The notes under the pieces were generated by a model. It searched no databases and was not told the origin of the DNA. It saw only the letters and a list, made by a program, of their open reading frames with translations. The position numbers were made by a program, and so were the translations under genes. From a virus (taxonomy: Duplodnaviria > Caudoviricetes), in IMG/VR virus record IMGVR_UViG_3300033559_000026, positions 4,399 through 68,398 of that record: DNA of 64,000 nucleotides; one strand, given 5' to 3'. Shown one piece after another: positions 1 to 64,000 of the stretch (positions are counted from its first letter, which is position 1; every line of letters begins with the position of its first letter).

Positions 1-187
1 ACTCATAACATCCAGTTTTTCCATATACATGACTGGCGAAACTCACTAAAAAGTCACCATGATCATTACAAGTCACTATACTTTTAGTTCTTGTATTTAC
101 AAAGATATACTTTTCGTAATTGTAAGCATTTCCATGTATTTGATTTGCTTTTTGTACATAATACTCTTTTGTTTTCTGTTCAGTCAT
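1..187 (-). CDS. Partial (runs off window start) homing-endonuclease-like protein with Cys/His 'DUF723-like' repeat
   Basis: Manual translation MTEQKTKEYYVQKANQIHGNAYNYEKYIFVNTRTKSIVTCNDHGDF...GC matches the repeat unit of the 14506-15246 protein; AGGAG RBS; AT-rich. Confidence 0.7.
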   Translation of the reverse strand, partial: MTEQKTKEYYVQKANQIHGNAYNYEKYIFVNTRTKSIVTCNDHGDFLVSFASHVYGKTGCYE

Positions 188-314
188 AAATAACTCCTTC
201 CCCAAGGTGGCGCGAACCTCGCATGGAACTACCACACAAGGGTCAGGAAGTTATAAACTATTGCTTTGCGAGGTTCGCTTATAGTTCCTGTTATTACTAT
301 TTATATTATAACAG
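188..314 (-). ncRNA. Structured leader element, copy A (late promoter plus paired segments)
   Basis: TATAAATA at 298-305 (minus); GGAACTA/TAGTTCC and GCGAACCTCGCA/TGCGAGGTTCGC complementary pairs; homologous to five other copies. Confidence 0.75.
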
Positions 315-327
315 AAACTCCAATAAC

Positions 328-543
328 TCAAACAGCCAGAACGCCTCGGAACTCCTGAACACCCTCGGGAGTGGCTGGGAAGGTCATCTTCAAGCCGCCC
401 GAAGCCAGCACAGTCGCGTCTGTGTCAGTCACTTCCACGCAGATGCCGTCATTGTACTTGCTGTCAGCGTCGAAGAAGCGACCCGTGACGCCACGGGTGA
501 AGCCACGGTTGAGCAGGATGGGAACGAAGGGGTTGCTTGACAT
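328..543 (-). CDS. Hypothetical protein
   Basis: ORF with RBS, co-oriented with neighbours. Confidence 0.7.
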   Translation of the reverse strand: MSSNPFVPILLNRGFTRGVTGRFFDADSKYNDGICVEVTDTDATVLASGGLKMTFPATPEGVQEFRGVLAV

Positions 544-552
544 GGTTTTCTT

Positions 553-735
553 TCAGGCAAACGCCGCACGGACGCGAGCGATGACGGGGTTGAGAGGGTT
601 GGTCGGATCGGGATACAGGGCAGGCTTGCCCCAGGCACTCTTGGCGACCCAGGCAGCAAGTGCCTTGGAGTTGTCGCCGTAGACGAAGGCAGCTTCAGTG
701 GCGACTCGGACGGGCATGGTGGGCTTGTTGCTCAT
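553..735 (-). CDS. Hypothetical protein, leaderless
   Basis: TTGACT-16nt-TATGAT then ATG 6 nt downstream. Confidence 0.7.
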   Translation of the reverse strand: MSNKPTMPVRVATEAAFVYGDNSKALAAWVAKSAWGKPALYPDPTNPLNPVIARVRAAFA

Positions 736-772
736 GCCCATATCATAGGGGGCGGGGAGGGAGAGTCAAGAA

Positions 773-958
773 CTACTTGGCGATGAGCTTGGCGAGCAGC
801 TTTAGCACTTCCTTGCCGTCATCTTTCTTTTCGCTGCCGTTCACCATGTTGTTCACCCATTTGTTCCACTTGGATATTAACCACAACACCGCAAGGAACG
901 GGGTAGCGGCGAGGCAGATGAGAGCGGCGGCTCCGATGAGCAGGAGAGCGGACATCAT
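773..958 (-). CDS. Small membrane protein
   Basis: Hydrophobic N-terminal half. Confidence 0.6.
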   Translation of the reverse strand: MMSALLLIGAAALICLAATPFLAVLWLISKWNKWVNNMVNGSEKKDDGKEVLKLLAKLIAK

Positions 959-1266
959 AGCGGCAGCCTCAGCGCCTTCTTCTCAGCATCGGTGAGCTTG
1001 GCGAGCGCAATGCGCTTGACTTCCTCCACATCGTAGTTCCAGTATTCAGCCACCGAAGCGAACAGCGGACCACACACTTCACGAACATCATGCTTCGGAT
1101 CCATCTTGGTGCCCATCACACCATGCTTGCCCCAAAAGCGTTTATCGTTGCAGACGGTGACTGCATCTTCCTTGTTGACGAAGCGAGCAGCCACTACGCT
1201 ATATCCGCGACCCTCCACTCCATCCGAGTTGTAGGTGAGTTCGTAATACTTGAGGGTCTGAGGCAT
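955..1266 (-). CDS. Hypothetical protein
   Basis: ORF; start moved to MPQTLKYY after promoter and RBS. Confidence 0.7.
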   Translation of the reverse strand: MPQTLKYYELTYNSDGVEGRGYSVVAARFVNKEDAVTVCNDKRFWGKHGVMGTKMDPKHDVREVCGPLFASVAEYWNYDVEEVKRIALAKLTDAEKKALRLPL

Positions 1267-1323
1267 GGGGTTCTCTTGGTTGTTGGTCTTATTGTACCAA
1301 TCCACTCACGCAGTCAAGCAGTT

Positions 1324-1503
1324 TTATCGGTCGTCGTCGTAGTGACGAACATCCTCGTCAAGCGAGTCCTCTTCCAGTTCCTTGACCCGAGCCTTGTAGC
1401 CCTTGGTTGCCTTGCCGTTCCAACCGTCGCCCCCCTTGTTCTTCTTCCACTTTGAGGGGTTGCGCTTTGGGCGCTCAACAAACACTTCGTTCTCGTTTTC
1501 CAT
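1324..1503 (-). CDS. Small hypothetical protein (MENENEVF...)
   Basis: Manually translated 59-aa ORF with RBS, below the ORF-track cutoff. Confidence 0.55.
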   Translation of the reverse strand: MENENEVFVERPKRNPSKWKKNKGGDGWNGKATKGYKARVKELEEDSLDEDVRHYDDDR

Positions 1504-1533
1504 GTGATTGTCCTGTTTCCTTATTTCTTTTGT

Positions 1534-1710
1534 TTATTCCTTGCTCTGGACGAAGAGCAAGAAACCGGCGGTTGACATGAACCCGAGAGTGGCGAGGGCG
1601 AATAGGATCGCTCCAAGTGAGCCGCTGGGGTAAGTGACGATGACAGGGGCAGTGATGAGGAAGCCCACGAAGCTGACGATGATGAGGATCTGGCGGAGGA
1701 TGTTGTTCAT
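1534..1710 (-). CDS. Small two-helix membrane protein, leaderless
   Basis: Manual translation MNNILRQILIIVSFVGFLITAPV...; promoter TTGACT/TACAAT 6 nt before ATG. Confidence 0.6.
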   Translation of the reverse strand: MNNILRQILIIVSFVGFLITAPVIVTYPSGSLGAILFALATLGFMSTAGFLLFVQSKE

Positions 1711-1747
1711 GCTAGTATTGTAAGGGGTGGGAGAAACAAGTCAAGGA

Positions 1748-1873
1748 TCACTCGTGAGAGCGACCCTTGTGCTTATTCTTGCGATTGTAGCGGTTCTTGT
1801 CGGTGAACACACGCTTGAAGGGGATGACGGGCAAGCGGGTGACGGTGCCGATGGTGGAGGGCTTGTTGCTCAT
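1748..1873 (-). CDS. 41-aa basic peptide ending DKNRYNRKNKHKGRSHE
   Basis: Manual translation; own promoter. Confidence 0.5.
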   Translation of the reverse strand: MSNKPSTIGTVTRLPVIPFKRVFTDKNRYNRKNKHKGRSHE

Positions 1874-2139
1874 GATGAGGGTATCCTACACCATATTTAT
1901 GGAATGTCAAGCAGGGTTCTTCTGAACCCTCAAGCGGTACAGCCTGCCACGCTTCGGGTGGTTATAAGCACGCATGTAAGCCTTTCCACCGAGTCGGAGG
2001 ATGCGCTTATGCTCACGGAGAGCATCAGTCTTGTCGGTGAAGAAAGCGTCACGGGGGTCATTGAGGTTCATATGGTTTCCTTGTAATCCTATTTTACGGG
2101 TTTGTAGAATAACTCAATCGGCGGTCGCCACTGTATCAC

Positions 2140-2415
2140 TCAGTTAGTCAGACCACAGGCAAAGTTCTCTTCCAGGGTAATCTCATGGTAGAAGAAAGAC
2201 ATGGTGCGGGTGGTGTACCACAGCTTGACCTTGACCTCAATAATGTCGCCCAGGTCACGAACAACCTTGCCAGAGTAGACCCTGGACAGGTTTCTGGCGG
2301 GCTTAACCTTGCCCGAACGCTTGCTGACGTACTCAGGCAGGAACTTGGAACGGAGGCACAGCACGGGCGTACCGGGCTTGAGGGAGGGGGAGCGGGAGGC
2401 AGTTGGGCGCTTCAT
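2140..2415 (-). CDS. Hypothetical protein, leaderless
   Basis: TTGACA/TATGAT promoter 6 nt before ATG. Confidence 0.65.
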   Translation of the reverse strand: MKRPTASRSPSLKPGTPVLCLRSKFLPEYVSKRSGKVKPARNLSRVYSGKVVRDLGDIIEVKVKLWYTTRTMSFFYHEITLEENFACGLTN

Positions 2416-2457
2416 GCTCATATCATAGGAAGCGGAGTTGATTTGTCAATGGGGTGT

Positions 2458-2892
2458 TTACTGACCGTATTGCAACTCTCGCTTCATGTAATCAATAACT
2501 TTTTGATGTTCTTCTATACTACCAGAGCCTTTTAGAGCATTAGCCCTATATGATATAACTTTTACATTCCCCTTGACATATCCACGAGTATTGTCTATTC
2601 TGTCGAGTGTTGGCGAGTTATCACTGAAATACTTTTTATCATCGTTTCCACCTATTATTATAGGTATTCCCAAAACCGGGCAAACCGTAGGAATAACTAT
2701 ATCTTCGACCGATATGTTTATTTCTAAGCCTTTTTCTACTGCTCTCTTTTTAGCAAGATGCAGCAGTATAGAGGGCATTCTACTTTTATATCTTTCTCTA
2801 TCTTTCCTGCGTATTTTGTCTTTATCATCGTCAGTTAGGTTCGCATATTTTATTCTGCGATTTTTATTATTTTGCTCTGTATTCCTTGACAT
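2458..2892 (-). CDS. HNH / His-Me-finger free-standing endonuclease
   Basis: IPTVCPVLGIPI...SPTLDRIDNTRGYVKGNVKVISYRAN motif; AT-rich; paralog of 4862-5533. Confidence 0.8.
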   Translation of the reverse strand: MSRNTEQNNKNRRIKYANLTDDDKDKIRRKDRERYKSRMPSILLHLAKKRAVEKGLEINISVEDIVIPTVCPVLGIPIIIGGNDDKKYFSDNSPTLDRIDNTRGYVKGNVKVISYRANALKGSGSIEEHQKVIDYMKRELQYGQ

Positions 2893-3020
2893 AATAACTC
2901 CTGCTTCCGTGTGGAACGAAACCCGGAATGGAACATCCACTCCGGAAGCAGGCGCTATAATAAACTTGACTTTCCGGGTTTCGTTTACTGTTCCTGCATA
3001 TCTATTTATATTATAGCAGG
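2893..3020 (-). ncRNA. Structured leader element, copy B
   Basis: TATAAATA 3003-3010; GGAACA/TGTTCC, ACGAAACCCGGAA/TTCCGGGTTTCGT, CCTGCTTCCG/CGGAAGCAGG (covers RBS), GTGGA/TCCAC. Confidence 0.8.
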
Positions 3021-3030
3021 TTCCGTTATT

Positions 3031-4266
3031 TCACCCAACAACCTTCAGGTGTGAGAGCATCACACTCTTGCCGAAGCGAGCATTATCATCCAGTTTCTTG
3101 ACCTTACCAGACACCTTGACGGTTGAGCCAGGGGTGAAGCTTTCCTTGGCACCCGAGTAGAAGGAACTGAACGTGTAGCCATCGGTGCTGACCATTTTGA
3201 TGAGCAGACTGGTGCCGAAGGAACTGAACACTTCCTTGACCATGTTGATGCTGACTTCCACCGCAACCTTGTCGCCTTCCTTGCAGGGGTAGAACTCATT
3301 CTTGACGGTTGACTTCACGCTTTCCTTGGCAATCTTGCCGATCTCGTAGTAGATAGCAGCAGCCGCAAGCTGGGCATCCTTCACACCAACATAGCCCTTG
3401 TTGAGCAGAATACCGAACTTGAAGGCAAAGGCATCCAGAGCAGTTGGATTGTTGATATAGGAAGGCAGGATCCGGTCAGACAGACGCTTGACAACCGAAG
3501 CAGCCATAGCCTTATGCTCGTCAGTCGGGGTCATTTCCTTGCGCCAGTCAGCGAGGCGCGGTTCCTTGCCGAGAGTCAGCAGCAGAACATCGTCGCCGGT
3601 CTTGACCTTGCCGAACTCAGCGGCAGCAGCATTGACGAATCCATTCTTGCTCACAAGCGAGATGGTAGCAGCAGCGAACTCGTCCAGGGGAACGACACGG
3701 GGAGCAGCCGAACCGTAGCCCCAGCGTTCCCCGTCGTTGCCGATTTCACTGATAGCAGCATCGAACTCCATACCAGCAACGGCAGCAGCAGGATCCACAC
3801 CCAGGAACACTTCAAGGCAGGTTGAACCGACCATGACAGTTTCATCGTTGCACGACTGAACCACATAACCAGCGTTCCGCTTGCGATTGATGCCGCAATG
3901 CGAGCAGACGATTGGCGAAGTCACGAAGCGAGCCGCATGCTCGTTTGACAGGTTGATGCCCGAAACCTTGTTCCGGGGAACTCCATTGACTTCATCAGCA
4001 TGCTCGACCTTAGCGATGAACACATAATCGCCAGCCTTGCGGATTACTTCATAGTCGATCTTGACCTCATTCCACTCGACCAGTTCCGGAAACTTCTTGT
4101 CCTCGCTCACGTCCACCGTGTAGGAGCGGAGGATGCTGGCAACGGGAGCCTTGCAGCCCAGCTTGACAGCCTTCTTGCCCAGCTTCGCCAGAGCAGCAGT
4201 CAGTTGCTCAAAGCGGAAGGCGGGGATGTTGAGGGTGCGGCTGGCGAGGGTGGGAGCGTTGCTCAT
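3031..4266 (-). CDS. Conserved-type phage protein with CxxC...C motif and probable C-terminal OB-like fold
   Basis: 411 aa; CSHC...VGSTCL; leaderless promoter. Confidence 0.6.
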   Translation of the reverse strand: MSNAPTLASRTLNIPAFRFEQLTAALAKLGKKAVKLGCKAPVASILRSYTVDVSEDKKFPELVEWNEVKIDYEVIRKAGDYVFIAKVEHADEVNGVPRNKVSGINLSNEHAARFVTSPIVCSHCGINRKRNAGYVVQSCNDETVMVGSTCLEVFLGVDPAAAVAGMEFDAAISEIGNDGERWGYGSAAPRVVPLDEFAAATISLVSKNGFVNAAAAEFGKVKTGDDVLLLTLGKEPRLADWRKEMTPTDEHKAMAASVVKRLSDRILPSYINNPTALDAFAFKFGILLNKGYVGVKDAQLAAAAIYYEIGKIAKESVKSTVKNEFYPCKEGDKVAVEVSINMVKEVFSSFGTSLLIKMVSTDGYTFSSFYSGAKESFTPGSTVKVSGKVKKLDDNARFGKSVMLSHLKVVG

Positions 4267-4572
4267 GAGTGTAGTATATGAAGCGGGGGAGGGGAGTCAA
4301 CAGAGAGTTTTACAGTGTGACACAGTGGCGACCGCACCGGGTCGGTCTTGACCCTACTTGCTCACCTTCGGCTTGCGAGCCTTGCTCACCTTGATGGCAG
4401 GGTCGTAGCCGTCATGGTTGATGAGGGAGCGCAGCACATAATCCTTGTCGCAGTTCTTGTCGAAGAACACGGTGTCGATGTTCTTGCGGTTGAGAGTGAC
4501 GGTCCAGGCGTTGCATGCCATGTCAGCGGTTCCTTGGTTGTTGAGCAGAGTATAGGGCTTGGCGTCAGGTTG

Positions 4573-4818
4573 TCAAGCGGCAGCATCCTTGGTGATGGCA
4601 TCCAGCTTATCCTCCATCTGCTTCAGCAGCGAGAGCATCGCCAGGGTCTTGCGGCTCTTGCCCTTGCCGATCCAGGCACGAAGGTCAGCAGCGCAGCCCT
4701 TGGCGTAGCCAGCATCATACTTGATGCCGCCCATCTTGCCAGCGTAGATGCAGTTGCGGTTGAAAAACTCGTCGGCACGCTTGGCGTCGAACGAGAGGGA
4801 GGGGTTGTCGTTGCTCAT
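4573..4818 (-). CDS. Hypothetical protein, leaderless
   Basis: Promoter TTGACA/TATACT abutting ATG. Confidence 0.7.
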   Translation of the reverse strand: MSNDNPSLSFDAKRADEFFNRNCIYAGKMGGIKYDAGYAKGCAADLRAWIGKGKSRKTLAMLSLLKQMEDKLDAITKDAAA

Positions 4819-4861
4819 GCGTGTAGTATAGGCGGCGGGGAGCGGCTGTCAAGCGATGAAG

Positions 4862-5533
4862 TCAGTGTGTCATATACTCTATTATCTTTTTGAGTTCTTC
4901 TATTGTAGAGTCGCGTTTTATGGCATTGGCACGCCACGATATAACTCTCACATTACCCTTGACATAACCTTTTGAGTTGTCAATGCGGTCAAGCGATGGT
5001 GAGTTATTTCTGGCAGTCATTTCACAATCACGATGTATTGGTATTCCAAGAACAGGGCAGACCTCGGGAATAACTATATCGTCAACAGTCAAGTCAAACT
5101 CCAATCCATTACGTTTTGCTCGCCTTTTAGCATCAGACAACAAACGCTTCTCTTTATGCTTTATATAAGCGGCTCTTCCTCGTTCACGTCTCAACATTAG
5201 TTCATCGGGGATTAGATTTTCGGATTTTCGCATTTCATTGAGAAATACCTTATTCCCATTCCAGTGTTTGCGGCTGGTATTATTATGCTTTTCTATCTGT
5301 TCAGGTGTCAAGTTCTCTTTCCGTTTAGCGGCTCTAAGTTCCTCAAGTTCTGATGGCGTTAGACTGCTATATTTTTCTCTATTTTGTAGATTTATTCTAT
5401 CTCTATTTTTATCCACCCATTCTCGTTTCCACCTTCTACCACATTCCAAACAAGTGTTCCTTTTCTTCATGAATAAGGATGCGTTTTTCTCAACGCCACA
5501 TTTATTACAAACTCTTGTTTCGGTATTTTCCAT
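4862..5533 (-). CDS. HNH / His-Me-finger free-standing endonuclease with N-terminal zinc-finger
   Basis: CNKC..CLEC; IPEVCPVLGIPI...NSPSLDRIDNSKGYVKGNVRVISWRAN. Confidence 0.8.
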   Translation of the reverse strand: MENTETRVCNKCGVEKNASLFMKKRNTCLECGRRWKREWVDKNRDRINLQNREKYSSLTPSELEELRAAKRKENLTPEQIEKHNNTSRKHWNGNKVFLNEMRKSENLIPDELMLRRERGRAAYIKHKEKRLLSDAKRRAKRNGLEFDLTVDDIVIPEVCPVLGIPIHRDCEMTARNNSPSLDRIDNSKGYVKGNVRVISWRANAIKRDSTIEELKKIIEYMTH

Positions 5534-5648
5534 AAAATAACTCCTGTTCCAAGTGGTACAAGCCTCGCGGGAACGACCAGCGAGGAACAGGAGTTATAAA
5601 CTTTATTGCTTGCGAGGCTTGTTTACCGTTCCTGTATTACTATTTATA
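5534..5648 (-). ncRNA. Structured leader element, copy C
   Basis: TATAAATA 5641-5648 overlapping the upstream gene's stop; GGAACG/CGTTCC, ACAAGCCTCGC/GCGAGGCTTGT, TAACTCCTGTTCC/GGAACAGGAGTTA. Confidence 0.8.
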
Positions 5649-6251
5649 AAACTTTTTACCGATTTTGCCAATTATTTTTACCCGACTTTCATACTTATCC
5701 CAACAACGGGCGTGATACGCTGTCAAGTCACCTTCACAATCCCGAGAAGCGTTTGCTGCTATTTCTATGTTATGCCCCTCGTCAAGTAATCCGTTGATAC
5801 TCTCAGCAAGGCATGCGCAGAGATTTACTCCACATACACGGAAGGTCACTTCGTCAGCAGGCTTCATCATCTTGCGCAGCGGGTTGCGGTGACGCTTCCA
5901 GCCGTTCATCAGCCCAAGGACGGGTTTCACCCCACGCATCACATCCAGCACTTCCTCGGCTCCGCTGTCATTATCTTTCAGCACATACCACGCACGGGAG
6001 TAGCTGCCAATCTCAGCCCGAATGTCATCATGGGTGCGGGTGGCGAAGTAGCCGTCGCCATCATATTCCAGATTGGCGTATTCCAGCACGATGATGGGGA
6101 GGCGGTTGCGCTTCGCCCAACGAACCTGGGCGCATGCGGCGTTGATGAGCGCCTGTTCTCGACCATCCTTCACACCGAACTGGTCAGTAGTGCCAAGCTC
6201 GCCAGTGAAGTAGGGTTGAAGGTCGCAGACGATGAGGGCGGTAGCGGTCAT
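5640..6251 (-). CDS. Isochorismatase / cysteine-hydrolase family protein
   Basis: LIVCDLQPYF (Asp), KDND (Lys), CGVNLCAC (Cys) triad pattern. Confidence 0.7.
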   Translation of the reverse strand: MTATALIVCDLQPYFTGELGTTDQFGVKDGREQALINAACAQVRWAKRNRLPIIVLEYANLEYDGDGYFATRTHDDIRAEIGSYSRAWYVLKDNDSGAEEVLDVMRGVKPVLGLMNGWKRHRNPLRKMMKPADEVTFRVCGVNLCACLAESINGLLDEGHNIEIAANASRDCEGDLTAYHARCWDKYESRVKIIGKIGKKFYK

Positions 6252-6286
6252 ATGTCACCATCATACAAGGCGGCGGGAGAAGTCAA

Positions 6287-6325
6287 GAAACAAACAAGGG
6301 GAGCCGATTTCTCGGTTCCCCTTTC
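6287..6325 (-). terminator. Intrinsic terminator
   Basis: GGGGAACCGA-GAAA-TCGGCTCCCC followed by TTGTTTGTTT. Confidence 0.75.
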
Positions 6326-6409
6326 AGTCACCACAACCAATCAGTTCATCATCCCCCTGTTTGCGAGCGTCCCCACGCTCTGTCCCAGCCGTCCCATGCT
6401 GGCTGGTAT
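6290..6409 (-). ncRNA. Candidate ~120-nt small RNA
   Basis: TTGACA(6438-43)/TACAAT(6416-21) promoter, two hairpins, terminator, only an 18-codon ORF without RBS. Confidence 0.4.
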
Positions 6410-6447
6410 GACTCTATTGTAAGGCGGTTTCCGGTTTTGTCAATACC

Positions 6448-6648
6448 CTACTCGAAGTACCAGACCTCAATATGTTTCTTTGTGAACTCTTGATAGGTCT
6501 GGATCGACCCACACTCGGGGTCGTTGTCGTGTGGCATCGCATTTCGGTCAGCCCACTTGCGGTAGATGGCTTGCGAGATTGCGTTGCCCTTACGAGCTTC
6601 CTTGAGGGCGGAGAACGCTTGCTTGAGATTAAACTTTGATGGATCCAT
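6448..6648 (-). CDS. Hypothetical protein, tandem paralog 1
   Basis: Aligns by eye with 6657-6857 (A.KGN.IS.A.Y..WA..N.MP...DPE). Confidence 0.7.
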   Translation of the reverse strand: MDPSKFNLKQAFSALKEARKGNAISQAIYRKWADRNAMPHDNDPECGSIQTYQEFTKKHIEVWYFE

Positions 6649-6656
6649 TGTTTCCC

Positions 6657-6857
6657 TTAGTCGATGAAGATGTTCATGTATGCGATGGCGTAGAACTTGT
6701 CGTAATCGGTCACAGCATCGTATTCAGGGTCGGGCAGCAGAGGCATCTTGTTGCTCGCAGCCCACTCGTTGAACACGGCAGCCGATACCATGTTGCCAGC
6801 CTTAGCCAGCACGAACACCTTGTAGGCTTCATCCAGTAGAAGATCGGTGGGCTTCAT
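6657..6857 (-). CDS. Hypothetical protein, tandem paralog 2
   Basis: See 6448-6648. Confidence 0.7.
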   Translation of the reverse strand: MKPTDLLLDEAYKVFVLAKAGNMVSAAVFNEWAASNKMPLLPDPEYDAVTDYDKFYAIAYMNIFID

Positions 6858-7200
6858 GCTCGTGCGCCCCGCAAGACTGCCACGCCGTAGTGCTTGGCAG
6901 CACGCTTCTGAACCTCACGCACACGGATGAGCCTGTCGAGCGCCTTTCCGTTGCGAGGGAAGTCGCAGTAGGCGGCGAGGGCATTCTGGTAGGCGAGGTT
7001 GAGAATGGCGGGGAGGGTCTTGCTCATGCTTATATCGTATCAAGTGGGGAGCGAAGTCAAGCCGAGACTTTTACGAACCTCAGCGGTTTCGGCGGTGGTT
7101 AGTTCAGGCTGTCTCACACGCTCACCGTTCACCGTCAGGGTTCCATCGTAGTTGATGAACTCGGTGGCTCGGTAGTTGTTCAGCCAGATTTCGGCGTTGC

Positions 7201-7428
7201 TCACCCGTTAGCCTCTTCCTCAAGGAACTCGTAAACCTTGTCAGGGATTTCGTCACGGGCGGCGGTGTCCATGTTGCGCACCTTACTGTAGGCACCGCCG
7301 TAGTTGCCTTCCTCCATCATTCGAGCGACAGCGAACATGTCTTCCGCATCGCCAGCATACATCGACATCATATCGGCTTCCTTCTGCTCCTTTGCCTGGG
7401 CAAACTTGCTCTCGGCAGCCTTCTGCAT
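7201..7428 (-). CDS. Hypothetical protein
   Basis: ORF track; start uncertain. Confidence 0.55.
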   Translation of the reverse strand: MQKAAESKFAQAKEQKEADMMSMYAGDAEDMFAVARMMEEGNYGGAYSKVRNMDTAARDEIPDKVYEFLEEEANG

Positions 7429-7465
7429 GAGGTTGATGAGCTTCTGGACTCGGGGGAGATTTTAC

Positions 7466-7708
7466 TCACTTGGCACTCCTGTCACTCTTGACATACCACT
7501 TCTTCGCCTTGGGGTAGTAGACGGCACGGGTGAAGGTCAGCGCAGGGCGGTGAGGGTAGAAGGCAACAGCCTCGCCCGAGTTGATGAGCAGCGCATCAGC
7601 CTTGCGGATGCTGCCAACACCGCTTGACCAGTCGTAGGTATAGGTGTTGGTGATGGTGCCATCCTTGCGAATGACAGAGATAGGCGGGGAGTTGGTCTTG
7701 TAGCTCAT
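7466..7708 (-). CDS. Hypothetical protein
   Basis: Start MSYKTN 8 nt after TACAAT. Confidence 0.6.
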   Translation of the reverse strand: MSYKTNSPPISVIRKDGTITNTYTYDWSSGVGSIRKADALLINSGEAVAFYPHRPALTFTRAVYYPKAKKWYVKSDRSAK

Positions 7709-7740
7709 ATGTGTTTTATTGTAGGAGTGGGTGACGAATG

Positions 7741-7938
7741 TCAAGCGGGAAGCGGCTTACCCGTGGCGTCGAACTTCTCACCAGTGGCGTAGTTGGTGAT
7801 GATGAACTTGCTCTTGTTGATACCCTGGCACTTGAGAGTCTTGACAGCATCAGCCAGCGAGGCATGAGCAGAGAAGGCGTGGATGGAGCCGACGATGCGG
7901 GTGTGGAAGGGATACATGGGGCTGGTTTCCTTTGTCAT
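7741..7938 (-). CDS. Hypothetical protein, leaderless
   Basis: TTGACA/TACACT promoter. Confidence 0.65.
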   Translation of the reverse strand: MTKETSPMYPFHTRIVGSIHAFSAHASLADAVKTLKCQGINKSKFIITNYATGEKFDATGKPLPA

Positions 7939-7968
7939 GCGTATAGTGTAGCGGCTTCCTGCCGAGTG

Positions 7969-8190
7969 TCAAGCGGCAATCGCAGGCACACCTTCCTTGT
8001 AGTGAACGGTGTTCAGGTCGGAGTTCCAGCCAGCCTTGATGTAGGTCTTGTTCTCGAAGCGCAGGGCGTTGGGCATCGCCTTGTATTCCTCGAAGGTGCC
8101 ACCGTTGTAGAACAGCAGCCAGAAGCGACCGTCAATCAACTGATTGGCGGCGGGGAGGTAGGCGTTGGGGATGGCGGTTGCTTGGCTCAT
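7969..8190 (-). CDS. Hypothetical protein, leaderless
   Basis: TTGACT/TATAAT promoter. Confidence 0.65.
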   Translation of the reverse strand: MSQATAIPNAYLPAANQLIDGRFWLLFYNGGTFEEYKAMPNALRFENKTYIKAGWNSDLNTVHYKEGVPAIAA

Positions 8191-8232
8191 GTGTGTCATT
8201 ATAGAAGCGGGGAAGCGAAGTCAAGCACCAAT

Positions 8233-8550
8233 TTAGAGCGGAGCCTTAGCCACTTCCTCGTCTTTGCTCCATGCCAGGATAACAGCATCCAGCATCTTCT
8301 CACGCTCGGCAATCTCTGCCCGAATGTCAGCCTTGACCTTCTCCCATGCAGCAGCCTTGCTCGGGTAAACGGTTTGACTTTCGATTGACTTGCCCTTGTC
8401 AGTTTCATCCTCGTACTCGTAGTAGAAGGAGCCATCAACAGCTTGCTTCACTTCGCTACTGGATGCGCCCTTGCCAGCGGGAATGGGAATGAGGCAGACG
8501 CTCTTGTAGGAGCCGTAGATGCGGTAGAAGGTGTCGGTGGCTTTGCTCAT
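8233..8550 (-). CDS. Hypothetical protein, leaderless
   Basis: TTGACT/TATCAT promoter. Confidence 0.65.
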   Translation of the reverse strand: MSKATDTFYRIYGSYKSVCLIPIPAGKGASSSEVKQAVDGSFYYEYEDETDKGKSIESQTVYPSKAAAWEKVKADIRAEIAEREKMLDAVILAWSKDEEVAKAPL

Positions 8551-8552
8551 GC

Positions 8553-8843
8553 TCATATGATAGGCAGAGGGGCAGACAAGTCAAGCCCGAACTTCTTCTC
8601 AGCGATTACCTTGTCAAGCACATAGTAATCCTGGCAATACTTCACCACGCGGAACGACAGGTGATCCTCGTAATGTTTTTCGTTGAGGCAGGCGGCTTGA
8701 TCCAGCGCACACTTCCAGACGGATCCCCCATACATTTCATAGAGGAACTGGTCAGCACCACTCTCGTAGAGCCAAATGCTGTCAACCTTGTCGGTGACAT
8801 CGGGGATTGCCATTTTGGCAGCGTATTCCTTGTCGGTGAGCAT
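8553..8843 (-). CDS. Hypothetical protein
   Basis: TGATG coupling to upstream gene. Confidence 0.6.
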   Translation of the reverse strand: MLTDKEYAAKMAIPDVTDKVDSIWLYESGADQFLYEMYGGSVWKCALDQAACLNEKHYEDHLSFRVVKYCQDYYVLDKVIAEKKFGLDLSAPLPII

Positions 8844-9043
8844 CAGATGCTCGCAGTCGAGTGGACAACGGGAGCGCCACCCTTCTCAGCCAGGACTACG
8901 GTGACTTCGTACTGCTTGCGAGCCTTGAAGAAAGCCGCAGCCTTCGTCTGAGCCTCGTAGGAGGTTGAGGCGTAAACCTCGGCTCGCTTGCCCTTGTAGA
9001 AGCAGACATAGCCGTTGGTGGAGGGGGCGGGAGTGTTGCTCAT
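8843..9043 (-). CDS. Hypothetical protein
   Basis: Start MSNTPAPSTNGY after promoter. Confidence 0.65.
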   Translation of the reverse strand: MSNTPAPSTNGYVCFYKGKRAEVYASTSYEAQTKAAAFFKARKQYEVTVVLAEKGGAPVVHSTASI

Positions 9044-9083
9044 ATGCTCACATGATAGGGGCTGGGAGCCGCTTGTCAAGGGG

Positions 9084-10073
9084 TCAGGGCACCACGCTGA
9101 AGGCATCGCCCACCTTGGCAACCTTACCCATTTTCGTCAAGGCTTTGAGCAGCCGAACCGTGCGGTCGAAGCCACTCGGGTCGCTCGGCAGCGAAGCCCA
9201 GCCAGCCAACTCGACTTCCTTGATGCTGCCCTTGCTCTTCATGAACTCCACGAGGTTGTTCATTTCACGAGCCTTCTTCTCGGCACGCTGACCGCCGCCA
9301 GCACCCATCGCGCTCTTGTCTTTGTTGTTCGCCTGACTATCGTCAATCGGGTTCTCGAAATCCCAACCGCTGCGGGTCATGCGCAGCGAGACGTTGCCCG
9401 TCGAGCCGAACCGGTTCTTGTCGATTTCGATGTTGCGAGCGCCGGGTCCGAAGTCTTCCTCGTTCATTTTGCTGATGCTCACGCAGCCATCAACCATGTG
9501 TTCGATGGAACTGTTGCCCTTGCTCTTGCCTTCCTTGGTGCAGTGAAGGATGATGAAGACAATGGTATTGGTTTCCTTCGCACGCTTGTAGAACTGACCA
9601 GTCGCCCAAACCTCGGTGTCGAACTTGGGGATATTTTCGTCGGTGGTCATGGCAGCGAGCGAGTCGATGATGATCACGTTGAACTTGCCCATGAGCGGGA
9701 TGATGCTCTCAACCTTGCTCTTGTTGCACACCGCTACGTCGGTCGTGCCGAGACGCTGGCAGGAGTAGGCAAGCTGGGCAACGTGTTCCTCACCCGAGAT
9801 GTACAGAGCCTTGACGCTCGTGGTCGCACGCTGGAAGCCCTGCGCCAACTGAAGAAGCAGGGTGGTCTTGCCGACGCCACGGGGAGCCGACACCGTGTAA
9901 ACGGAGCCTGGGACGAAGTTGCCCACAAGGTCATCGACTAGGGTGATGCCGCATGACAGACGGTTGAAGAAGCAGTCGGGAATGTCAATCTCACCCGCGA
10001 TCTGGATATCAGTTTCCTGAATTCCAACATCGTGGACGGAAGAGCGAGCGGGAGCTTTGAGTGTCTTGGTCAT
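9084..10073 (-). CDS. RadA/Sms-like RecA-fold ATPase (lacking Zn finger and Lon-like domain)
   Basis: Walker A APRGVGKT, YISGEE, Walker B IIIDS, IEHMVD, KNRFG signature. Confidence 0.8.
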   Translation of the reverse strand: MTKTLKAPARSSVHDVGIQETDIQIAGEIDIPDCFFNRLSCGITLVDDLVGNFVPGSVYTVSAPRGVGKTTLLLQLAQGFQRATTSVKALYISGEEHVAQLAYSCQRLGTTDVAVCNKSKVESIIPLMGKFNVIIIDSLAAMTTDENIPKFDTEVWATGQFYKRAKETNTIVFIILHCTKEGKSKGNSSIEHMVDGCVSISKMNEEDFGPGARNIEIDKNRFGSTGNVSLRMTRSGWDFENPIDDSQANNKDKSAMGAGGGQRAEKKAREMNNLVEFMKSKGSIKEVELAGWASLPSDPSGFDRTVRLLKALTKMGKVAKVGDAFSVVP

Positions 10074-10115
10074 ATGTGTTTATTGTAGGGGTTGGGGGCG
10101 GAAGTCAAGCGTCAG

Positions 10116-10325
10116 TTATGCCGCATCATCCACGACAATCTGCTTGACATAGAAGTTGAAGCACAAGCCCTTTGTGGCGATGTTGTTGGCAACTGTGTCA
10201 TACAACTCCTGCGCTCGGAACTCAGCATCCTCGGGTTTCGAGAAGATGCCGAAGTTGCGCTCAACCTCCAGCATATTGCCGTTGAGGGAGACGGTGCGGG
10301 TGACGGAGAAGAGTTTCTTGCTCAT
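10116..10325 (-). CDS. Hypothetical protein, leaderless
   Basis: Promoter abutting ATG. Confidence 0.65.
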   Translation of the reverse strand: MSKKLFSVTRTVSLNGNMLEVERNFGIFSKPEDAEFRAQELYDTVANNIATKGLCFNFYVKQIVVDDAA

Positions 10326-10569
10326 GCGAGTATCTTACAGGGTTGTGGTGAGAGTCAAGAACTACCTGTCACCAGCCACGAAGCGGTCGAAGTATTCCTG
10401 GGTATCCTCGGTGACTTCCTGCCCGTCGTTGGTGACGGAAGCATACAGGTCATCCAAGTCTCGTTCCTGCTTCATGAAAGCCTGGACGAGCGGATCGGTG
10501 GAGGGGAGGTTTTCGATTTGGGAGTAGCGGATCATGAGCATGATTATATGGAGCGGGAGCCAATGTCAA

Positions 10570-10598
10570 GAACGAAGAAACCCAGCGCAAGCTGGGTT
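10570..10598 (-). terminator. Intrinsic terminator
   Basis: AACCCAGC-TTGC-GCTGGGTT then TCTTCGTTCTT. Confidence 0.6.
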
Positions 10599-10709
10599 GA
10601 GAGTCGGCGGATCTAAGGTCAAATGGACCGGGTGCTGCTGCCCCCCTCTAGCGACCGCAGGCGTCGTTCCTGCGGTGGTCATTGTTTTTCGCTATTCTCG
10701 TTTACTCGT

Positions 10710-10943
10710 TTACTTAACCATCCCCTCAAGCACGCTCTGGCTCACCTTCTCAGCCCCACCCAGCCCATACTGCCCCAGGTGCTTGCTGGTGGTGCGGGAA
10801 TACTTGACCTCGGTCTGGTAGCGGGTGCCATCGGCAGCCACCACACCCACAAGGGTCTTGTAGGAGTAGTACGCCTCGACACCAGACTGGAGTCGGACGG
10901 CAACTCGGTTGCTCTCGTTGATGATGATGGTGGGGGTAGACAT
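10710..10943 (-). CDS. Hypothetical protein
   Basis: ORF track, phage-like small protein. Confidence 0.65.
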   Translation of the reverse strand: MSTPTIIINESNRVAVRLQSGVEAYYSYKTLVGVVAADGTRYQTEVKYSRTTSKHLGQYGLGGAEKVSQSVLEGMVK

Positions 10944-11017
10944 GGGAGTGTGCCTTTCGTGGCTTCTCTTGGGTGATGTGTCTATTCTACAGAGTCGGAG
11001 CGGAAGTCAAGACCTTT

Positions 11018-11323
11018 TCAGGCGACCCGAACCGCATCCACTCGGAAGTAGCGAGCCGCACGCTCGGTGACTTCCTCGACCACGGGGCGGAGAGCGGCGG
11101 GGATCTTGGCATCGGTGCCCTTGACAGCCCGACCGAAGGCAATCTGCCACGACTTGCGCTTGTCGATGTTGCCCAGCTTGCGGTCAGCCTTGGCGACGAA
11201 AGCCCAGCCAACGGTCACATCACCAGACGGACCCTGGAAGGCAGCAGCCAGCCCGATGGGGTTGCCCTTGGAGTCACGCAGATGGCGAGCGACGGTGTTG
11301 CGGGGGACGGTGAACTTGGACAT
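11018..11323 (-). CDS. Hypothetical protein
   Basis: AAGGA RBS before MSKFTV. Confidence 0.7.
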   Translation of the reverse strand: MSKFTVPRNTVARHLRDSKGNPIGLAAAFQGPSGDVTVGWAFVAKADRKLGNIDKRKSWQIAFGRAVKGTDAKIPAALRPVVEEVTERAARYFRVDAVRVA

Positions 11324-11607
11324 GTGTTTTTCCTTGTAGGAGGTTGAGAGTTGATTGTAGGAGGCGGGAGCCGTTGTCAAGCGATAGCTGCGACGGCGCT
11401 TTTGATGCTATGAAAAAACGAATCGCAGTAGCAGTCGGTCATGATGTCGGTGTGAGGGCTGCGAGCGACCACATAGGTCGTGATCGGGTCTTTCTCGTCG
11501 TAGTAGCTCGTGCCACCCTTGACATGCACGAACTTGGGCTGGGTGTGCCACTCGACCATCCGACCGGAATTGGGGTTCTCAGCGATGAAGCTGGGATTAC
11601 CCCGACG

Positions 11608-11731
11608 CTCCTGCTCCCGAGTGGAACGAAGCCCGGAATGGAACATCCATTTCGGGAGCAGGCGTTATATAAACTTGAGTTTTCCGGACTTCGTTTATTG
11701 TTCCTGCTATTACTATTTATATTATAGCAGG
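11608..11731 (-). ncRNA. Structured leader element, copy D (complete, no endonuclease downstream)
   Basis: TATAAATA 11714-21; ACGAAGTCCGGAA/TTCCGGGCTTCGT, CCTGCTCCCG/CGGGAGCAGG; no ATG after the AGGAG. Confidence 0.8.
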
Positions 11732-11742
11732 TTTTCTTATTT

Positions 11743-12078
11743 TTACATCTTCACATATGAAACGGAATAATACTTGCAGGCATCCTCCGCGATCTGGTCA
11801 AGCTCGGCAAGATACTTGTTGTGCTGCGCTTCGACGTTGCCCTTGGTCATGCGAACCTTGCCACGCTGGAACACTCGGTTGTAGTCACGCCCCATCAGAT
11901 ACTTGACGAAGCCACCCTCCACGATGCCGACACTGGCACGGGTGATGAGTTCACCATCGAACGAGCGGTGAGTGGTCAGGGAAAGCTGACGGTTGCCAGG
12001 AAGGGCGGCGGTCGTTTCGACTCGCTTCTCCTTGCTGGTGAAGGTGGAGTAGGTGGTGGAGACGAGAGTGTTGCTCAT
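11743..12078 (-). CDS. Hypothetical protein
   Basis: Own promoter TTGACA/TACAAT. Confidence 0.7.
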   Translation of the reverse strand: MSNTLVSTTYSTFTSKEKRVETTAALPGNRQLSLTTHRSFDGELITRASVGIVEGGFVKYLMGRDYNRVFQRGKVRMTKGNVEAQHNKYLAELDQIAEDACKYYSVSYVKM

Positions 12079-12109
12079 GGGTATGATTGTATTGGTTGGG
12101 GTGGGCTTG

Positions 12110-12406
12110 TCAAGAGGGAAAAGTTGTTCCCTCGGGGTAGTAGGCGTTGCGGGGTTTGGTTTCAGGCGGCGAACAGTGACCAGCGTCGATCAGAGCGGCG
12201 GCGGTTCGACCATAGCAGCCCTGAAGCTGCCACGCCATTCCGGTGTCGATCAAGCCCTGGAAAAAGTCGATGACTTCATCCTCGGTGTTTATTTCACCGG
12301 ACTCGAAAGCCATGATCTTATCCACAGAGCAGCGGGGGTCATTGAGAGCCATGTAGGCGGTTCCTTGGTTGTTGAGCATATCATAGGCATCGGCTGCATA
12401 TGTCAA
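12110..12406 (-). CDS. Hypothetical protein
   Basis: ORF; true start possibly internal. Confidence 0.6.
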   Translation of the reverse strand: MTYAADAYDMLNNQGTAYMALNDPRCSVDKIMAFESGEINTEDEVIDFFQGLIDTGMAWQLQGCYGRTAAALIDAGHCSPPETKPRNAYYPEGTTFPS

Positions 12407-12407
12407 G

Positions 12408-12779
12408 TCACTTCTTCACAGGCACCAAGATGCCGTCCTTCTGCACAAAATCCATGGTCAGGGCGGGGTCATTGCTGCTTGCGGCAGTCTGCTTGCGCTT
12501 CTTGCGACCATCGGGGGTGCGCTTCGGCTTGTTGAGCGGCTTGCCTTCCAGATTGGTCTTGACAACCCGTTCATCCTTCTGGCGGAAATACTCACCAATG
12601 TCGATCAGCTTCTCCATGATAACATCACGAAGCGGGGCGAAGGTCGGGTGCTTGAGCATGAAGCGGAGAGAAGCCACGACTTCCTCACTCAGTCGGTCAG
12701 GCTCATACGAGCGGATAGTGGCAGCAAGAGCGGCGTAGGCTGGCTTCATTGGGGGTTCCTTATGCGGTTCATTATCCAT
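12408..12779 (-). CDS. Hypothetical protein
   Basis: ORF track. Confidence 0.55.
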   Translation of the reverse strand: MDNEPHKEPPMKPAYAALAATIRSYEPDRLSEEVVASLRFMLKHPTFAPLRDVIMEKLIDIGEYFRQKDERVVKTNLEGKPLNKPKRTPDGRKKRKQTAASSNDPALTMDFVQKDGILVPVKK

Positions 12780-12811
12780 GGTAGCATCCTCCTGTCAATA
12801 CTATTTAGACA

Positions 12812-12846
12812 CGAAAAACCCCCACCTGTACCACACAGATGGGGGA
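12812..12846 (-). terminator. Intrinsic terminator
   Basis: CCCCCATCTGT-loop-ACAGGTGGGGG then TTTTT. Confidence 0.7.
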
Positions 12847-12874
12847 ACGCCTTGGTGCAGCGTATTTGTTTTTA

Positions 12875-13696
12875 TCAAGCCTGCGGGGCGGTGAAGTCCT
12901 CGGGCTGGGTAGGCGCAGGAACATCAGCCTTCACGGCAGGCTGGCGGCGGTAGGCGAACTTCTCGGCACCAAACTCCTTGCGAAGATGCGGCAGCGAACG
13001 CTGGAAGGTTGCGAGCTTCCAACCGACAGCATCGGCGCACTCCTGGGCGCTCTTGCCGCTATTCCAGGCTTCCGACAGCTTCTCGACCTTCGCCAGCTTC
13101 TCAGCCTGACCCTCGGCGGTGTTCAGCGCCGTGCGACCGAAAGCGGGGCGCTTGGGAAAGAGTTCAGGGAACTTGCGGCGAAGAAGAACGATCTTGACCT
13201 GGGCGGCATTGTCCGACTTCAGACCAGCAGCTTCACGAAGCTCACCGATCTTCGCACCGCTCTTCCAGAGAGCCGAGAGAGCGTTGACCTTCTGCATCTT
13301 CGCTTCCTTCTTCGCACCCTTGACAGCAGCAACCTGCTCGGCACGGGCAGCCGACTTCACAGCAAGTCGCTCCTTGTGGGCGGCGATAGGAACGATGCCC
13401 TGACCCTTGAGGATCAGCGAGATGTTCTGGTGGGTGACATTGTATTCAGCGGCGAGCGCACGAGTCGAAGCTCCAGCCGCAGCCTTGGCGGCAATCTCGG
13501 CGTTGCGCTCGGTGAACTTCGAGGTCTTGTGGGTATACTTGCGCTTCTCGGGCTTGATGCCCTTGACCAGCTTGTTCACGGAAGGGGCGGAGATGTTATG
13601 CTTGACAGCAAGCTCTCCCTGAGTGAAGTTGCCAGTGGCGTAGTCAGCACGGATGGCGGCGGTGAGGGTTTCATCAATCTTGGCACGAACAGTCAT
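12875..13696 (-). CDS. Multi-HTH DNA-binding protein
   Basis: About four HTH-like segments (TQGELAVKHNISAPSV; STRALAAEYNVTHQNI; KIGELREAAGL; SAQECADAVGWKLAT); basic. Confidence 0.65.
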   Translation of the reverse strand: MTVRAKIDETLTAAIRADYATGNFTQGELAVKHNISAPSVNKLVKGIKPEKRKYTHKTSKFTERNAEIAAKAAAGASTRALAAEYNVTHQNISLILKGQGIVPIAAHKERLAVKSAARAEQVAAVKGAKKEAKMQKVNALSALWKSGAKIGELREAAGLKSDNAAQVKIVLLRRKFPELFPKRPAFGRTALNTAEGQAEKLAKVEKLSEAWNSGKSAQECADAVGWKLATFQRSLPHLRKEFGAEKFAYRRQPAVKADVPAPTQPEDFTAPQA

Positions 13697-13791
13697 TGTG
13701 TTTCTCCTTGTAGGTTGTAATGACAGGTTTAGTATAACAGGCTTTAGCGGATCGGCAATCGGGAAAGAAGCTTATAGCTTTTTGGTTGGTG

Positions 13792-14310
13792 TCAAAAGCG
13801 GGGCGATGAGAAAGGCTTGGAGACGAGTGTGCCGTTGGGCAGGCGTACCACGTCGAACACAAAGAAATGCTTGCCTGTCTGAAGCTCCTTCCATTCGCTC
13901 GACTCCATCAGACTCTCCTGGGTGCTGAACTCACGGGAGACGATAGAGTAGGAGGGGCTGGTCTTCGAGTAATCGTGACCACTGCCCGGCAGGGCTTCGA
14001 ACGAAACCTTGGAGTCAGCCAATCCCCAGCCGAACATCTGGCGCAGGAGCTTAATGCAGCCGATCTTGTTGGTGCTTCCTTCAGGGTTGACGCCCGTGAT
14101 GCGGATGTGGAACAGACCCTTGTTCTCATCTTCACGCTCCAGAGCGTCGGCATGCTTGGCGACTTCTTCGATGAAGCGGATAGGGTCATCAACAGCCTGT
14201 AGACGGGAGAAGCCGTTCCACTGGTTCAGCGTCAGAAGAGTCTGAATGCTGCCAACCAGAAGCCGTGCCAGTTCCTTGGCGTTGCAATCCTTCTCACCGA
14301 TGATATCCAT
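13792..14310 (-). CDS. Hypothetical protein with ribosomal L7/L12 C-terminal-like segment
   Basis: NKIGCIKLLRQMFGWGLADSK resembles the KI.IK.VR..GLGL.EAK motif. Confidence 0.5.
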   Translation of the reverse strand: MDIIGEKDCNAKELARLLVGSIQTLLTLNQWNGFSRLQAVDDPIRFIEEVAKHADALEREDENKGLFHIRITGVNPEGSTNKIGCIKLLRQMFGWGLADSKVSFEALPGSGHDYSKTSPSYSIVSREFSTQESLMESSEWKELQTGKHFFVFDVVRLPNGTLVSKPFSSPRF

Positions 14311-14505
14311 TAGAAGAAGCTCGCAATCTTCTCGAAGTAGAAGGCAACCATCACCACATACTCACCGCAGAAGCGGTTGTAGTGGATCATGGAGTTCATG
14401 AAGGCAGTGGCTTGCTCGGCTGACTCGAACATTGTTTTTCTTCCTTGATGTGTATATTGTAGGAGTTGGCGAACAGAAGTCAAGGGGTCAGGACTGCCCC
14501 TTATC

Positions 14506-15246
14506 TCAAACTGTATCACACAACACATTATCCAGAAACACAACTATATCCGCATCGGACATAGTAAACTTTATTCTATATAAAACTATATTGTTATCAT
14601 TACAATATTTGGTTTTTATATTATCTCTTCTACGAACTTTACTCAACTGTTCTTCACTGTCAGTTCCAAACCAAATATTAGATTTATAAAAATGCTGCTC
14701 CCCATCATATTCTATACAAATGTTTTTAGATGGTAAGTAAAAATCAAAAGGAAGTGGAAGTTTATCGCGACAACTATGAAATCTTTTTTCCCGTGTAAAA
14801 TCTATATTTTTACTTTTTAGGTATTCTTCTATGAAAATCTCCCTCTTACTACTTCGACATTTAGGGCATCCTTTTCCGCTTATAAAACTTCCAGCTAACG
14901 GGGACCACTCTCCGTGTTTCCTACATATAACAACTATTCGGGAGCGGGTGCCTTTATATTCTATTTTATCCAACAAATATCTATCGCCGTGTTTCACTTT
15001 ACATCTATCAATAAAATCATTATCATGTGTTCTTGTTTTAGTGTTGGACGCTTCCTGGCTACATTTCTTACATCCACATACCAAAAACCTATCGGCTCTT
15101 GTATTCCATTCTCCATGTATTTTACATATTGGTGTCACTTTACATCTGGAGTTCGTATAAACTATTTTACTAATATCATATTTGTCGCCATGTTTATCAA
15201 TACAATCTAATATATACTTTTCGTGCGATTTAGGTTTCGGACCCAT
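14506..15246 (-). CDS. Free-standing homing-endonuclease-like protein: Cys/His repeats plus Vsr/DUF559-like nuclease domain
   Basis: Two HGDKY..CKIHGEW..GCxxC repeats; LPFDFYLP..ICIEYDGEQH; AT-rich. Confidence 0.8.
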   Translation of the reverse strand: MGPKPKSHEKYILDCIDKHGDKYDISKIVYTNSRCKVTPICKIHGEWNTRADRFLVCGCKKCSQEASNTKTRTHDNDFIDRCKVKHGDRYLLDKIEYKGTRSRIVVICRKHGEWSPLAGSFISGKGCPKCRSSKREIFIEEYLKSKNIDFTREKRFHSCRDKLPLPFDFYLPSKNICIEYDGEQHFYKSNIWFGTDSEEQLSKVRRRDNIKTKYCNDNNIVLYRIKFTMSDADIVVFLDNVLCDTV

Positions 15247-15375
15247 AAAATAACTCCTGCTTCCGTGTGGAACAAGTCTGGAATGGAACATCCACTCCGG
15301 AAGCAGGCGCTATAATAAACTTGAGTTTTCCAGACTTGTTTACTGTTCCTGCTAATACTATTTATATTATAGCAG
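15247..15375 (-). ncRNA. Structured leader element, copy E
   Basis: TATAAATA 15359-66; ACAAGTCTGGAA/TTCCAGACTTGT, CCTGCTTCCG/CGGAAGCAGG. Confidence 0.8.
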
Positions 15376-15386
15376 AAAAATGTATT

Positions 15387-15683
15387 TTAACTAACTCCGG
15401 TGGGATGACTGCCATTCCAGCTTGCGTCATGGTCAGCCGCATCCTCGGCATCATACATGTCGTTGCGGGGCATCTGCTCCAGCATCTCGTATCGGTTGGA
15501 GGTCAGACCCGAACGCAGCTTGGCGTTGTATCGCTGACGGGCTTCCTCGGCAATCGTCAGCATGAGGTCAAGATACTCGTTGTCGTCGGTGACTCCACCA
15601 GCCGAAGCGGGGTTGTCAGCCCGATGGACTGCTTCGAGGTAGGCGGAGAAGATTCGACCAGCGGTGGGGGAGAGGTTGCTCAT
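15387..15683 (-). CDS. Hypothetical protein
   Basis: Start MSNLSPT 7 nt after TACAAT. Confidence 0.65.
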   Translation of the reverse strand: MSNLSPTAGRIFSAYLEAVHRADNPASAGGVTDDNEYLDLMLTIAEEARQRYNAKLRSGLTSNRYEMLEQMPRNDMYDAEDAADHDASWNGSHPTGVS

Positions 15684-15700
15684 GGGTATTATTGTATGGG

Positions 15701-15952
15701 TTATTTCAGAGACGCAAGTATTTTTTCCAGAGTCTTTATGAACTCCCAGCGGTCGTTCTCTTTTGCCACAGTGATCCAGATATGGTTGCCGAAGTGCCCG
15801 TTGTATTCGATATCCCAAACGCCCTCAACCTTTTTGAGTTGTGCGTATGGGGTCGTATCGTCATGCTCGTCATCAGCACGCTCAAGCAAGATGAACTTGT
15901 CAAGAGGAATGTCGATCTTGTAGGTCAGGCTGACGATTTCGTGGCGAAGCAT
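15701..15952 (-). CDS. Hypothetical protein
   Basis: ORF track. Confidence 0.6.
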   Translation of the reverse strand: MLRHEIVSLTYKIDIPLDKFILLERADDEHDDTTPYAQLKKVEGVWDIEYNGHFGNHIWITVAKENDRWEFIKTLEKILASLK

Positions 15953-16163
15953 TACTTGCTCACCAGCCCATCAGCACCAATCACAGCCACACGGCGCTTG
16001 TAGCCCTTGGGGTCGAGGTCATGGATCACCACCCTGCGAGGATTGGGATTGTGCGAGTTCTTGATGGTTTCAGCCGACGCATTGACGGCGGTCGCCTCTG
16101 TGTCACCCACACCGAGAGTCAGAGCGTTTCCAGAGTCGGTCACGAGGTAGCGGGGGATTGGCT

Positions 16164-16463
16164 TCACTTGGCAGTCTCCGCAGCGATGGCATCGGCACTT
16201 GCCGCCCAACTCTCGCTGTCCATCACGATGTTTTTCAGGGTTTCGGGCGACTGCACCGCCATGAGATACGCAATCTCACGATACATTGCCCACTTATTCG
16301 TGAGGAACTTGCGAGTGTCCTCACTCAGCCCCTTGGCATTGGACGCCTTGAAGTAGTTTTCAGCCACCTTGGAGATGGCGATGTTGATGTTTTTCTTGGA
16401 GACGCGCTTCATGGGGTATCCTTGGTTGATGCTCTGATTGTAGCGAGCTACCGTCAGAGTCAA
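16164..16463 (-). CDS. Hypothetical protein
   Basis: ORF track; start possibly MKRVSK. Confidence 0.6.
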   Translation of the reverse strand: MTLTVARYNQSINQGYPMKRVSKKNINIAISKVAENYFKASNAKGLSEDTRKFLTNKWAMYREIAYLMAVQSPETLKNIVMDSESWAASADAIAAETAK

Positions 16464-16648
16464 TCCCGAACCTTAACCTCATCGTAGCTGCACCACACAC
16501 TTGCACCGCCTCCCAGCGAGGGAATGTCAACGAGGCAGCCGTCATCAGCAACCTCCGACACGACACCATCGGCTGCGATGCGTCCCCAATCCTCGTCATC
16601 CTTATTGACATGAACGGGAGACATGGGACGGATGTTGGGACGGGACAT
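16460..16648 (-). CDS. Hypothetical protein
   Basis: RBS and upstream promoter. Confidence 0.6.
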   Translation of the reverse strand: MSRPNIRPMSPVHVNKDDEDWGRIAADGVVSEVADDGCLVDIPSLGGGASVWCSYDEVKVRD

Positions 16649-16871
16649 GTTTGTTTTCCTTGGTTGATGCTCAGAGTATATCAGTCGGCAGCCAGAGTCA
16701 AGAGATAACCACCTGCCGCAGCCCGCTCTCCTTCACATCGTAAGCTTTCTCCACACCATCATCATTGCCCACAGTGTCATACTGAGCCAGCACGACTTCC
16801 ATGTGAGCAGCCTTGGGGTTTTTCTTGATGACATCGTTGAGGCGGTTGATGAGTTCCTGGGCAGTCATGGT

Positions 16872-17222
16872 TCAGGCTCCCAACTTGACAAGAGCCGCCA
16901 GCACTCGCTTGGAGCCACCCGAGCGGTTCATCTTGAAGCGACCGCTGTTGAGGGCGCACATGCCACCGATGCCGCCGCCATCCGTGCCCCAATCCGAGCC
17001 GGGTTCCGTGCGAGGCAGCAGACCCAGCACCGAGTAGTACATCATGTCGCAGTCGCGGAAGCCTTCGTTGCTGCCAGCCGGGAAGCTCTTGTGAACGGTC
17101 AGGATGCCGCCGCGAACCTCAAGCGTGAAGCCGTACTTGGCAGCGGCTTCCTTGATGCTCTTGGCGATTTCGATGGGAGAGGGCTTGGTAGCCATGGGGT
17201 CATGTCCTTGGTTGATGCTCAC
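16872..17222 (-). CDS. Hypothetical protein
   Basis: Own promoter TTGACA/TATCAT. Confidence 0.7.
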   Translation of the reverse strand: MSINQGHDPMATKPSPIEIAKSIKEAAAKYGFTLEVRGGILTVHKSFPAGSNEGFRDCDMMYYSVLGLLPRTEPGSDWGTDGGGIGGMCALNSGRFKMNRSGGSKRVLAALVKLGA

Positions 17223-17310
17223 ATGATAGCGACTGGAAGCCGCTTGTCAAGCCTCAGTTTTGAGCATATCCAGCGCCTCTTTCAGCCCGTCCACCAATCC
17301 AGAATTATAC

Positions 17311-17338
17311 ATAAAAACGCCCTTTGCACTCGGGCGTT
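17311..17338 (-). terminator. Intrinsic terminator downstream of truncated element F
   Basis: AACGCCC-GAGTGCAAA-GGGCGTT then TTTAT. Confidence 0.65.
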
Positions 17339-17369
17339 CATCCATCATCTCACAAGACTTATCGCGTAG

Positions 17370-17436
17370 AAACTTGACTTTCCAGGGTTCCGTTTATTGT
17401 TCCTGCTAATACTATTTATATAAGTATTATAGCAGG
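17370..17436 (-). ncRNA. Structured leader element, copy F (5' half only)
   Basis: CCTGCTA..TATAAATA(17413-20)..TAGCAGGAACAATAA-ACGGAACCCTGGAA-AGTCAAGTTT, then homology stops. Confidence 0.7.
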
Positions 17437-17448
17437 TTTTCAGTTATT

Positions 17449-17796
17449 TCACCGCAGATACAGCCATCCCGTATAGCAGTCGCTTCGTGCGGCTTCGTAT
17501 GACTTTGGATCGAAGACGCTGCCACGCGAATGCTTTGCTGGCATTTTCCATCCAGCCGCTTTTAGAATCGCGCCATCACTCTTGCGGACGAAGCAGTAGA
17601 CGGAGCGACCGTGACCGGCGGTGCAGACCAGTCGGATGTTCTTGGAGCCAGCCTCCAGCACGATGGGCTTGTAGTAGCCCTCGGGGAAGTTTTCAGCCAT
17701 CTTGGCGTTCTGCTTGTCGAAGCCTTCCTGCACAGCAGCCACGAAGGCAGCCAGAGCGGCGTCGAAGGTGAGGGGGGAGGCGTTGTCGTTGCTCAT
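17449..17796 (-). CDS. Hypothetical protein, leaderless
   Basis: YCFVRKSDGAILKAAGWK..PAKH.RG pattern of small phage proteins; promoter. Confidence 0.7.
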   Translation of the reverse strand: MSNDNASPLTFDAALAAFVAAVQEGFDKQNAKMAENFPEGYYKPIVLEAGSKNIRLVCTAGHGRSVYCFVRKSDGAILKAAGWKMPAKHSRGSVFDPKSYEAARSDCYTGWLYLR

Positions 17797-18303
17797 GTGT
17801 ATGATTGTAGGGGTTGGGGTTGCGATGTCAAGCGGGAACAATCGCAAGCGTGTACTTGCGGCGAACCATCTTCTGATCCTCCCAGCCAGCCACATTGATC
17901 GCCTTGGACAGTCGCTTGAGTGACACACCGCCGTTGTAGAGGGTGTCAGCCTCGGTCATCATGGCATCGTAGAGCGCCTGCCGCCGCCGTTCCTCAACCT
18001 TGCGGGGGTTCTTCTCACCCTCGCAGGAGTTTGGGTAGGTCATGCAGTAGCCTTCATAGGCATTGATGCAGCAGCAGAGGTCGGTGAGGCGGGTGGTTGA
18101 GAGCTTGGAAGGCATGGGGTTCCTTGGTTGAGCGTATAGCTTACAGGGTTTCATCCAGCAGTCAAGCGGGAGTTTTGCGCCCACTCCAGCGGAAGGGCTT
18201 GCCGTAGAGCTTGGTCCAGCGCCCGTCGAAGCCATCACACTCGTCGGTCGCCTGTGTGTGACGCACCGGTTTCTTCTTGACTTGTTTGCGCTTGGTTCGC
18301 ATG

Positions 18304-18558
18304 TCAGTAGCCCTTCTGCTTGTAGCCGATAGCCGTGTCGATGTTGACCGCACGGGTGGTGAACTCGTCGCCCGGAGTCAACCACCAGTTCTGACCGTAG
18401 TCGAGGCAGACCTTCTCGGTGCCCGTGTAGCGGACACGGTACTCGGAGCCGAGCCAGCCAGCCGCCTCGTCGTTCTGTGAGAGGATTTCGACAGCGACCG
18501 CCTTGCCCATGTTCATGGTGAAGGTCTTGGTGCCGATGGGGAGCTTGTTGGTGTTCAT
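18304..18558 (-). CDS. Hypothetical protein, leaderless
   Basis: TTGACA/TACGAT promoter. Confidence 0.65.
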   Translation of the reverse strand: MNTNKLPIGTKTFTMNMGKAVAVEILSQNDEAAGWLGSEYRVRYTGTEKVCLDYGQNWWLTPGDEFTTRAVNIDTAIGYKQKGY

Positions 18559-18588
18559 GTCAGTATCGTACAGGGTTTCAGCCGAATG

Positions 18589-18798
18589 TCAACCGCAATC
18601 CGTCCACTCCTGGGGATGCTCATAGGCACGGGTCCACTTGCCACCGGGGCTGCGGAAGCTGGAAGCCTTGAGGAAGCCGCCAACCCCATTCACAATGGGG
18701 TCAGTCAGCAGGAGGATCTGTCGGGTGCCGTCAGCGTGACGGATGCAGAGGGTGCGGGGGGTGACGGAGTAGGAGCGAGCGTCGGTCATGAGGGTCAT
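18589..18798 (-). CDS. Hypothetical protein
   Basis: Most upstream clear gene of the minus-strand arm. Confidence 0.55.
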   Translation of the reverse strand: MTLMTDARSYSVTPRTLCIRHADGTRQILLLTDPIVNGVGGFLKASSFRSPGGKWTRAYEHPQEWTDCG

Positions 18799-19056
18799 TA
18801 AAGGAACGGCAAGCCACAGTCAAGCGGCAGCTTTGGCACGCTTCCTGCGGTCGCCGCTGTATCACACAGATTCATATTGACACCATACCAGTCGCTTGTA
18901 GGTTTCTCCCCCTCACTACAATATGAGCATACGGAAGCGATAACCCAACGGCAGCCGCCGCGAGGTCCGAGGGTGGGGATATGGACCGGTGAGTGTATCA
19001 CACACCAGAAAAGACTTGACAGGTTTCCGCTGGAAGCCGCTCCCCCGTTGCGTATC

Positions 19057-19667
19057 ATGTCACTATGACCATACTCCCATCGTGTCGTGTTTCGCAACAT
19101 CTCTGCCGTTTCGGCTGATGTTTTTCACAACATCTTTTTGACACGCTGAAAACTTTATATATGGGTCAAACTGACATACTTTTGAGGCACCATGTCATTC
19201 TGACCCAAGACAGATTGGCTATGTCGTTTTGACCCTGTGGAAAACTTTTTCCGTCTTGCCGTTGGTATGAACCCCTATGTCGTTTTGACCCGGATCTGTC
19301 TTGCCTGTGTTTTCAGCAACTTACAGCAACTTGGCTCTACCCTGGAGCCTCCCACATGAGTATACCCGAGCGGCTTAGAGAAGCAATAGGGCGGCTCGGC
19401 ATAGCTACTCCCAGCGGCTCACACACCCCTTCCAACCCCTATACGCTGGAGGTATATCATGTCATAGTGACCCGTGTCCGATAATACTGATTGTGTCATT
19501 AGGGGCGGGAAGCTGTAAGTGAAGGTGCGGCGTATGCGTGTGACGTATGGCTCGGGGTAAAAACAGATGCGGCAAGGGAATACAAGCAGCTTTAAGCGGC
19601 TCTTGAGTTACGGGTTCGCACAGACCCTATGAAGCTACTTGGCGGCGGCTCTATGTCAGATTGACAA
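19057..19667. repeat. Seven dispersed palindromic ATGTC(A/G)-N3-TGAC(C) boxes
   Basis: Copies at 19057, 19163 (reverse), 19192, 19221, 19277, 19459, 19653. Confidence 0.75.
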
Positions 19668-19865
19668 ACCGACTAGGGCGGCGAAGGAGGGGCGGCGAAA
19701 TCTACTTGCCATTTTCTCAGGGCGGCGGGTGAAAGGCGGCGAGTGACACAGAGCAGACGGCACAGGAAAGGCGGCGATTGCAAGGCGGCGGGGAGCAGCT
19801 ACAATAGAGGTTGATATAAACCCCTATGGGCGGCAGATACAAGGCGGCGGAATAGCTGCGGCGGT
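19640..19865 (+). repeat. Cluster of about ten RGGCGGC motifs
   Basis: Direct reading of 19640-19865. Confidence 0.65.
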
Positions 19866-20081
19866 TCCAGCAATGTTTTTTTCGTTGTGTCTCGTGGCAG
19901 AAAGCTATATGTAAGTATCGTGAAGCAGCTATAAGTTTCTACCATTTTCTTGACATACTATAAATAGGAAATATACTATCGTCTTATTTTTTCATTCACA
20001 GAGCAGCTACAAAGTGGCTCACAAGCCCCTCTCCCCAGCTTCCCCCACTCCGAAAGCACCCGAAAGCAGCTTTAAGCTCCT

Positions 20082-20136
20082 ATAAGCCACTCATAAGCCA
20101 CTCATAAGCCACTCATAAGCCACTCATAAGCCACTC
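20082..20136 (+). repeat. Tandem repeat (ATAAGCCACTC)x5
   Basis: Five perfect 11-bp units. Confidence 0.95.
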
Positions 20137-20431
20137 ATAGAAACTCCCTGCCAATGCCTCAACGCACCTATCATCCTGTCACTCAGCCTTCGCTCTCTCC
20201 CGACCATATCTGGATCCTGGGAGTTTGGCGTTGCCCTATGCATCGTGATAGCAGCCCACAGCCGGATACCTGTATTCTGGCAGCACACCGAGAGGGTGTT
20301 GATACCTTTGGAGAATGGTATGAATGGGTTTCCACTCTTTCTATAGAAACCGTAAGGGGCATACGCATACATCATGATGCATGTCTCTTTAAGCGGGAAA
20401 GTAAAACTGTAAACTTGAAAGGAACTCTCCC

Positions 20432-20920
20432 ATGACTAAAAGCAAAACAAAGAAACTCGACATAGCAACCATCTGTAAGAATACCCTGCTGGTGTGTTCT
20501 GCTATTACGGCATTGGGTGGTGCAGTCGGTGGTCTGAAGGAACAGTTCATGGGGGGCGATGATAAGCCTGCGGCTGTTGCTACTCCTGCGGCTCCCACCA
20601 CGATCATCATTGAACAAAGAGCGGCGAGCGAAGGGCGGCATATGAGCAAGACGGTCAGAGTAACAACGGGCGGCACGGTTGGGGCGGCGGATCCGGTAGC
20701 AGATACTCCTGACACTGGCGGCGAGCCTATGGCGGCGGATCTGGTTGCTGGAAGTATGATGACTCAAAGCGCAGCACCGGAAAGCAGCTTGACAGGCTGG
20801 AAGCTTCCATGGGGATGGATGATGGGTATTGGCATGGCGATTGTCGGATGTATAATCAGTGTTGAGATTCTATACAAGCGACTCAAGGGGAAACCAAATG
20901 CGAATACTGATAACGGATGA
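20432..20920 (+). CDS. Membrane protein
   Basis: N- and C-terminal hydrophobic segments, Pro/Ala/Thr-rich linker. Confidence 0.65.
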   Translation: MTKSKTKKLDIATICKNTLLVCSAITALGGAVGGLKEQFMGGDDKPAAVATPAAPTTIIIEQRAASEGRHMSKTVRVTTGGTVGAADPVADTPDTGGEPMAADLVAGSMMTQSAAPESSLTGWKLPWGWMMGIGMAIVGCIISVEILYKRLKGKPNANTDNG

Positions 20921-21293
20921 CTGTTCGGTGAACCGTATGGTGCAGCGAGCGTTCCTCCAAAGAACGCTTGAGAGCATTGACGGGAAGCATACCATTGACG
21001 AAGCAGTAAACGGGCAGGAAGCGGTTGAGAGATATGAACAAGAAAGATATAATGTAGTGTTCATGGATTATATGATGCCCGTGATGGATGGGCTTGTGGC
21101 AAGTGAACATATACTTGGGAAAGACAAAGAGGCTCTTGTGGTTCTTGTGACTGCCTATGGGGACAGAGCAGAGCTTGTGAGCAGGATGGGGAAGGTTGGG
21201 GTGTCGGGGTGTATAGATAAGCCGGTTCGGCTGAATGAGTTGAGTATGTGGATTGAGATTGCACGAAAACTAAGCACTAAGGAAACAACATGA
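20898..21293 (+). CDS. Single-domain CheY-like response regulator
   Basis: ILITDD, VFMDYMMPVMDG (phosphoacceptor Asp), LVTAY, DKPV. Confidence 0.9.
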   Translation: MRILITDDCSVNRMVQRAFLQRTLESIDGKHTIDEAVNGQEAVERYEQERYNVVFMDYMMPVMDGLVASEHILGKDKEALVVLVTAYGDRAELVSRMGKVGVSGCIDKPVRLNELSMWIEIARKLSTKETT

Positions 21294-21712
21294 ATGACGC
21301 AGAGAGACAAGAGTTTGACAATATGATTGGGTTCATCATCCGTTCTATGGGCGGGGAAGTGAAAGAACCTATCAGCAAGGGAATAGAACACTTCAGGGCT
21401 GTGGAGCAGGCATACGTCAAGCTTCTGGCTGAGAAAGCCTCGTGGGAGGCTGAAAGAAGCCGTTTGGTAGAAGAACTACGAGTAGCCACGGTAAGCAACC
21501 AGAGAACCGACAGATTGCCTACAGTGGGCAGGAAAGCGGATCCGGAGCGCCCTGCATCCTCCAAGGAGAGCAGCACCGACTTCCTTCCTACTATTGCGAC
21601 AACCCCTGTCAAGACCGATAAGGTTGAGGTTGGGAAGGTTGACCCTGCCAAAGCCGGGACAAACAAGATAGAAGCCAAGAAGAGCTTTATCTCCAGACTG
21701 TTCGGGGGATAA
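21290..21712 (+). CDS. Hypothetical coiled-coil protein
   Basis: Coupled ORF. Confidence 0.7.
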   Translation: MNDAERQEFDNMIGFIIRSMGGEVKEPISKGIEHFRAVEQAYVKLLAEKASWEAERSRLVEELRVATVSNQRTDRLPTVGRKADPERPASSKESSTDFLPTIATTPVKTDKVEVGKVDPAKAGTNKIEAKKSFISRLFGG

Positions 21713-21715
21713 GCC

Positions 21716-23917
21716 ATGAGAGGGTTCCTTGAGTTCTTGCATGAAGGCGTTGAGCCTAAGAAGCCGGTTGGGAAACTTGTCAAGAAGACGGTGATGAAGA
21801 ACCGGGGAACCGTTCATGAGAAGCCACTGACGCAGATAGGGTTCGTAACGACCGCAGGTAATGATGTCAAGGTTCAGTTCAGCATACGGGAAGGAGAGGG
21901 TGACATTGTTTTTTATGTCAACGATACGCTGGATGACCGTGGCGGTAGAGACTCGGGGGTTGTTGATCCTGAGATTCTAAGTGGTGTTCTATGGGTTGTT
22001 GATAAGTATTCTGACACCATGAAGCTTCACACCATTACATTTAGCGCATGGGCTGGTGAGGGTGACAACAAGATAGTGAAAGGTCTTGACACGGGAAAGC
22101 CTCGTGAAGCGGCTCTGAGTAGCCTGAGAGACTACATGAAGGATGTAGAATCGTATGAAGCTACCATTATACCTCCGAGCGAAGGGCGCATAGCTTTGGC
22201 TAAGAAGCTGGGGCGTGAGCCTACGGTGGTTTACGATGTCAATGTTCATCACCTGTTTGGAATACTACGAGAGATGCTGTACGCTCTGGAAGATGAAAGT
22301 ATAGTTGCAACAGTTCCGTTCGAAGAGGAACTATACAAATCCAGAAACACCGCTCCGAAGACAGACAGTGATGACATACTTGACTTTGCATCATACAACA
22401 CTCTGGAGGATTTGATACCAGGGGGTAAGAATGTGCTGGAGTTACTGAGAAAGTATAATACAGCCAAACTTAGTAACACTGAATCCGGAGCCTCGGTGAA
22501 CAGAAACCGTAGGCAAGACCTGTATAAGCGTCTGATAGATAAGTTCTTTAGCGATAAGTGGAATGTAGAGCAGAGGCGTGATAGCTTTACATTGACCCGT
22601 AAAGAGGAAAAAGCAATAGCCATGGGAGAAGACGTTGTGGCTCCTGTGAAAAAGCCAGCAGCATCATATTCGGTTGAGCAGCTTATGTTTGCTATGTTTG
22701 ACGAGAGCTTCCGTGAGTATGGGCAGTATTACATACCGTTGTTCAGTCATGTCATAAAAAAGATATTCGGTGACATTCAGGGGTATGGCTGGCACCTGAC
22801 GGGGCATGAGAACCTTGAGCGTCTGAAGTCTATTCAGGGAACCAACAAGTCGATTAGCACGCTGCACAGGAAAGACATAGCCAACGTTATGGACCGTGGT
22901 GTTGCTTCCAAGGCTGACATTGCGGTTCTGGTTCGTGGTAACGTGCTGCTGAAGTATGATATCAATGCCTGGACCGTGGTTGACGAGAATGGAAACCGTT
23001 GGGTGCCTGTGGTATCCATGAAGACGGGTAAAGCCATTGGGCGTGACATTGAGGCGCTACAGGTTGCCTATGTCAGAAAGCTGAACCTTCTGGCTCACGA
23101 CTTGGATTTGGGAAGCTGGAGTGATGTTCATGAGAAGTATGATAGGCTTGACGAAGGCTCGAAAAAGAAACTTCTGGCAAACTTTGTCAAGAGTATGGAG
23201 GCGTTCGTATTGGAGAACTCGGAAAGCATCAAGGAGAATATCTGGTCTGCCATTGATGTAAGCGAGAAAGCCATGGATGAGGTTGAAACCGGCTTCAATG
23301 AGATTGTCATAAGCGACTTTGAGATTGTCAAGGTTGTTCCAATTGAAACATTCAGAGAGAACCGTAGCGTCAGTGATATGATGAATGAGATGCCTGCGTG
23401 GAACGATGGAGATAAAAACATATCAAAGTATATGGGAGACAAAACCCGCCAGTGGACGATGGAGCGATACAAGGGCTATGAAATACTTGAAGAGTTCCCT
23501 ATTGGTGACTTGAGTGCCATCGTGTTCCGTAACAGGGAGCAGAATATGCTCAACGTTCATGTCATAGATACCAATGATAAAGAAGTGGGAGCCTTCAACT
23601 GGTATAAAGAAGGTCGAAAGCCATGGGCTACAACATCAGCAGCGGTTGCAGTTGCGCACCAAGGTAAAGGAATGGCTTATATTGTCTACACTCATATGAT
23701 TGACAAGTATATGCATACGCTCATGTCAGACCAAACTCTGACAGGCGAGAAAGACGGAAAGGGATCGTTTGACCTATGGGTAAAGCTTGGTAAGAAGTAT
23801 CCATTCAAGTATGTCTATAACTCTTCGAGTCGCAGATACCGTCAGGTTCAGGAGTTTACTCGTGACATGATGGATGACGAGGTTGAAAGGTTTGTAATAT
23901 CGCAGTATGAGATATAA
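21716..23917 (+). CDS. Large hypothetical protein; capsid-targeting-like N-terminus, GNAT-like C-terminus
   Basis: MRGFLEFLHE; AVAVAHQGKGMA acetyl-CoA-binding-like motif. Confidence 0.5.
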   Translation: MRGFLEFLHEGVEPKKPVGKLVKKTVMKNRGTVHEKPLTQIGFVTTAGNDVKVQFSIREGEGDIVFYVNDTLDDRGGRDSGVVDPEILSGVLWVVDKYSDTMKLHTITFSAWAGEGDNKIVKGLDTGKPREAALSSLRDYMKDVESYEATIIPPSEGRIALAKKLGREPTVVYDVNVHHLFGILREMLYALEDESIVATVPFEEELYKSRNTAPKTDSDDILDFASYNTLEDLIPGGKNVLELLRKYNTAKLSNTESGASVNRNRRQDLYKRLIDKFFSDKWNVEQRRDSFTLTRKEEKAIAMGEDVVAPVKKPAASYSVEQLMFAMFDESFREYGQYYIPLFSHVIKKIFGDIQGYGWHLTGHENLERLKSIQGTNKSISTLHRKDIANVMDRGVASKADIAVLVRGNVLLKYDINAWTVVDENGNRWVPVVSMKTGKAIGRDIEALQVAYVRKLNLLAHDLDLGSWSDVHEKYDRLDEGSKKKLLANFVKSMEAFVLENSESIKENIWSAIDVSEKAMDEVETGFNEIVISDFEIVKVVPIETFRENRSVSDMMNEMPAWNDGDKNISKYMGDKTRQWTMERYKGYEILEEFPIGDLSAIVFRNREQNMLNVHVIDTNDKEVGAFNWYKEGRKPWATTSAAVAVAHQGKGMAYIVYTHMIDKYMHTLMSDQTLTGEKDGKGSFDLWVKLGKKYPFKYVYNSSSRRYRQVQEFTRDMMDDEVERFVISQYEI

Positions 23918-23925
23918 TAAAAAAC

Positions 23926-24309
23926 ATGAACATCATATATAAAGCAGTTCTGTTAGATCCTGAGAGTAAAGCCAAGCTGATGGGAGCATTCCCACCCAGC
24001 TTCAATGAAACGTTCTACCATCATATGACCATACAGTTTGGTGTGAAGTCGCTTGACGATGACATTGGTAAGCCAGTTGAGCTAAAGGTTGTTGGGTATA
24101 AGCGTGATGACAAAGCTGAAGCCGTTATTGTTCAGGGTGTTCCTCGTGTCGATGGTAAGGTTCCTCATATCACGTTGAGTGTGGCTCCTGGCGTCAAGCC
24201 TGCATATAGCAATGAGCTTGTCAAGTCGGATTGGAAGCCTGTTGATGGTCCGACGCTGAAAGGTATAATTTCATTTTACACCGACAAGGGTTGGATAAAT
24301 AAAGCATAA
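23926..24309 (+). CDS. 2H phosphoesterase family protein
   Basis: HMT and HIT motifs. Confidence 0.65.
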   Translation: MNIIYKAVLLDPESKAKLMGAFPPSFNETFYHHMTIQFGVKSLDDDIGKPVELKVVGYKRDDKAEAVIVQGVPRVDGKVPHITLSVAPGVKPAYSNELVKSDWKPVDGPTLKGIISFYTDKGWINKA

Positions 24310-24318
24310 GGAAACTAT

Positions 24319-24804
24319 ATGAGAGATAAACTCAACGATGTGTGGAAGCGAATGGTGGAAGATATAAACTCCGAGACTATGTTTGCCCGTCAAAACCTTG
24401 CAAAGCAGTCTTACAAAGCTGGATATGATGTTGGAATTGCATATGTCACGCAGAACCGTGACGCTATGGAAGCTGAAATGGCTGAGATGCGTGAGAAGTA
24501 TGGAGATGAGTTTGACTCTATGATGAATGATTGGTTCAATGAAAAGTCACTTGATGTAATGAGAATGTTTGATCCGAGTGTTGACAACGAACATCTTCCT
24601 TTGGTGGTTGAGCTTCGTGGAATGTCTGTTGTTGATATTGTTCGTGATATACTTGAAAGGGCTAAGGATCTTGGTAAGGTTGAGTATAACAGCGCCGTAA
24701 GTTCTATGGTTATAGGTGTAAACAAGGCACTCAAGAACGAGTTTGATGTTGACTTGAGTAATTTCCTTGATGGTGATGAAGTTAGCGACTTTCAGTTGCA
24801 TTAA
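24319..24804 (+). CDS. Hypothetical protein, late promoter
   Basis: GATAAATA and RBS upstream. Confidence 0.7.
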   Translation: MRDKLNDVWKRMVEDINSETMFARQNLAKQSYKAGYDVGIAYVTQNRDAMEAEMAEMREKYGDEFDSMMNDWFNEKSLDVMRMFDPSVDNEHLPLVVELRGMSVVDIVRDILERAKDLGKVEYNSAVSSMVIGVNKALKNEFDVDLSNFLDGDEVSDFQLH

Positions 24805-24830
24805 GAGTGTCTGACACACTCAGATTGAAA

Positions 24831-24862
24831 GGAAGGTGACTTCGGTTGCCTTCCTTTTTTTG
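24831..24862 (+). terminator. Intrinsic terminator with UUCG loop
   Basis: GGAAGGTGAC-TTCG-GTTGCCTTCC-TTTTTTT. Confidence 0.9.
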
Positions 24863-24890
24863 TTTGTATAGTTGTGTCATAAGGAATCCC

Positions 24891-27615
24891 ATGTCAGACT
24901 TCTTCAATCCACTGAATCCTCGCAACGACTTGTCATGCCCGAATATACATGTCATCATGGCGGAAGCATTCAAGCGTGCTGGTAGAACGGAAGAGAAAAC
25001 GGTTGATGAGGCATATGCCGAGCTTGCCCGGCTGTATGCTGTCATCCAAGCGCAGAGTGAGCAGATGGAGCGCACCGAGAGGGCAATGGTTGAGTACGCT
25101 GCCCGTGACAAGAAGCATGTCGATCAACTGTGTGACATACGGGACACACTCAAGGCATCTATGCTTGACGCTACTGACATTTCTTGTTGGGTTAGACGCT
25201 CCGATGCTATCAAGAGCGTCCTCAAGAAGAACTTCTCTCTTGACTTGGATAAGTAACCATTTAGTATATCCACATGAGCCACACACAAGACATTCTTGAC
25301 ATTGCCGACGAGGCTATCCGCTGCGGGGAGAAGGTGTGCAATGGCGCAAACATCCACGACATGCGAGTGGCTATCTCTCAAGTTCAGTTCTGGCGTCGAT
25401 TCGTTCTCAAGGGAATGAGCGAGCAGCTACTTGACGAGGAAGGCATCAACGATAAGCAGCAGCTTCTTGATGCTATCCAGCGACTCCGTGAAGCAACCCT
25501 CAAGACAATGAAGTAAGGAAAAACAAATATGACTCCCTATTCTTTGACTGCTATCATTACTCAGGCTTACTTTCAGGATGGCGATGAAGCCGTTCGTGAG
25601 ATTCTGGTGTTCCTGGGCAACGAGGCGTTTAACAAGTTTGACAACACTGAGAAACGCATGGGCGATCCGAGGTTGGCTACCTTCCGTGTCCGTGCCGTCA
25701 AGACTGGTGAGGGTGACTACAAGGGCATTGTTCGACTTGGTAATGGTGAAATGGTTCTGGAGACTGTTTACAGTGGCAAGAGTCAGGATAGTATTCTCTA
25801 TGATACTCTCCGTCGTACTCTGCCTGGGTGGGAACTCAAGGAGATTTACTCCGATAAGATTCCGAGCCGAAACCCCTTTGACGGGAAGTTCTGAATGAAC
25901 CACACGCAATGCCCTGAGTGCGGTATGCTCTCTGTTATGGGTGGACAACCACACACCACCGCATGCTCACACAACTCTTCGGCTTATGTCAAGCATAAGC
26001 TTCGTGAGTATCTTCGTCTTGGCTCATGTGATGGGCGTATTGAGCGCAAGGCGCTTCGTAAGGAACTCGCTTCGCTTATCGGGGCTGAGTATGACGAGAA
26101 GGAAAGCAGAATAAAATGAAAAAAGAATTCTCCATAAAGATGGATGGATGCTTTACAATAGCAAAGGCGTACCGAAGCACCAATGGTAAGTCTTTTATTA
26201 GCTATGAAATATGGGCTAATATATTTGTTCCGCAAATGGAAGACTATACAAACTTCTTACTTTACCGTGGTAAAACATACAACAAGGCGTATAGCGTATT
26301 CCGTACCTTGGTGAATAGTAGGAAGGAATTGAAGTGAGCCAGAAAAACACCAGAGCGCAGATTATCAAGGAGCGGTTGTGTGGGCTGAAACTCCTTGACG
26401 CTGCGGTTGCCAAGGCTGGAATGAATGCTGTTATTGAGAAAACTATCTCAATACACAACAAGTGTCCCGAGATTCTTCCGGACGAACCGTGGGAAAGACT
26501 CTCATGGGCTGCTTCCAATGCTGTCAAGGAGATTCTTGAAGATTGGAATAAGTGCGTTTCTGCAAATCCAGATGAAATGTTTGATGAAAGTCAAATAAAA
26601 TACATAGCAGTCAATACCGGATTGGATAAGTATCCATACACTCTTAGGAAGTGTCATAAGAGGAAGAAGTCGTGAGCAAACACACTCCCAAAACTCCTAA
26701 GCTCATATTCAAGTTTGGAAAGCTTGACGGCGAGTGGGATTTCATCGCTGCGGGTGGACCCGGAACTTGTAGCGCAGACAGGAATCTGCTGCTGTATATG
26801 TTTACAATGACTCACGCAAGATGGGATTCACAAGGCAGATACTCTCAGGAGAAATCGTTTCTCGAAGACCTTGAGAGCCGAGGATATGACACTACAACAA
26901 TCAAGTTTAGCATTGAAAAGAAAAAGGAAAAATAACCAATAGTGTCTGACACACCACCCGTCAAACCGATGAGTGGTGTTTGCCTTCGTCGGATACTTCA
27001 TATACTTAGAAGCATAGAAACAAGGAGTAACACATGACTGGATGTGAAGTTATCGCATACCTCAACGGCAAGACTTATCTTGTCAAGTTCCGTCACGATG
27101 GAATGGATATTCCGGAGAAGTATTTCGTGGAGTCACCTGTTGATTTCTCCAACGATCCTGAGAAGGAGTTGGTGAAGATGCTGGATTGGTGGGGTAAGAA
27201 GCATGGTGATGGAGATGACGAGCTTGCCGAGAACATCAAGCGTTTCGTTTGGGTTCGTGAAAAGGTGTGGAACCGCAAGAAGGAAAATGCTGAATCTTTC
27301 TTCAATGCTGCTGTTACCGCTTATGATGATACTGTTATTGAAGACGAGGATACCCTTGGATTTGGATACCAGTGTGGTTATGGTGACTATGGCATTCTCA
27401 TTGACTTTGAGAAGAAGATTGTAACTTCACTTGGCGATGGTCGCGTCAATAACATTCAGAAGAATGCTAAGGTTAGCAGAAAGGTTGTTGCTGAATACAA
27501 TCGCCAGAAGAAGCTGGATGAGAAGTGGGAAAAGGAGCGCCAGAAGGCGGGGGAAGAGCATCCCGAGGATGATGCTCTTTCTGCCGAGCTTGAATCTGTT
27601 TTTGGTAAGCACTAA
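24891..27615 (+). CDS. Run of about eight coupled small hypothetical genes (24891-25256, 25274-25516, 25529-25894, 25895-26119, 26116-26337, 26334-26675, 26672-26935, 27034-27615)
   Basis: Abutting or overlapping starts and stops, RBSs. Confidence 0.7.
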
Positions 27616-27619
27616 AACC

Positions 27620-27970
27620 ATGAGAAAGCGTTCAGCACAAAAGAAAAAGCAGAAGCTCAACCGCAGGCTTCGGATTCTCAAGACATACGGGTGCAACTGT
27701 ATTTACTGCAACAAGACACTCACAGTTGATACAATGACGATTGAGCATGTCACCCCGAAGTCTAAGGGTGGTGGAAACACTCTTGACAACCTTCGTCCAG
27801 CGTGTGGCTTCTGCAATAGTGTTCATCGCAACCCTAACGATAAAGACCATAAGCCGAGAACTGTTATTGACATTGGCTTACTTCGTGTGATAATGTTCAA
27901 CAGACAGATATATCGCACAACGAAGAAGTTGGTCAAACAGACCTACGCATATCTGACAGCAACCGCATAA
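27620..27970 (+). CDS. Small HNH endonuclease
   Basis: CIYC...TIEHVTPKSKGGGNTLDNLRPACGFCN. Confidence 0.85.
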   Translation: MRKRSAQKKKQKLNRRLRILKTYGCNCIYCNKTLTVDTMTIEHVTPKSKGGGNTLDNLRPACGFCNSVHRNPNDKDHKPRTVIDIGLLRVIMFNRQIYRTTKKLVKQTYAYLTATA

Positions 27971-27979
27971 GGAAACCAT

Positions 27980-29731
27980 ATGTCATTCAAGATCCAGTCA
28001 AACGAAACCAGCTACACCAAGAGCAAGCGCATTGAGGCACTTGCCCTCGCTGTAACCGCACTATCACATGCAGTTGATACTGAAGCCAATTGTGGGTTCC
28101 TGCCCGATAGCGTCGATGAAGCCAAGAATGCTTTGCGCCACGCTGTCAAGGTTCTTCACGAAGAAATGCCAATCTAATGAACTTCCCCAAACTTGGCTCT
28201 GATGAATATATCAAGGCACGAACCCGCGGCAAGCTTCTCATTGACCTTGGTGAAGTGATCATCAAGCAATATGGTGAGAAGGAGTCTGTCACGCTCCTAC
28301 AGAAGTTCAACGAGGCTGAGAAAGAGAAAGAGAAAGGGAAGAAATGATTGGTGAACCTGTGAAGACTACCTACAAGAACAAGCGAGAGTTTATTATAAAC
28401 ATTCGCAACCGTCTCCAAGTTCTTCTCGGGGATAACGACATTGAGTTGGAAGCCATGGCTGAACGACTCTACGCCGATGCTGCGGGTTACGCTCAGAAGA
28501 AGGGCTTGACTCTTCGGCTTGATGAAAAGGAAACCAAGTGAAAGACATCATCAAAACCTACGAGAAAGAGCTTGAAGATCCTCGTCCTATGTATGTCATC
28601 ATGTCAGATGACGGGATGTTCTTTGAGGATCATGGGGAACATGGAACCATTCAGATTACTGATAATCCGTCGCTTGCCTTTACTTGGGGCAACGATGAAT
28701 ATGCGGATTGTGAGCTTATCGAATACGAAAGCCGCTTCAAGAAAACAAAAAAGAAGTGGCGTGTCGTGGCTCTATATGAAAATAGCAAGATAACCCACAA
28801 CATTACTGAAAGGTAATCATGAAAAGCTTACTCGTATTCTTCCTGTGGATTATCACATGTATAGTGAGTTTCGTTGTGCTGTTCCCCATATGGTTGTTAT
28901 TCGTCACAGTTCCCCGTATGTTCTGGCATATTTATCGCAATCACGACGTTTGGCAACACACAGATTGGGATATGCCATGGTTCGCTGCCAGCAAGGCTAC
29001 CGAGTGGGTAAGGGGTCTTGACAAGAAGAATAAGTCTGATAGAATCCGTGAAAGCAAACCAGTATTCGCTGGGAGCTAAAACGGAGTTACTATGAGGCTC
29101 GTTCAACAGCTTGACGAAATAACCTTCCTGGCAGAACATGTCGGGAGGTTTATTACTGTTTGGGAGTTTGAGAACGACTTCGCTCTGTTTCTACACCTTC
29201 AAGAAAACAAACTGAGAGAAGAAAATGAACTTAGAAGACATCAACAAAAAGATTAGTGAACTCAACAACTCTTCACAAGACATCAGCGTTGAGATTGAGA
29301 AGCTGGAGCGACAGAAACAGGTGTTTGAGGCGCAGGAGGTTCTAAAGGTTCTCTCGTTGTTCGACTTTGACTTTGACTCATCCGAACTCAAACTGGAAGT
29401 GAAGAAACCAAATACGAATACCGAAGCGTGGAAGGCGCTTGACAAGGCTTGGAAGCATGGATACCATGACTCTATATTCCTTGAAGAGAATGTCAAGCTG
29501 CGGGGCGACGATGGAACTTATAAGTTAGTTGTTGACAAGGTAGATTATCGTGTTAGTAAGAATCCTCGTGAGTCATGGGCTGATGGTGATATGAAGATAC
29601 TGGCTGCATTCGCAAAGAAACACAATCTTAGCATCATATACAAGCGACGGGAAGAAATGATAAAAAGGCATGTCAATGCCGTGAAAGAATCACAAGAGGA
29701 AATGTTGTTCTTCAAGAATGAAATGCGCTGA
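27980..29731 (+). CDS. Run of small hypothetical genes (27980-28177, 28344-28541, 28538-28816, 28819-29079 membrane, 29225-29731)
   Basis: ORF track, coupled. Confidence 0.65.
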
Positions 29732-29814
29732 GTGACACACCCGTTTATATGATGGTTATTGTTAGTTGAATGTGGCTGTAAGTTGATAAGATTATGACAT
29801 AAGGAAACAAACAC

Positions 29815-30183
29815 ATGCGTAAGGCATTCACCCTCATCGAAGCTATGATTGTTGTTGCAATCATGGCAATCGTTCTCTCACTCTGCGTCGGTGGCTGTGC
29901 TGCTGCTCTCCATAAGGAGCATGGTCAGGTATTCACCGTCACTGGCAAGGAAAATGTCAAGAGCTGGAATAGTGGCAAGTATCTTGTCTATACCGACAAG
30001 ACTACCTACGAGGTCACTGATACCTGGGTGGGCTGGCGCTGGGATTCATCCGATGTCTATGGTGGCATTGTGGTCGGCAAGACCTACACCGCGACCCTTC
30101 AGGGCTACCGAGTTCCGTTCCTGTCTTGGTATCAGAACATTCTCAACCCGACTGAGGTTGTGAAGGATGTTGAGAAGAAGTAA
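29815..30183 (+). CDS. Protein with prepilin-type N-terminal cleavage/methylation motif
   Basis: MRKAFTLIEAMIVVAIMAIV: F(+1), E(+5), hydrophobic helix. Confidence 0.75.
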   Translation: MRKAFTLIEAMIVVAIMAIVLSLCVGGCAAALHKEHGQVFTVTGKENVKSWNSGKYLVYTDKTTYEVTDTWVGWRWDSSDVYGGIVVGKTYTATLQGYRVPFLSWYQNILNPTEVVKDVEKK

Positions 30184-30551
30184 TGAAAATCTACAAGATT
30201 CGCCACATGCAGACGGGGCTGTATAGCGCCGGTGGTAGCTACTCACCCCGCTGGACGAAGCGTGGAAAGACTTGGAATACCTTGGGGCACTTGAAGTCTC
30301 ATATCCGTGGCATTGCTGAGACTCGACAGGCACTCACCATCCGTGACATGTGTTTTTGGGAGGTCGTTGAGATTGAAGTCTCCGAAACCTCAAAGGTCAT
30401 GTGCAAGGGCGATGACATGCTCAAGGAAGCCGTGAATAAGATTCAGGCTAAGGAGCAAGAGCGCCAGGATTATCTTGACAACATCAAGATCCTCCGTGAA
30501 CAGGCTATCAGCAAGCTCTCCAAGGCTGAACGCGAAGCTCTTCGTGTTTGA
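30183..30551 (+). CDS. Hypothetical protein
   Basis: TAATG coupling. Confidence 0.7.
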   Translation: MKIYKIRHMQTGLYSAGGSYSPRWTKRGKTWNTLGHLKSHIRGIAETRQALTIRDMCFWEVVEIEVSETSKVMCKGDDMLKEAVNKIQAKEQERQDYLDNIKILREQAISKLSKAEREALRV

Positions 30552-30642
30552 CTTGACATTCTGGCTCATAATCTTTATGGCTGCCTACATGGCTGGAAAA
30601 TGGGCTGGAGGTCGATAGAATAAACACACAAAGGATTGAGTC

Positions 30643-31671
30643 ATGTCTAAGCTGCTAACCCGAGACGAGTTTCGTAATGGTGTCTTCAAGAGAGACAACC
30701 ACAAGTGCGTCTTCTGTGGCGAGCCAGCCAAGGATGCCCATCATATTCTTGAGCGTAGGCTATGGGGAAACACTGGCGGATACTACCTCAACAACGGTGC
30801 CAGCGTATGTGAGAAGCATCACCTTGACTGTGAGATGACTCTTATATCCTGTGAGGAAGTTCGTGAGAAGTGTGGAATAACTGAAACACTTCTACCAGAC
30901 CACTTCTACGATGAATACACCTATGATAAATGGGGTAACATCGTATTGAGTGAAGACCGCCGTGTAAAGGGAGAACTCTTCCACGATGAAAGCGTTCAGA
31001 AGATTCTGAAGCAGGGTGGGGTTCTCAACAAGTTCATCAAGTATATCAAGTATCCACGGTCAATGCACCTTCCATGGAGCCAGTCTGTCAACAAGGATGA
31101 CCGTGTTCTTCCCAACGTTGACCACTTCAAGGGAAAGAACGTGGTTGTCACCATCAAGATGGATGGAGAGAATACCAGTCTCTACAACGATTACCTTCAT
31201 GCCCGTTCTATTGACGGGAATAGCCACCCGAGCCGTGATTGGGTAAAGAACTTCTGGAACGGTATCCGTTGGGATATACCAGAGGATTGGCGTCTGTGTG
31301 GCGAAAACCTTTACGCAGAGCATTCTATTCGTTATGAAACCCTGGAGAGCTACTTCATGTTGTTCTCTGTGTGGAACGATAAAAACATATGTCTGTCGTG
31401 GAAGGAAACAACCGAGTGGGCTGAGATGCTTGGTGTCAAGACGGTTCCGGTTCTCTACGAGGGAATCTTTGACGAGGCTGCTATAAAGAGCCTTTGGGAT
31501 GAAAGTATGTGGGATAAGATGGAAGGCTATGTGGTCAGGCTGGCTGACGCTTACCCGTATTCAGCGTTCAACAACTCTTTGGCGAAGTTCGTTCGCAAGG
31601 GTCACGTTCAGACAGCAAAACATAACTGGCAGACACAGCCAGTCATTCCGAATGGGATGAAGAGGGAGTAA
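30643..31671 (+). CDS. HNH-like domain fused to RNA-ligase (Rnl2-type) adenylyltransferase domain
   Basis: RDNHKCVFC..DAHHI; KYPRSMHLPWS, motif I KMDGEN, EGYVVR, KFVR. Confidence 0.8.
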   Translation: MSKLLTRDEFRNGVFKRDNHKCVFCGEPAKDAHHILERRLWGNTGGYYLNNGASVCEKHHLDCEMTLISCEEVREKCGITETLLPDHFYDEYTYDKWGNIVLSEDRRVKGELFHDESVQKILKQGGVLNKFIKYIKYPRSMHLPWSQSVNKDDRVLPNVDHFKGKNVVVTIKMDGENTSLYNDYLHARSIDGNSHPSRDWVKNFWNGIRWDIPEDWRLCGENLYAEHSIRYETLESYFMLFSVWNDKNICLSWKETTEWAEMLGVKTVPVLYEGIFDEAAIKSLWDESMWDKMEGYVVRLADAYPYSAFNNSLAKFVRKGHVQTAKHNWQTQPVIPNGMKRE

Positions 31672-31674
31672 GCC

Positions 31675-32246
31675 ATGCAATACCGCAAAGTAAGTCTTAC
31701 CAATACCTATACGGGGGAAACCAAATGGAGAATCCAATGGAGGATGCCTTTGTTTGGTTGGTGGTTCTACCATGATAATGACTGGTGTATGACAACGTGG
31801 GATACCGAAGCCGAGGCTGAGAAGTATCTCAATGAAATGCTGGCAAACAAAGCCAAAGTTATAGTCAAGGTGCATGAATGAAAGAACGCATTCCAAACTG
31901 GCAGGCACCAACCATAGAGGAACTTGAGGCTACCGTCAAGTGTCTGTATTGTATCTATGAGATTGACCCCGAGTGGTGTGTCACTAAAGAAACACATGAG
32001 TCGCCCGATGGGTTCTTTGAGTATGAGGAATCCTACCACGGTAGCGGAAGCTATGTTCTACGAAGACTACTGACAGATCGTGACATACGAGGGCTTCAGC
32101 TTATCTACGAGATACAGGTACGCATACATGAAGAGAAGATGCGTAGAGCATCGGGTGAACTCAAGATGGCTGAAAACAAACTCAAGCAGGAATCCAGCGA
32201 TATGGAAGCGTTTATGAAGTACGCTCATTCTCGCTACGGGATTTGA
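31675..32246 (+). CDS. Two hypothetical genes (31675-31881, 31878-32246)
   Basis: Coupled ORFs. Confidence 0.65.
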
Positions 32247-32592
32247 TATGCTCTGCCAAGTCACGGTCACAGACGTTTATGTGGTTCAATAGCCACATAT
32301 AGAGGAAGCTACGCACATCAGCAGCGTTGTAGGTCTTAGACTTTATGACCCGCAGTATCCTCGCCACGAACCACCTATGCTGTTTAGTATGACTCTCATT
32401 CATCGGATAGTCGGAGGAAGTCATAAGCTCTTCTTCATGCGCAAAGTGTTCGTTGGAATACTTCAGAAGGTCAAATATAATAAATGTTACGTCTTTACCG
32501 TCATTGAGCCTAACCAATATATCAATAAGAACCCTATGCTCACGATCCATAAGCTCGTTGTTTACGATATATTGTTTATGCTCGTCGTTCAT
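32212..32592 (-). CDS. Bacteriohemerythrin
   Basis: H..L, HFAHEEELM...YP..SHTKQH, WLLNHI...D iron ligands; CATAAATA upstream at 32628-35. Confidence 0.85.
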   Translation of the reverse strand: MNDEHKQYIVNNELMDREHRVLIDILVRLNDGKDVTFIIFDLLKYSNEHFAHEEELMTSSDYPMNESHTKQHRWFVARILRVIKSKTYNAADVRSFLYMWLLNHINVCDRDLAEHIKSRSENERTS

Positions 32593-32650
32593 ACAGTATA
32601 TACCCTATTTAGATTATTGCGAAACTCTATTTATGTAATAAAATACAGCC

Positions 32651-35600
32651 ATGGATGACTATACCAAGCAACTTGAGAGAACCGTAGCCGAGTTGAAAGA
32701 CCGTTACGAGAACTATGTTGTTCAGCTTGAGGAAACGGTGGAACACCTGAAATCAAAGCTTATGGCTGAAATGAACGCCAATGCCACATGGTATAGTGAC
32801 ATTGATGACAGCACCCGTGAAGTTCTCAGGTCAAGGCTTATTGTTGGGTGTGTGGTCTTTGCGGAGGTCAGACGGGTGAAGAAAGGCAAAGATTGGGTGT
32901 GGAATGGTCATATACTTGACGCCACACCAGACTGTAAAGGGTATGGGTATGTGAAGATAGTTCGACATGAGCCTAACTTCAACGAGGCTATGCGTCGAAT
33001 AAATAAACTGTTAGCCTTGGATAGCTACAAGAAAGCGGATGAGATACCTTCTATGGATGCACTATGAGTTATATCAAACAGCTTGAAGAGGCTAATGAGA
33101 AGCTAATGAAGTCTCTTGAGAGGGAGTCTATGCTTCGAGAGATTGAAACAAATAGACATAAGAGATGGTATAGGGTTGAAATACACCACATACACAATGT
33201 ACACTTGGCAAGAGCATCCGCCAGTAATCTATGCCCGAGGTTTCCGGAACCCCTTGACGAAGTTATGCACCTATATGTCGTTCCTGGGATAGCTGCTGCG
33301 AGGGCTATTATATTGTCACGCCTACTCATGCGACAGCGTGATGATGGGAGCTTGCTTGGCGCTGGGGTATCGTGGAGTGTATACATTGAATCCACGGTAT
33401 ACCCGAATGGAAGCTGGAATCCATCATTACTACTACGAAAAGGCTGGATAGTAAATAGTATTCAGTATCCTGGGTGGGGAGGAAGCCTTGTAAACTATTG
33501 GAATACGGATAGTGACTCACCAATACCAACCAGATACAAGAACTACGGAGAGTATGCCAGATTCGTTATGGATTGCCATACAGCAAAAACGGGGAAGTAA
33601 TGATAGACCGCACTAAACAACTTGAAGAAGAAAACAAGAAGCTACAGGAGTTGCTTGATGCTGCTGTCAAGCAAGCAGATTCACTTCAGAAAGAAGTAGA
33701 TGACAGATTAGATGTCTCTGGTAAAATTGAAAAGTTAGTAATAGATGATATGATAAGCCAAATGGATACCGACTTCCTCAAGGCGGTAAATAAAGTTTAC
33801 TCATACCACCATGGATATATAAAATGAGCGACGAATATACACAACAGCTTGAAGAAACCAACGAGAAGCTTCGTAAGCGTCTGGAAGAGGAAACGACCAG
33901 GGCGGATAAGCTTCAGGGTGAGCTTGATAAGTTGAAGTATAAAGATGATAGAAAGATAGCAACTAACAATGGAGTCGTTCGGGGCGATAAGGCAGATGAT
34001 CTTATGAAGAAGTGGGAGAAACTTTTTAGACAGGCTTCTGACCCTAAAGTGAAATTCTAATGAAATCCTACACCGAAGAACTCGAAGCACAGATAGAAGC
34101 ACTCAAGGAAGCCTTGACTGTTGAAAGAGCTACCATTGACTTCATGAATAATCGTAAAGACTCGCAGACCTATAGGAGATGGAGTATACGCAAAACCTGT
34201 GACTACAAGATTACCCAATCGTGTCTAAAGTCATTACCACATACGGTAACTGATTACGTTGAGACATGCTGGCAAACCCTTGAGGATGCTCGTAACTTCT
34301 TACGTCTCTATCTTGATGAAGTTGAAGAAATCAATCCCAAATTCCTCACTAAAGTAGCTGCTACGAAATATGCTAAAGCTGAGTCATTCTGGCAATCTAT
34401 CATGACTCACATCGTCATCGAACTATACGACCAGAGAAAAGATAGAGTTGTGTTTCATAAGGCATTCACCATAGAGCAGACATATAGCTACAGCGACCAT
34501 AAGGTAGTAACAACTCTACTTGACTTGGAGCCATGTCGAATACAAGTCGTGGATGAATTGTTCCTACACGCCCTATCCGAAGGCTGTGATTATCTAAATA
34601 AGTGGCAGGCAATCATGGATTCTCGTAAGCTCATGTTCAACGACCCTGAAGTGGAGGATGACGATGGAACCCTATGAAATGGAACAGAAGAACAAACGCA
34701 TTCGTGAGTTGATAGACCTTATAGACAATGACCTTGACAAAGGGAATGACTGGTTCGACTACGTTCCAGAGATTGCCACACTCTGTCTCGACATGGATGA
34801 AGAGACGCATGACCCCGAGTATAAAGAGATACTGGCAAGCATTCTTGGAGCCATAGATTCGGTGCTTGTGAGCAGTATAAAAGTATGTAGAATCGAAAAT
34901 AAAGAGAAGCTGAACATACTCAGATTGAAGGTCATGAACCACTGTAAGAGATTGGGTCATTGAATAATCTGAGATGACTCTATAATCCTACATAAATACC
35001 ACATCGGAGGATTATATGACTATCATAAACGAATCACGCAAAGAGGTATGGGAATACTTCAGCAAGCACATAGCCCCGCTTATTCGCATTGGCGTATCGG
35101 AGTCTGACGTTGAGTGTTCATTGAAGAACACCTTCAATGGCAAGTACAAGTATATTGTTCGCAAGTATAAGGATACCATTCGTATCTCAGCCAACCTTCT
35201 GTCAAATGGAGTTATATTCTATATGGCTGAGACAAAGCAGGGTAAGGAAGATAAAGAGTTTATAGAACCTTCATATGGCTGGCGCAAAGTCTCTAAGTAA
35301 TACTACTATTGATTCATTAGTGATAGTGGTATAATAGACTTATGAGTTCTGAATATGAAAAGACCCTTGAGGATGAGAATGCCCGACTGCATGCCGAGCT
35401 TGAAGAGTTGAGGAAGCTCATATATGACTTGGCACCACGACTCGAAAAGGTATTCACTGATATGGCTAAGGATGTTCATAGCATAAACAATGGATACTTC
35501 GAGCGTGGGCAAGGGTGTCTTTCGCTTCTTCGTAAGATTGAAACAGAGCGCAAGTATATAACCAAGGAGTTCTTCTCCAAATGAAAAGCTACACCAAGAC

Positions 35601-36156
35601 GGTCGAAGAAGAGAATGACAAGCTTCGTGAGAAAATCTTGGATCTTGACAACGAGCTTGAGAAAGCACACGACATACTAAGAAACGAAGCGGCTGCCATT
35701 ACCGTAACTCTGAGATACAGCCTGTCAGACTTCTTTACCGATTATAGCACCGATATGCTTATGAGCGTAAAGGATGAAGACGATGCTCTCTGTGAAGTTC
35801 TGAATCACTTCGAGACAAAGGTTCATAAGAGTGGTGAGCATGCCTGGGAACTTATTCAACCTGAAAGAGTTAGAAAGGTATCACCAGATGTCAAGCCAAC
35901 GTGGACGCTTGACTACTGGCTCTACGGCATGCGATTCAATTGGGCGAAGATTCAGCTTCACAAGAAGAAGAAACACTTCTTCAAGATATACTCTTCTCAC
36001 TATGATATGCGTAATAACTTCAGGTGGGGGCTGGAAGAATGGGAAAAGCAAAAGATGCTCGACGCAATCAAGCCTTCGACATACCTAAAGTCAAGATTGT
36101 ATCTCTATATAAACGAGAGCAGCACACTAAAGCCGATGTTTACACCACATAAGTAA
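32651..36156 (+). CDS. YxKQLEE N-terminal family, block 1 (32651, 33064, 33600, 33824, 34060, 34664 weak, 35342, 35581) plus 35016-35300
   Basis: Shared N-terminal coiled-coil-like motif, different C-termini. Confidence 0.8.
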
Positions 36157-36184
36157 ACTATAAATAAGCGTTGGAGGGAGACTT

Positions 36185-37033
36185 ATGAAGACTCTTGCGC
36201 TAAATGGTGGTGGAACATCCGGTTACATGACAGCACTTCTGCTGGCTCGACTTGAGAAAGAGCTTGGTGGTAAGCATAGATGCTGCGAGCTATTCGACAT
36301 GATCGGTGGAGTATCAACTGGCGCAATCATTGGTGCGCTGCTCGCCAAGGGTCTGACAGCCGAGGAAGTCGTTCAGAAGTATGAAGAGTTCATTCCTGTC
36401 ATATTCAGCAACAAGCGTCTTCTACCACTCTGGAAGTCATGGTACAAGCGTGATGCGTATGAGAAGATATGCCACGAGAACCTGAACTTCGACATCAAGG
36501 ATAGCAAGACCAGATTCGTTGGGTATGCTACCTGTATCAGCCCACCCGAAATGAAGCCAAAGTTCTGGAAGTCGTGGAGAGATTCTATACCAGCCTACAA
36601 GGTGGCTCTCGCTTCGTCGGCTGCCCCCGTATTCTTCGATCCATATGAGATTGACGGTAAGTATTACATTGATGGTGGGTTGGCTTGTAATAACCCTTCT
36701 CTCTGTGTTATAACCGATGCCCTGAAGCTGGGGGCTGACGTTGATACCATATTCAATCTAAACATATCGTGTGATAAGCACGGTGGTTACAATAATGCTC
36801 GTAAGATGAAGGGTGTTATTCACTGGCTCAGTAAGCTGCCCTCCACGTTCCTTTATGCCGGTGCTGGCACAGAAAACTATATTGCTTCGACACTTATCAA
36901 GGGTCACTATGTTATTCAGCCAGGAGTCTCATTCAACATGGATAGCACCGACCTTGGTGCCATGCGCAGAGTTGCTGAGATGGTTTGGAACGAACATGGG
37001 TATAATCTTATAAAGAACTTGGAGATAGCATGA
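36185..37033 (+). CDS. Patatin-like phospholipase
   Basis: GGGTSG, GVSTG nucleophile, DGG; late promoter at 36159. Confidence 0.9.
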   Translation: MKTLALNGGGTSGYMTALLLARLEKELGGKHRCCELFDMIGGVSTGAIIGALLAKGLTAEEVVQKYEEFIPVIFSNKRLLPLWKSWYKRDAYEKICHENLNFDIKDSKTRFVGYATCISPPEMKPKFWKSWRDSIPAYKVALASSAAPVFFDPYEIDGKYYIDGGLACNNPSLCVITDALKLGADVDTIFNLNISCDKHGGYNNARKMKGVIHWLSKLPSTFLYAGAGTENYIASTLIKGHYVIQPGVSFNMDSTDLGAMRRVAEMVWNEHGYNLIKNLEIA

Positions 37034-37764
37034 AAGATTGGGGAAGGAAGTTTATAGAGTCGGGAACGATGAATGCGTTCAAGGCTACCTTCACGGAGTC
37101 AGAAGGAGTAAAGTATGTTTTTTTTGATTTTGATGACACCGTTAGAGAATCTGTAAACTACGGTGATGATAGTGGACCGCCCGTAGAGATTGGGCAGGTT
37201 CGAGTGTTCCCAGGCATGGGTAAAGCCATACAGCAGTGGATAAAGAACGGATACAAAGTCGTTGGAGCAACCAACCAAAAGGGTTCTCTTAGACGCCGTG
37301 AGTTCGTTCCTGCCGAGCAGAGAGCCAGCGCAACGCTTGAAGACGCTGCACAAGGATGTGGAGCAATCATACAGGAAACTCTTGACCAGCTTGGTGTCAG
37401 CTTCCCTGTTTTGTTTACGTCGGATAGCACAGTCTTCATATACAACGGTGGAAGCGTGTCAGTTGGTGGAACCTTCGGAACCGAAGACAAGAAGGGTGGT
37501 AAAGCACCGAAGCCAAGCCCAGCCATGGGTCAGGTTGCCTTCAAGTTGTTTGGCACTCCCGACTTGGAGAATTCGTTGATGGTTGGTGACTCGTTTGAGA
37601 ATGGCGATGAGATGTTCGCAAATGCTATTGGTGTCAAGTGGATTCATCCAGGCAAGCTTGGAAGAGACTTCATTGAGTTCACCAATCAGAAGTTTAGCGA
37701 AGAGATGGAAGAAGAATCTGGAACAATACTCCAGCCGAACTTCTATAACACTCACGGGTATTGA
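37030..37764 (+). CDS. HAD-family phosphatase (GmhB/PNK-3'-phosphatase-like)
   Basis: FFDFDDT, ATNQKG, PKPSPAM, MVGD. Confidence 0.8.
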   Translation: MKDWGRKFIESGTMNAFKATFTESEGVKYVFFDFDDTVRESVNYGDDSGPPVEIGQVRVFPGMGKAIQQWIKNGYKVVGATNQKGSLRRREFVPAEQRASATLEDAAQGCGAIIQETLDQLGVSFPVLFTSDSTVFIYNGGSVSVGGTFGTEDKKGGKAPKPSPAMGQVAFKLFGTPDLENSLMVGDSFENGDEMFANAIGVKWIHPGKLGRDFIEFTNQKFSEEMEEESGTILQPNFYNTHGY

Positions 37765-37811
37765 AATAATCTGCCGAGGGGTATAATAAGTCTTACAAGG
37801 AGACTAAGTTT

Positions 37812-38150
37812 ATGCCCAAGCGCGGACAAGATGAGAACGAAGAGAAGCAGATGAAGCCAAAGCAAATCGCCAGAATCGTTCTGGATGTATTTGACAACGG
37901 CTATGTGGATCGTACACTCAAAGAGTATTACACCAACGAGGAAACCAAGAAGAAGAAGACCTTCGACCATGACAAGGCTTCTGAGTTCATGAAGCTCTTC
38001 AAGGAAACACTCTCCGAGCAGCCCGAATACTTCGTAGCAATCGAATTGCTCAAGGCGCTCGACATCAATCCAAAGAACTTCTCACTCAACGTTCAGAAGA
38101 ACTACAAGGATGACATCACTCAAGCACCAGAGAAGACTGAAGAAGCCTGA
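37812..38150 (+). CDS. Hypothetical protein
   Basis: ORF after a TATAAT-containing promoter. Confidence 0.65.
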   Translation: MPKRGQDENEEKQMKPKQIARIVLDVFDNGYVDRTLKEYYTNEETKKKKTFDHDKASEFMKLFKETLSEQPEYFVAIELLKALDINPKNFSLNVQKNYKDDITQAPEKTEEA

Positions 38151-38178
38151 ACAAACTATAAGTTTGACTATGAGACTG

Positions 38179-38212
38179 AAACACCTACCCTAATCGGTAG
38201 GTGTTTCTCTTT
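38179..38212 (+). terminator. Intrinsic terminator
   Basis: AAACACCTACC-CTAATC-GGTAGGTGTTT-CTCTTT. Confidence 0.7.
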
Positions 38213-38237
38213 ATAGAGACTTGGGTATACTGAACAC

Positions 38238-41200
38238 ATGACCGACTATACCCAGCAGCTCGAAGAAGAGAATGAGCGTCTGAAACAGAAGCTTGACGAA
38301 ACTGTTGCCAAGTATGATGATCTTTATAATAACAAAGATAATCTTAGAGAAAGAATACGAGAGATTGATATTGAGAAATACGCGCAGCCGATTGGGGTTC
38401 CTGCAAAATATGCTGGAATATCTCCGGAAGCTTTACAAGACTTCCAAAACATGCATGGAGTATTCTCTTATAAAACCATAGCCAAGTCACTTGGTATTGA
38501 TGAGGCTGAGATTGACAAGCTAATGAAAGAACACTTCAATGCAGAATGAATACACTCAGCAGCTTGAAGACACTATCGAATCGCTCCATAAGAAGCTTGA
38601 AGAAGTTTCATACTTCAAGCCGATGTGGTGTCAAGAGATTATTCCTGGGAGGGGAAATGGTAAGCAGTGGGTTCTCCAACTCCAGGGGAATCCGGTTAGT
38701 GAGATGTATAAAAAGAAAGTGTTGGGTTATAAAGGGGGAACACCTAAGCAGCGTTCACGGTGGGCTAATGCTACTATTGAAAAGGAAATTATATGTGTCG
38801 TGAAATTTACGGGTGATAATAGATGCGTTCCTTATATATTCGGAAAGGAACTTGAATGGCAGCCTGACTTTGATACTTGTAAGAAGTATGTCAACCGTAT
38901 TGTATTCGGGGTCGATACCATATGAACCAAGAAGAATACATCAAGCAGCTTGAAGAGACTAACCGACAGCTTACGGAGAAGCTGGAGAAGTCTGAGATAA
39001 ACCACGAGGTCTTCTTAGAAAGACCCGTGTATATCTATTGCTCTAAGAGTGAAACTGACCATGTTACACAAACACACTACGAAGTGTTTGACCATATATC
39101 GTTCAAGAACGAAAATGGCGATACGCGCACCACCGTCAGATATGTGACGAAGATGAAAGAAGTGGAGACGGTAAACGCTGAGATGGGCTTCAACCCCGTA
39201 AATTACGAGCATAAGGAGACATGGAATGAGAAGAAGCAAGAATGGGAGGGAAGACCTGAAATCGACCTTCATATAACCTCGCAGTTTGTTACCTCCACGT
39301 CGAGAAGCATGCCGATGAGCGTAAGGTGGACAACCAACTTCATGAATGACTTCGTAAATACCCAAGACCTGTCTGATGTTCTTGTGAATGGCGTTGCCGA
39401 AGACATGAACAAGGCTGCTGACGAATATACAGAAGAGATAGTGAAGTCTATTGTAAAGCCAAATCTGGATGAGTGTGGAAGACTGGTGAGGAAGCCTACC
39501 AAGAAGGAGGTTGCCAAATACACCAAGAAAGCGAAGAGCCGTGGAAGAAAATGATTACTGCGCCCGTGTAGAAGCTGAGAATACAGCGTTGCGAAATGAG
39601 TTGGAGAGACAATCCAAGAAGTGTGGCGAGGTTGAAAGACTTTATGCTGCTGAAAAGGGTGTCGGGGATTCATTGCGAAAGATGGTAGTGGATAGAGATG
39701 CTACCATAAACATCCTGCGTGACCGTCTAAGACGTGTGGAGGAAGATAATGCCCCATTCTGATTACATAAAACAGCTTGAATCTGATAACTGGCACTTCA
39801 AGTGCGAGGCAGAGCGGCTATCGGATCGTATTGAATGGCTTGAGAGTCTTCAGACAAGAAGAGCCAATACGAATTGGGCTGTGGTCAAGACATGGAAGCG
39901 TAAAATAAACAAAACCATATTCCACGAGGGAACCAACATCACCAGACTCAGCAAGGCTGAGAAGAAGTATCTGAGTGTAAATGAAATACTGGCAGTATGC
40001 TCAAACGACAAAATGAGTTATGCTCATATAGGTGACAAGTCTGATGTGCGAAATGCTATTACCGACCTGAATACGGATATACTGAAAACATATGGGCATG
40101 CCTATAGTGTTCTTCGTGAAAAAAAGGAATTCAAGAATATAGAATCCATTGCGTTTAGTGTTCACACCACAGTAGAAATGTATCTGGATGCGGTAGAACA
40201 TAATACAAGATTCTTCAAGGTTATCTTTGCACAGGTTCGGCTTGCCAAGAATAAAAAAGGTGTAATACAAACGAAGGTTCAGTGTACCGATAAGAAGTTT
40301 ATGGGAATCTATAATACACTAAAGTACCTTCCCGGTATGACTAAGAGCATGGAAGACAACAATGGAAGACTGGTATCATTGGATGCAATATGAAGATAAA
40401 GCAATACATTGTCTTACGCCACGGAATAAGCCCAGCCCTCGCCTGTATTGGTGTTGGGCATGGGGTTCTCGCAGCGTATCTCAAATGGAAGGATGAACAG
40501 ATTGTCAAGGATTGGGTTGGTGGTAACTTCGGACCATTTTATAAGGTTGTGTGTCAAGCCGAAAGTTACGCACAGTGGGAAGCCATAAAGAACTGGAAGG
40601 AAGAGAAGATTGTTATAACGGAGAGTAGCGTTGACAACATGGAAATAGCTGTTATATTCAAGCCAGTTATCCACTCAAAGTCACTCCTATTCAATGAGCT
40701 AAAACTATATGGCTGAATCTACTATAGACACCGAATACGTCAAGCAGCTTGAGGAAACCGTTGAGGTTCTAACTACTCATTTTGATAAAGATGTTCGATA
40801 CGGTCATTGGGTTGACAGGCATGTTGACAACGATAAGAAGAAGACTATTATTAGGTCTGACCTACGGGTGTTGGGTGTTGTGCTTGCCTATGTCGTTCAC
40901 AAAGACGGGCGTTGGATGGCATATCACCTTCACCGCATAGATACAAAGAAGTTCAGCGGGTATGAGTTCGGACGCCTCCACGGTAGGCGTGGGTACTATG
41001 AGAGTATTGACGAGGCGAAAACCACAGCGTTGAGAGCAATCCGATGAGCCAAGAAGACTACATCAAGCAGCTTGAACAAGAAGTCGAAGCTCTCAAGAAG
41101 AAGCTGGAAGAGAAGGCTATTGAGGAAGCTCCGCCAACCGACGTAAGAGGTATTCGCAATATCCATCAGATAAGCGAAGACATGTCGTTGGTTGTTACCA

Positions 41201-42219
41201 ATGTCGATAACAAGGTCATATGCAAGCTTGTCAAGGCGGATCGCAACAAGTATAACGGGCTTCTCATCATCAAGATGAAGATACAGGTTGGGTGGATATT
41301 CAAGAGTTGGGAATATAAAGAAATGCAAGGCTGGTTCGATGATTGGGTTGCATATCCAGTTACCTTGGGATCTGAATCCAGCGACAAGCGTGGTGGTCTT
41401 CTAAGTGATAAACAGATTAGATACGCTAACGGATACTTCCGTATGTTGGAAACTGTAGGTCTTATAGCAAGAAATGACAAGAAGGTTGGTATGCCATGAA
41501 CGACGAATACATCAAACAACTCGAAGAGACGAATGCCAAGCAGGCAGCTATTATAGAAAACTTGAGGAATGTCAATGATGAGCTTGTGGAAACACATAAT
41601 AAGCTTGTCAAGGAGTATAACGAAGTAGCTGGCATGATGAACGCGTGTGGCGTCAAGCAGACAACCGGTGAAGGTGGTGAAAGAACTGGATGGGCGCTCA
41701 CTATGCAGATAGGTGGTATACCGGATCCCCACACCCCGTTGAAAGAGAAGGGTATAGATACGAACATTGTCATCGCACCTGTCAAGCAGGATGGTGACAA
41801 GGTTGTATGGGGTGCTGTCAGTGGCAAATAAAGAATATACCAAGCAGCTTGAGGATTCTCATGAAGCCCTCCAGAAGAAGCTTGAGGATACTCAGGCGAA
41901 GCTTCAGGAGATGGCTCTGAGCCACCTGCACATGCGTAGGATTATTGACCTCATGCGTAAGTCTTATATAGACATGAAGACTGAGACAGACGATTACCGT
42001 TACTGGACCAAGGCTGCCATGGTTGACACGCTCATGGGATTGGATAGGAATGCTACTAAAAACTTGGGCAGTGTGCCAGCAGAACATAACGACAAATACC
42101 AAGAAGAATACGATAAACACCAAAAAGGATACCAAAAAGAGTTTGGAATGACTCTTGACGATAATATGAAGTTCATAAGGGAATGTTTTACCGTTCCAGA
42201 GTATAACTCAATATTATAA
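38238..42219 (+). CDS. YxKQLEE N-terminal family, block 2 (38238, 38539, 38922, 39541, 39749, 40709, 41044, 41496, 41821)
   Basis: Shared N-terminal motif; translationally coupled. Confidence 0.8.
40390..40716 (+). CDS. Peptidyl-tRNA hydrolase PTH2-like protein
   Basis: QYIVLR...GHGVLAAYL..W..GPF.KVVC..VITES...IAVIFKP. Confidence 0.6.
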   Translation: MKIKQYIVLRHGISPALACIGVGHGVLAAYLKWKDEQIVKDWVGGNFGPFYKVVCQAESYAQWEAIKNWKEEKIVITESSVDNMEIAVIFKPVIHSKSLLFNELKLYG

Positions 42220-42244
42220 ATATAGACATTGAAGGAGAACTCCA

Positions 42245-43213
42245 ATGTCATCGGAAATACGAAATAGAATACTCGAATCACTCGGCATGATAAACGAGAG
42301 CGTTTACGATAAGCTCAAGTTCAAGGCTGTGTTCATGGCTGGTGGTCCTGGCTCTGGCAAGTCGTTTGTCATTGAGAAGGCATTCCCCGACGCAGCCCTT
42401 GGAACCGATGAGGGTGGTAACGAGATGTACCAAGGTGGTGGTAAGTGGAAGGTAGTTAATTCCGACCATATGTTTGTTCGTGGATTGGTTCAGGCATACC
42501 TTCCACTCAAGGTAGCTCAGAAGGATGACCCTGTTACATTTGGCATGCAGCAGAATGTTCGCAATGTTGGCAAGGGGCTTCAGAAGCTACGCAACCTCAA
42601 CTGGCTCAACGGTATGCTTCCTGTCATTCTTGATGGAACCTGTAAGCATGCGGGATCCACTCTCAAGGTCAAGCAGATGCTTGAAGAGCTTGGATATGAC
42701 ACCTACATGATATTCGTTGATACTGATGTTGAAACTGCTGTTCAGAGAAACGCAACCAGAACTCGAAGCGTTCCAGAGGATCTGGTTCGCAAGGTCAATG
42801 CGGAAGTAAAGGCAAACAAAGATACGTTTGCACAGGCATTTGGAGAGAACTTCTTCTACGCCAACAACTCGCAGGATTGGAGAGCCAAGGATGCCGCTGG
42901 AAAGGCTGTCAAGAAGGCTGGAACTGACATAACAGGAAAGCCAACCTCTGAAGTTCAGTTGGCACCCGAAGGTCAGGCATTCGTTGCTGGATTGCAGAAG
43001 TTTGGTCGTAAGGTAGAGAATCCAAAGATAATGAATCCAAAGGGTCAAGAGATTGTAAAGACTCTTGAAGCCAAGGGTGGAGCATATTTGGCAGACTACT
43101 ACGCTCCTGGCGAGCAACAGGGCAAGTCTGGAAGTTCTTCAGACACCATCAGTAGTAAGATTGGTCATGATGTAAAGACACCACAGGGAAGTAAGAAGGG
43201 CGTTGATCTATGA
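42245..43213 (+). CDS. P-loop kinase, zeta-toxin/AAA_33-like
   Basis: KAVFMAGGPGSGKS, VNSD, ILDGT, AVQRNATR.RSVP; late promoter. Confidence 0.8.
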   Translation: MSSEIRNRILESLGMINESVYDKLKFKAVFMAGGPGSGKSFVIEKAFPDAALGTDEGGNEMYQGGGKWKVVNSDHMFVRGLVQAYLPLKVAQKDDPVTFGMQQNVRNVGKGLQKLRNLNWLNGMLPVILDGTCKHAGSTLKVKQMLEELGYDTYMIFVDTDVETAVQRNATRTRSVPEDLVRKVNAEVKANKDTFAQAFGENFFYANNSQDWRAKDAAGKAVKKAGTDITGKPTSEVQLAPEGQAFVAGLQKFGRKVENPKIMNPKGQEIVKTLEAKGGAYLADYYAPGEQQGKSGSSSDTISSKIGHDVKTPQGSKKGVDL

Positions 43214-43653
43214 AGTGGCTCAAAGACAGACTGCTTGAGAAGGCTTGGAGTTCTATCATAGAACGTGAAGGTGAGCCTGGAGTTATTGGTCAGGTTCCAT
43301 TGACCATCAATGTCGTTATTGAGAAGTCGAGACACGCTGCTGAACGCCAGTTCCGCCATGTGTCGGGTGATGAGAAGGGTGGAAGCGATATTACCGGGCA
43401 GGTAGTAGACGATGAAGCTATCATGCGTATTGCCAACAAAGCCATACCAAAGCTCATTGCCATGATTCTCGGCAATCAGCTTGACGCTGGTCAGGAGTTG
43501 GTCATCAAGAGACGCCAACCACCAGCACCAACCATAAATATGGTGTGCGCTCTGGAAAGAACTGGAACCAGCAGCCTAAACCTCAAAGTCATAACTGTTA
43601 TGGTGAAGGATAACTTCTTCGCCAAGCCAGGAACCAAAGAAATAACTCTGTAA
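43210..43653 (+). CDS. Hypothetical protein
   Basis: Coupled ORF. Confidence 0.7.
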   Translation: MKWLKDRLLEKAWSSIIEREGEPGVIGQVPLTINVVIEKSRHAAERQFRHVSGDEKGGSDITGQVVDDEAIMRIANKAIPKLIAMILGNQLDAGQELVIKRRQPPAPTINMVCALERTGTSSLNLKVITVMVKDNFFAKPGTKEITL

Positions 43654-43665
43654 GGATAAAGTATC

Positions 43666-43944
43666 ATGGATAAGACCTTAGACAGACTCAAGGTATTATA
43701 TACAAGACTTTGCGAGGATGCTCTACCCGGTGGAGAGGCTGACTCAAAGAGTGTCGCTGATATAGCAAAGCACCATAAGGTTCCTGTTGAGGAAATCCAG
43801 AAGCAGTATGATATTGGTATCAAGGTTGAGATGGAGCATACTGACGATAAAGATATAGCACATAACATAACATGTGACCATATCTATGAAATCAAAGACT
43901 ATTACACCAAACTAAACAAGATGGAGAAGGAAGTTGAGTCATGA
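43666..43944 (+). CDS. Conserved phage protein (DUF5661-like)
   Basis: GIKVEMEHTDD..IA..I..DH.YE..DYYTKL..ME. Confidence 0.65.
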   Translation: MDKTLDRLKVLYTRLCEDALPGGEADSKSVADIAKHHKVPVEEIQKQYDIGIKVEMEHTDDKDIAHNITCDHIYEIKDYYTKLNKMEKEVES

Positions 43945-44555
43945 AGGTGTGTTCAAGATGCAAAAATAATCTTCCAGACGAATGTTATCATAAAAGTAAA
44001 TCTACTTCGTTTGGACTCCAATCAAGATGTAAGGAGTGTCGCAAGGAAACAATAAATGTGGATAAAGATATATTACGCAAAAAGAAGTGGTTAGAAAATA
44101 ATCAAGAGAGAAGAAGAGAAGTTGCCAGAAATTACTATCATAACCATAAAGAAGAGGTAAAAATTAGGAATTCAACTTCAGAGAGAGTAAAGAAGAGAAA
44201 AGATAGAATAAACAAGAGAATAAAAGAAGATGTTGATTTTAGGTTATTAAAATGTCTACGCAGTAGAATACAGAGAGCTATAAAAAACAATCGCAAGCGC
44301 AGTAGAACTGTGGAATTGATAGGATGTAGTGTACCAGCGTGTAGAAAATATCTGGAATCTTTATTTAAAGAAGGTATGTCTTGGGAAAACTATGGTAAAG
44401 AATGGCATATTGATCATATAAAACCATGCGTATTATTTGATATGACTAAAGAATCTGAACAAAAAGAATGCTTCAACTTTAAAAATCTTCAGCCTCTATG
44501 GGCTGAAGATAATTTAACAAAGAGTGATAAGTGGGAGGGAAGTGATGAAGTTTAA
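43941..44555 (+). CDS. HNH homing endonuclease
   Basis: CSRC..CKEC; WHIDHIKPC..F......CFN..NLQPLWAEDNLTK; AT-rich; no leader element. Confidence 0.8.
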   Translation: MKVCSRCKNNLPDECYHKSKSTSFGLQSRCKECRKETINVDKDILRKKKWLENNQERRREVARNYYHNHKEEVKIRNSTSERVKKRKDRINKRIKEDVDFRLLKCLRSRIQRAIKNNRKRSRTVELIGCSVPACRKYLESLFKEGMSWENYGKEWHIDHIKPCVLFDMTKESEQKECFNFKNLQPLWAEDNLTKSDKWEGSDEV

Positions 44556-45675
44556 GTCGTTCTTCGAATCATTTAGAGAAAACGCGTATGTTATGGATTT
44601 GGACGATACTTTGTTCACTTCCGATGCTAAAGTTGTTGTTTACAAGGCGGAAGGGGAAGCTATTGAGTTGACACCTTCTCAATTCAACACTTATCAAAAA
44701 CATCCAGATGATAAGATGGACTTCTCTCAGTTTGAAGATCCAGAGTTATTCCTGAGAACAGCAAAACCAACCAAATATTTAAAAGTAGCTCAAAATATAT
44801 CCAAAGCAGCAAGAAGTGGATCCAGCAACGCAAAACTCTACATTCTAACTGCAAGAAACTCTTCCATAAAAAACGCTATTACACAAAAACTCTCAAGTTT
44901 AGGTGTGATGATTGACGGGTTCTTCTCGTCGGGTGATACTGACGCTCCAACTATAGCTGAAGGTAAGAAACAGATACTTGAAAAGATTCGTTCTATGCAT
45001 AAGGGACGAATAACTTTTTTCGATGACGATGAGAAGAACATAGCCCTCGCCAAACAGATTCCGGGGATTCATGTTCGCATGGTGTCTCGTGAAAGTATTG
45101 ATAGATTGGCTGAGTCGTGGGATGATGAAGAGTCTGGTGGAGATAGAGACTCGCTATTCATGAACCATATCAGCGGAGTTAGAGAAGCTGCCCGTAGAAT
45201 GGGAATAGATGCTGACTCCGTTAGACTCATCAACACCCGCCAGAACATCAAGTCAGCCAAAGAAATCATAGATGTATCGGGTGGTAAGTATCAATGGTAT
45301 GCTATTGGATTGTCGTGGATAGAGTGGATGCAGAGTGAGATGCCTCAATGGCTGTCTCCTTTTACATATGCCATTGAGATAGATAAGCCACTTATGATAA
45401 CACCTAAGAACATCGCAGCATTCCAGAAGAAGTATATTGTTAATCCGGAACAAGTGAAGGATAAGGCAATCAACTGGAAGAAGCTCTATACTGATAAGGT
45501 TGGAGCTATTGAGTTCAATCCATACGATAAGAGTAGTGTTGACTTAGGCTCTTCATTTTGGTATTATTCTATTGACGTTGACAGTGGAGCAATCGTCAAC
45601 AAGAGCAGCGTGAAGAAGATAGTCAAGTTATACGACGGAACAGATGACTTCAGAGACATGGGGATAAAGATATGA
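44545..45675 (+). CDS. HAD-like N-terminal domain plus unknown C-terminal domain
   Basis: MKFKSFFES; VMDLDDTLF, ILTAR, FFDDDEKNI. Confidence 0.65.
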   Translation: MKFKSFFESFRENAYVMDLDDTLFTSDAKVVVYKAEGEAIELTPSQFNTYQKHPDDKMDFSQFEDPELFLRTAKPTKYLKVAQNISKAARSGSSNAKLYILTARNSSIKNAITQKLSSLGVMIDGFFSSGDTDAPTIAEGKKQILEKIRSMHKGRITFFDDDEKNIALAKQIPGIHVRMVSRESIDRLAESWDDEESGGDRDSLFMNHISGVREAARRMGIDADSVRLINTRQNIKSAKEIIDVSGGKYQWYAIGLSWIEWMQSEMPQWLSPFTYAIEIDKPLMITPKNIAAFQKKYIVNPEQVKDKAINWKKLYTDKVGAIEFNPYDKSSVDLGSSFWYYSIDVDSGAIVNKSSVKKIVKLYDGTDDFRDMGIKI

Positions 45676-46244
45676 TAAGGGATGAAACATATAAGATACT
45701 TCGAGAAAAGTGGCAAAGACTTCAATGTACGAAGAGTAATATAATCCTTGAAAAGAAAGGCGACGCGTCTTTTTGTTATATGTTATATATTGATGTAAAA
45801 GACGAAGAAAAATTCATTCAGATGCAGAAAGATTTGCAACTCGGCGGTGAACTTATTGAATCTGGAAAGTTTCATGCTACAGTTAGATATATAAAAAACT
45901 TTACCGACTACCAGCCATTGGTTAGTTACTTAAAGGAAATAGATTTGCCGATTATAGAAGGAAAGACTAATGGATTTGGAATATACGGAAAGGAAAATGA
46001 TACTTTAGTTGTAGAACTGGAAGGAAAAGATTTACATGAATGGTTTGAAAAAATAGACAATTGGCTTGTTGATAATGGATACCCAAAATCGGAGTATCCT
46101 ACATACAAGCCACATATTTCGCTTACCGAACAAAAAGGAATAGAAAAACCAAAGTGGAAAAAAGAATACGAATTTAAAGTAAAGTTCTCACTTCATGTCA
46201 TCAGTGATAGCAATTATGAAGAAGTTTATAGAGAAAAAATCTAA
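45672..46244 (+). CDS. 2H phosphoesterase, T4 gp57B/Acb1-like
   Basis: KFHATVRY, TLVVEL, YKPHISL. Confidence 0.65.
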   Translation: MIRDETYKILREKWQRLQCTKSNIILEKKGDASFCYMLYIDVKDEEKFIQMQKDLQLGGELIESGKFHATVRYIKNFTDYQPLVSYLKEIDLPIIEGKTNGFGIYGKENDTLVVELEGKDLHEWFEKIDNWLVDNGYPKSEYPTYKPHISLTEQKGIEKPKWKKEYEFKVKFSLHVISDSNYEEVYREKI

Positions 46245-46265
46245 GTAAGGAAACGGAGATAATAT

Positions 46266-46625
46266 ATGAAAAACGACAAGACATACAAGAAACTCGAAGA
46301 GAACTGGAAGAAGCTGGAGGAAGGTATGATGCCCCCGATGTTTGCATTCAACGCAGGCGCACAACTAGCCGCATCAAATGCCGGTAGACAACTTGCAGAC
46401 ATAGAGAATGAACGCTTGAATGGTCCGGCTTTAACTCCTGAAGTAGTATCACATGGTATTAGTAGATTTGTAAAGGTGTATGGTAGAAACCCACAACCGA
46501 ATAGAGAAGATGCGGATAATGTTGGAATTTTTATAAATGAGGTTCGTCCTAATAATGCTTTGTTTGGAAATAAAAGAATAGAGTTGGGAATGAATGCTAT
46601 AAAGATGAGTCAGGGGAACGTATAA
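46266..46625 (+). CDS. Hypothetical protein
   Basis: ORF with RBS. Confidence 0.65.
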   Translation: MKNDKTYKKLEENWKKLEEGMMPPMFAFNAGAQLAASNAGRQLADIENERLNGPALTPEVVSHGISRFVKVYGRNPQPNREDADNVGIFINEVRPNNALFGNKRIELGMNAIKMSQGNV

Positions 46626-46626
46626 T

Positions 46627-48093
46627 ATGACATGGTGGCAGGAACCTATTGATTCCGTATTAGCTGCTGGCTTCGACTATGATGGTCAAGCCAACATAGG
46701 TGGAGCGTATGATAAGCACTTCTTCAAGTCGAAGAAGAATGGTCATAGATACCTATGGAAGTCTGGTCAGCGCAAGATGGGGCTTCTCTCCAAGACTGGA
46801 AAGCCAAGAGCAGCTACATCAGCAGACAAGGCATTCACAGCACCAAACGCTGAAGACTTCGGCACTAAGATAGCATCCAAGGTTCTCAACCAGGGTGAAT
46901 ACATTCCAATGGCTAAGATGCCATTTCCGTTTGACATTGACGGGGTTGAGAAGGGAACGCTTGGAGTAGTTATGCCGTTCCTTGCTGACGCAAAGCCAAA
47001 TACATTTGGTTATGATGAGAAAGATGACTGGACCGCTTCGTTATCACCTGAAGATGTGAAGACCATACAGCGTCTTCATGTGGTTGATTACCTTGTATCG
47101 AACCTCGACTCACACAAAGAGACAACCATTCGTGTAGGTGGGAAGCTTATCGGTATAGACCGTGGGCAGTCGCTACGTTACATGTCAAAGGTTCTCAGAG
47201 CAACAAAGCCAGGAATGGCTGAAGATGAGCTTGATAGAGTTGAGACACCTATTGGTGCCAAGTCTGTTTATGCTGAGTTCTTCAAGGCTGCCAGAGATGG
47301 CAAGATACAGGTCAGTCGTGAAGCGGTTGAAGACATCATACAGAGAGCGGAAGCCATGTCTGATGAAGAGTTCAAGGATGCCATGTCTGGATACATTGAA
47401 GCGTTCCGTGACAAGTATCTCATAGCCATGAAGTCTGCTGAGAAGGGTAAGCCAGGAAACAAGACCTACTGGAAGGGCTTGACCTCAAACGAGATTCAGG
47501 ATGATATAGAAGGAATAATCGGTGGGATGTTGAAGCGTAAGAATAACCTACGTTCCGCTGTTGATAGCTTCTATAAGAAGTTGAGCAAGAAGAAAGAAGA
47601 ATCTGTTCACGGAATAGATGAAGGCTCACGAGAAGTTGGAATAACAGCAAACGCTATGCGTCAAGAAACTGAAGATGTTGTTGACTCGCTTCTCTCTGAT
47701 GTAATCAGTTATGTCGGCTCAGACGATAGGATATTCCACGACAGTAGTGACGCTGTTGATGCTTCGTCCGCTGCTCTTGCAGGCAAGAATCCGTCGAAGG
47801 CATTCTACTACAAGGTTCTGTCAAGAGCCATGGATAACGATGATATCAGCGAAGAAGGAATACTCAAGACAGCGCAGAAATACGCATCCAACCTCAAGGG
47901 TGTTGTTGATGACCGAATCGGTGAAGTGCTGAGTAAAGAAGACATGGAAGCTCTTCAGCAGACTAACACCGAAGAACTATTACAATGGATAGGTCATGCG
48001 TTTGAGAAGCAAGACCTCGTTCTCGTCATCATAGTTATGGCTGCGCTTGGTATCAAGAAAAAGATGAATAAGGTCTTTGTGAATGACTCATAA
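46627..48093 (+). CDS. PI3/4K/HipA-like kinase-fold protein
   Basis: DYLVSNLDSH...LIGIDRGQSL. Confidence 0.55.
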   Translation: MTWWQEPIDSVLAAGFDYDGQANIGGAYDKHFFKSKKNGHRYLWKSGQRKMGLLSKTGKPRAATSADKAFTAPNAEDFGTKIASKVLNQGEYIPMAKMPFPFDIDGVEKGTLGVVMPFLADAKPNTFGYDEKDDWTASLSPEDVKTIQRLHVVDYLVSNLDSHKETTIRVGGKLIGIDRGQSLRYMSKVLRATKPGMAEDELDRVETPIGAKSVYAEFFKAARDGKIQVSREAVEDIIQRAEAMSDEEFKDAMSGYIEAFRDKYLIAMKSAEKGKPGNKTYWKGLTSNEIQDDIEGIIGGMLKRKNNLRSAVDSFYKKLSKKKEESVHGIDEGSREVGITANAMRQETEDVVDSLLSDVISYVGSDDRIFHDSSDAVDASSAALAGKNPSKAFYYKVLSRAMDNDDISEEGILKTAQKYASNLKGVVDDRIGEVLSKEDMEALQQTNTEELLQWIGHAFEKQDLVLVIIVMAALGIKKKMNKVFVNDS

Positions 48094-48703
48094 ACCTATG
48101 AAAATAGCGGTGTTTACCACATATACTGAAGATTATCGAGAAATTGCTAATATATCCGTTCCGCAGATTAAAAAATACTGCGAAATTAACGGTTACGATT
48201 TTCATTTATACGAAGGTATGGTCGATGATAATAGATTGAAATCTCTTCCGACTACACAGGATCATGCAGCATGGCAGCGCATAGTATTACTTGAGAAACT
48301 TTGCCATTATGATTACATTTTTTATACTGATGTTGATGTAATTATAATGAATAATATTAAATTAGAGTCTTTCATAGATGAGAGTGATATTTATGTTATG
48401 GGTAAATTGGGCAGATTTAACTCAGGAGCGTGGTTGGTAAAAGGTAATACATGTTGTGACTTGATAGACAAATCATTTCAAAGGGGTAAAAAACCCGGAG
48501 ATTGCTGGGAACAGGATGCTTTTAATTTCGCCGTCAAATCTTCCAAAATAAAACTTAAATCATGTTGGATTCAAATGTTTATTAATCATTATAAAAATAA
48601 TAAAGATAAATGTTTTATATTACATTTTCCTTGGGGAACATTTAATGATTTTAGTCTCAAAGTAGATGCCATGAATCATTATCTGAAGGAGTCAAATTTT
48701 TAA
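48083..48703 (+). CDS. Glycosyltransferase (GT34/MNN10-like)
   Basis: W.RI, YTDVD (DxD), FNSG, WEQDA; AT-rich. Confidence 0.7.
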   Translation: MTHKPMKIAVFTTYTEDYREIANISVPQIKKYCEINGYDFHLYEGMVDDNRLKSLPTTQDHAAWQRIVLLEKLCHYDYIFYTDVDVIIMNNIKLESFIDESDIYVMGKLGRFNSGAWLVKGNTCCDLIDKSFQRGKKPGDCWEQDAFNFAVKSSKIKLKSCWIQMFINHYKNNKDKCFILHFPWGTFNDFSLKVDAMNHYLKESNF

Positions 48704-48782
48704 CTATTTGTCTAAAGAAGAAAGATAAATACATTATGTTAATGTAATAGTGAGTTCTTAGACAATTAGAAGGAGAGTTGAC

Positions 48783-49178
48783 ATGGCAAATAGCTATGAA
48801 CGAGAACTTGAGTTCGTCAACGAAACCCTAAAGGAAAAGCTGGAGGAAAAAGAAGCCTTATTAGCCGATATAGATGCCTACTACAAAGAAAGAGAAATAC
48901 GATTCAAGAATGTGTTGTTTGAGTCTCTTCAGCATCTATACTCTTTGTCAAGTGGTATTCATCGCATGCAGCTTGAAACGACAGCCATGCATAATGAAAA
49001 CTCAAAGTATAGAAAGAATCCAAAGCTGATGGAAGAAGAAACGAGCAAGATTGGTGTTCGTTATATAAAGAACTTCCTCCAGTATGCAAAGGAAAATGGA
49101 GTCGAGAAGAACGACCCCATCGTTGTCAAAGAACTTGAGACGATGATAAAAAAGATATGTACTGAAGACGCTGATTGA
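48783..49178 (+). CDS. YxKQLEE-family outlier (MANSYERELEFVNETLKEKLEE)
   Basis: N-terminal motif match. Confidence 0.7.
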   Translation: MANSYERELEFVNETLKEKLEEKEALLADIDAYYKEREIRFKNVLFESLQHLYSLSSGIHRMQLETTAMHNENSKYRKNPKLMEEETSKIGVRYIKNFLQYAKENGVEKNDPIVVKELETMIKKICTEDAD

Positions 49179-49222
49179 TTAGTATAGCCCATCGGGTAGA
49201 ATCTTGAAAAGGAGACTCCCCA

Positions 49223-50461
49223 ATGGGCGACTACAGGCGTGAACGTGAGGTTATTCGCTGGGCAATGGATCCAGAGATATACAAGTATTTGACTACAGTC
49301 GGAGCCTTTATAGCTGGTGGCTGCATAACTTCTATTTTTACTGGTCAACCGATCAACGACATCGACATCTTCTTCCGCAATCATGTGGAATATGAGAAGG
49401 CTAAGAAGTTCCTTACTGTATGTGAGGAAAGGAAGTTCCGTCACATGTGTAAGGTATGTGATACTGACAAGGCAGTTACCTTCAAGATTGACCATAATAA
49501 CAAGATGAACCCTGAAGCGTGTGGGTATGGAATGTCGTTCTTCCGCAAGGATGTTGAGATGGGCAACATGATTATTCAGATTGTTCGTCCCGATGTAAAC
49601 AGTGGAGAGCCTGAAGAGGTTGTTCAGAGATTCGACTTTACCGTATGTCAGGCTGCTTACGACATTCGTGAAGAGAAGTTCATATTCGGTGAGCGTTTCT
49701 TCCAAGACTGCGCACGCAAGCGTCTGGTGTTCAACTCCGAAAGTCAGAACATCATTGGCAGCTTCTTCCGCATTGACAAGTATAAGGAGCGTGGATATAC
49801 CATGGCTCCCCGTGAACTGCTCAAGATGGCTGCGGTATTCACCAACCGCAACTACAAGACGTTCCGCCAGTTCGTTGAAGACCTGAAGAAAGGCTTCCAA
49901 GATCCGGTTATTCACCACCTATACAACAAGATTCGCTACCCAACTGGAACCCGAGTAGAGGAAAGCAACTCGCTTCTGGATGCTGCGTTCGACGCTTCTT
50001 CGGTTATTGAGTGGATTGACGAGTTCAATGTTGCCGGTCCTCACTATCCTGTCAAGGAAGGCAAGGATATGGTTGAGGAAGTTGAGAGAGCTAAGTATGA
50101 CCACTCAAAGCCAAACTATGACGACTTTGGCAATGTGCTTCCTGACAATAATCCAGACTTCTTCACATTCCCAATAGCAATGTCGCACGCTCCTGGCGTT
50201 CCAATGGTTCCAGCCGCGAGTGTTCCTGTTATGCCAATGCCGCAACCCACAGCCACGGTTTGGGGTCAGCATGCTCCTGTAATAAAGAAAGGACCGGGAC
50301 CAGGGTATTCGGCTCCTGTTCAGGTTTCCAAGCCTTCGTCGTGGGATGATGAAGACATTGATGTTAGCAGTATTGTAGCCCCTGTCAAGAAAGCTGTAGC
50401 TAAAAACAGTGACGATGACTTGCTCAACTCGCTCGACTTTGATGAGGATGACGATAAGTGA
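49223..50461 (+). CDS. Nucleotidyltransferase (CCA/poly(A) polymerase-head-like)
   Basis: FIAGGC...NDIDIF, FDFTVC. Confidence 0.75.
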   Translation: MGDYRREREVIRWAMDPEIYKYLTTVGAFIAGGCITSIFTGQPINDIDIFFRNHVEYEKAKKFLTVCEERKFRHMCKVCDTDKAVTFKIDHNNKMNPEACGYGMSFFRKDVEMGNMIIQIVRPDVNSGEPEEVVQRFDFTVCQAAYDIREEKFIFGERFFQDCARKRLVFNSESQNIIGSFFRIDKYKERGYTMAPRELLKMAAVFTNRNYKTFRQFVEDLKKGFQDPVIHHLYNKIRYPTGTRVEESNSLLDAAFDASSVIEWIDEFNVAGPHYPVKEGKDMVEEVERAKYDHSKPNYDDFGNVLPDNNPDFFTFPIAMSHAPGVPMVPAASVPVMPMPQPTATVWGQHAPVIKKGPGPGYSAPVQVSKPSSWDDEDIDVSSIVAPVKKAVAKNSDDDLLNSLDFDEDDDK

Positions 50462-50532
50462 AAATAGTAAGAAGCCCCTTGACTTACAAAATGCCGAGGT
50501 AAGATATAGGTGGTTACGCCAAGGAGAATCCG

Positions 50533-50724
50533 ATGAACGGTTTACAATCTATTGAGAACGTGTTTGAGATTGCGAGAAAGAACAAGAAGCTTATCGCAAC
50601 CAACCAGCGTATCACACAGGCACTTCAACAGTTAGTCGAAGCTACTGCCGCCGCACAGACGTTGACAGACGATCAAAAGACCGCTCTTGACAAGGCTATT
50701 GTTGCCTTACAATCTAAGTCATGA
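50533..50724 (+). CDS. Small helical hypothetical protein
   Basis: AAGGAG RBS, promoter upstream. Confidence 0.6.
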   Translation: MNGLQSIENVFEIARKNKKLIATNQRITQALQQLVEATAAAQTLTDDQKTALDKAIVALQSKS

Positions 50725-51251
50725 ATATATTCCGTCTTGATAATGACCCTGACCTTGCCGCTCGCATGGCTATTGATAAGCATGTTGTCAAGATGCCTTT
50801 GGAGTCAGCGCAACTGCTTCACACCGCACTTCGTCAATACTCGCTACAAGCCGATTGGCTCTACAAGCCGTTCAATCCTAAGCACCCAAGCTGTCTGTGG
50901 GTGTGCGAGTCACGTTTCAACTTCAAGTGGCTTGTAGCGCACGGAATCGCTCTCTGTGATGAATATACTCGCAGGTATGGCAAGGTTCACAAGTGCGAGA
51001 AACTTATTCGCAAGGCTGGTGAGTTTGAGAATTGTATTCACAATCTCCCATCAACTCCACTTCGTCTTGCCATGCCTGACCAGTTCCGTAATGACGATGT
51101 TGTTCATTCGTACCGACTCTACTATGCTGGTGCCAAGTTTCGTTTCGCCAAGTGGAAGACCAACGAGCCGTACTGGTGGGATGATTACCGTAACCTTGTC
51201 ATACAAAACCACCTTGAGGTTGTCAACGACAAAAATGATGGTGTGAAGTGA
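50721..51251 (+). CDS. Pyrimidine-dimer DNA glycosylase (endonuclease V)-like family protein
   Basis: MNIF.LD..P..AA...DKHVVKM.LESAQLL, HPSC.W, EYT.RYGK.H. Confidence 0.7.
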   Translation: MNIFRLDNDPDLAARMAIDKHVVKMPLESAQLLHTALRQYSLQADWLYKPFNPKHPSCLWVCESRFNFKWLVAHGIALCDEYTRRYGKVHKCEKLIRKAGEFENCIHNLPSTPLRLAMPDQFRNDDVVHSYRLYYAGAKFRFAKWKTNEPYWWDDYRNLVIQNHLEVVNDKNDGVK

Positions 51252-51350
51252 CCATTGGAATATACTGGTGTATATGGCTTACCATCATTGGGCTTGCAAT
51301 ACTCTACGTTCTTCATAAGATTATAAGCAAACCACCTGACGGACTCTAAT

Positions 51351-52121
51351 ATGGCACACTTACACACCAAGCAAGACATTGTTTACGGAAACTACTCAAT
51401 CCTACATCCTGACGGCACGTTGATGTGTCGCACAGATGCCAAGAAGGTCAGATGGTATCTGAAAAAGAATCTGGCTACACAGGTCGATGAACTGACCATC
51501 AAACTCAACTTCGAGCCAAAGGGCAAGGGGAATGCTGGAGCGTCGGAATACTATGCCGAAGCAAGGGAGAACCGCTGTGTTGTATGTGGCTGTGAAGAAG
51601 ACTTGACACTGCATCATGTTGTTCCTTACCAGTATCGTAAGCAGTTTCCAGAACACTTGAAGTCGCACACGTCATTCGATATACTTCCTGTGTGTATGAA
51701 GCACCATGAGGAATACGAGCAGGAGGCTGTGAAGCTCAACAAGCGTCTTCAGATCCAATACAATGCCCAACCACACACAAATAAGCCAAATGAAGACATT
51801 GCCTTGGCTAAGGAGATTGCTGGCGTCATTTCGACTCTAATCAAGACTGGCGACAAGATTCCAGACTCTCGTAGGGCAGCATTGCTCAACCAAGTCAGAA
51901 GCTACTTCAAGGATGAGGATATATGGTGGGATGACCTACCAGACCTTATCGTTGATGTCAACTACAAGGTTGAGTCGGCTTCGCCTGCCAAGGTGATTAT
52001 TGAAGCAGTTGACGATATATTCGAGTTTGTTGTCATGTGGCGCAAGCATTTCGTCAACACCATGAAGCCCCGGCACCTATCGGAGAAGTGGCTGGCTGAC
52101 ATGGAGAAAGTCGTTCGTTGA
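51351..52121 (+). CDS. HNH-like protein resembling the EXD2 C-terminal domain
   Basis: RWYLKK.LA..L.FEP.G, CVVCG..L.LHHVVP.YR..FP..KSH, LP.C..H. Confidence 0.6.
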   Translation: MAHLHTKQDIVYGNYSILHPDGTLMCRTDAKKVRWYLKKNLATQVDELTIKLNFEPKGKGNAGASEYYAEARENRCVVCGCEEDLTLHHVVPYQYRKQFPEHLKSHTSFDILPVCMKHHEEYEQEAVKLNKRLQIQYNAQPHTNKPNEDIALAKEIAGVISTLIKTGDKIPDSRRAALLNQVRSYFKDEDIWWDDLPDLIVDVNYKVESASPAKVIIEAVDDIFEFVVMWRKHFVNTMKPRHLSEKWLADMEKVVR

Positions 52122-52133
52122 TAAATAAGGAAT

Positions 52134-53159
52134 ATGAAGTTCTCTCAATTCCTAAGTCAACTGGATGAAGCCAAGACGCCACAACTTATAGGGTATCACG
52201 CCACGACATTTGGTAATGCCCACGATATAAAGAGAGATGGGGTTATAAAGGCTAATCCAAAGAACGCACGCTGGACGCATGACAGGGGAATAGTATCACT
52301 CAAGGATTCTGTATATGTGGAGTTGGATGTTGCCAAGGCTATAAGATGGTATGGCGGTGAACTGTCAAGCGGGTTGGTTGTTATTGAGTTTACTGAAAAG
52401 ACCGCTCTCTCCGACCCGCAGTATGACATAAAAGGTTTCGTCTGGAAGTTTATTCATAAAGAGTCTAATAATTTATCAGACATACTCGACCCCTCCACTA
52501 TAAAGCCCAAAATGAGCATAGATGACCTTGGGCGTTGGTGTGAGTCAAAAGCTGATGTATTCAGGAAAGAGTTTCATAACTTCCTATCCAAAGGTAATAC
52601 CAAGGTTCCGGATAAGACGGAAGAAGTCATTGAGCTACTATTTTATTTCATACTTGATAATAAATCATATTACTTCAAGTTTGATAATGCTAAACGAAAG
52701 CTTGTATCGGATAAGTATCACGCATTATTGAAAAAGGTTTCAGACTCATATAAGGGATTTAAGCGAACCGATTCCACTGCTATGAGATTACCTTATGATG
52801 TTGAAATGACTGGAAGAAATCGTATAATAGGTATATTGACGGTATCGGCTGGAACTGATGCTGGGTATAGAAGGGATTCGTTTAGCTCATATCAACCACC
52901 GGAGAAGTCTGACGCTGAGAAAGATGCCGACATAAAAACCGCCATGTATGATGTTATATGGGGTAATGCCAAGGAGATAAGGGAAAAGACTGGTCTTATG
53001 GCTCTTGGCGACCAAAAAGACAGAATGGATTACTATTGGGAAAAGGGTCAGAAGGAAAGAGCGGAGTTGGAGTTGAAGAGGAAAGAGATGAGAAGACAGA
53101 AAGACAAAGATCGTAGAGCAGCTAAGAAAGCTTCTACGAATACATCGGAGACTATATGA
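52134..53159 (+). CDS. Hypothetical protein with ADP-ribosyltransferase-like YH.T motif
   Basis: MKFSQFLSQLDEA; GYHATT...I...G...SVYV. Confidence 0.4.
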   Translation: MKFSQFLSQLDEAKTPQLIGYHATTFGNAHDIKRDGVIKANPKNARWTHDRGIVSLKDSVYVELDVAKAIRWYGGELSSGLVVIEFTEKTALSDPQYDIKGFVWKFIHKESNNLSDILDPSTIKPKMSIDDLGRWCESKADVFRKEFHNFLSKGNTKVPDKTEEVIELLFYFILDNKSYYFKFDNAKRKLVSDKYHALLKKVSDSYKGFKRTDSTAMRLPYDVEMTGRNRIIGILTVSAGTDAGYRRDSFSSYQPPEKSDAEKDADIKTAMYDVIWGNAKEIREKTGLMALGDQKDRMDYYWEKGQKERAELELKRKEMRRQKDKDRRAAKKASTNTSETI

Positions 53160-53707
53160 CAGACAAGATACGCACCATGATGACCAGAATGCACCTGAAT
53201 GAATCAAGTGCCTTCAAGAACATTGTTGCTCTCAACGAATCGGATATAAAGTTTCTCAGAGAGCTTGGATTGTATGTTTATGAAGGGTATCGTAGAGACA
53301 TCAAGGAGTCGCTTGACACTGCTAAGATGGATTCCAACCTATTCGATCAGCTTCAGAAGCAGTCACAGACCTACCTGAAGAACCATGATTGGGTCTACTG
53401 GAACGAGAAATCAGTCAAGGAATCGTATGATGTCAACGGATACCACCTGTGTTCATTGACCAAGGAACGCTTCGAGAAGAAGAAAGGTGTTCTCTGCCAG
53501 AAGCGTCTAAACCCTGAAAACGTTGTGTTGTATCTTCCGGTCGTTGAAGACTGGATAGACTACTATAAGAATACCTGTAAAGAGGGTATGGATAGACTAT
53601 TGGTTCTGGATTGTGTAGGTATGCCACTCAAGAATCAGCGCATGAACAAGTTTGTTATTGTAAAGGGTAATAAGACCGAGTTGGTTGACTCACGAGAAAT
53701 CGGGTAA
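53156..53707 (+). CDS. Hypothetical protein
   Basis: Coupled ORF. Confidence 0.65.
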   Translation: MTDKIRTMMTRMHLNESSAFKNIVALNESDIKFLRELGLYVYEGYRRDIKESLDTAKMDSNLFDQLQKQSQTYLKNHDWVYWNEKSVKESYDVNGYHLCSLTKERFEKKKGVLCQKRLNPENVVLYLPVVEDWIDYYKNTCKEGMDRLLVLDCVGMPLKNQRMNKFVIVKGNKTELVDSREIG

Positions 53708-53955
53708 TCTGCGCTCGTCAACCCAACGCCGAGCAAACTTCTTGGCTAATACCTCGGTTTCGGCAAACAAAGTTCCATAGACCTTGCCATTATATATGAG
53801 GTCTATATGCCATAGCCCCTTCAGAAGCTCGGGGGTTGTGGAGTCAAAATAGTCTAATTTCTTCTTATCCATGTCAAGATTATAACATATCAGAAGTATA
53901 ATACTAAAAAGCATGCTTCTCCTATTATAAATACAAGGAGCAAGGGGATAAAATT

Positions 53956-55257
53956 ATGGATTCAAGAGACTTCCGCAAGCAGTGGCAAAAACTTCAGGAA
54001 TCATGGAATTCCGAAGACACTGAACTGAACATCAACTCCACCAAGGCTGAGAAGCTTGAAGAGAAGCGCAAGCTCCCCGATGCTCTCAAGGCTCACCAGT
54101 TCGGCAAGAAGACCGATGGTAAGACACCTGAGAAGGGTGAGACAAAGAAGCATGAAGATGCTGAAACACCTGAACAGGAAAAGAAGGAAGATAAGAAGGA
54201 TGACAAGAAGCCTTCGTTCCTCAAGAAGAAGGCTACTGAAAAGCGTAAGAGCATGGCTCTCCGCTCAGATGGTAAGCTATCAAAGGTTGGTAAGGGAGTA
54301 CCTGGGAAGACACTGTATGGCGGTCCATCAACATGGAAAAAGAACACAGCCAAAGCTACCGAAGATGTCGCTGGTAATGCAGCCGCAGCAGGCGCTTCTA
54401 ATGGATCAACAACATCAACCTCGGTTGGTGCTGCTAAGGGAACCTGCCCCGACGCTCGCGTTGGCTCACCTGTTGCCCAGCCAGAGAGATTGAAGAAGCA
54501 GGCTAAGGAAAGCAAGCTCTTCTCGCACTTCAGAAAGTATATGTCTGAAGCTGGTCTTCCAATCGAAGCTCCAATTCAAGACCCAGCAGCCGATCCTACC
54601 CTTGCAGGAGATTCGGGTGCGTTCGCTGAATTGACTGGTGAAGAACCAGCCGTTGACCCAGCCCTCGGCGCTGAAGCACCTGTCGATGATGCCGCTGCTC
54701 TCGTTGCTGATATCAAGGCTCGCTTCCCAACCGCAAAGATTCGTATCTGCGTTGAGACTGAGCCTACCGCTCCTTTCACTGCTGAAGATGTAGCTGCTGC
54801 TGAAGCTGCTATTGCCGCAGTTCCAGAGGAAGTTGAAGGGGCTGAAGAGCTTGGTGGAGAACTCGGGGCTGATGAACTTGATGGCGCTGAAATGCCAGTT
54901 GATCAAGACATCGCTGACGAAGTTAGAATTGAGTCTTGCTCCATGAGAGAAGACGAAGGCGAAGACATGGGCGCTGCTGATGGAGTCGAAGAGATTCCAA
55001 CAGGAGACGAGATGGGTGCGGAGGGTGGAGAAGAAGCCCTCGGTGGAGAGCTTGGCGCTGAAGTTGAAGGTAGCGCATCGGAAGCTTCGCCAGAAGCTAT
55101 CTCCATGACACCAGAACAGTGGCTCGAATTCCTTGCCGCTGGAACAGAAACCGGAACTGACGAACTCGACCCCGAGCTTGGCGCTGCTGATGCAGAAGCC
55201 GGGGAGGGTGAAGACTCTGATTCAGAGTCGAACAAAAGTGAAGATCAAATCGGCTAG
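53956..55257 (+). CDS. Late low-complexity protein (basic N-half, very acidic C-half), possibly head-associated
   Basis: TATAAATA at 53926; many L/I-x-E sites. Confidence 0.55.
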   Translation: MDSRDFRKQWQKLQESWNSEDTELNINSTKAEKLEEKRKLPDALKAHQFGKKTDGKTPEKGETKKHEDAETPEQEKKEDKKDDKKPSFLKKKATEKRKSMALRSDGKLSKVGKGVPGKTLYGGPSTWKKNTAKATEDVAGNAAAAGASNGSTTSTSVGAAKGTCPDARVGSPVAQPERLKKQAKESKLFSHFRKYMSEAGLPIEAPIQDPAADPTLAGDSGAFAELTGEEPAVDPALGAEAPVDDAAALVADIKARFPTAKIRICVETEPTAPFTAEDVAAAEAAIAAVPEEVEGAEELGGELGADELDGAEMPVDQDIADEVRIESCSMREDEGEDMGAADGVEEIPTGDEMGAEGGEEALGGELGAEVEGSASEASPEAISMTPEQWLEFLAAGTETGTDELDPELGAADAEAGEGEDSDSESNKSEDQIG

Positions 55258-55413
55258 TAACACCTATGCTGTAGGCTCTTACTTGGGCAACTACTGGACC
55301 GCCAAGCGTATAGAAGGTGCTTGGAAAATAAAAACCAAGGTAGAATTGAACCCAGGAGCCAAGGCTAACATAGCACACCAGATAAATAGATTCTTAGAAA
55401 CGGGAGAAGACTT

Positions 55414-57141
55414 ATGAACACATCAAGAGCAGACCTCAAGAAGCGCATTCAGAGCAAGATTGAGGAAGGATACGAAAAGGGCGGTAAGCTCGTGGAGATG
55501 GGCGAAGTAGCCCTTTATCCAGAGCCAGCCCCTTCGGTCGATCCGACCGTTCAGGGTTCGGGCAAAACCATACAGGTCGATTCAGACCTATTGAGAGACT
55601 TGCTCAATTGGGCAACCTCGGCTGACGCTGGCAGCATTGATGCTGTTGTAGCCAAGGCAGAGGAAGTCGGGGCTGCTGGACCATTGACACCAGAGCATTT
55701 GATTGACTTGACTGCTACTGCTCAGACCGCAGACCCATCAAATCCTTCGTGTGGTGCTGCTGCCCAGGTTCCACAGGCAGGCATAACCTCGCCAGTAGTT
55801 CCAGCGGGACCGGTCGGACCACTCTCACCCGTCATGGCATCGTTCATGCGTAGAGGAAAGAAGGTTGAAGAGCTAGTATCACTTCCAAAGATGGATAAGA
55901 CGGGCGCTCAACAGGTCGGCGGAACTGGCAAGATGCCAGTCAAAGCAGCTATTGCATTGGATAAGCAGGTAAAGGGTCATGAGAAGAGAACTGGCAAGAA
56001 GTTTGACGGGACCCAGGATACATTGATGGGGATTGGTGAAGAGGATGGAGAACCTGAAGTCGATACACGACCAGAAGATATGCATGACCATGGAGACGAT
56101 CAGAAGAATCGTCACCTAGATGATGAAAAAGCTGAAGATATGTTTGAAAGTCAGGATGAGCAGATCCAGCAGATATTCGATGCTCTCGTAGCCAAGGGTA
56201 TTTCGCCTAAAGCTGCTAAGAAAATCATAGGAAATGCTGAAATGGAAGACTTGACAACCATGTATCATGAGCTTGTTATGCAGGCTGGTGAAGGTGAAGT
56301 TGTCGCTGAAGACGATATCATTGATTCTGATAACGAAGCAATCGTCAATCCAGATGAGATGCGCAAGCCAGCTACAAAGCCACTTCCAAAGGCTCCAGTA
56401 GCCAGTATCAACAGGGGTAACAAGGGAATCGCTGAAGATGATGTCATTCCTAACGTAGAGCATGAACCTATTGTCACCCCATCCGAGATGGGCAAGAAGA
56501 ACCCTGGCGTCAAGCCAGATGGTGGTCAGACCCCAACGGGAATGAACCTTGGAGACAAGCTCAACAAGGGTAACAAGGGAATCGCTGAAGATGGAATTGA
56601 TGACGCTGCTGGTGCCATAGCTGACGGAATTGGCGATGCAATCGCTGGTGAAGAAGGCGACGAGGGCGCTGAAGGCATGGTTGAACCCGATGCCGCCATG
56701 GCAGGAATCCCAGGCGAAGAAATACCACAAGTTGGCGATGCTATCGACGCTGTTATTGGTGCAGAACCAATGGCACCAGTTGGTGGCGAAGGTCTTGTTG
56801 GGCAGGTTGCAAGCCTCGAAGCTCGCATAGCTGAACTTGAAGCATTACTTGGCAGTGGTGAAGAAGCTGGCGAAGTTCCAGTAGGAATCCCAGGAATTGA
56901 AGCTGGGGAAGAGGGTGAGGAAGGCAAGGAAGATGAACTTACCGTAGACGCTGACGATGCTGAAGACGAAGACGGTGAAGGTGATGCTGAAGGTGAGGAA
57001 GAGGAAGAAAGTGAAGAAGGCGAAGAAGCTGGTGAGAAGCCAGAAGAGAAGGAAGAAGATGGAGAAGAAGGCGATGAGAAGCCTGTAGACGATAAGAAGC
57101 TATTCCTCGGTGGTGAGGAAGAGGAAAAAGAAGAGAAGTAA
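55414..57141 (+). CDS. Late acidic low-complexity protein with internal repeats, possibly head-associated
   Basis: NKGNKGIAED repeat; Glu-rich tail. Confidence 0.55.
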   Translation: MNTSRADLKKRIQSKIEEGYEKGGKLVEMGEVALYPEPAPSVDPTVQGSGKTIQVDSDLLRDLLNWATSADAGSIDAVVAKAEEVGAAGPLTPEHLIDLTATAQTADPSNPSCGAAAQVPQAGITSPVVPAGPVGPLSPVMASFMRRGKKVEELVSLPKMDKTGAQQVGGTGKMPVKAAIALDKQVKGHEKRTGKKFDGTQDTLMGIGEEDGEPEVDTRPEDMHDHGDDQKNRHLDDEKAEDMFESQDEQIQQIFDALVAKGISPKAAKKIIGNAEMEDLTTMYHELVMQAGEGEVVAEDDIIDSDNEAIVNPDEMRKPATKPLPKAPVASINRGNKGIAEDDVIPNVEHEPIVTPSEMGKKNPGVKPDGGQTPTGMNLGDKLNKGNKGIAEDGIDDAAGAIADGIGDAIAGEEGDEGAEGMVEPDAAMAGIPGEEIPQVGDAIDAVIGAEPMAPVGGEGLVGQVASLEARIAELEALLGSGEEAGEVPVGIPGIEAGEEGEEGKEDELTVDADDAEDEDGEGDAEGEEEEESEEGEEAGEKPEEKEEDGEEGDEKPVDDKKLFLGGEEEEKEEK

Positions 57142-57165
57142 CTTTAGTAAAATTTAACTAAAAAC

Positions 57166-57200
57166 AAGCCCCTCGGAATTTCTTCCGGGGGCTTTTGTTT
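57166..57200 (+). terminator. Intrinsic terminator
   Basis: AAGCCCCTCGGAA-TTTC-TTCCGGGGGCTT-TTGTTT. Confidence 0.8.
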
Positions 57201-57224
57201 GTATAAATAATACGGAGAGGCATC

Positions 57225-57626
57225 ATGTCAAATAAGAAACACTCTGAATTCAGCGAAAGGAATGGTAAATGGAAAGATGCTTCCAATACCATTATAGACA
57301 TTCGCTATAAGCTTGACGATACACTGCGTTCGTTCACAGACGAAGAGAAGCAGTCTATTCGCTATAAACAGCTACTCGAAACCATGAGCCAACAGTTTGA
57401 CCACCTTCTCGGGGATTATAACAAGAAGAAGGAAGAGGAAACTCGTCAAAAGTTTGAGAATGATATAAAGTTAGAACAGGCTTTACATTCCAAGACCAAG
57501 AAGAAGAACGGATGGTTGAGCTATAAGTCTGCTATAATAGCCGCAGTAGGAGCTATCATAGTAAAGATAGTATCAATCATTCCAGAACTCATCACCGTTA
57601 TATCATCGTTGTTCGGGGGACCATAA
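57225..57626 (+). CDS. Coiled-coil protein with C-terminal membrane anchor
   Basis: Hydrophobic C-terminus; late promoter at 57202. Confidence 0.65.
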   Translation: MSNKKHSEFSERNGKWKDASNTIIDIRYKLDDTLRSFTDEEKQSIRYKQLLETMSQQFDHLLGDYNKKKEEETRQKFENDIKLEQALHSKTKKKNGWLSYKSAIIAAVGAIIVKIVSIIPELITVISSLFGGP

Positions 57627-57628
57627 TC

Positions 57629-57976
57629 ATGAAGCTGAATGTGTTTTATCTTGAAGACCACCAATTCTTCTCAGTTGATATCATAGAATACCTTCAGGAG
57701 AACCATAACGTCTTCTATGCGAAGACGTATGCCGAAGCCGAGAAGCTTATTGAAGAGCATAAGAACTTTGATGCGTCAATCATAGATGTAATCCTCCAGA
57801 ATGGCAAGACGGGAATCCACTTCGTTACGAAGTATGAAGGCAACCTTGGAAACATTATGTTCCTTACAGGGTGTGTTGACCAGCCTACCCTTGATAAACT
57901 CTCCAAATGGGAAGTAGCCAGTAAGCGTGAAGTCATTTGGGAGAAACTTGACAAGCTTCTGGAATCCGCTGAATGA
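57629..57976 (+). CDS. Single-domain response regulator
   Basis: FYLED, IIDVIL..GKTG, FLTG, K. Confidence 0.8.
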   Translation: MKLNVFYLEDHQFFSVDIIEYLQENHNVFYAKTYAEAEKLIEEHKNFDASIIDVILQNGKTGIHFVTKYEGNLGNIMFLTGCVDQPTLDKLSKWEVASKREVIWEKLDKLLESAE

Positions 57977-58965
57977 TATGCGTGTTCTTGTTAGCAGGAA
58001 CACTTCTCTTTTGCTGTTTGTTTTGTGTATACATCATAAAGAAGCAGAATAAAAATTATAGGGAACTTCTTCAGGAGGGAAAACTCCGATACGACCTTCT
58101 TCTGAACGAATACGAAGGAAAACTCAAGAGAAGAATAGCCGATGAGAAGCAACGCCAGCTAAAAGAAGCTGCTTCTATTACTCATCACCTATCAAACGTT
58201 ATCAGTGGAATGAACCACGAGCTATCACCGTGGATAGGTGGAATAAAGAACAAGATAGCCAGAATGTCATCCAAGACAAGAAGTTCTGTCGAAATATCAC
58301 CGGTTGTATGTAAAAAGCTTGACGATATATACAAAGCATGCGATTCTATGAATGTTATTCTTGACACTCTATCCAGGGATGTCAAGAAGGTTCAGAGATA
58401 TAACAATGTAAACTCCAATCTACTCGACACAATATCGTCGTGGATCAGATTGACCATAACAGATCGTTCCATAAAAGAGAACGTATCTGAAGAGAACTTT
58501 CACATCGCAAATGAGAGTCTGACGTTTACATGTGAGCATGCTCCAATGTTGCTATCGCAGGTTATTCTCAACCTTGTAAAGAACAGTATAGAACACAATA
58601 GCGATATGCTTGATACTCTTCGAATAAGAATAAGTGGAATACCAGATATGAAGGCTCTCGTATATGAAGACAATGGCAAGGGTATTCCAGAAGATAAACT
58701 GAAGGATATATTCAAGCCAGGGTTGACAACTAAGCAGCATGAGACAGAACTACATGGGCTTGGGCTATCTCTGTGCCAGGATTACTGCATGACCATGGGT
58801 GCTGTAATGAATGCTGAGAAATGCACCAGAGGCGCACGATTCGTTATATTCTTTGAGGCTGATGCTATTGCCGATGACCATACGGCTATTAGAAGAATCA
58901 AGATGGAAAAAGAACACCACGACAGTTCCTCATGCCGACTCGGCACACATAATGGTAGAGACTGA
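57973..58965 (+). CDS. Membrane-anchored sensor histidine kinase
   Basis: N-terminal TM; NHEL H-box; QVILNLVKNS, EDNGKGI, FKPGLTTK, GLGLSL. Confidence 0.9.
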   Translation: MICVFLLAGTLLFCCLFCVYIIKKQNKNYRELLQEGKLRYDLLLNEYEGKLKRRIADEKQRQLKEAASITHHLSNVISGMNHELSPWIGGIKNKIARMSSKTRSSVEISPVVCKKLDDIYKACDSMNVILDTLSRDVKKVQRYNNVNSNLLDTISSWIRLTITDRSIKENVSEENFHIANESLTFTCEHAPMLLSQVILNLVKNSIEHNSDMLDTLRIRISGIPDMKALVYEDNGKGIPEDKLKDIFKPGLTTKQHETELHGLGLSLCQDYCMTMGAVMNAEKCTRGARFVIFFEADAIADDHTAIRRIKMEKEHHDSSSCRLGTHNGRD

Positions 58966-59290
58966 TAACTGCCCTGTATGTAAAAGAAATGTGTTTAGTC
59001 AGCATATGACTACACACCACTGGCACCCCAGGTCTTTGGGTGGCAATGAAGATACCACCATGAGAATATGCATAACGTGCCATTCATTTTTACACGAAGT
59101 TATACCCCTCAAGGAAGTCATAAACTATAAGACTCCTGAATCTCTACAGGATAATGCTGCCTTCAAGAAATACCTTGACTTTATATTGACGAAGAATCAC
59201 CCTCATCCATATAAAGTCAAGAAGATACTCAGGAATATTCTTATAGAACCGAATCCGAGAATACCAAGTTGTGTTCCAGCTTATCATTGA
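58952..59290 (+). CDS. Small HNH protein
   Basis: CPVC..THHWHPRSLGG...ICITCH. Confidence 0.7.
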   Translation: MVETDNCPVCKRNVFSQHMTTHHWHPRSLGGNEDTTMRICITCHSFLHEVIPLKEVINYKTPESLQDNAAFKKYLDFILTKNHPHPYKVKKILRNILIEPNPRIPSCVPAYH

Positions 59291-59984
59291 TTACTATGGC
59301 GGCAAGATGCCCACCCTCACTGGCACAGTAGTCAGCACACATAACATGCGGGTTGCCATTCTCAAGGAATAGGTTCTTGGCATGGTAGTGACCAACTATC
59401 GTATTCCACCCGTCAAGATCATCATGTGGATGATATGTGATTGGCAGCCTACGAGGGTATCCACGGGTATCAAGCTCATTATCCGACTTGCCATACAAGA
59501 AGCCGGTCCAGAACCACTTGGCGACCGTTTTTGTTGGGTCGTTGATGATGTCATAGACCTTCTTCGGGCGCATAGCTACAGCGTGGCTTATAATGAACTT
59601 GTTATCAGCGTCAAGTAGAAAGACATCCATATCCTTGTATATGTTCAGGTATGCTTCCTTGAACTTAGCCATACGGTATTCACCGACAGCCTCAAGAGTA
59701 TCCTTCTGGTCGTTCTTTAGCTCAATGTTCTTCCCGTTGAAGACCCGCAGGTACTTCCAATCATGGTTGCCCACGACAGCCCGTGCCTTGCCCTCTACAA
59801 CGAGTTTGTTTACCGTTTCGACCACCGAGAAGGGGTCGGGTCCACGGTCTACCAAATCGCCTAGAAACACCAACTTCTTGATTCCCATGGCTTCCAACTT
59901 GACAAGCAGTTCCAGAAGGAGTGTATGACACCCGTGAACGTCGCCTATAAAGGCGGTATCTCTAACATCTATGTGATCATATTT
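59241..59984 (-). CDS. Calcineurin-like metallophosphoesterase (PrpA/ApaH-like)
   Basis: GDVHG, GDLVDRG, GNHD. Confidence 0.9.
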   Translation of the reverse strand, partial: KYDHIDVRDTAFIGDVHGCHTLLLELLVKLEAMGIKKLVFLGDLVDRGPDPFSVVETVNKLVVEGKARAVVGNHDWKYLRVFNGKNIELKNDQKDTLEAVGEYRMAKFKEAYLNIYKDMDVFLLDADNKFIISHAVAMRPKKVYDIINDPTKTVAKWFWTGFLYGKSDNELDTRGYPRRLPITYHPHDDLDGWNTIVGHYHAKNLFLENGNPHVMCADYCASEGGHLAAIVINDKLEHNLVFSDSVL

Positions 59985-60044
59985 CATAAACACCATTGTA
60001 GGGCTGTTTTATATTTTTCAAGTATAATGTTTTACGGAGGGCTT

Positions 60045-60266
60045 ATGGGTAAATTTGAGTGCGACCGTGATAAAGAAGAGCTTGACTGGTTCCTGTCAAG
60101 GGAAAAAATCATAAGTAACCGTGAGGAAGCCCGTAAGACCATAGAAGCTGGCGGTATTACCATAAACGGTAAGGTTGTCAAGAAGATAAACTACATACCA
60201 AAGAAGGGTGACAAGTTCTGTGTCACTCACTCAGGAAGAACCATATCGTTTGTTGTTGACTGTTAG
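60045..60266 (+). CDS. S4 RNA-binding domain protein
   Basis: LDWFL...ISNREEARKTIEAGGITINGKVV...GD. Confidence 0.75.
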   Translation: MGKFECDRDKEELDWFLSREKIISNREEARKTIEAGGITINGKVVKKINYIPKKGDKFCVTHSGRTISFVVDC

Positions 60267-61069
60267 CCCTTCTTGATAGCTAATCTGAGAGCCTTGAAAG
60301 CCATGGGGGCTGAGTTGACCGTATCAAGACCATACTGTTTGCCAGCAGTGTCTTCAACTACAACATCATAGAACAGAGTAGCCCACTTCATCTTCATGGT
60401 TCTGGCTAAGTGCATGAATATGTATCTCGCTTCGTCGGGAGAATGGAACTGAGCATTGATAAGAATGAAGTTCTTCCAATCCAATATAGATCCAGTCGCT
60501 ACAGCGTTGACTGCTACTGAATCTGGATACAGGCTATCAAACGCCTGAACTATCTTGTCAGGAGTATCAAGCTTGCTCTTGAAGGCTTGATTACGCAGCG
60601 CCTCAATCTTCTGCCCAAGGTCGTTGATGACAGTTCCATATTGAACAGCCATCTGCTCGTCTACCATGATTGCGGGTGGAACCCAAAAGCTTATCTCTGT
60701 GCGGTTCATATCACCGACTGTCAAGCCGCCTGTAAACTCTCTGAACAAGAAACAGAAGTCACGACTTACGTTGACAAACGACACTGTTGCGGTGATATGC
60801 TTGAACAGCGGGTTGTTGCTATGAGAAACTATTATCTTGTTGTATTCTTCGGTTGACAAGTTCTTAGTGTTCTGGAAGTTGCCTGTTAGCTCCGCAATCG
60901 TTTCTGGAATCTTCTCAATGTCAGTGAGGGTTGTGTTGAGATTGCGCTTCTTTGTTTCATCAGACCATTTCTTATCGTTGGTAGCCGAAACAGCAGAATC
61001 TACAGACTGAGTGTTGATCTTAGTCTCAGCGATGATAAACGCCTGTGGCATGTCGTTTTCTACATTCAT
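60263..61069 (-). CDS. ThyX-fold protein with degenerate active-site motif
   Basis: H..ATVSF.NVSR, W..F, E.R pattern; RHRxxS replaced by FREFTGG. Confidence 0.5.
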   Translation of the reverse strand: MNVENDMPQAFIIAETKINTQSVDSAVSATNDKKWSDETKKRNLNTTLTDIEKIPETIAELTGNFQNTKNLSTEEYNKIIVSHSNNPLFKHITATVSFVNVSRDFCFLFREFTGGLTVGDMNRTEISFWVPPAIMVDEQMAVQYGTVINDLGQKIEALRNQAFKSKLDTPDKIVQAFDSLYPDSVAVNAVATGSILDWKNFILINAQFHSPDEARYIFMHLARTMKMKWATLFYDVVVEDTAGKQYGLDTVNSAPMAFKALRLAIKKG

Positions 61070-61635
61070 ATTCCTGCTAACCTCCAGCGTTGTATTTCGA
61101 AGTCATTGTTTTTCTTTAGCGTCTCAACATTCCATACCTCGTCTTTGAGGTATTCCATATCAAAGTAAGTGTCACCTTCATACTCACCATTTACAAGAGT
61201 CAGAAGAACTTCCGCCACCGGTAGCTTCGACAGAGCTTCATGGTATATCTGAGCGCCACCTATGATGAATAAGTGTTTATCGGAATAGTTACTCATCCAA
61301 TATGAGTAAGCATCTTCAACACTCGCAAATAAACTTACGGACGGCATCTCACATGCAAACATGTCGAGCCGCATATTTCTCGACAATATGAAGTTATCTC
61401 TATTTACCAATGGTTTACGGGGAAGGGAATCCCATGTCTTCCGCCCCATGGCTACAACTTGCCCGTTTGTGGATTCCTTAAAGTGTTTGAAGTCTTCGGG
61501 GAAGTGCCATGGTATCTTGGAGCCGTTGCCGATAAGACCGTTTCTATCACATGCGAGAATGAGCTTGACTTCTTTCACGAGAGAATATCTCCTATAATCA
61601 ATCCGATTGCAAGAGCAATCATCGTTGATGTACAT
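61066..61635 (-). CDS. folA: Dihydrofolate reductase (start uncertain)
   Basis: GLIG..IPWHFPEDFKHFK.T..MGRKTWDSLP.KPL.NR.N.ILSR, IIGGAQIY, GDTYF. Confidence 0.9.
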   Translation of the reverse strand: MYINDDCSCNRIDYRRYSLVKEVKLILACDRNGLIGNGSKIPWHFPEDFKHFKESTNGQVVAMGRKTWDSLPRKPLVNRDNFILSRNMRLDMFACEMPSVSLFASVEDAYSYWMSNYSDKHLFIIGGAQIYHEALSKLPVAEVLLTLVNGEYEGDTYFDMEYLKDEVWNVETLKKNNDFEIQRWRLAGI

Positions 61636-61645
61636 ATTCCAAACA

Positions 61646-61957
61646 TCATTTTATCTTCTTTACTATCTTGGAACGCTTGATAATCAACACCGCTACATCT
61701 TCCAGCAATGTTTGATTGAACTGACCATTATCAGCGAAGAAGTTAAGAATCAACGTCAAACCAGTTTTCAGCTTCTTGTCAAGCTCTTCCAATTCTTTGA
61801 TGACCTTTGCCTTCTTACCATCTTTGGAGAGCATGGCATCTTTGAGATATTCAAGAACTCTACGCTTCTCCGGATCTTTCTCTTTCTCCAAGAGTGCGTC
61901 TAAATCGTAATCCTTCTCATTTTCTTGTGACATCCTTTGCTCCTTTGCCTCTCTCAC
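61646..61957 (-). CDS. Hypothetical protein
   Basis: ORF track. Confidence 0.6.
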   Translation of the reverse strand: MREAKEQRMSQENEKDYDLDALLEKEKDPEKRRVLEYLKDAMLSKDGKKAKVIKELEELDKKLKTGLTLILNFFADNGQFNQTLLEDVAVLIIKRSKIVKKIK

Positions 61958-62405
61958 TATTATACTTGTATTCCAAGATATCCAATAGGAGAGATATATT
62001 CTTCTTGCCAGCAGTCATAGAAATCCATAGATCCCAAAAATCCTTGAAGGATCGGAATGCTCTTTGTAAGTTATATGAACTATCTGGCAGATTGGCAACA
62101 ACAAAGGTTATGCGCCTGCCCTGGTAAGCCTCGTTGTCTGCTTTACCATCAAACTCAAATGTATATTCCTTGTCGCCAGTATGGCTTCCACGCGTGGATA
62201 CCAGTATCCAATCCTTTGAGCCATTGAGGTATTCTACAAACTCAGAAATGGTAATCATATTGCTGAATGTCTGCATATCAATATTTTTGCCGACACCAAG
62301 ACTATCAAGCTTACGGATAAAGTTATCCTCATAGTCTTCAAGGTGTTCTCGAAGCTGTTGATTGGCTTTTTCAAGCTCGGCAATGTATTGGTCTTTATCA
62401 TCCAT
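61917..62405 (-). CDS. YxKQLEE-family outlier (MDDKDQYIAELEKANQQLREHLE)
   Basis: N-terminal motif match. Confidence 0.65.
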   Translation of the reverse strand: MDDKDQYIAELEKANQQLREHLEDYEDNFIRKLDSLGVGKNIDMQTFSNMITISEFVEYLNGSKDWILVSTRGSHTGDKEYTFEFDGKADNEAYQGRRITFVVANLPDSSYNLQRAFRSFKDFWDLWISMTAGKKNISLLLDILEYKYNSERGKGAKDVTRK

Positions 62406-62550
62406 GGTTGTATTATAAGGTTGTATTAGTATAGTCAACGGTGTAGGATTTTGCGACTATACGGTGTGTCACACTGATAATATTGGCGGTATATCCTACA
62501 TCGTATTATCGCAAAAATCAGTATAACTATGAGTAAGAAAGGAGATAATC

Positions 62551-62832
62551 ATGAACAAGATTATCATAGCATTACTCGCAACCGCTTCGCTGGCATTCGC
62601 CGCTGAAGGTGTTGCTCCACACCGCCCATTTGACACCGATGGTGACAAGGCATTGTCGAAGGAAGAATGGGTAGCCAGAGCAGCAGCCCGATTCGATATG
62701 GCTGATGTCAACAAGGATGGGAAGGTTACACCCGACGAAGCAAAAGCATTCCACAAGTCAATGGTGGAGAAGCGGGCTGACCACCGTGAAGACCGCAAAG
62801 AGAAGCGTGAGCAGAATAGAGGGGCTAAGTAA
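62551..62832 (+). CDS. Secreted EF-hand protein
   Basis: Signal peptide MNKIIIALLATASLAFA; DTDGDKALSKEE and DVNKDGKVTPDE. Confidence 0.8.
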   Translation: MNKIIIALLATASLAFAAEGVAPHRPFDTDGDKALSKEEWVARAAARFDMADVNKDGKVTPDEAKAFHKSMVEKRADHREDRKEKREQNRGAK

Positions 62833-62851
62833 AAACTATAAATAACGGCGT

Positions 62852-63391
62852 ATGACAACCGCCGAAGATAAGAAGACTATAGAGGAAATGTGGAAGGCTA
62901 ACTTCTTGAATATAAGAAGAGCTACCATGACCAACGTGGATAATAAGACCCAGCGCATTGTAGTTGGGTTGGAACTCTATGATGTTTGTTTAGACCATCA
63001 GAACAACCTTTATCCATGGGCAAGAGAAGCACTCCAGTATATCTCGGATTGCAACTGCTTCCGTCTATATGTCTGGACCAATCAAGCCGACAAGATAAGT
63101 TCGGCTGTAGTCGATAATATATTCGTTCCTAATGGAATAAAAGTAAAGGGTGTCAATAGCGGGTTCTTTGTCACAAACCCCGACTACTCAAAGACAAAAC
63201 CCTGGATTGATGTTCTCATAGACAAAAGTTCAGGGTTTGACACCAACCATTGGTATTGGGTATATAACCTGTTCAGACTGAGCGACATGCTTATGTGTCA
63301 TAAAGACGATTCGGTTATTCGTAAGATAGTTCAGGGTAACGAGAAGTTTGCGGTTCGACCTACAACAGTAAAAGTGCTGAAGCCACTATAA
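62852..63391 (+). CDS. Hypothetical protein, degenerate HAD-like fold
   Basis: LYVWT, KP..DVLIDK..GF pattern without DxD; late promoter. Confidence 0.4.
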   Translation: MTTAEDKKTIEEMWKANFLNIRRATMTNVDNKTQRIVVGLELYDVCLDHQNNLYPWAREALQYISDCNCFRLYVWTNQADKISSAVVDNIFVPNGIKVKGVNSGFFVTNPDYSKTKPWIDVLIDKSSGFDTNHWYWVYNLFRLSDMLMCHKDDSVIRKIVQGNEKFAVRPTTVKVLKPL

Positions 63392-63395
63392 AAAG

Positions 63396-63428
63396 AAACC
63401 CCAGGTGATGAGCCTGGGGTTTTTCGTT
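63396..63428. terminator. Bidirectional intrinsic terminator
   Basis: AAACCCCAGG-TGATGAG-CCTGGGGTTT between convergent genes. Confidence 0.85.
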
Positions 63429-63445
63429 TCCGTCCCTGGAAACTA

Positions 63446-64000
63446 TCAGCCGAAGAGGCTAAGTATCTGTCCGCTGCGCTGGTTACTCTGCTGGAGAGTC
63501 ATAAGAGCAAGCTGGTATTGAGCAAGCTGCTTGTTCAACTGAACCGACTCTTCCGCCATGTCTGCGTCTTCAATGACGCTCTTAGAAGCGGTTAGCTGCT
63601 CTTTCGTTACGACGAGAGAGTTGAGATTGGATTCGAGTGTGTTTGTTTGGAATGCTCCAAGTGCGCCACGCTGAGTGGTTACATCGTTGATAGCATCGTC
63701 AAGAACACCGAGAACATCGTTGTAGTCGGCTGCGGTTGAATCAAGCCCCTTGACAGCGGCTAAGTTAGCCAACGCGCCGCCTCCACCTGTTCCGAGGTTT
63801 GCGGTTTGCATGTCGGTTATATCCAATGATACGGTTTCACCAGCATTGCCGCCTATCTGGAAATTCTTACCAGTGAAGGTTCCATTAAGAAGCTTAGTAG
63901 TACCAAACTTGGTGTTGTCAGCTATTCTTTCAATAGAATCAACAATGTTATTGAGTTCAGTTTGGTTAGCTACTTTAGCCTCAGCCGAAGTCGCAGCGTC
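63446..64000 (-). CDS. fliC: Flagellin (5'-partial), with very short hypervariable region
   Basis: Frame open to window end: NQTELNNIVDSIERIADNTKFGTTKLLNG..FQIG.N.GE; C-term RGALGAFQTNTLE...S.IEDADMAEE...ILSL. Confidence 0.9.
   Translation of the reverse strand, partial: DAATSAEAKVANQTELNNIVDSIERIADNTKFGTTKLLNGTFTGKNFQIGGNAGETVSLDITDMQTANLGTGGGGALANLAAVKGLDSTAADYNDVLGVLDDAINDVTTQRGALGAFQTNTLESNLNSLVVTKEQLTASKSVIEDADMAEESVQLNKQLAQYQLALMTLQQSNQRSGQILSLFG

Follow-up and report, generated by a model that had tools for sequence, protein, structure and literature searches.

A probable RNA switch reading the transcript start on homing-endonuclease cassettes of an uncultivated giant-phage clade

Control by a late promoter together with a hairpin that sequesters the ribosome binding site (RBS) is described for the T4 genes I-TevI, segB, e and soc and for Aeh1 mobE, and also for I-TevII, I-TevIII and T4 49 (PMC2988022, PMC3014915). 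In T4, the promoter lies within the Shine-Dalgarno (SD) hairpin, so that late RNA simply lacks one hairpin arm. The PeSL elements of T4-type phages combine early promoters with terminator-like stem-loops (PMC2839356, PMC4122927). The 64-kb stretch of DNA analyzed here (the window) represents about one third of the genome of an uncultivated giant phage and carries, on its minus strand, repeated leaders of about 130 bases that are best read as a novel and more elaborate variant of the I-TevI/mobE scheme.

All six minus-strand elements reported by the first-pass annotation are present at their sites, five as full copies and one (c6) as a 5' half (Table 1). The covariance model R1, built from the copies as that annotation had proposed, matches the full copies with 99-138 bits and, in a scan of the 64-kb window, detects no element beyond these six; ten further full copies from metagenome and IMG/VR contigs bring the total to 15 distinct copies, and a check of RNA runs gave none that contains this DNA. 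Some 10-20 nt separate the leader from the upstream stop codon unless the two overlap, as in c3, where the stop codon lies inside TATAAATAG. Its parts follow one another in the annotated order, namely TATAAATA, a, b, an AAGTTT linker, c (the anti-SD), d, a', b', d', c' (the SD strand) and ATG, and the variants listed for stems a and b are correct; the ATG expected behind each full copy is missing from c4 only, that of c1 being at 187. The truncated c6 extends from the arm through the promoter, a and b into the first part of the linker, beyond which lie unrelated sequence and a terminator-like hairpin. R1 reports it at 17310-17439, although the element proper takes up only about 17370-17439 of that match; in the b strand, c6 is identical to the IMG/VR copy L244. 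Rfam gave no match in the 64-kb window at gathering thresholds and, at E<=5 over positions 1-18000, five weak matches, none of which overlaps an element; cultured-phage DNA gave no match to the leader. The leader had been taken not to be a described family, and these searches agree.

Table 1. Positions of leaders, leader parts and nuclease genes in the window, with the relay strands of two orthologous copies.
Feature	Position	Strand	Details
Leader c1	184..318	-	R1 126 bits; nuclease ATG at 187
Leader c2 (worked example)	2888..3023	-	R1 137.5 bits
c2 P0 arm	3013-3020	-	
c2 TATAAATA	3003-3010	-	
c2 5' SD mimic	2993-2997	-	GCAGG
c2 a; a'	2989-2994; 2930-2935	-	
c2 b; b'	2972-2984; 2916-2928	-	
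c2 e, 5' strand; 3' strand	2983-2988; 2960-2965	-	
c2 c (anti-SD); c' including SD	2943-2952; 2898-2909	-	ATG 2892
c2 d; d'	2936-2940; 2911-2915	-	
Leader c3	5531..5665	-	R1 98.9 bits; no clear P0 arm
Leader c4	11600..11734	-	R1 128.9 bits; complete up to SD; no ATG, no nuclease gene
Leader c5	15244..15379	-	R1 137.3 bits
Leader c6 (truncated remnant)	17370..17439	-	R1 43.5 bits
Cys-repeat, Vsr/I-Bth0305I-like endonuclease behind c1	ATG 187, past window start	-	318 aa; ORF L010:3632-4585; phrog_559 1.6e-66
Predicted HNH-type homing endonuclease behind c2	2458..2892	-	144 aa; phrog_3322 3.3e-31
Predicted HNH-type homing endonuclease behind c3	4862..5533	-	223 aa; phrog_3322 6.1e-37; AF2 pLDDT 90
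Cys-repeat + Vsr/I-Bth0305I-like homing endonuclease behind c5	14506..15246	-	246 aa; phrog_559 2.7e-53; AF2 pLDDT 90.6
Classical-HNH homing endonuclease (leaderless contrast case)	43941..44555	+	204 aa
L241 relay			arm GTTCTTGT; 5' end ACAGGAAC; c TTCCTGT; SD ACAGGAG
L237 relay			arm GTTCTTAT; 5' end GTAGGAAC; c TTCCTAC; SD GTAGGAG

The motif TATAAATA is invariant across all leader copies; the window contains it 12 times, where 1.3 occurrences would be expected. Its six minus-strand occurrences all fall inside the element, and in the minus, early-type arm it is confined to the leaders; it is also found 10-25 nt ahead of the ATG of ordinary plus-strand genes. The same early-type arm holds 39 sigma70-like promoters (12.7 expected), and each early gene downstream of a cassette has its own directly after the nuclease stop codon, while the coding strand of the elements contains no sigma70-type promoter at the scan thresholds. 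TATAAT abuts TATAAATA, with no -35 box found. By analogy, we infer that TATAAATA is a T4-type late promoter with transcription starting near it. This promoter itself lies within a hairpin, P0, a helix absent from the first-pass annotation.

Stems that change between copies and nevertheless keep pairing were the central claim of that annotation, and covariation indeed exceeds chance in a larger alignment of 14 copies (A6): 93.7% of cells are paired, compared with 78.5% in shuffles and 38-49% with slid partners, and 22 of 34 pairs have changed on both sides, a value reached by none of 500 shuffles. Such two-sided changes, which affect 12 of the 13 pairs of helix b and 9 of the 15 pairs of the c/d helix (89% of cells paired), maintain helices a, b, c and d. 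In each of the seven proposed helices, pairing is better with the partner strand of the same copy than with one taken from another copy, only 0-14 of 5000 permutations being as good; the covariation of helix g alone is weak (equaled by 18/500 shuffles), as is that of P0 plus e (90-111/500). Stem c/c' covers the SD as annotated, the c/d:d'/c' duplex of -25 to -33 kcal/mol extending close to the AUG in all full copies. The pseudoknot-type order of the a, b and c strands is a genuinely crossing one, and a and b may form a pseudoknot or be members of alternative folds. P0, g and C are mutually exclusive because they use the same nucleotides. An additional strand, b*, repeats the 3' half of b and can form hairpin f with the 5' half of b'.

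Four strands constitute a relay. The first is the arm upstream of TATAAATA and the second an SD mimic with which the late transcript would begin; the anti-SD (c) and the SD (c') are the third and fourth. In the orthologous copies L241 and L237, all four differ together. The P0 arm is lacking in c3 and arm-like pairing is weak in L220 and L236 (-3.2, -7.4 to -8.2 kcal/mol); an intrinsic terminator lies directly upstream of weak-arm copies (L220, L237, L241).

On balance, the leader is probably a cis-regulatory, portable switch that reads the transcript start and brings its own late promoter to the homing-endonuclease cassettes of an uncultivated giant-phage clade. In read-through RNA from the upstream early genes, the arm would pair with the SD mimic (helix P0), leaving the anti-SD free to lock the SD and its spacer up to the AUG in the 15-20 bp C/D hairpin; the long b:b' helix probably reinforces this lock, and translation would be off. 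RNA started at TATAAATA would come without the arm; its 5' end, (A/G)CAGGAAC, could engage the anti-SD as helix g and also a', b* would capture the 5' half of b' (hairpin f), and the SD would be open long enough for ribosome loading. This assignment of helices to ON and OFF, with a kinetic ON state, is what we infer, the roles of a:a' and b:b' being assigned by logic. Nuclease translation would most likely take place only from late-promoter transcripts.

Nested folding places the g-state above the c-state by a mean of 3.4 kcal/mol in late RNA versus 7.0 kcal/mol in read-through RNA; on average, the arm thus shifts the balance by only 3.6 kcal/mol, and some copies show almost no shift or one in the opposite direction. 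Among 14 late RNAs, three have the g-state as the more stable of the two, and in L216a the lowest-energy fold switches between the two RNA forms as the switch model predicts. At equilibrium, the SD is mostly paired in both late and read-through RNA according to nested folding, with an opening cost of 2-9 kcal/mol, and summed duplex energies of about -54 for the OFF set, compared with about -32 for the ON set, favor OFF. The ON state must thus be transient, or aided by pseudoknot contacts, ribosomes or a factor.

As in T4, the nuclease genes lie within early/middle transcription units with a predicted promoter of their own, and a stable hairpin is proposed to close off the SD on read-through RNA, with release set by the transcript start. 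In contrast to T4, the leader promoter lies about 115 nt upstream, so that late RNA holds both arms of the SD hairpin (in c2, both c and c' are downstream of the promoter) and loses instead one arm of the separate hairpin P0. Release would need the relay of arm, 5' SD mimic, anti-SD and SD, and the covarying long-range pairings a:a', b:b' and b*:b' have no T4 counterpart, which agrees with the earlier view of a module more complex than the single RBS hairpin of T4. Like PeSLs, the leaders are repeated intergenic units of promoter and stem-loop that flank variable genes and look recombinogenic; they differ in having a late-type promoter followed by 115 nt of leader in place of an early sigma70-type promoter, and neither SD sequestration nor crossing helices are reported for PeSLs.

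The logic of the relay has further parallels. Trp-type attenuators choose between 1:2, 2:3 and 3:4 pairings in response to ribosome position or a ligand; the leader likewise has four consecutive strands, the middle ones each with two mutually exclusive partners, but its input would be the presence or absence of strand 1 and its output likely SD access rather than termination. In hok mRNA of plasmid R1, which refolds through the tac, fbi, ucb and dcb elements, whether the fold is closed or translatable depends on what the 5' end pairs with, and metastable co-transcriptional structures matter; the trigger there is 3' processing plus antisense RNA, not promoter choice, and the leader is unrelated to hok in sequence and context.

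A free-standing homing-endonuclease gene follows every complete copy, those of the ten newly found full copies included, with the exception of the solo c4. The leader-bearing nucleases are classed as two HNH types and one Vsr/I-Bth0305I-like type, assigned by PHROG to three families, and carry their own zinc-finger or repeat DNA-binding modules, type by type. For those of c2 and c3, PHROG family names are endonuclease, endonuclease VII or HNH, with no Pfam match and no PDB sequence match; the best fold matches of the c3 nuclease model are PacI (E 0.069, probability 0.99; weak) and the ColE7/E9 nuclease domains (E about 1-2, probability about 0.1). The c5 nuclease model matches Vsr (1vsr, 1cw0; probability 1.00, TM-score on target 0.56-0.58) and I-Bth0305I (3r3p; probability 0.97), although with Foldseek E-values of only 0.01-0.06. 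The proteins of c1, c5 and L227 are accordingly assigned a Vsr-like catalytic domain, as in EDxHD / I-Bth0305I-like homing endonucleases. These matches, weak as they are, together with the PHROG families, bear out the claim that the leader travels with nucleases of unrelated folds. The cassettes occupy different intergenic sites in related phages. The nuclease gene at 43941..44555, within a plus-strand late operon and overlapping the stop of its upstream gene, encodes a full-length homologue of the leader-bearing L220 nuclease (40% identity, E 4e-44), and the R1 search finds no leader there; another leaderless nuclease gene, antisense to its neighbors, has a plain TATAAATA and SD. Judged by sequence, homologous nucleases do without the leader where early read-through cannot reach them, and this absence where read-through is no issue counts in favor of a start-sensing switch, as do the terminators ahead of the weak-arm copies.

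This raises the question as to whether a simpler or a different function could account for the same features. An unlikely answer is a static pseudoknot, with a, b, c and d all formed in every transcript and the SD buried. All four helices covary, the junctions are tight (0-1 nt separates d from a' and b' from d'), the OFF set far exceeds any other in stability, and at equilibrium both RNA forms keep the SD closed. Such a fold would need a trans-acting late factor, for example a helicase, a nuclease that cleaves within the AU-rich loop of P0 or a protein of the S1 type, or else would mainly stabilize the mRNA or shield GGAG from a RegB-like nuclease, as secondary structure protects GGAG from RegB in T4 (PMC3014915). 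However, a' and b' are joined by a single nucleotide, and on our own geometric reasoning this makes the full simultaneous pairing of a', b' and d sterically doubtful for helices of 6 bp and 11-14 bp; nor would such a fold account for the joint change of all four relay strands, for the presence of b* beside b or for a promoter inside a hairpin. A transcription attenuator, in which the C/D hairpin and GUUAUUUUAUG would terminate early read-through and the relay would act as anti-terminator in late-promoter RNA only, is less likely still. It would fit the strong GC-rich stem with a U-rich tract behind it, seen in 14 of the 15 full copies (the exception being solo c4), and the four-strand logic of classical attenuators, and polarity would cost nothing, as the downstream early genes have promoters of their own; yet the hairpin contains internal loops besides its 20-nt loop, the U tract is not continuous and extends over the SD spacer and AUG, clear terminators of the window look different (e.g., 12845-12819), and the T4 precedents act on translation.

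The mosaic nature of the copies (c5 is identical to c2 throughout the 32-nt c/d region and similar to c4 in its 5' part), a single leader in front of three nuclease families, presence or absence of the cassette among relatives with solo and truncated remnants, and the PeSL precedent (PMC2839356, PMC4122927) would all suit a DNA-level shuffling cassette, a late-promoter counterpart of PeSL whose copies serve as recombination sites for nuclease genes, RNA pairing being secondary. Compensatory changes of the extent seen in b and c/d are, however, not required of recombination sites; such shuffling can coexist with a switch without replacing it and, as the sole explanation, is improbable. Of the functions first suggested for the element (switch, ribozyme or RNP scaffold), the evidence favors the switch. 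A ribozyme, guide RNA or RNP scaffold acting together with the nucleases might be suspected from a crossing, covarying structure that adjoins nuclease genes, matches no known family and persists complete in c4 without a nuclease gene. It is very improbable and is left unsupported because a promoter, SD or helix explains nearly every conserved nucleotide and because the leader is common to three unrelated nuclease types with DNA-binding modules of their own, while homologues, including the full-length one in the late operon, do without it. A conserved unpaired block for a catalytic core or protein site is absent, no Rfam ribozyme or HEARO/omega-RNA matches even at E<=5, and c4 reflects a recent nuclease loss, since in the relative L216 a leader with a 254-aa HNH gene occupies this intergenic site.

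Within the start-reading switch, a more specific and tentative reading is that of a bistable, ligand-free device, portable between nucleases, whose own 5' end would choose between two pseudoknotted folds: an OFF fold of P0, b:b', c:c' and d:d', and an ON fold of 5' end:c, a:a', b*:b' and e. If this is true, the fast-evolving b:b' helix would be a copy-specific barcode against cross-pairing between copies on one polycistronic RNA, and the leader would in effect be a sensor asking "which promoter made me".

The element is real and strongly covarying. Checked against the sequence, the six copies reported by the first-pass annotation (c1 to c6) were all recovered in place on the minus strand, with their parts in the order it had given, in a window that spans bases 4399-68398 of a 68.4-kb IMG/VR viral contig (CheckV completeness 32%, GC content 47%). 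With a covariance model (R1) built from ten copies, its structure made up of hairpin P0 and helix b, the five full copies in the window score 99-138 bits and the truncated c6, a 5' half, scores 43.5 bits; the model has no further match in the rest of the window nor in the 4.4 kb of contig upstream. Beyond the window, a pattern scan yielded five true copies on four metagenome contigs (L214, L216 with two, L220 and L227), and a further four (L236, L237, L238 and L241) were reached by way of close relatives of the nuclease encoded behind c3; L241 is identical to L242 and L243. A 3'-anchored pattern retrieved one IMG/VR copy, L244, whose promoter reads TATAAATAA and whose b strand is the same as that of c6; this brings the distinct full copies to 15. 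The first two IMG/VR pattern scans returned chance matches only, R1 detected none upstream of the Vsr-like nuclease in 80 IMG/VR relatives of it nor on L127, L246 and L239/L240, and the search for IMG/VR relatives with the c3 nuclease found none; the gene maps of two further relatives display gaps of 116-140 nt ahead of nuclease genes. No earlier description was found in Rfam, cultured-phage records or the literature searched: a search of the element against Rfam gave no match even at E<=5, in agreement with the first-pass remark that it was not recognised as a described family, blastn of a leader yielded no cultured-phage copy among 50,697 phage records, and megablast of window positions 1-6000 against the same records gave no real match. 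The nearest cultured phages, as judged by one RNA-ligase gene, are giant phages of Salicola, Ralstonia and Caulobacter.

That the stems keep pairing while their sequence changes, as originally proposed, is borne out by a 14-copy alignment (A6) in which a + b + c/d was tested as a crossing structure; the model to which A6 was fitted contains b and P0 and lacks a, c and d. In this alignment, 93.7% of the cells are paired, against 78.5% in shuffles and 38-49% with partners slid, and 22 of the 34 pairs are altered two-sidedly, which none of 500 shuffles equals. In helix a, 100% of the cells are paired; the sixth pair varies among A-U, G-C and U-A and, since closely related copies differ there two-sidedly (L216a from L216b, L220 from L227), its changes speak for independent events. 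With a length of 11-14 bp, helix b is 96% paired and shows two-sided changes in 12 of 13 pairs; a b strand has an energy of -23.9 kcal/mol with its own b' versus -11.0 kcal/mol with b' from another copy, and the helix evolves faster than the rest of the element. In helix c/d, pairing reaches 89%, and 9 of its 15 pairs are altered two-sidedly. The own partner beats the other-copy partner in all seven proposed helices (0-14 of 5000 permutations equal). Hairpin f, in which b*, a copy of the 3' half of b, pairs with b', is 83.9% paired and matched by 1 of 500 shuffles. Helix g (5' end with c) is mostly invariant and equalled by 18 of 500 shuffles, and the joint test of P0 and e, again mostly invariant, by 90-111 of 500; each is formally weak alone. 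RNAalifold run on a MAFFT alignment gave the c/d hairpin only, because the b strands were misaligned in it. Between c2 and c5, the 32-nt c/d region is identical; several b and b' positions differ with pairing retained, among them matched one-base deletions in the two strands.

Hairpin P0 was absent from the first-pass list. Its loop is occupied by the putative late promoter, its 5' arm lies upstream of this promoter, and its 3' arm is the predicted start of the late transcript, about 6 nt past the promoter motif. This transcript would begin with (A/G)CAGG, often extended into GGAAC, a 5' stretch that duplicates the region of the Shine-Dalgarno sequence (SD; GCAGG or ACAGG at both places) and complements c, the SD-sequestering strand. 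In the orthologous L241 and L237 copies, all four relay strands differ together: arm GTTCTTGT, 5' end ACAGGAAC, c TTCCTGT and SD ACAGGAG in L241; arm GTTCTTAT, 5' end GTAGGAAC, c TTCCTAC and SD GTAGGAG in L237. P0, g and the c:c' helix draw on the same bases and are mutually exclusive, so that the RNA must adopt alternative folds. The short stretch b*, located between c and d, duplicates in most copies the 3' half of b and is able to base-pair with b' over the 5' half of the latter. The putative late promoter motif, TATAAATA, occurs 12 times in the window versus 1.3 expected; all six minus-strand occurrences are within an element and all six plus-strand occurrences lie 10-25 nt ahead of the ATG of ordinary genes. 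A perfect TATAAT immediately 5' of this motif, retained despite a 6-nt insertion between the two in c6, L216a, L238 and L244, may be a second promoter element.

The most likely function, and one that we regard as reasonably probable, is a control of translation that depends on the origin of the transcript; the fold-by-fold assignment of helices is a more doubtful hypothesis, offered tentatively. The most economical reading is a two-fold scheme in which every supported helix is placed in one state or the other: the OFF fold would combine P0, b:b', c:c' and d:d', and the ON fold 5' end:c, a:a', b*:b' and e. In read-through RNA, the arm would sequester part of a together with the 5' mimic, c would be free and the SD locked; in late RNA, devoid of the arm, the 5' end could occupy c and a' and b* could occupy b', which would leave the SD open. 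The energetics support such a switch partially. By nested folding, which leaves the pseudoknot contacts a:a' and b:b' unscored, the g-state lies on average above the c-state by 3.4 kcal/mol in late RNA and 7.0 kcal/mol in read-through RNA; in the lowest-energy fold L216a switches as predicted and c1-c3 do not, and equilibrium nested folding alone reproduced no clean late/read-through switch. Because at equilibrium the SD is largely base-paired in late and read-through RNA alike, and duplex energy sums favour the OFF set, the ON fold is probably a co-transcriptional, transient state, which would suit a toxic gene needing low expression only. The junctions are tight, with d running directly into a', b' directly into d' and one nucleotide between a' and b'; this geometry speaks against the complete formation of a, b and d at one time and is compatible with partial pseudoknots. 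Hairpin f was also considered as a conserved terminator and rejected, the T tract missing in c3, L220 and L227.

A nuclease gene follows every complete leader except c4, and the diversity of nucleases noted at first pass extends to three PHROG families. The PHROG scan gave phrog_559 for c1, c5 and L227, phrog_3322 for c2 and c3, the classical HNH type with phrog_1035 as best match for L214, L216a and L220, and phrog_1035, weakly (2.5e-06), for L216b; L236, L237, L238 and L241 are assigned to phrog_3322 via 39-59% similarity to the c3 protein, not by a scan of their own. The protein models (pLDDT about 90 for both) match Vsr and the homing endonuclease I-Bth0305I in the case of c5 and, weakly, the PacI and ColE7 HNH nucleases in the case of c3; PDB sequence searches with the nucleases were empty. 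The c3 and L220 nucleases have in common their N-terminal zinc-finger/basic module only (34% identity over 112 aa) and differ in their nuclease domains, which suggests domain shuffling among cassettes.

L214, L216 and L220 are syntenic relatives of the window phage, and the called-gene map of L236 has gene order in common with it. A cassette follows a DnaB-like gene in L214, where the window has none; the site after the 409-aa gene holds c2 in the window and no cassette in L236; and the c4 site carries, in L216, a leader and a 254-aa HNH gene. From this placement at different intergenic sites it follows that the cassettes are mobile; copies c4 and c6 represent remnants. A clean empty-site joint was not found in the contigs of four DNA runs, whose pieces are short and of low depth, and the search for sequencing runs containing this DNA listed none of RNA. 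The GC-rich open frame after the solo c4 may now be expressed from the putative late promoter of that copy. Cassettes sit between the stop codon of the upstream gene and the strong sigma70-like promoter of the next; such promoters, mostly TTGACA-16-TAnnAT, number 39 versus 12.7 expected on the minus strand of 1-18500, many directly adjoin the next small gene at its start codon, and each nuclease stop codon is followed by one. A leaderless classical-HNH homing endonuclease gene of a plus-strand late operon overlaps the stop of the upstream gene and encodes a full-length homologue (40% identity) of the leader-bearing L220 nuclease; a relative's nuclease gene that runs antisense to the adjacent genes shows a bare TATAAATA and an SD; and weak-arm copies have an intrinsic terminator immediately upstream. 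These three contrasts fit a leader that would shield its gene from early read-through.

Coordinates of features, in the window unless locus L220 is named
Feature	Position	Strand	Remark
Regions of c2 and c5 compared	2916-2984; 15271-15338	-	
TATAAT	3011-3016	-	equivalent place in other copies
TATAAT, c6	17421-17432	-	
c3 nuclease	4865-5533	-	
L220 nuclease	L220:1428-2138		
Sigma70-like promoters after nuclease stop codons	2449-2422; 4852-4825; 14483-14456	-	
Open frame after c4	11377-11559	-	about 60 aa from ATG at 11559
Leaderless homing endonuclease	43941-44555	+	204 aa
GACTGATAGGAT x3, short tandem repeats	L220, about 1215-1255		before terminator upstream of leader
CATAAGCCACT tandem repeats	about 20110-20170	+	divergent region
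Weak CsrC/CsrB-like Rfam match	6281-6544	-	intergenic; 22 bits vs gathering score 61, E 0.004

The first-pass annotation had also entertained a ribozyme or an RNP scaffold. This reading is disfavoured by the element itself, which leaves over no conserved unpaired core and matches no Rfam entry, and by its place ahead of three unrelated nuclease types. A fragment of a group I intron was rejected, as the element is too short, lacks an Rfam match and starts past the stop codon with its own promoter, and c4 as an autonomous RNA gene was set aside in view of the nuclease gene at that site in a relative. Among known systems, the nearest is the T4 scheme, which covers I-TevI, segB, mobE and genes e and soc (PMC2988022, PMC3014915). 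In both, the SD is sequestered and the gene has its own late promoter, here putative; unlike in T4, the promoter of the element is located outside the SD hairpin. The likeness to PeSL cassettes (PMC2839356) is limited to repeated promoter/stem-loop units. The element would resemble T4-type control in operation but is a distinct, more elaborate variant.

Selfish nuclease genes need to be silent on phage early messages and still need to be produced late. T4 solves early silence and late expression with one hairpin; the element suggests that giant phages have a second way, a modular one, in the form of a self-contained promoter-plus-switch cassette that any nuclease gene could acquire. The 15 copies of the element and their dense compensatory changes make it a ready candidate for a novel family of cis-regulatory RNAs of interest to phage and RNA biologists, a compact natural model of transcript-start-dependent, probably kinetic RNA folding, and a possible design template for promoter-gated translation. 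It also draws attention to a poorly known clade of uncultivated giant phages, rich in mobile nucleases, that occurs in metagenomes of microbial mats and other environments.

Follow-up and report, generated by a model that had tools for sequence, protein, structure and literature searches.

The capsid-targeting sequence (CTS) of phage T4, a short N-terminal peptide common to unrelated, polymorphic small proteins, is the closest precedent for the module described here. T4 tags are 10–19 residues long, with residues 4 and 7 involved in targeting and residues 8 and 10 in processing (PMC9026906), and the internal proteins of T-even phages are unrelated, fast-evolving and polymorphic (PMC3012670, PMC4122927). 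In gene organization, the nearest system is represented by the T4-type hyperplastic regions with promoter-early stem-loops (PeSL), in which clusters of short early ORFan genes sit amid conserved ones, follow a terminator-plus-promoter composite and are gained or lost as whole blocks between close relatives. In structure, related features are found in parallel leucine zippers (GCN4/bZIP, the cortexillin trigger site and the designed FosW), in the T7 RecBCD inhibitor Gp5.9 and in the N-terminal helix of IS66-family transposases (Pfam DUF6444).

The window, a stretch of 64,000 nucleotides of viral DNA, belongs to a 68-kb record representing about a third (about 32%) of the genome of a distant T4-superfamily phage; the head module is absent from the record. 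Kinship with T4, on which the sequence-only reading had drawn, is borne out by G001, a genome syntenic with the window (35–64% identity) and containing a Peptidase_S77 prohead protease (E 6e-35), a scaffold gene and the Gp23 capsid protein (E 2.5e-95). Two arrays of small genes in the window encode proteins with a common N-terminal module. Similar to the tagged genes of T4, they lie in hyperplastic regions adjoining RNA-repair and counter-defence genes. Our best reading, to which we assign a probability of about 45%, is that the module is a zipper-like handle on a library of early effectors.

Gene arrays and their common N-terminal module

Sixteen plus-strand genes within 32651–42219 open with [D/E]-Y-[I/T/V]-K-Q-L-E-x-x-N-E-x-L-+-x-K-L-E. 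Further copies are represented by a degenerate one at 34658 and by outliers at 48783 and, on the minus strand, at 62405. The features are as follows.

32617–32644 (+): sigma-70-like promoter TTGCGA-16-TAAAAT, −10 box ending 6 nt before ATG 32651
32651–33067 (+): module gene, 138 aa, two modules in tandem; orthologs in L031 and L048, 34–36% identity
33064–33600 (+): module gene, 178 aa; AlphaFold helix 3–31 and alpha/beta body, no known fold
33600–33827 (+): module gene, 75 aa, Tyr replaced by Arg
33824–34060 (+): module gene, 78 aa, coiled coil nearly throughout
34060–34677 (+): module gene, 205 aa, a position Ile, not Asn
34658–34963 (+): degenerate module copy, 101 aa; orthologs 37–39% identical
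35016–35300 (+): gene without module within the array, 94 aa, strong Shine–Dalgarno (SD) sequence; 80–83% conserved in relatives
35330–35335 (+): extended −10 box TGG-TATAAT, ending 6 nt before ATG 35342
35342–35584 (+): module gene, 80 aa
35581–36156 (+): module gene, 191 aa, M-K-S-Y start; 36% identity in a relative with patatin at 86%
36159–38150 (+): conserved block with late promoter, separating the two arrays; TATAAATA at 36159
36185–37033 (+): patatin-like phospholipase, inter-array block
37030–37764 (+): 244-aa protein, inter-array block
37812–38150 (+): 112-aa protein, inter-array block
38178–38231 (+): terminator hairpin (38178–38207), then −10-like TATACT (38226–38231), 6 nt before ATG 38238
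38238–38549 (+): module gene, 103 aa, C-terminus weakly helix-turn-helix-like
38539–38925 (+): module gene, 128 aa
38922–39554 (+): module gene, 210 aa; body of its ortholog family appears to include part of the major capsid protein Gp23
39541–39762 (+): module gene, 73 aa, GTG start
39749–40393 (+): module gene, 214 aa
40390–40716 (+): gene without module within the array, 108 aa; 89% conserved in L031
40709–41047 (+): module gene, 112 aa; two modules in the L031 ortholog
41044–41499 (+): module gene, 151 aa
41496–41831 (+): module gene, 111 aa
41821–42219 (+): module gene, 132 aa, GTG start
48783–49178 (+): outlier module gene, 131 aa, with SD; 93% in L030, 33% in G001
61917–62405 (−): outlier module gene, 162 aa, conserved in G001; weak CARF-like match

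A by-eye impression that gene 40390 is PTH2-like found no support among Pfam or PDB sequences.

About 19 small proteins with a common N-terminal module had been listed from the sequence alone, and all of the listed starts are present; details to be amended are the GTG starts of 39541 and 41821, the Arg in place of Tyr in 33600 and the tandem module of 32651. In six frames, the strict pattern Y-x-[K/Q]-Q-L-E gives 11 matches, all on the plus strand, at 32660–41836 and 2–9 residues past a start codon, while 20 shuffles of the sequence give none. A looser pattern adds copies at 33609, 34069, 35354, 35590 and 39556. The profile of the 16 copies, searched against every ORF in the six frames of the 68-kb record, recovers each of these copies at E 1e-11 to 1e-7, the outlier ORF 61917–62456 (−) at E 6e-4 and the outlier ORF 48762–49178 at E 0.08; the degenerate copy at 34658 retains M-E-x-x-N-x-x-I-x-x-x-I-D.

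The module is strictly N-terminal: Tyr stands at residue 3–10 in 16 of 16 window copies and is conserved in 45 of 46 aligned copies, in which information content is high solely at positions 0–18 and then falls below 1 bit. When 1.84 billion proteins were searched with the profile, 88 matched significantly, and 60 of these matches consist of one stretch with Tyr at residue 3–14, in proteins of 40–242 aa. Similar scores for generic coiled coils would have refuted the sequence-only reading, but the outcome favours it: generic coiled coils reach the scores of the family only by summing many repeats, and solved zippers give at most 20 bits, compared with 33–48 bits for family members. Searches of the module genes against Pfam, PHROGs and NCBIfam returned only weak coiled-coil noise; cultured phages matching the array region, body 35581 or gene 38238 were not found, and the module family was not found in cultured relatives.

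Helix, promoters and codon usage

The coiled-coil character proposed from the sequence alone holds: the module shows the heptad of a leucine zipper, one of whose a positions is Asn, and a predicted helix. Aliphatic a and d residues recur over at least three heptads, and the 46 copies are hydrophobic throughout at position 5 (occupancy 1.00), nearly so at position 12 (0.98) and mostly at position 16 (0.89). At position 9, 33 copies have Asn, 12 have Ile or Val and one has His, and position 2 is Ile, Thr or Val; the heptad fit is strong at 2, 5, 9, 12 and 16 and weaker at 19, 23, 26 and 30. AlphaFold models contain a helix at residues 3–31 in gene 33064 and 3–32 in gene 38922, with pLDDT of about 81–86 across the first 20 residues. 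The helix is, moreover, the best conserved part of the protein within ortholog families.

The top matches among solved sequences are parallel dimeric zippers, namely FosW (E 0.0045), a cortexillin/GCN4 hybrid and ATF-4, and their likeness suggests that the module may dimerize. Common to both are Leu, Ile or Val at a and d, a single a-position Asn, an L-E pair leading into a charged, hydrophobic, charged pattern, and opposite charges at g and e. The module differs in its fixed cap [D/E]-Y-x-K-Q and several fixed exposed residues, in its place at the very N-terminus and in being joined to ORFan bodies, whereas zippers are joined to a basic DNA-binding region. T7 Gp5.9, weakly matched by the profile (E 0.14), is early, small and acidic, like the array proteins, and forms a parallel coiled-coil dimer; however, it is encoded by a single gene and its coiled coil acts directly as the DNA mimic, while the module would be a common handle on many bodies. 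The consensus of the IS66 helix is nearly identical to the module, IS66 N-termini score like weak family members and IS66-family transposases make up 3 of the 60 N-terminal library matches; this family is large, with only its extreme tail significant against the profile, and its proteins continue with zinc-finger and transposase parts and belong to bacterial mobile elements, not phage arrays.

According to this prediction, the module would form the conserved first part of an amphipathic helix of about 30 residues at the N-terminus, built as a parallel two-stranded leucine zipper, with I/T/V2, N/I/V9 and L16 at a positions and L5 and L12 at d positions. Asn at the a position would set the register and dimer state, and E/T8 would face R/K13. 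Since the same core and exposed residues occur in every copy, the handles should either pair with themselves and each other or all bind one partner. The exposed b, c and f residues of a homodimer should drift, yet Y1, K3, Q4, E6, E10 and E17 are nearly fixed, which points to a further partner.

Transcription signals are of two types. The sequence TATAAATA was found upstream of the G001 head genes and of the window patatin gene and never upstream of the arrays; it is the late promoter of the lineage, and the arrays are driven instead by sigma-70-type promoters. In the window, L031, L048 and L054 alike, an extended −10 box lies 5–6 nt upstream of the ATG that opens each array. Because only 6 nt separate the −10 box from the ATG of gene 32651 and no SD was found before this gene, the first array is probably carried on a leaderless early mRNA. 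The composite of hairpin and TATACT before 38238 resembles a PeSL and is conserved in L031 and L054. An SD core of at least 4 nt precedes 3 of the 18 module genes, compared with 17 of the 28 other plus-strand genes.

Such starts would also be expected if the block were mainly a cassette for gene building and expression, combining SD-less translation (leaderless or coupled) with a recombination joint and merely tolerating the helix. Consistent with this are the probably leaderless first gene of each array, exact nucleotide matches of up to 18 nt between copies, tandem duplication of the module in two genes (32651 and the L031 ortholog of 40709), gain or loss of whole arrays, the purine-rich composition of the coding block and two codon preferences: Leu5 is CTT in 36 of 43 copies, compared with 29% genome-wide, and, in a comparison across lineages differing in GC content, CTT encodes Leu5 in 56 of 65 copies and GAA encodes Glu6 in about 80%. 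The Leu5 bias is unexplained by a protein-level model and counts against the zipper-handle reading. Third codon positions in the module, however, vary roughly like the rest of the genome (Tyr TAC 26, TAT 20; Asn codons 18 and 18; Lys AAG 24, AAA 11), so that most synonymous sites vary freely while residues are fixed, in agreement with the selection at protein level proposed earlier; an explanation at the RNA level alone was rejected for this reason. Substitutions, moreover, obey coiled-coil chemistry (Asn to Ile or Val at position 9; Ile, Thr or Val at position 2), and the within-family conservation of the helix likewise argues against the cassette, which we regard as quite improbable.

Bodies behind the module

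The bodies following the module are dissimilar, as the first inspection had indicated: the best blastp E value between them is 0.04 and hhalign, for which small ortholog alignments were used, gives at most 9% probability. Fifty members fall into 38 body clusters, the sole clusters being cross-genome ortholog pairs, and public data contain at least 56 distinct clusters of the family at 50% identity. The patatin block is conserved and has arrays on either side in the window, G001, L031, L048 and L054, at an equivalent place and with differing content, and the whole second array is missing from the close relative L030. Bodies are 30–39% identical where the adjoining patatin is 86% identical. The arrays are, accordingly, variable ORFan blocks between conserved genes with indels among close relatives, and the earlier proposal of a module on unrelated, interchangeable bodies agrees with this turnover. 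In these respects they are similar to PeSL regions, from which they differ in that the repeated, recombination-prone unit is also coding, comprising the first 18 codons of each gene, and in that most genes abut or overlap, with no intergenic cassette. A collection scan by single-protein locus search returned nothing, while alignment-based searches succeeded.

The body of gene 33064 has only four close relatives among 5.8 billion proteins, and its AlphaFold model matches neither PDB entries (best Foldseek E 0.13, best VIA-align Z 4.6) nor viral models. A search of the ESM Atlas with the body of gene 39749 gave nothing usable, and the AlphaFold model of gene 38922 is poor beyond the helix (pLDDT 47).

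The array genes might alternatively be ordinary tandem paralogs of one ancestor, with C-terminal parts diverged past recognition and the helix alone constrained. They are all small and stand in tandem on one strand; 32651, 38539 and 40709 look alike by eye after the helix, and one weak cross-hit (E 2e-5) was found, which may be driven by the N-terminus. Lengths of 73 to 214 aa, the lack of body similarity by blastp or hhalign and the lack of a fold match for one confidently modelled body make this origin very improbable; nor do the bodies prove to be paralogs of one fold, an outcome that would have undone the sequence-only reading. Some bodies, in addition, are clearly of other origin, as they represent three separate pieces of Gp23.

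Profile matches identify several bodies in relatives as fragments of the Gp23 major capsid protein, and by orthology the body of gene 38922 appears to be one as well. Orthologs of 38922 match PF07068 at 39.1 (P0092), 28.7 (P0081) and 24.9 bits (P0021), compared with the Pfam gathering threshold of 24.4 bits, and cover profile positions 128–183, although the 38922 protein itself has no Pfam match to PF07068; its family profile matches capsid proteins with 57% probability (E 1e-4). The capsid protein was the only source detected, as the portal, terminase and other large proteins of G001 or G000 gave no matches. One of the pieces corresponds to the T4 Gol peptide, which the Lit defence senses. 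Such bodies were unexpected and are relevant to capsid-sensing defences such as Lit or CapRel.

Possible head targeting and the proposed early-effector handle

The capsid fragments link the family to the head and count against the zipper-handle reading. So does the N-terminal head-loading precedent in this T4-like lineage, together with the strict position of the module, as a zipper needs no N-terminal place. The module could therefore be a lineage-specific CTS docking proteins onto the prohead scaffolding core, cut after Glu by a T4-type protease, with the bodies injected together with DNA like T4 internal proteins. The prohead protease, scaffold gene and Gp23 of G001 are in keeping with this, as are the unrelated, fast-evolving, polymorphic bodies and the sharp end of the module at residue 18, close to the length of T4 tags. 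The T4 tag M-K-T-Y-Q-E-F-I-A-E and the module have in common a Tyr, an aliphatic residue four positions on and then acidic residues (spacing Y-x3-[I/L]-x-E), and two module members open with M-K-S-Y. T4 ipI likewise has only an early-type promoter upstream in the T4 record. Against this role, the arrays lack the late promoter that stands before the head genes, a difference from the T4 CTS as well.

In its specific form, the head-packaging proposal of the sequence-only reading was not supported. The equivalent of Phe7, three residues after Tyr, is Gln in 31 of 46 copies and never aromatic; the putative P1 Glu at position 7 occurs as [L/I/V]5-x-E7 in only 22 of 46 copies, with [L/I/V]16-x-E18 in 14 and either in 31, and the invariant pair is L5-E6, not L-x-E. 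No preference for small residues past the putative cut was found in the 46 copies. The module also has a heptad with Asn at a, lacks a second aromatic residue, extends from 18 residues into a coiled coil and occurs in 16–20 copies per genome, compared with 3 tags in T4. A closer look-alike is found in gene 21716, opening with the near-perfect T4-type tag M-R-G-F-L-E-F-L-H-E, so that a canonical CTS seems to survive separately in the genome. The module profile has no significant match to the G001 scaffold, which scores no better than the capsid propeptide; descent of the module from that propeptide was considered and dropped, as the L-E-Q-E-N of the G001 capsid N-terminus scores only 1.5 bits. 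We regard a capsid-targeting role as doubtful. A further version, which we hold to be unlikely, makes the helix a second docking signal, specific to this lineage and addressed to a single hub, for which the prohead scaffold would be the most attractive candidate; members with capsid pieces would then be capsid mimics.

On the zipper-handle reading, the helix would be the handle through which small, unrelated and rapidly replaced proteins all pair or dock, these proteins being made early from sigma-70-type, largely leaderless operons in two hyperplastic arrays. These proteins would act inside the infected cell, presumably in the cytoplasm, as host-takeover or counter-defence effectors, and the common 5′ coding block would act as a recombination joint for body swapping. 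About 19 cross-compatible zippers made together would be dominated by mixed dimers, which would be awkward if the bodies need homodimers.

One short N-terminal motif thus marks a large protein set with fast turnover in uncultured T4-type phages, and the sequence of the module makes it possible to pick out, from among ORFans, candidates for host-takeover or counter-defence proteins. It suggests a concrete route of gene building in phages, with new bodies placed behind a common recombination-prone coding start, and, with pairing as predicted, a compact natural pairing module of measurable specificity. If the docking-signal version were true, about a tenth of the phage genes would encode interchangeable effectors that are delivered or bound to the hub, and the capsid mimics would either act as decoys, misleading capsid-sensing immunity, or poison the head assembly of a rival phage; should the handle load proteins into the head, it would represent another kind of capsid address beside that of T4.

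The first 24 kb of the window are ORF-poor, and alternative stop-codon readings of this part were uninformative. The lineages bearing the arrays range from 32% to 44% GC.

Module genes of the window and their relatives

It is well supported that a zipper-like N-terminal helix serves as the shared handle of an early and hypervariable library of small proteins. Between positions 32651 and 42219 of the plus strand, small genes are arranged in two runs, in which neighbours abut or overlap. Sixteen of them open, 2–9 residues past the initiator, with [D/E]-Y-[I/T/V]-K-Q-L-E-x-x-N-E-x-L-+-x-K-L-E (hereafter the module; the remainder of each protein is the body). A strict form of this pattern gave 11 copies, every one at the start of a plus-strand gene, and none in 20 shuffles. 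The profile of the 16 copies scored each of them at E 1e-11 to 1e-7 against all six-frame ORFs of the record, and it recovered both outliers named in the sequence-only reading, at 48783 and in the minus-strand gene starting at 62405. A degenerate copy is present in gene 34658, while two array genes lack the module:

35016-35300, plus strand, array gene without the module, strong Shine–Dalgarno (SD) sequence
40390-40716, plus strand, array gene without the module

Both are conserved at 80–89%, versus 30–50% for their module-bearing neighbours, and could serve the library as constant partners.

No mutual similarity of the window bodies past the helix was detected by blastp (best E 0.04), and hhalign between bodies, with small ortholog alignments, reached at most 9% probability. 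The 50 members pooled from four genomes formed 38 clusters, each of which is a cross-genome ortholog pair. The earlier view that the C-termini are unrelated thus holds at the sensitivity available, and plain paralogy of the module proteins is very improbable, the bodies being demonstrably of different origin. For the body of gene 33064, only four close relatives were found among 5.8 billion proteins; its AlphaFold model (pLDDT 74.6) consists of a helix at residues 3–31 followed by an alpha/beta domain, for which a search for fold matches returned none that was convincing. The minus-strand outlier, 61917-62405, is conserved, and its body weakly matches a CARF domain (Card1 CARF, E 0.003, under threshold); judged from this sequence match, a cyclic-nucleotide signal is a possible ligand.

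The viral contig of the record is 68.4 kb long, with an estimated completeness of 32%. A search with a degenerate DNA version of the motif located a 177-kb viral contig, G001, which carries the same kind of array and is syntenic with window positions 36–62 kb at protein identities of 35–64%. Among the genes of G001 are those for a prohead protease of T4 type and a scaffold, and one for a Gp23 capsid protein that shares 35% identity with the capsids of cyanophages and T4. The arrays of G001 and of the window border one conserved block, in which a patatin-like phospholipase and proteins of 244 and 112 aa are encoded, but the array genes themselves are not orthologous. Orthologous arrays were found in the closer relatives L031, L048 and L054; many array bodies are just 30–39% identical in relatives of this class, where the adjoining patatin is 86% identical. 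In another relative, L030, the 112-aa gene directly adjoins the ortholog of 42245, and the whole second array (38238-42219) is therefore absent:

L030:2594-4378 compared with window 37812-43213, ten genes missing, flanking genes adjacent, patatin 86% identical

Further module carriers are two T4-like contigs, in which four and ten or more module genes were counted; one is of 32% GC with a T4_Y16D gene, and the other of 37% GC with RNA ligase and rIIB. The module is tandemly doubled inside single genes at window 32651-33067 and L031:12661-13101. Gene 40709, the window ortholog of the latter, has a single copy, which suggests unequal recombination between modules.

The shared helix and its specificity

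With Tyr numbered 1, information content is high over positions 0–18 and then falls under 1 bit. The hydrophobic positions are 2, 5, 9, 12, 16 and, less strongly, 19, 23, 26 and 30. Of the residues at position 9, 33 are Asn and 12 are Ile/Val; E/T predominates at position 8 and R/K at position 13. The pattern reads as that of a parallel zipper of two strands whose Asn sets the register, and it also fits the 'trigger' consensus known from the coiled coils of cortexillin and GCN4. AlphaFold predicted helices at residues 3–31 and 3–32. Exposed Y1, K3, Q4, E6, E10 and E17, outside the zipper core, are nearly invariant; since a simple self-pairing zipper needs none of them fixed, they hint at a common partner. 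To the reading of the module as a zipper handle we assign a probability of about 45%.

For specificity, 46 copies were made into a profile of 32 columns, and a search of 1.84 billion representative proteins with it gave 88 matches at E 1e-3 or better. Sixty of these have one stretch only, with Tyr at residue 3–14 of a protein of 40–242 aa; among them are the N-termini of three IS66-type transposases (DUF6444 and IS66 zinc finger). Of the remaining 28, most are coiled coils rich in repeats, significant by summed stretches, and the rest are single internal matches. The best matches among solved structures are parallel dimeric zippers of no more than 20 bits, versus 33–48 bits for family members. 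Similar scores for generic coiled coils, which the sequence-only reading had named as fatal to its proposal, were therefore not seen. The core is zipper-like, yet the family is distinct and N-terminal. In low-GC viral contigs (L005:4653, L008:1574, L012:203, L013:3339), very small Cys-rich proteins carry a Y-I-K-Q-L-E-E-E-N stretch at their C-terminal ends, a different setting for a zipper start much like that of the module.

Expression signals and codon usage

The first gene of each run has a sigma-70-type -10 box 5–6 nt upstream and no SD; this layout is kept in L031, L048 and L054:

32617-32651, plus strand, TAAAAT, before gene 32651
35330-35342, plus strand, TGG-TATAAT, before gene 35342
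38226-38238, plus strand, TATACT, before gene 38238, terminator hairpin upstream of the box

By these signals, the array-leading transcripts look leaderless and early. An SD core of 4 nt is present in 3 of 18 module genes versus 17 of 28 other same-strand genes. The late promoter of the lineage is represented by TATAAATA, as it is found upstream of the portal, protease and scaffold genes in G001. In the window it precedes the patatin gene (at 36159) and gene 42245 (at 42215), and the patatin-upstream copy recurs in L031, L048 and L054. Six copies lie on the minus strand of window 1-20000, a region of about 55% GC versus about 44% in the remaining window; no long ORFs were found there under any stop-codon reading.

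When copies were anchored on the Tyr codon, third codon positions of the module varied about as elsewhere in the genome; selection therefore acts on the peptide, as had been proposed from codon variation, with Leu5 as the sole exception. CTT encodes Leu5 in 36 of 43 copies and, when seven loci of 32–44% GC are taken together (window 32651-42219, L031, L048, L054, L027, L050 and L049), in 56 of 65, against a background of about 30%. About 80% of copies have GAA for Glu6, and the other Leu positions have mixed codons. The CTT/GAA bias at codons 5–6 is a nucleotide-level constraint. A translation and recombination cassette would account for this bias, the SD-less starts and the modular gains and losses, but would leave the residue-level conservation unaccounted for, and we regard it as improbable.

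Comparison with T4 internal proteins and capsid-protein fragments

In the T4 record, IPII and IPIII begin with M-K-T-Y-Q-E-F-I-A-E, the leader of IPI comprises 19 residues ending in I-T-E, and ipI has an early-type promoter. Residues 4 and 7 of the T4 tag govern targeting and residues 8 and 10 processing, and the protease cleaves after L/I-x-E (PMC9026906). T-even internal proteins are diverse, counter host defence and have nothing in common but the tag (PMC3012670). The resemblance of the module to this capsid-targeting sequence (CTS), pointed out in the sequence-only reading, extends to the N-terminal position, to Tyr followed by an aliphatic residue four positions on, and to unrelated, quickly changing bodies. 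It does not extend to Phe7, the equivalent of which is Gln in the module. A Glu that could serve as P1 occurs in 22 of 46 copies, and 31 of 46 have one or the other candidate site; a small residue after the candidate cut is not favoured. The late promoter of the lineage is absent from the module arrays. A near-perfect T4-type tag, M-R-G-F-L-E-F-L-H-E, opens the 733-aa gene 21716-23917, and a looser one is present in G001:25132-26028 (298 aa), so the canonical signal seems, by sequence, to exist apart from the module in this lineage. Because of the Phe7 to Gln change, the variable Glu, the lack of a late promoter and the canonical tag elsewhere, the module is not classed as a CTS; it may be a diverged or second docking signal. 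Head loading by the module has a strong precedent in the T4 superfamily and agrees with the strict N-terminal position; as the features that define the T4 tag are absent or doubtful in the module, it is rather unlikely.

Three genes begin with another N-terminal pattern in common, [Y/F]-[K/R]-x-[L/Q]-x-x-x-W-x-[K/R]-L, which is similar to the N-terminal K-W-K-P stretch of Gp23-type capsid proteins:

45672-46244, Acb1/57B-like gene
46266-46625, 119-aa gene
53956-55257, late 433-aa gene

Several module proteins of relatives contain pieces of the major capsid protein; three different Gp23 pieces are represented:

window 38922-39554, plus strand, module gene, piece recognised in its ortholog family
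L054:4862-5401, module gene of a closer relative
P0038, P0050, P0054 and P0075, module proteins of relatives

P0050, P0054 and P0075 exceed the Pfam Gp23 threshold over profile positions 14–98 and align to G001 capsid residues 86–124 and T4 gp23 residues 101–128. This segment overlaps residues 93–122 of T4 gp23, the Gol peptide. Spanning 29 residues and conserved better than any other part of gp23, Gol binds to EF-Tu and sets off the Lit protease (PMC3014915). The body of P0038 corresponds to capsid residues 299–442 (37% identity). The ortholog family of gene 38922 covers Gp23 profile positions 128–183, with P0092, P0081 and P0021 over threshold and the window protein itself below it; the family profile matched capsid proteins at 57% probability (E 1e-4). 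Body matches to other large G001 or G000 proteins were not found beyond the capsid protein. The capsid-piece genes are located in the arrays, not in head modules, and their products may be mimics decoying capsid-sensing defence, assembly poisons against rival phages, or head components.
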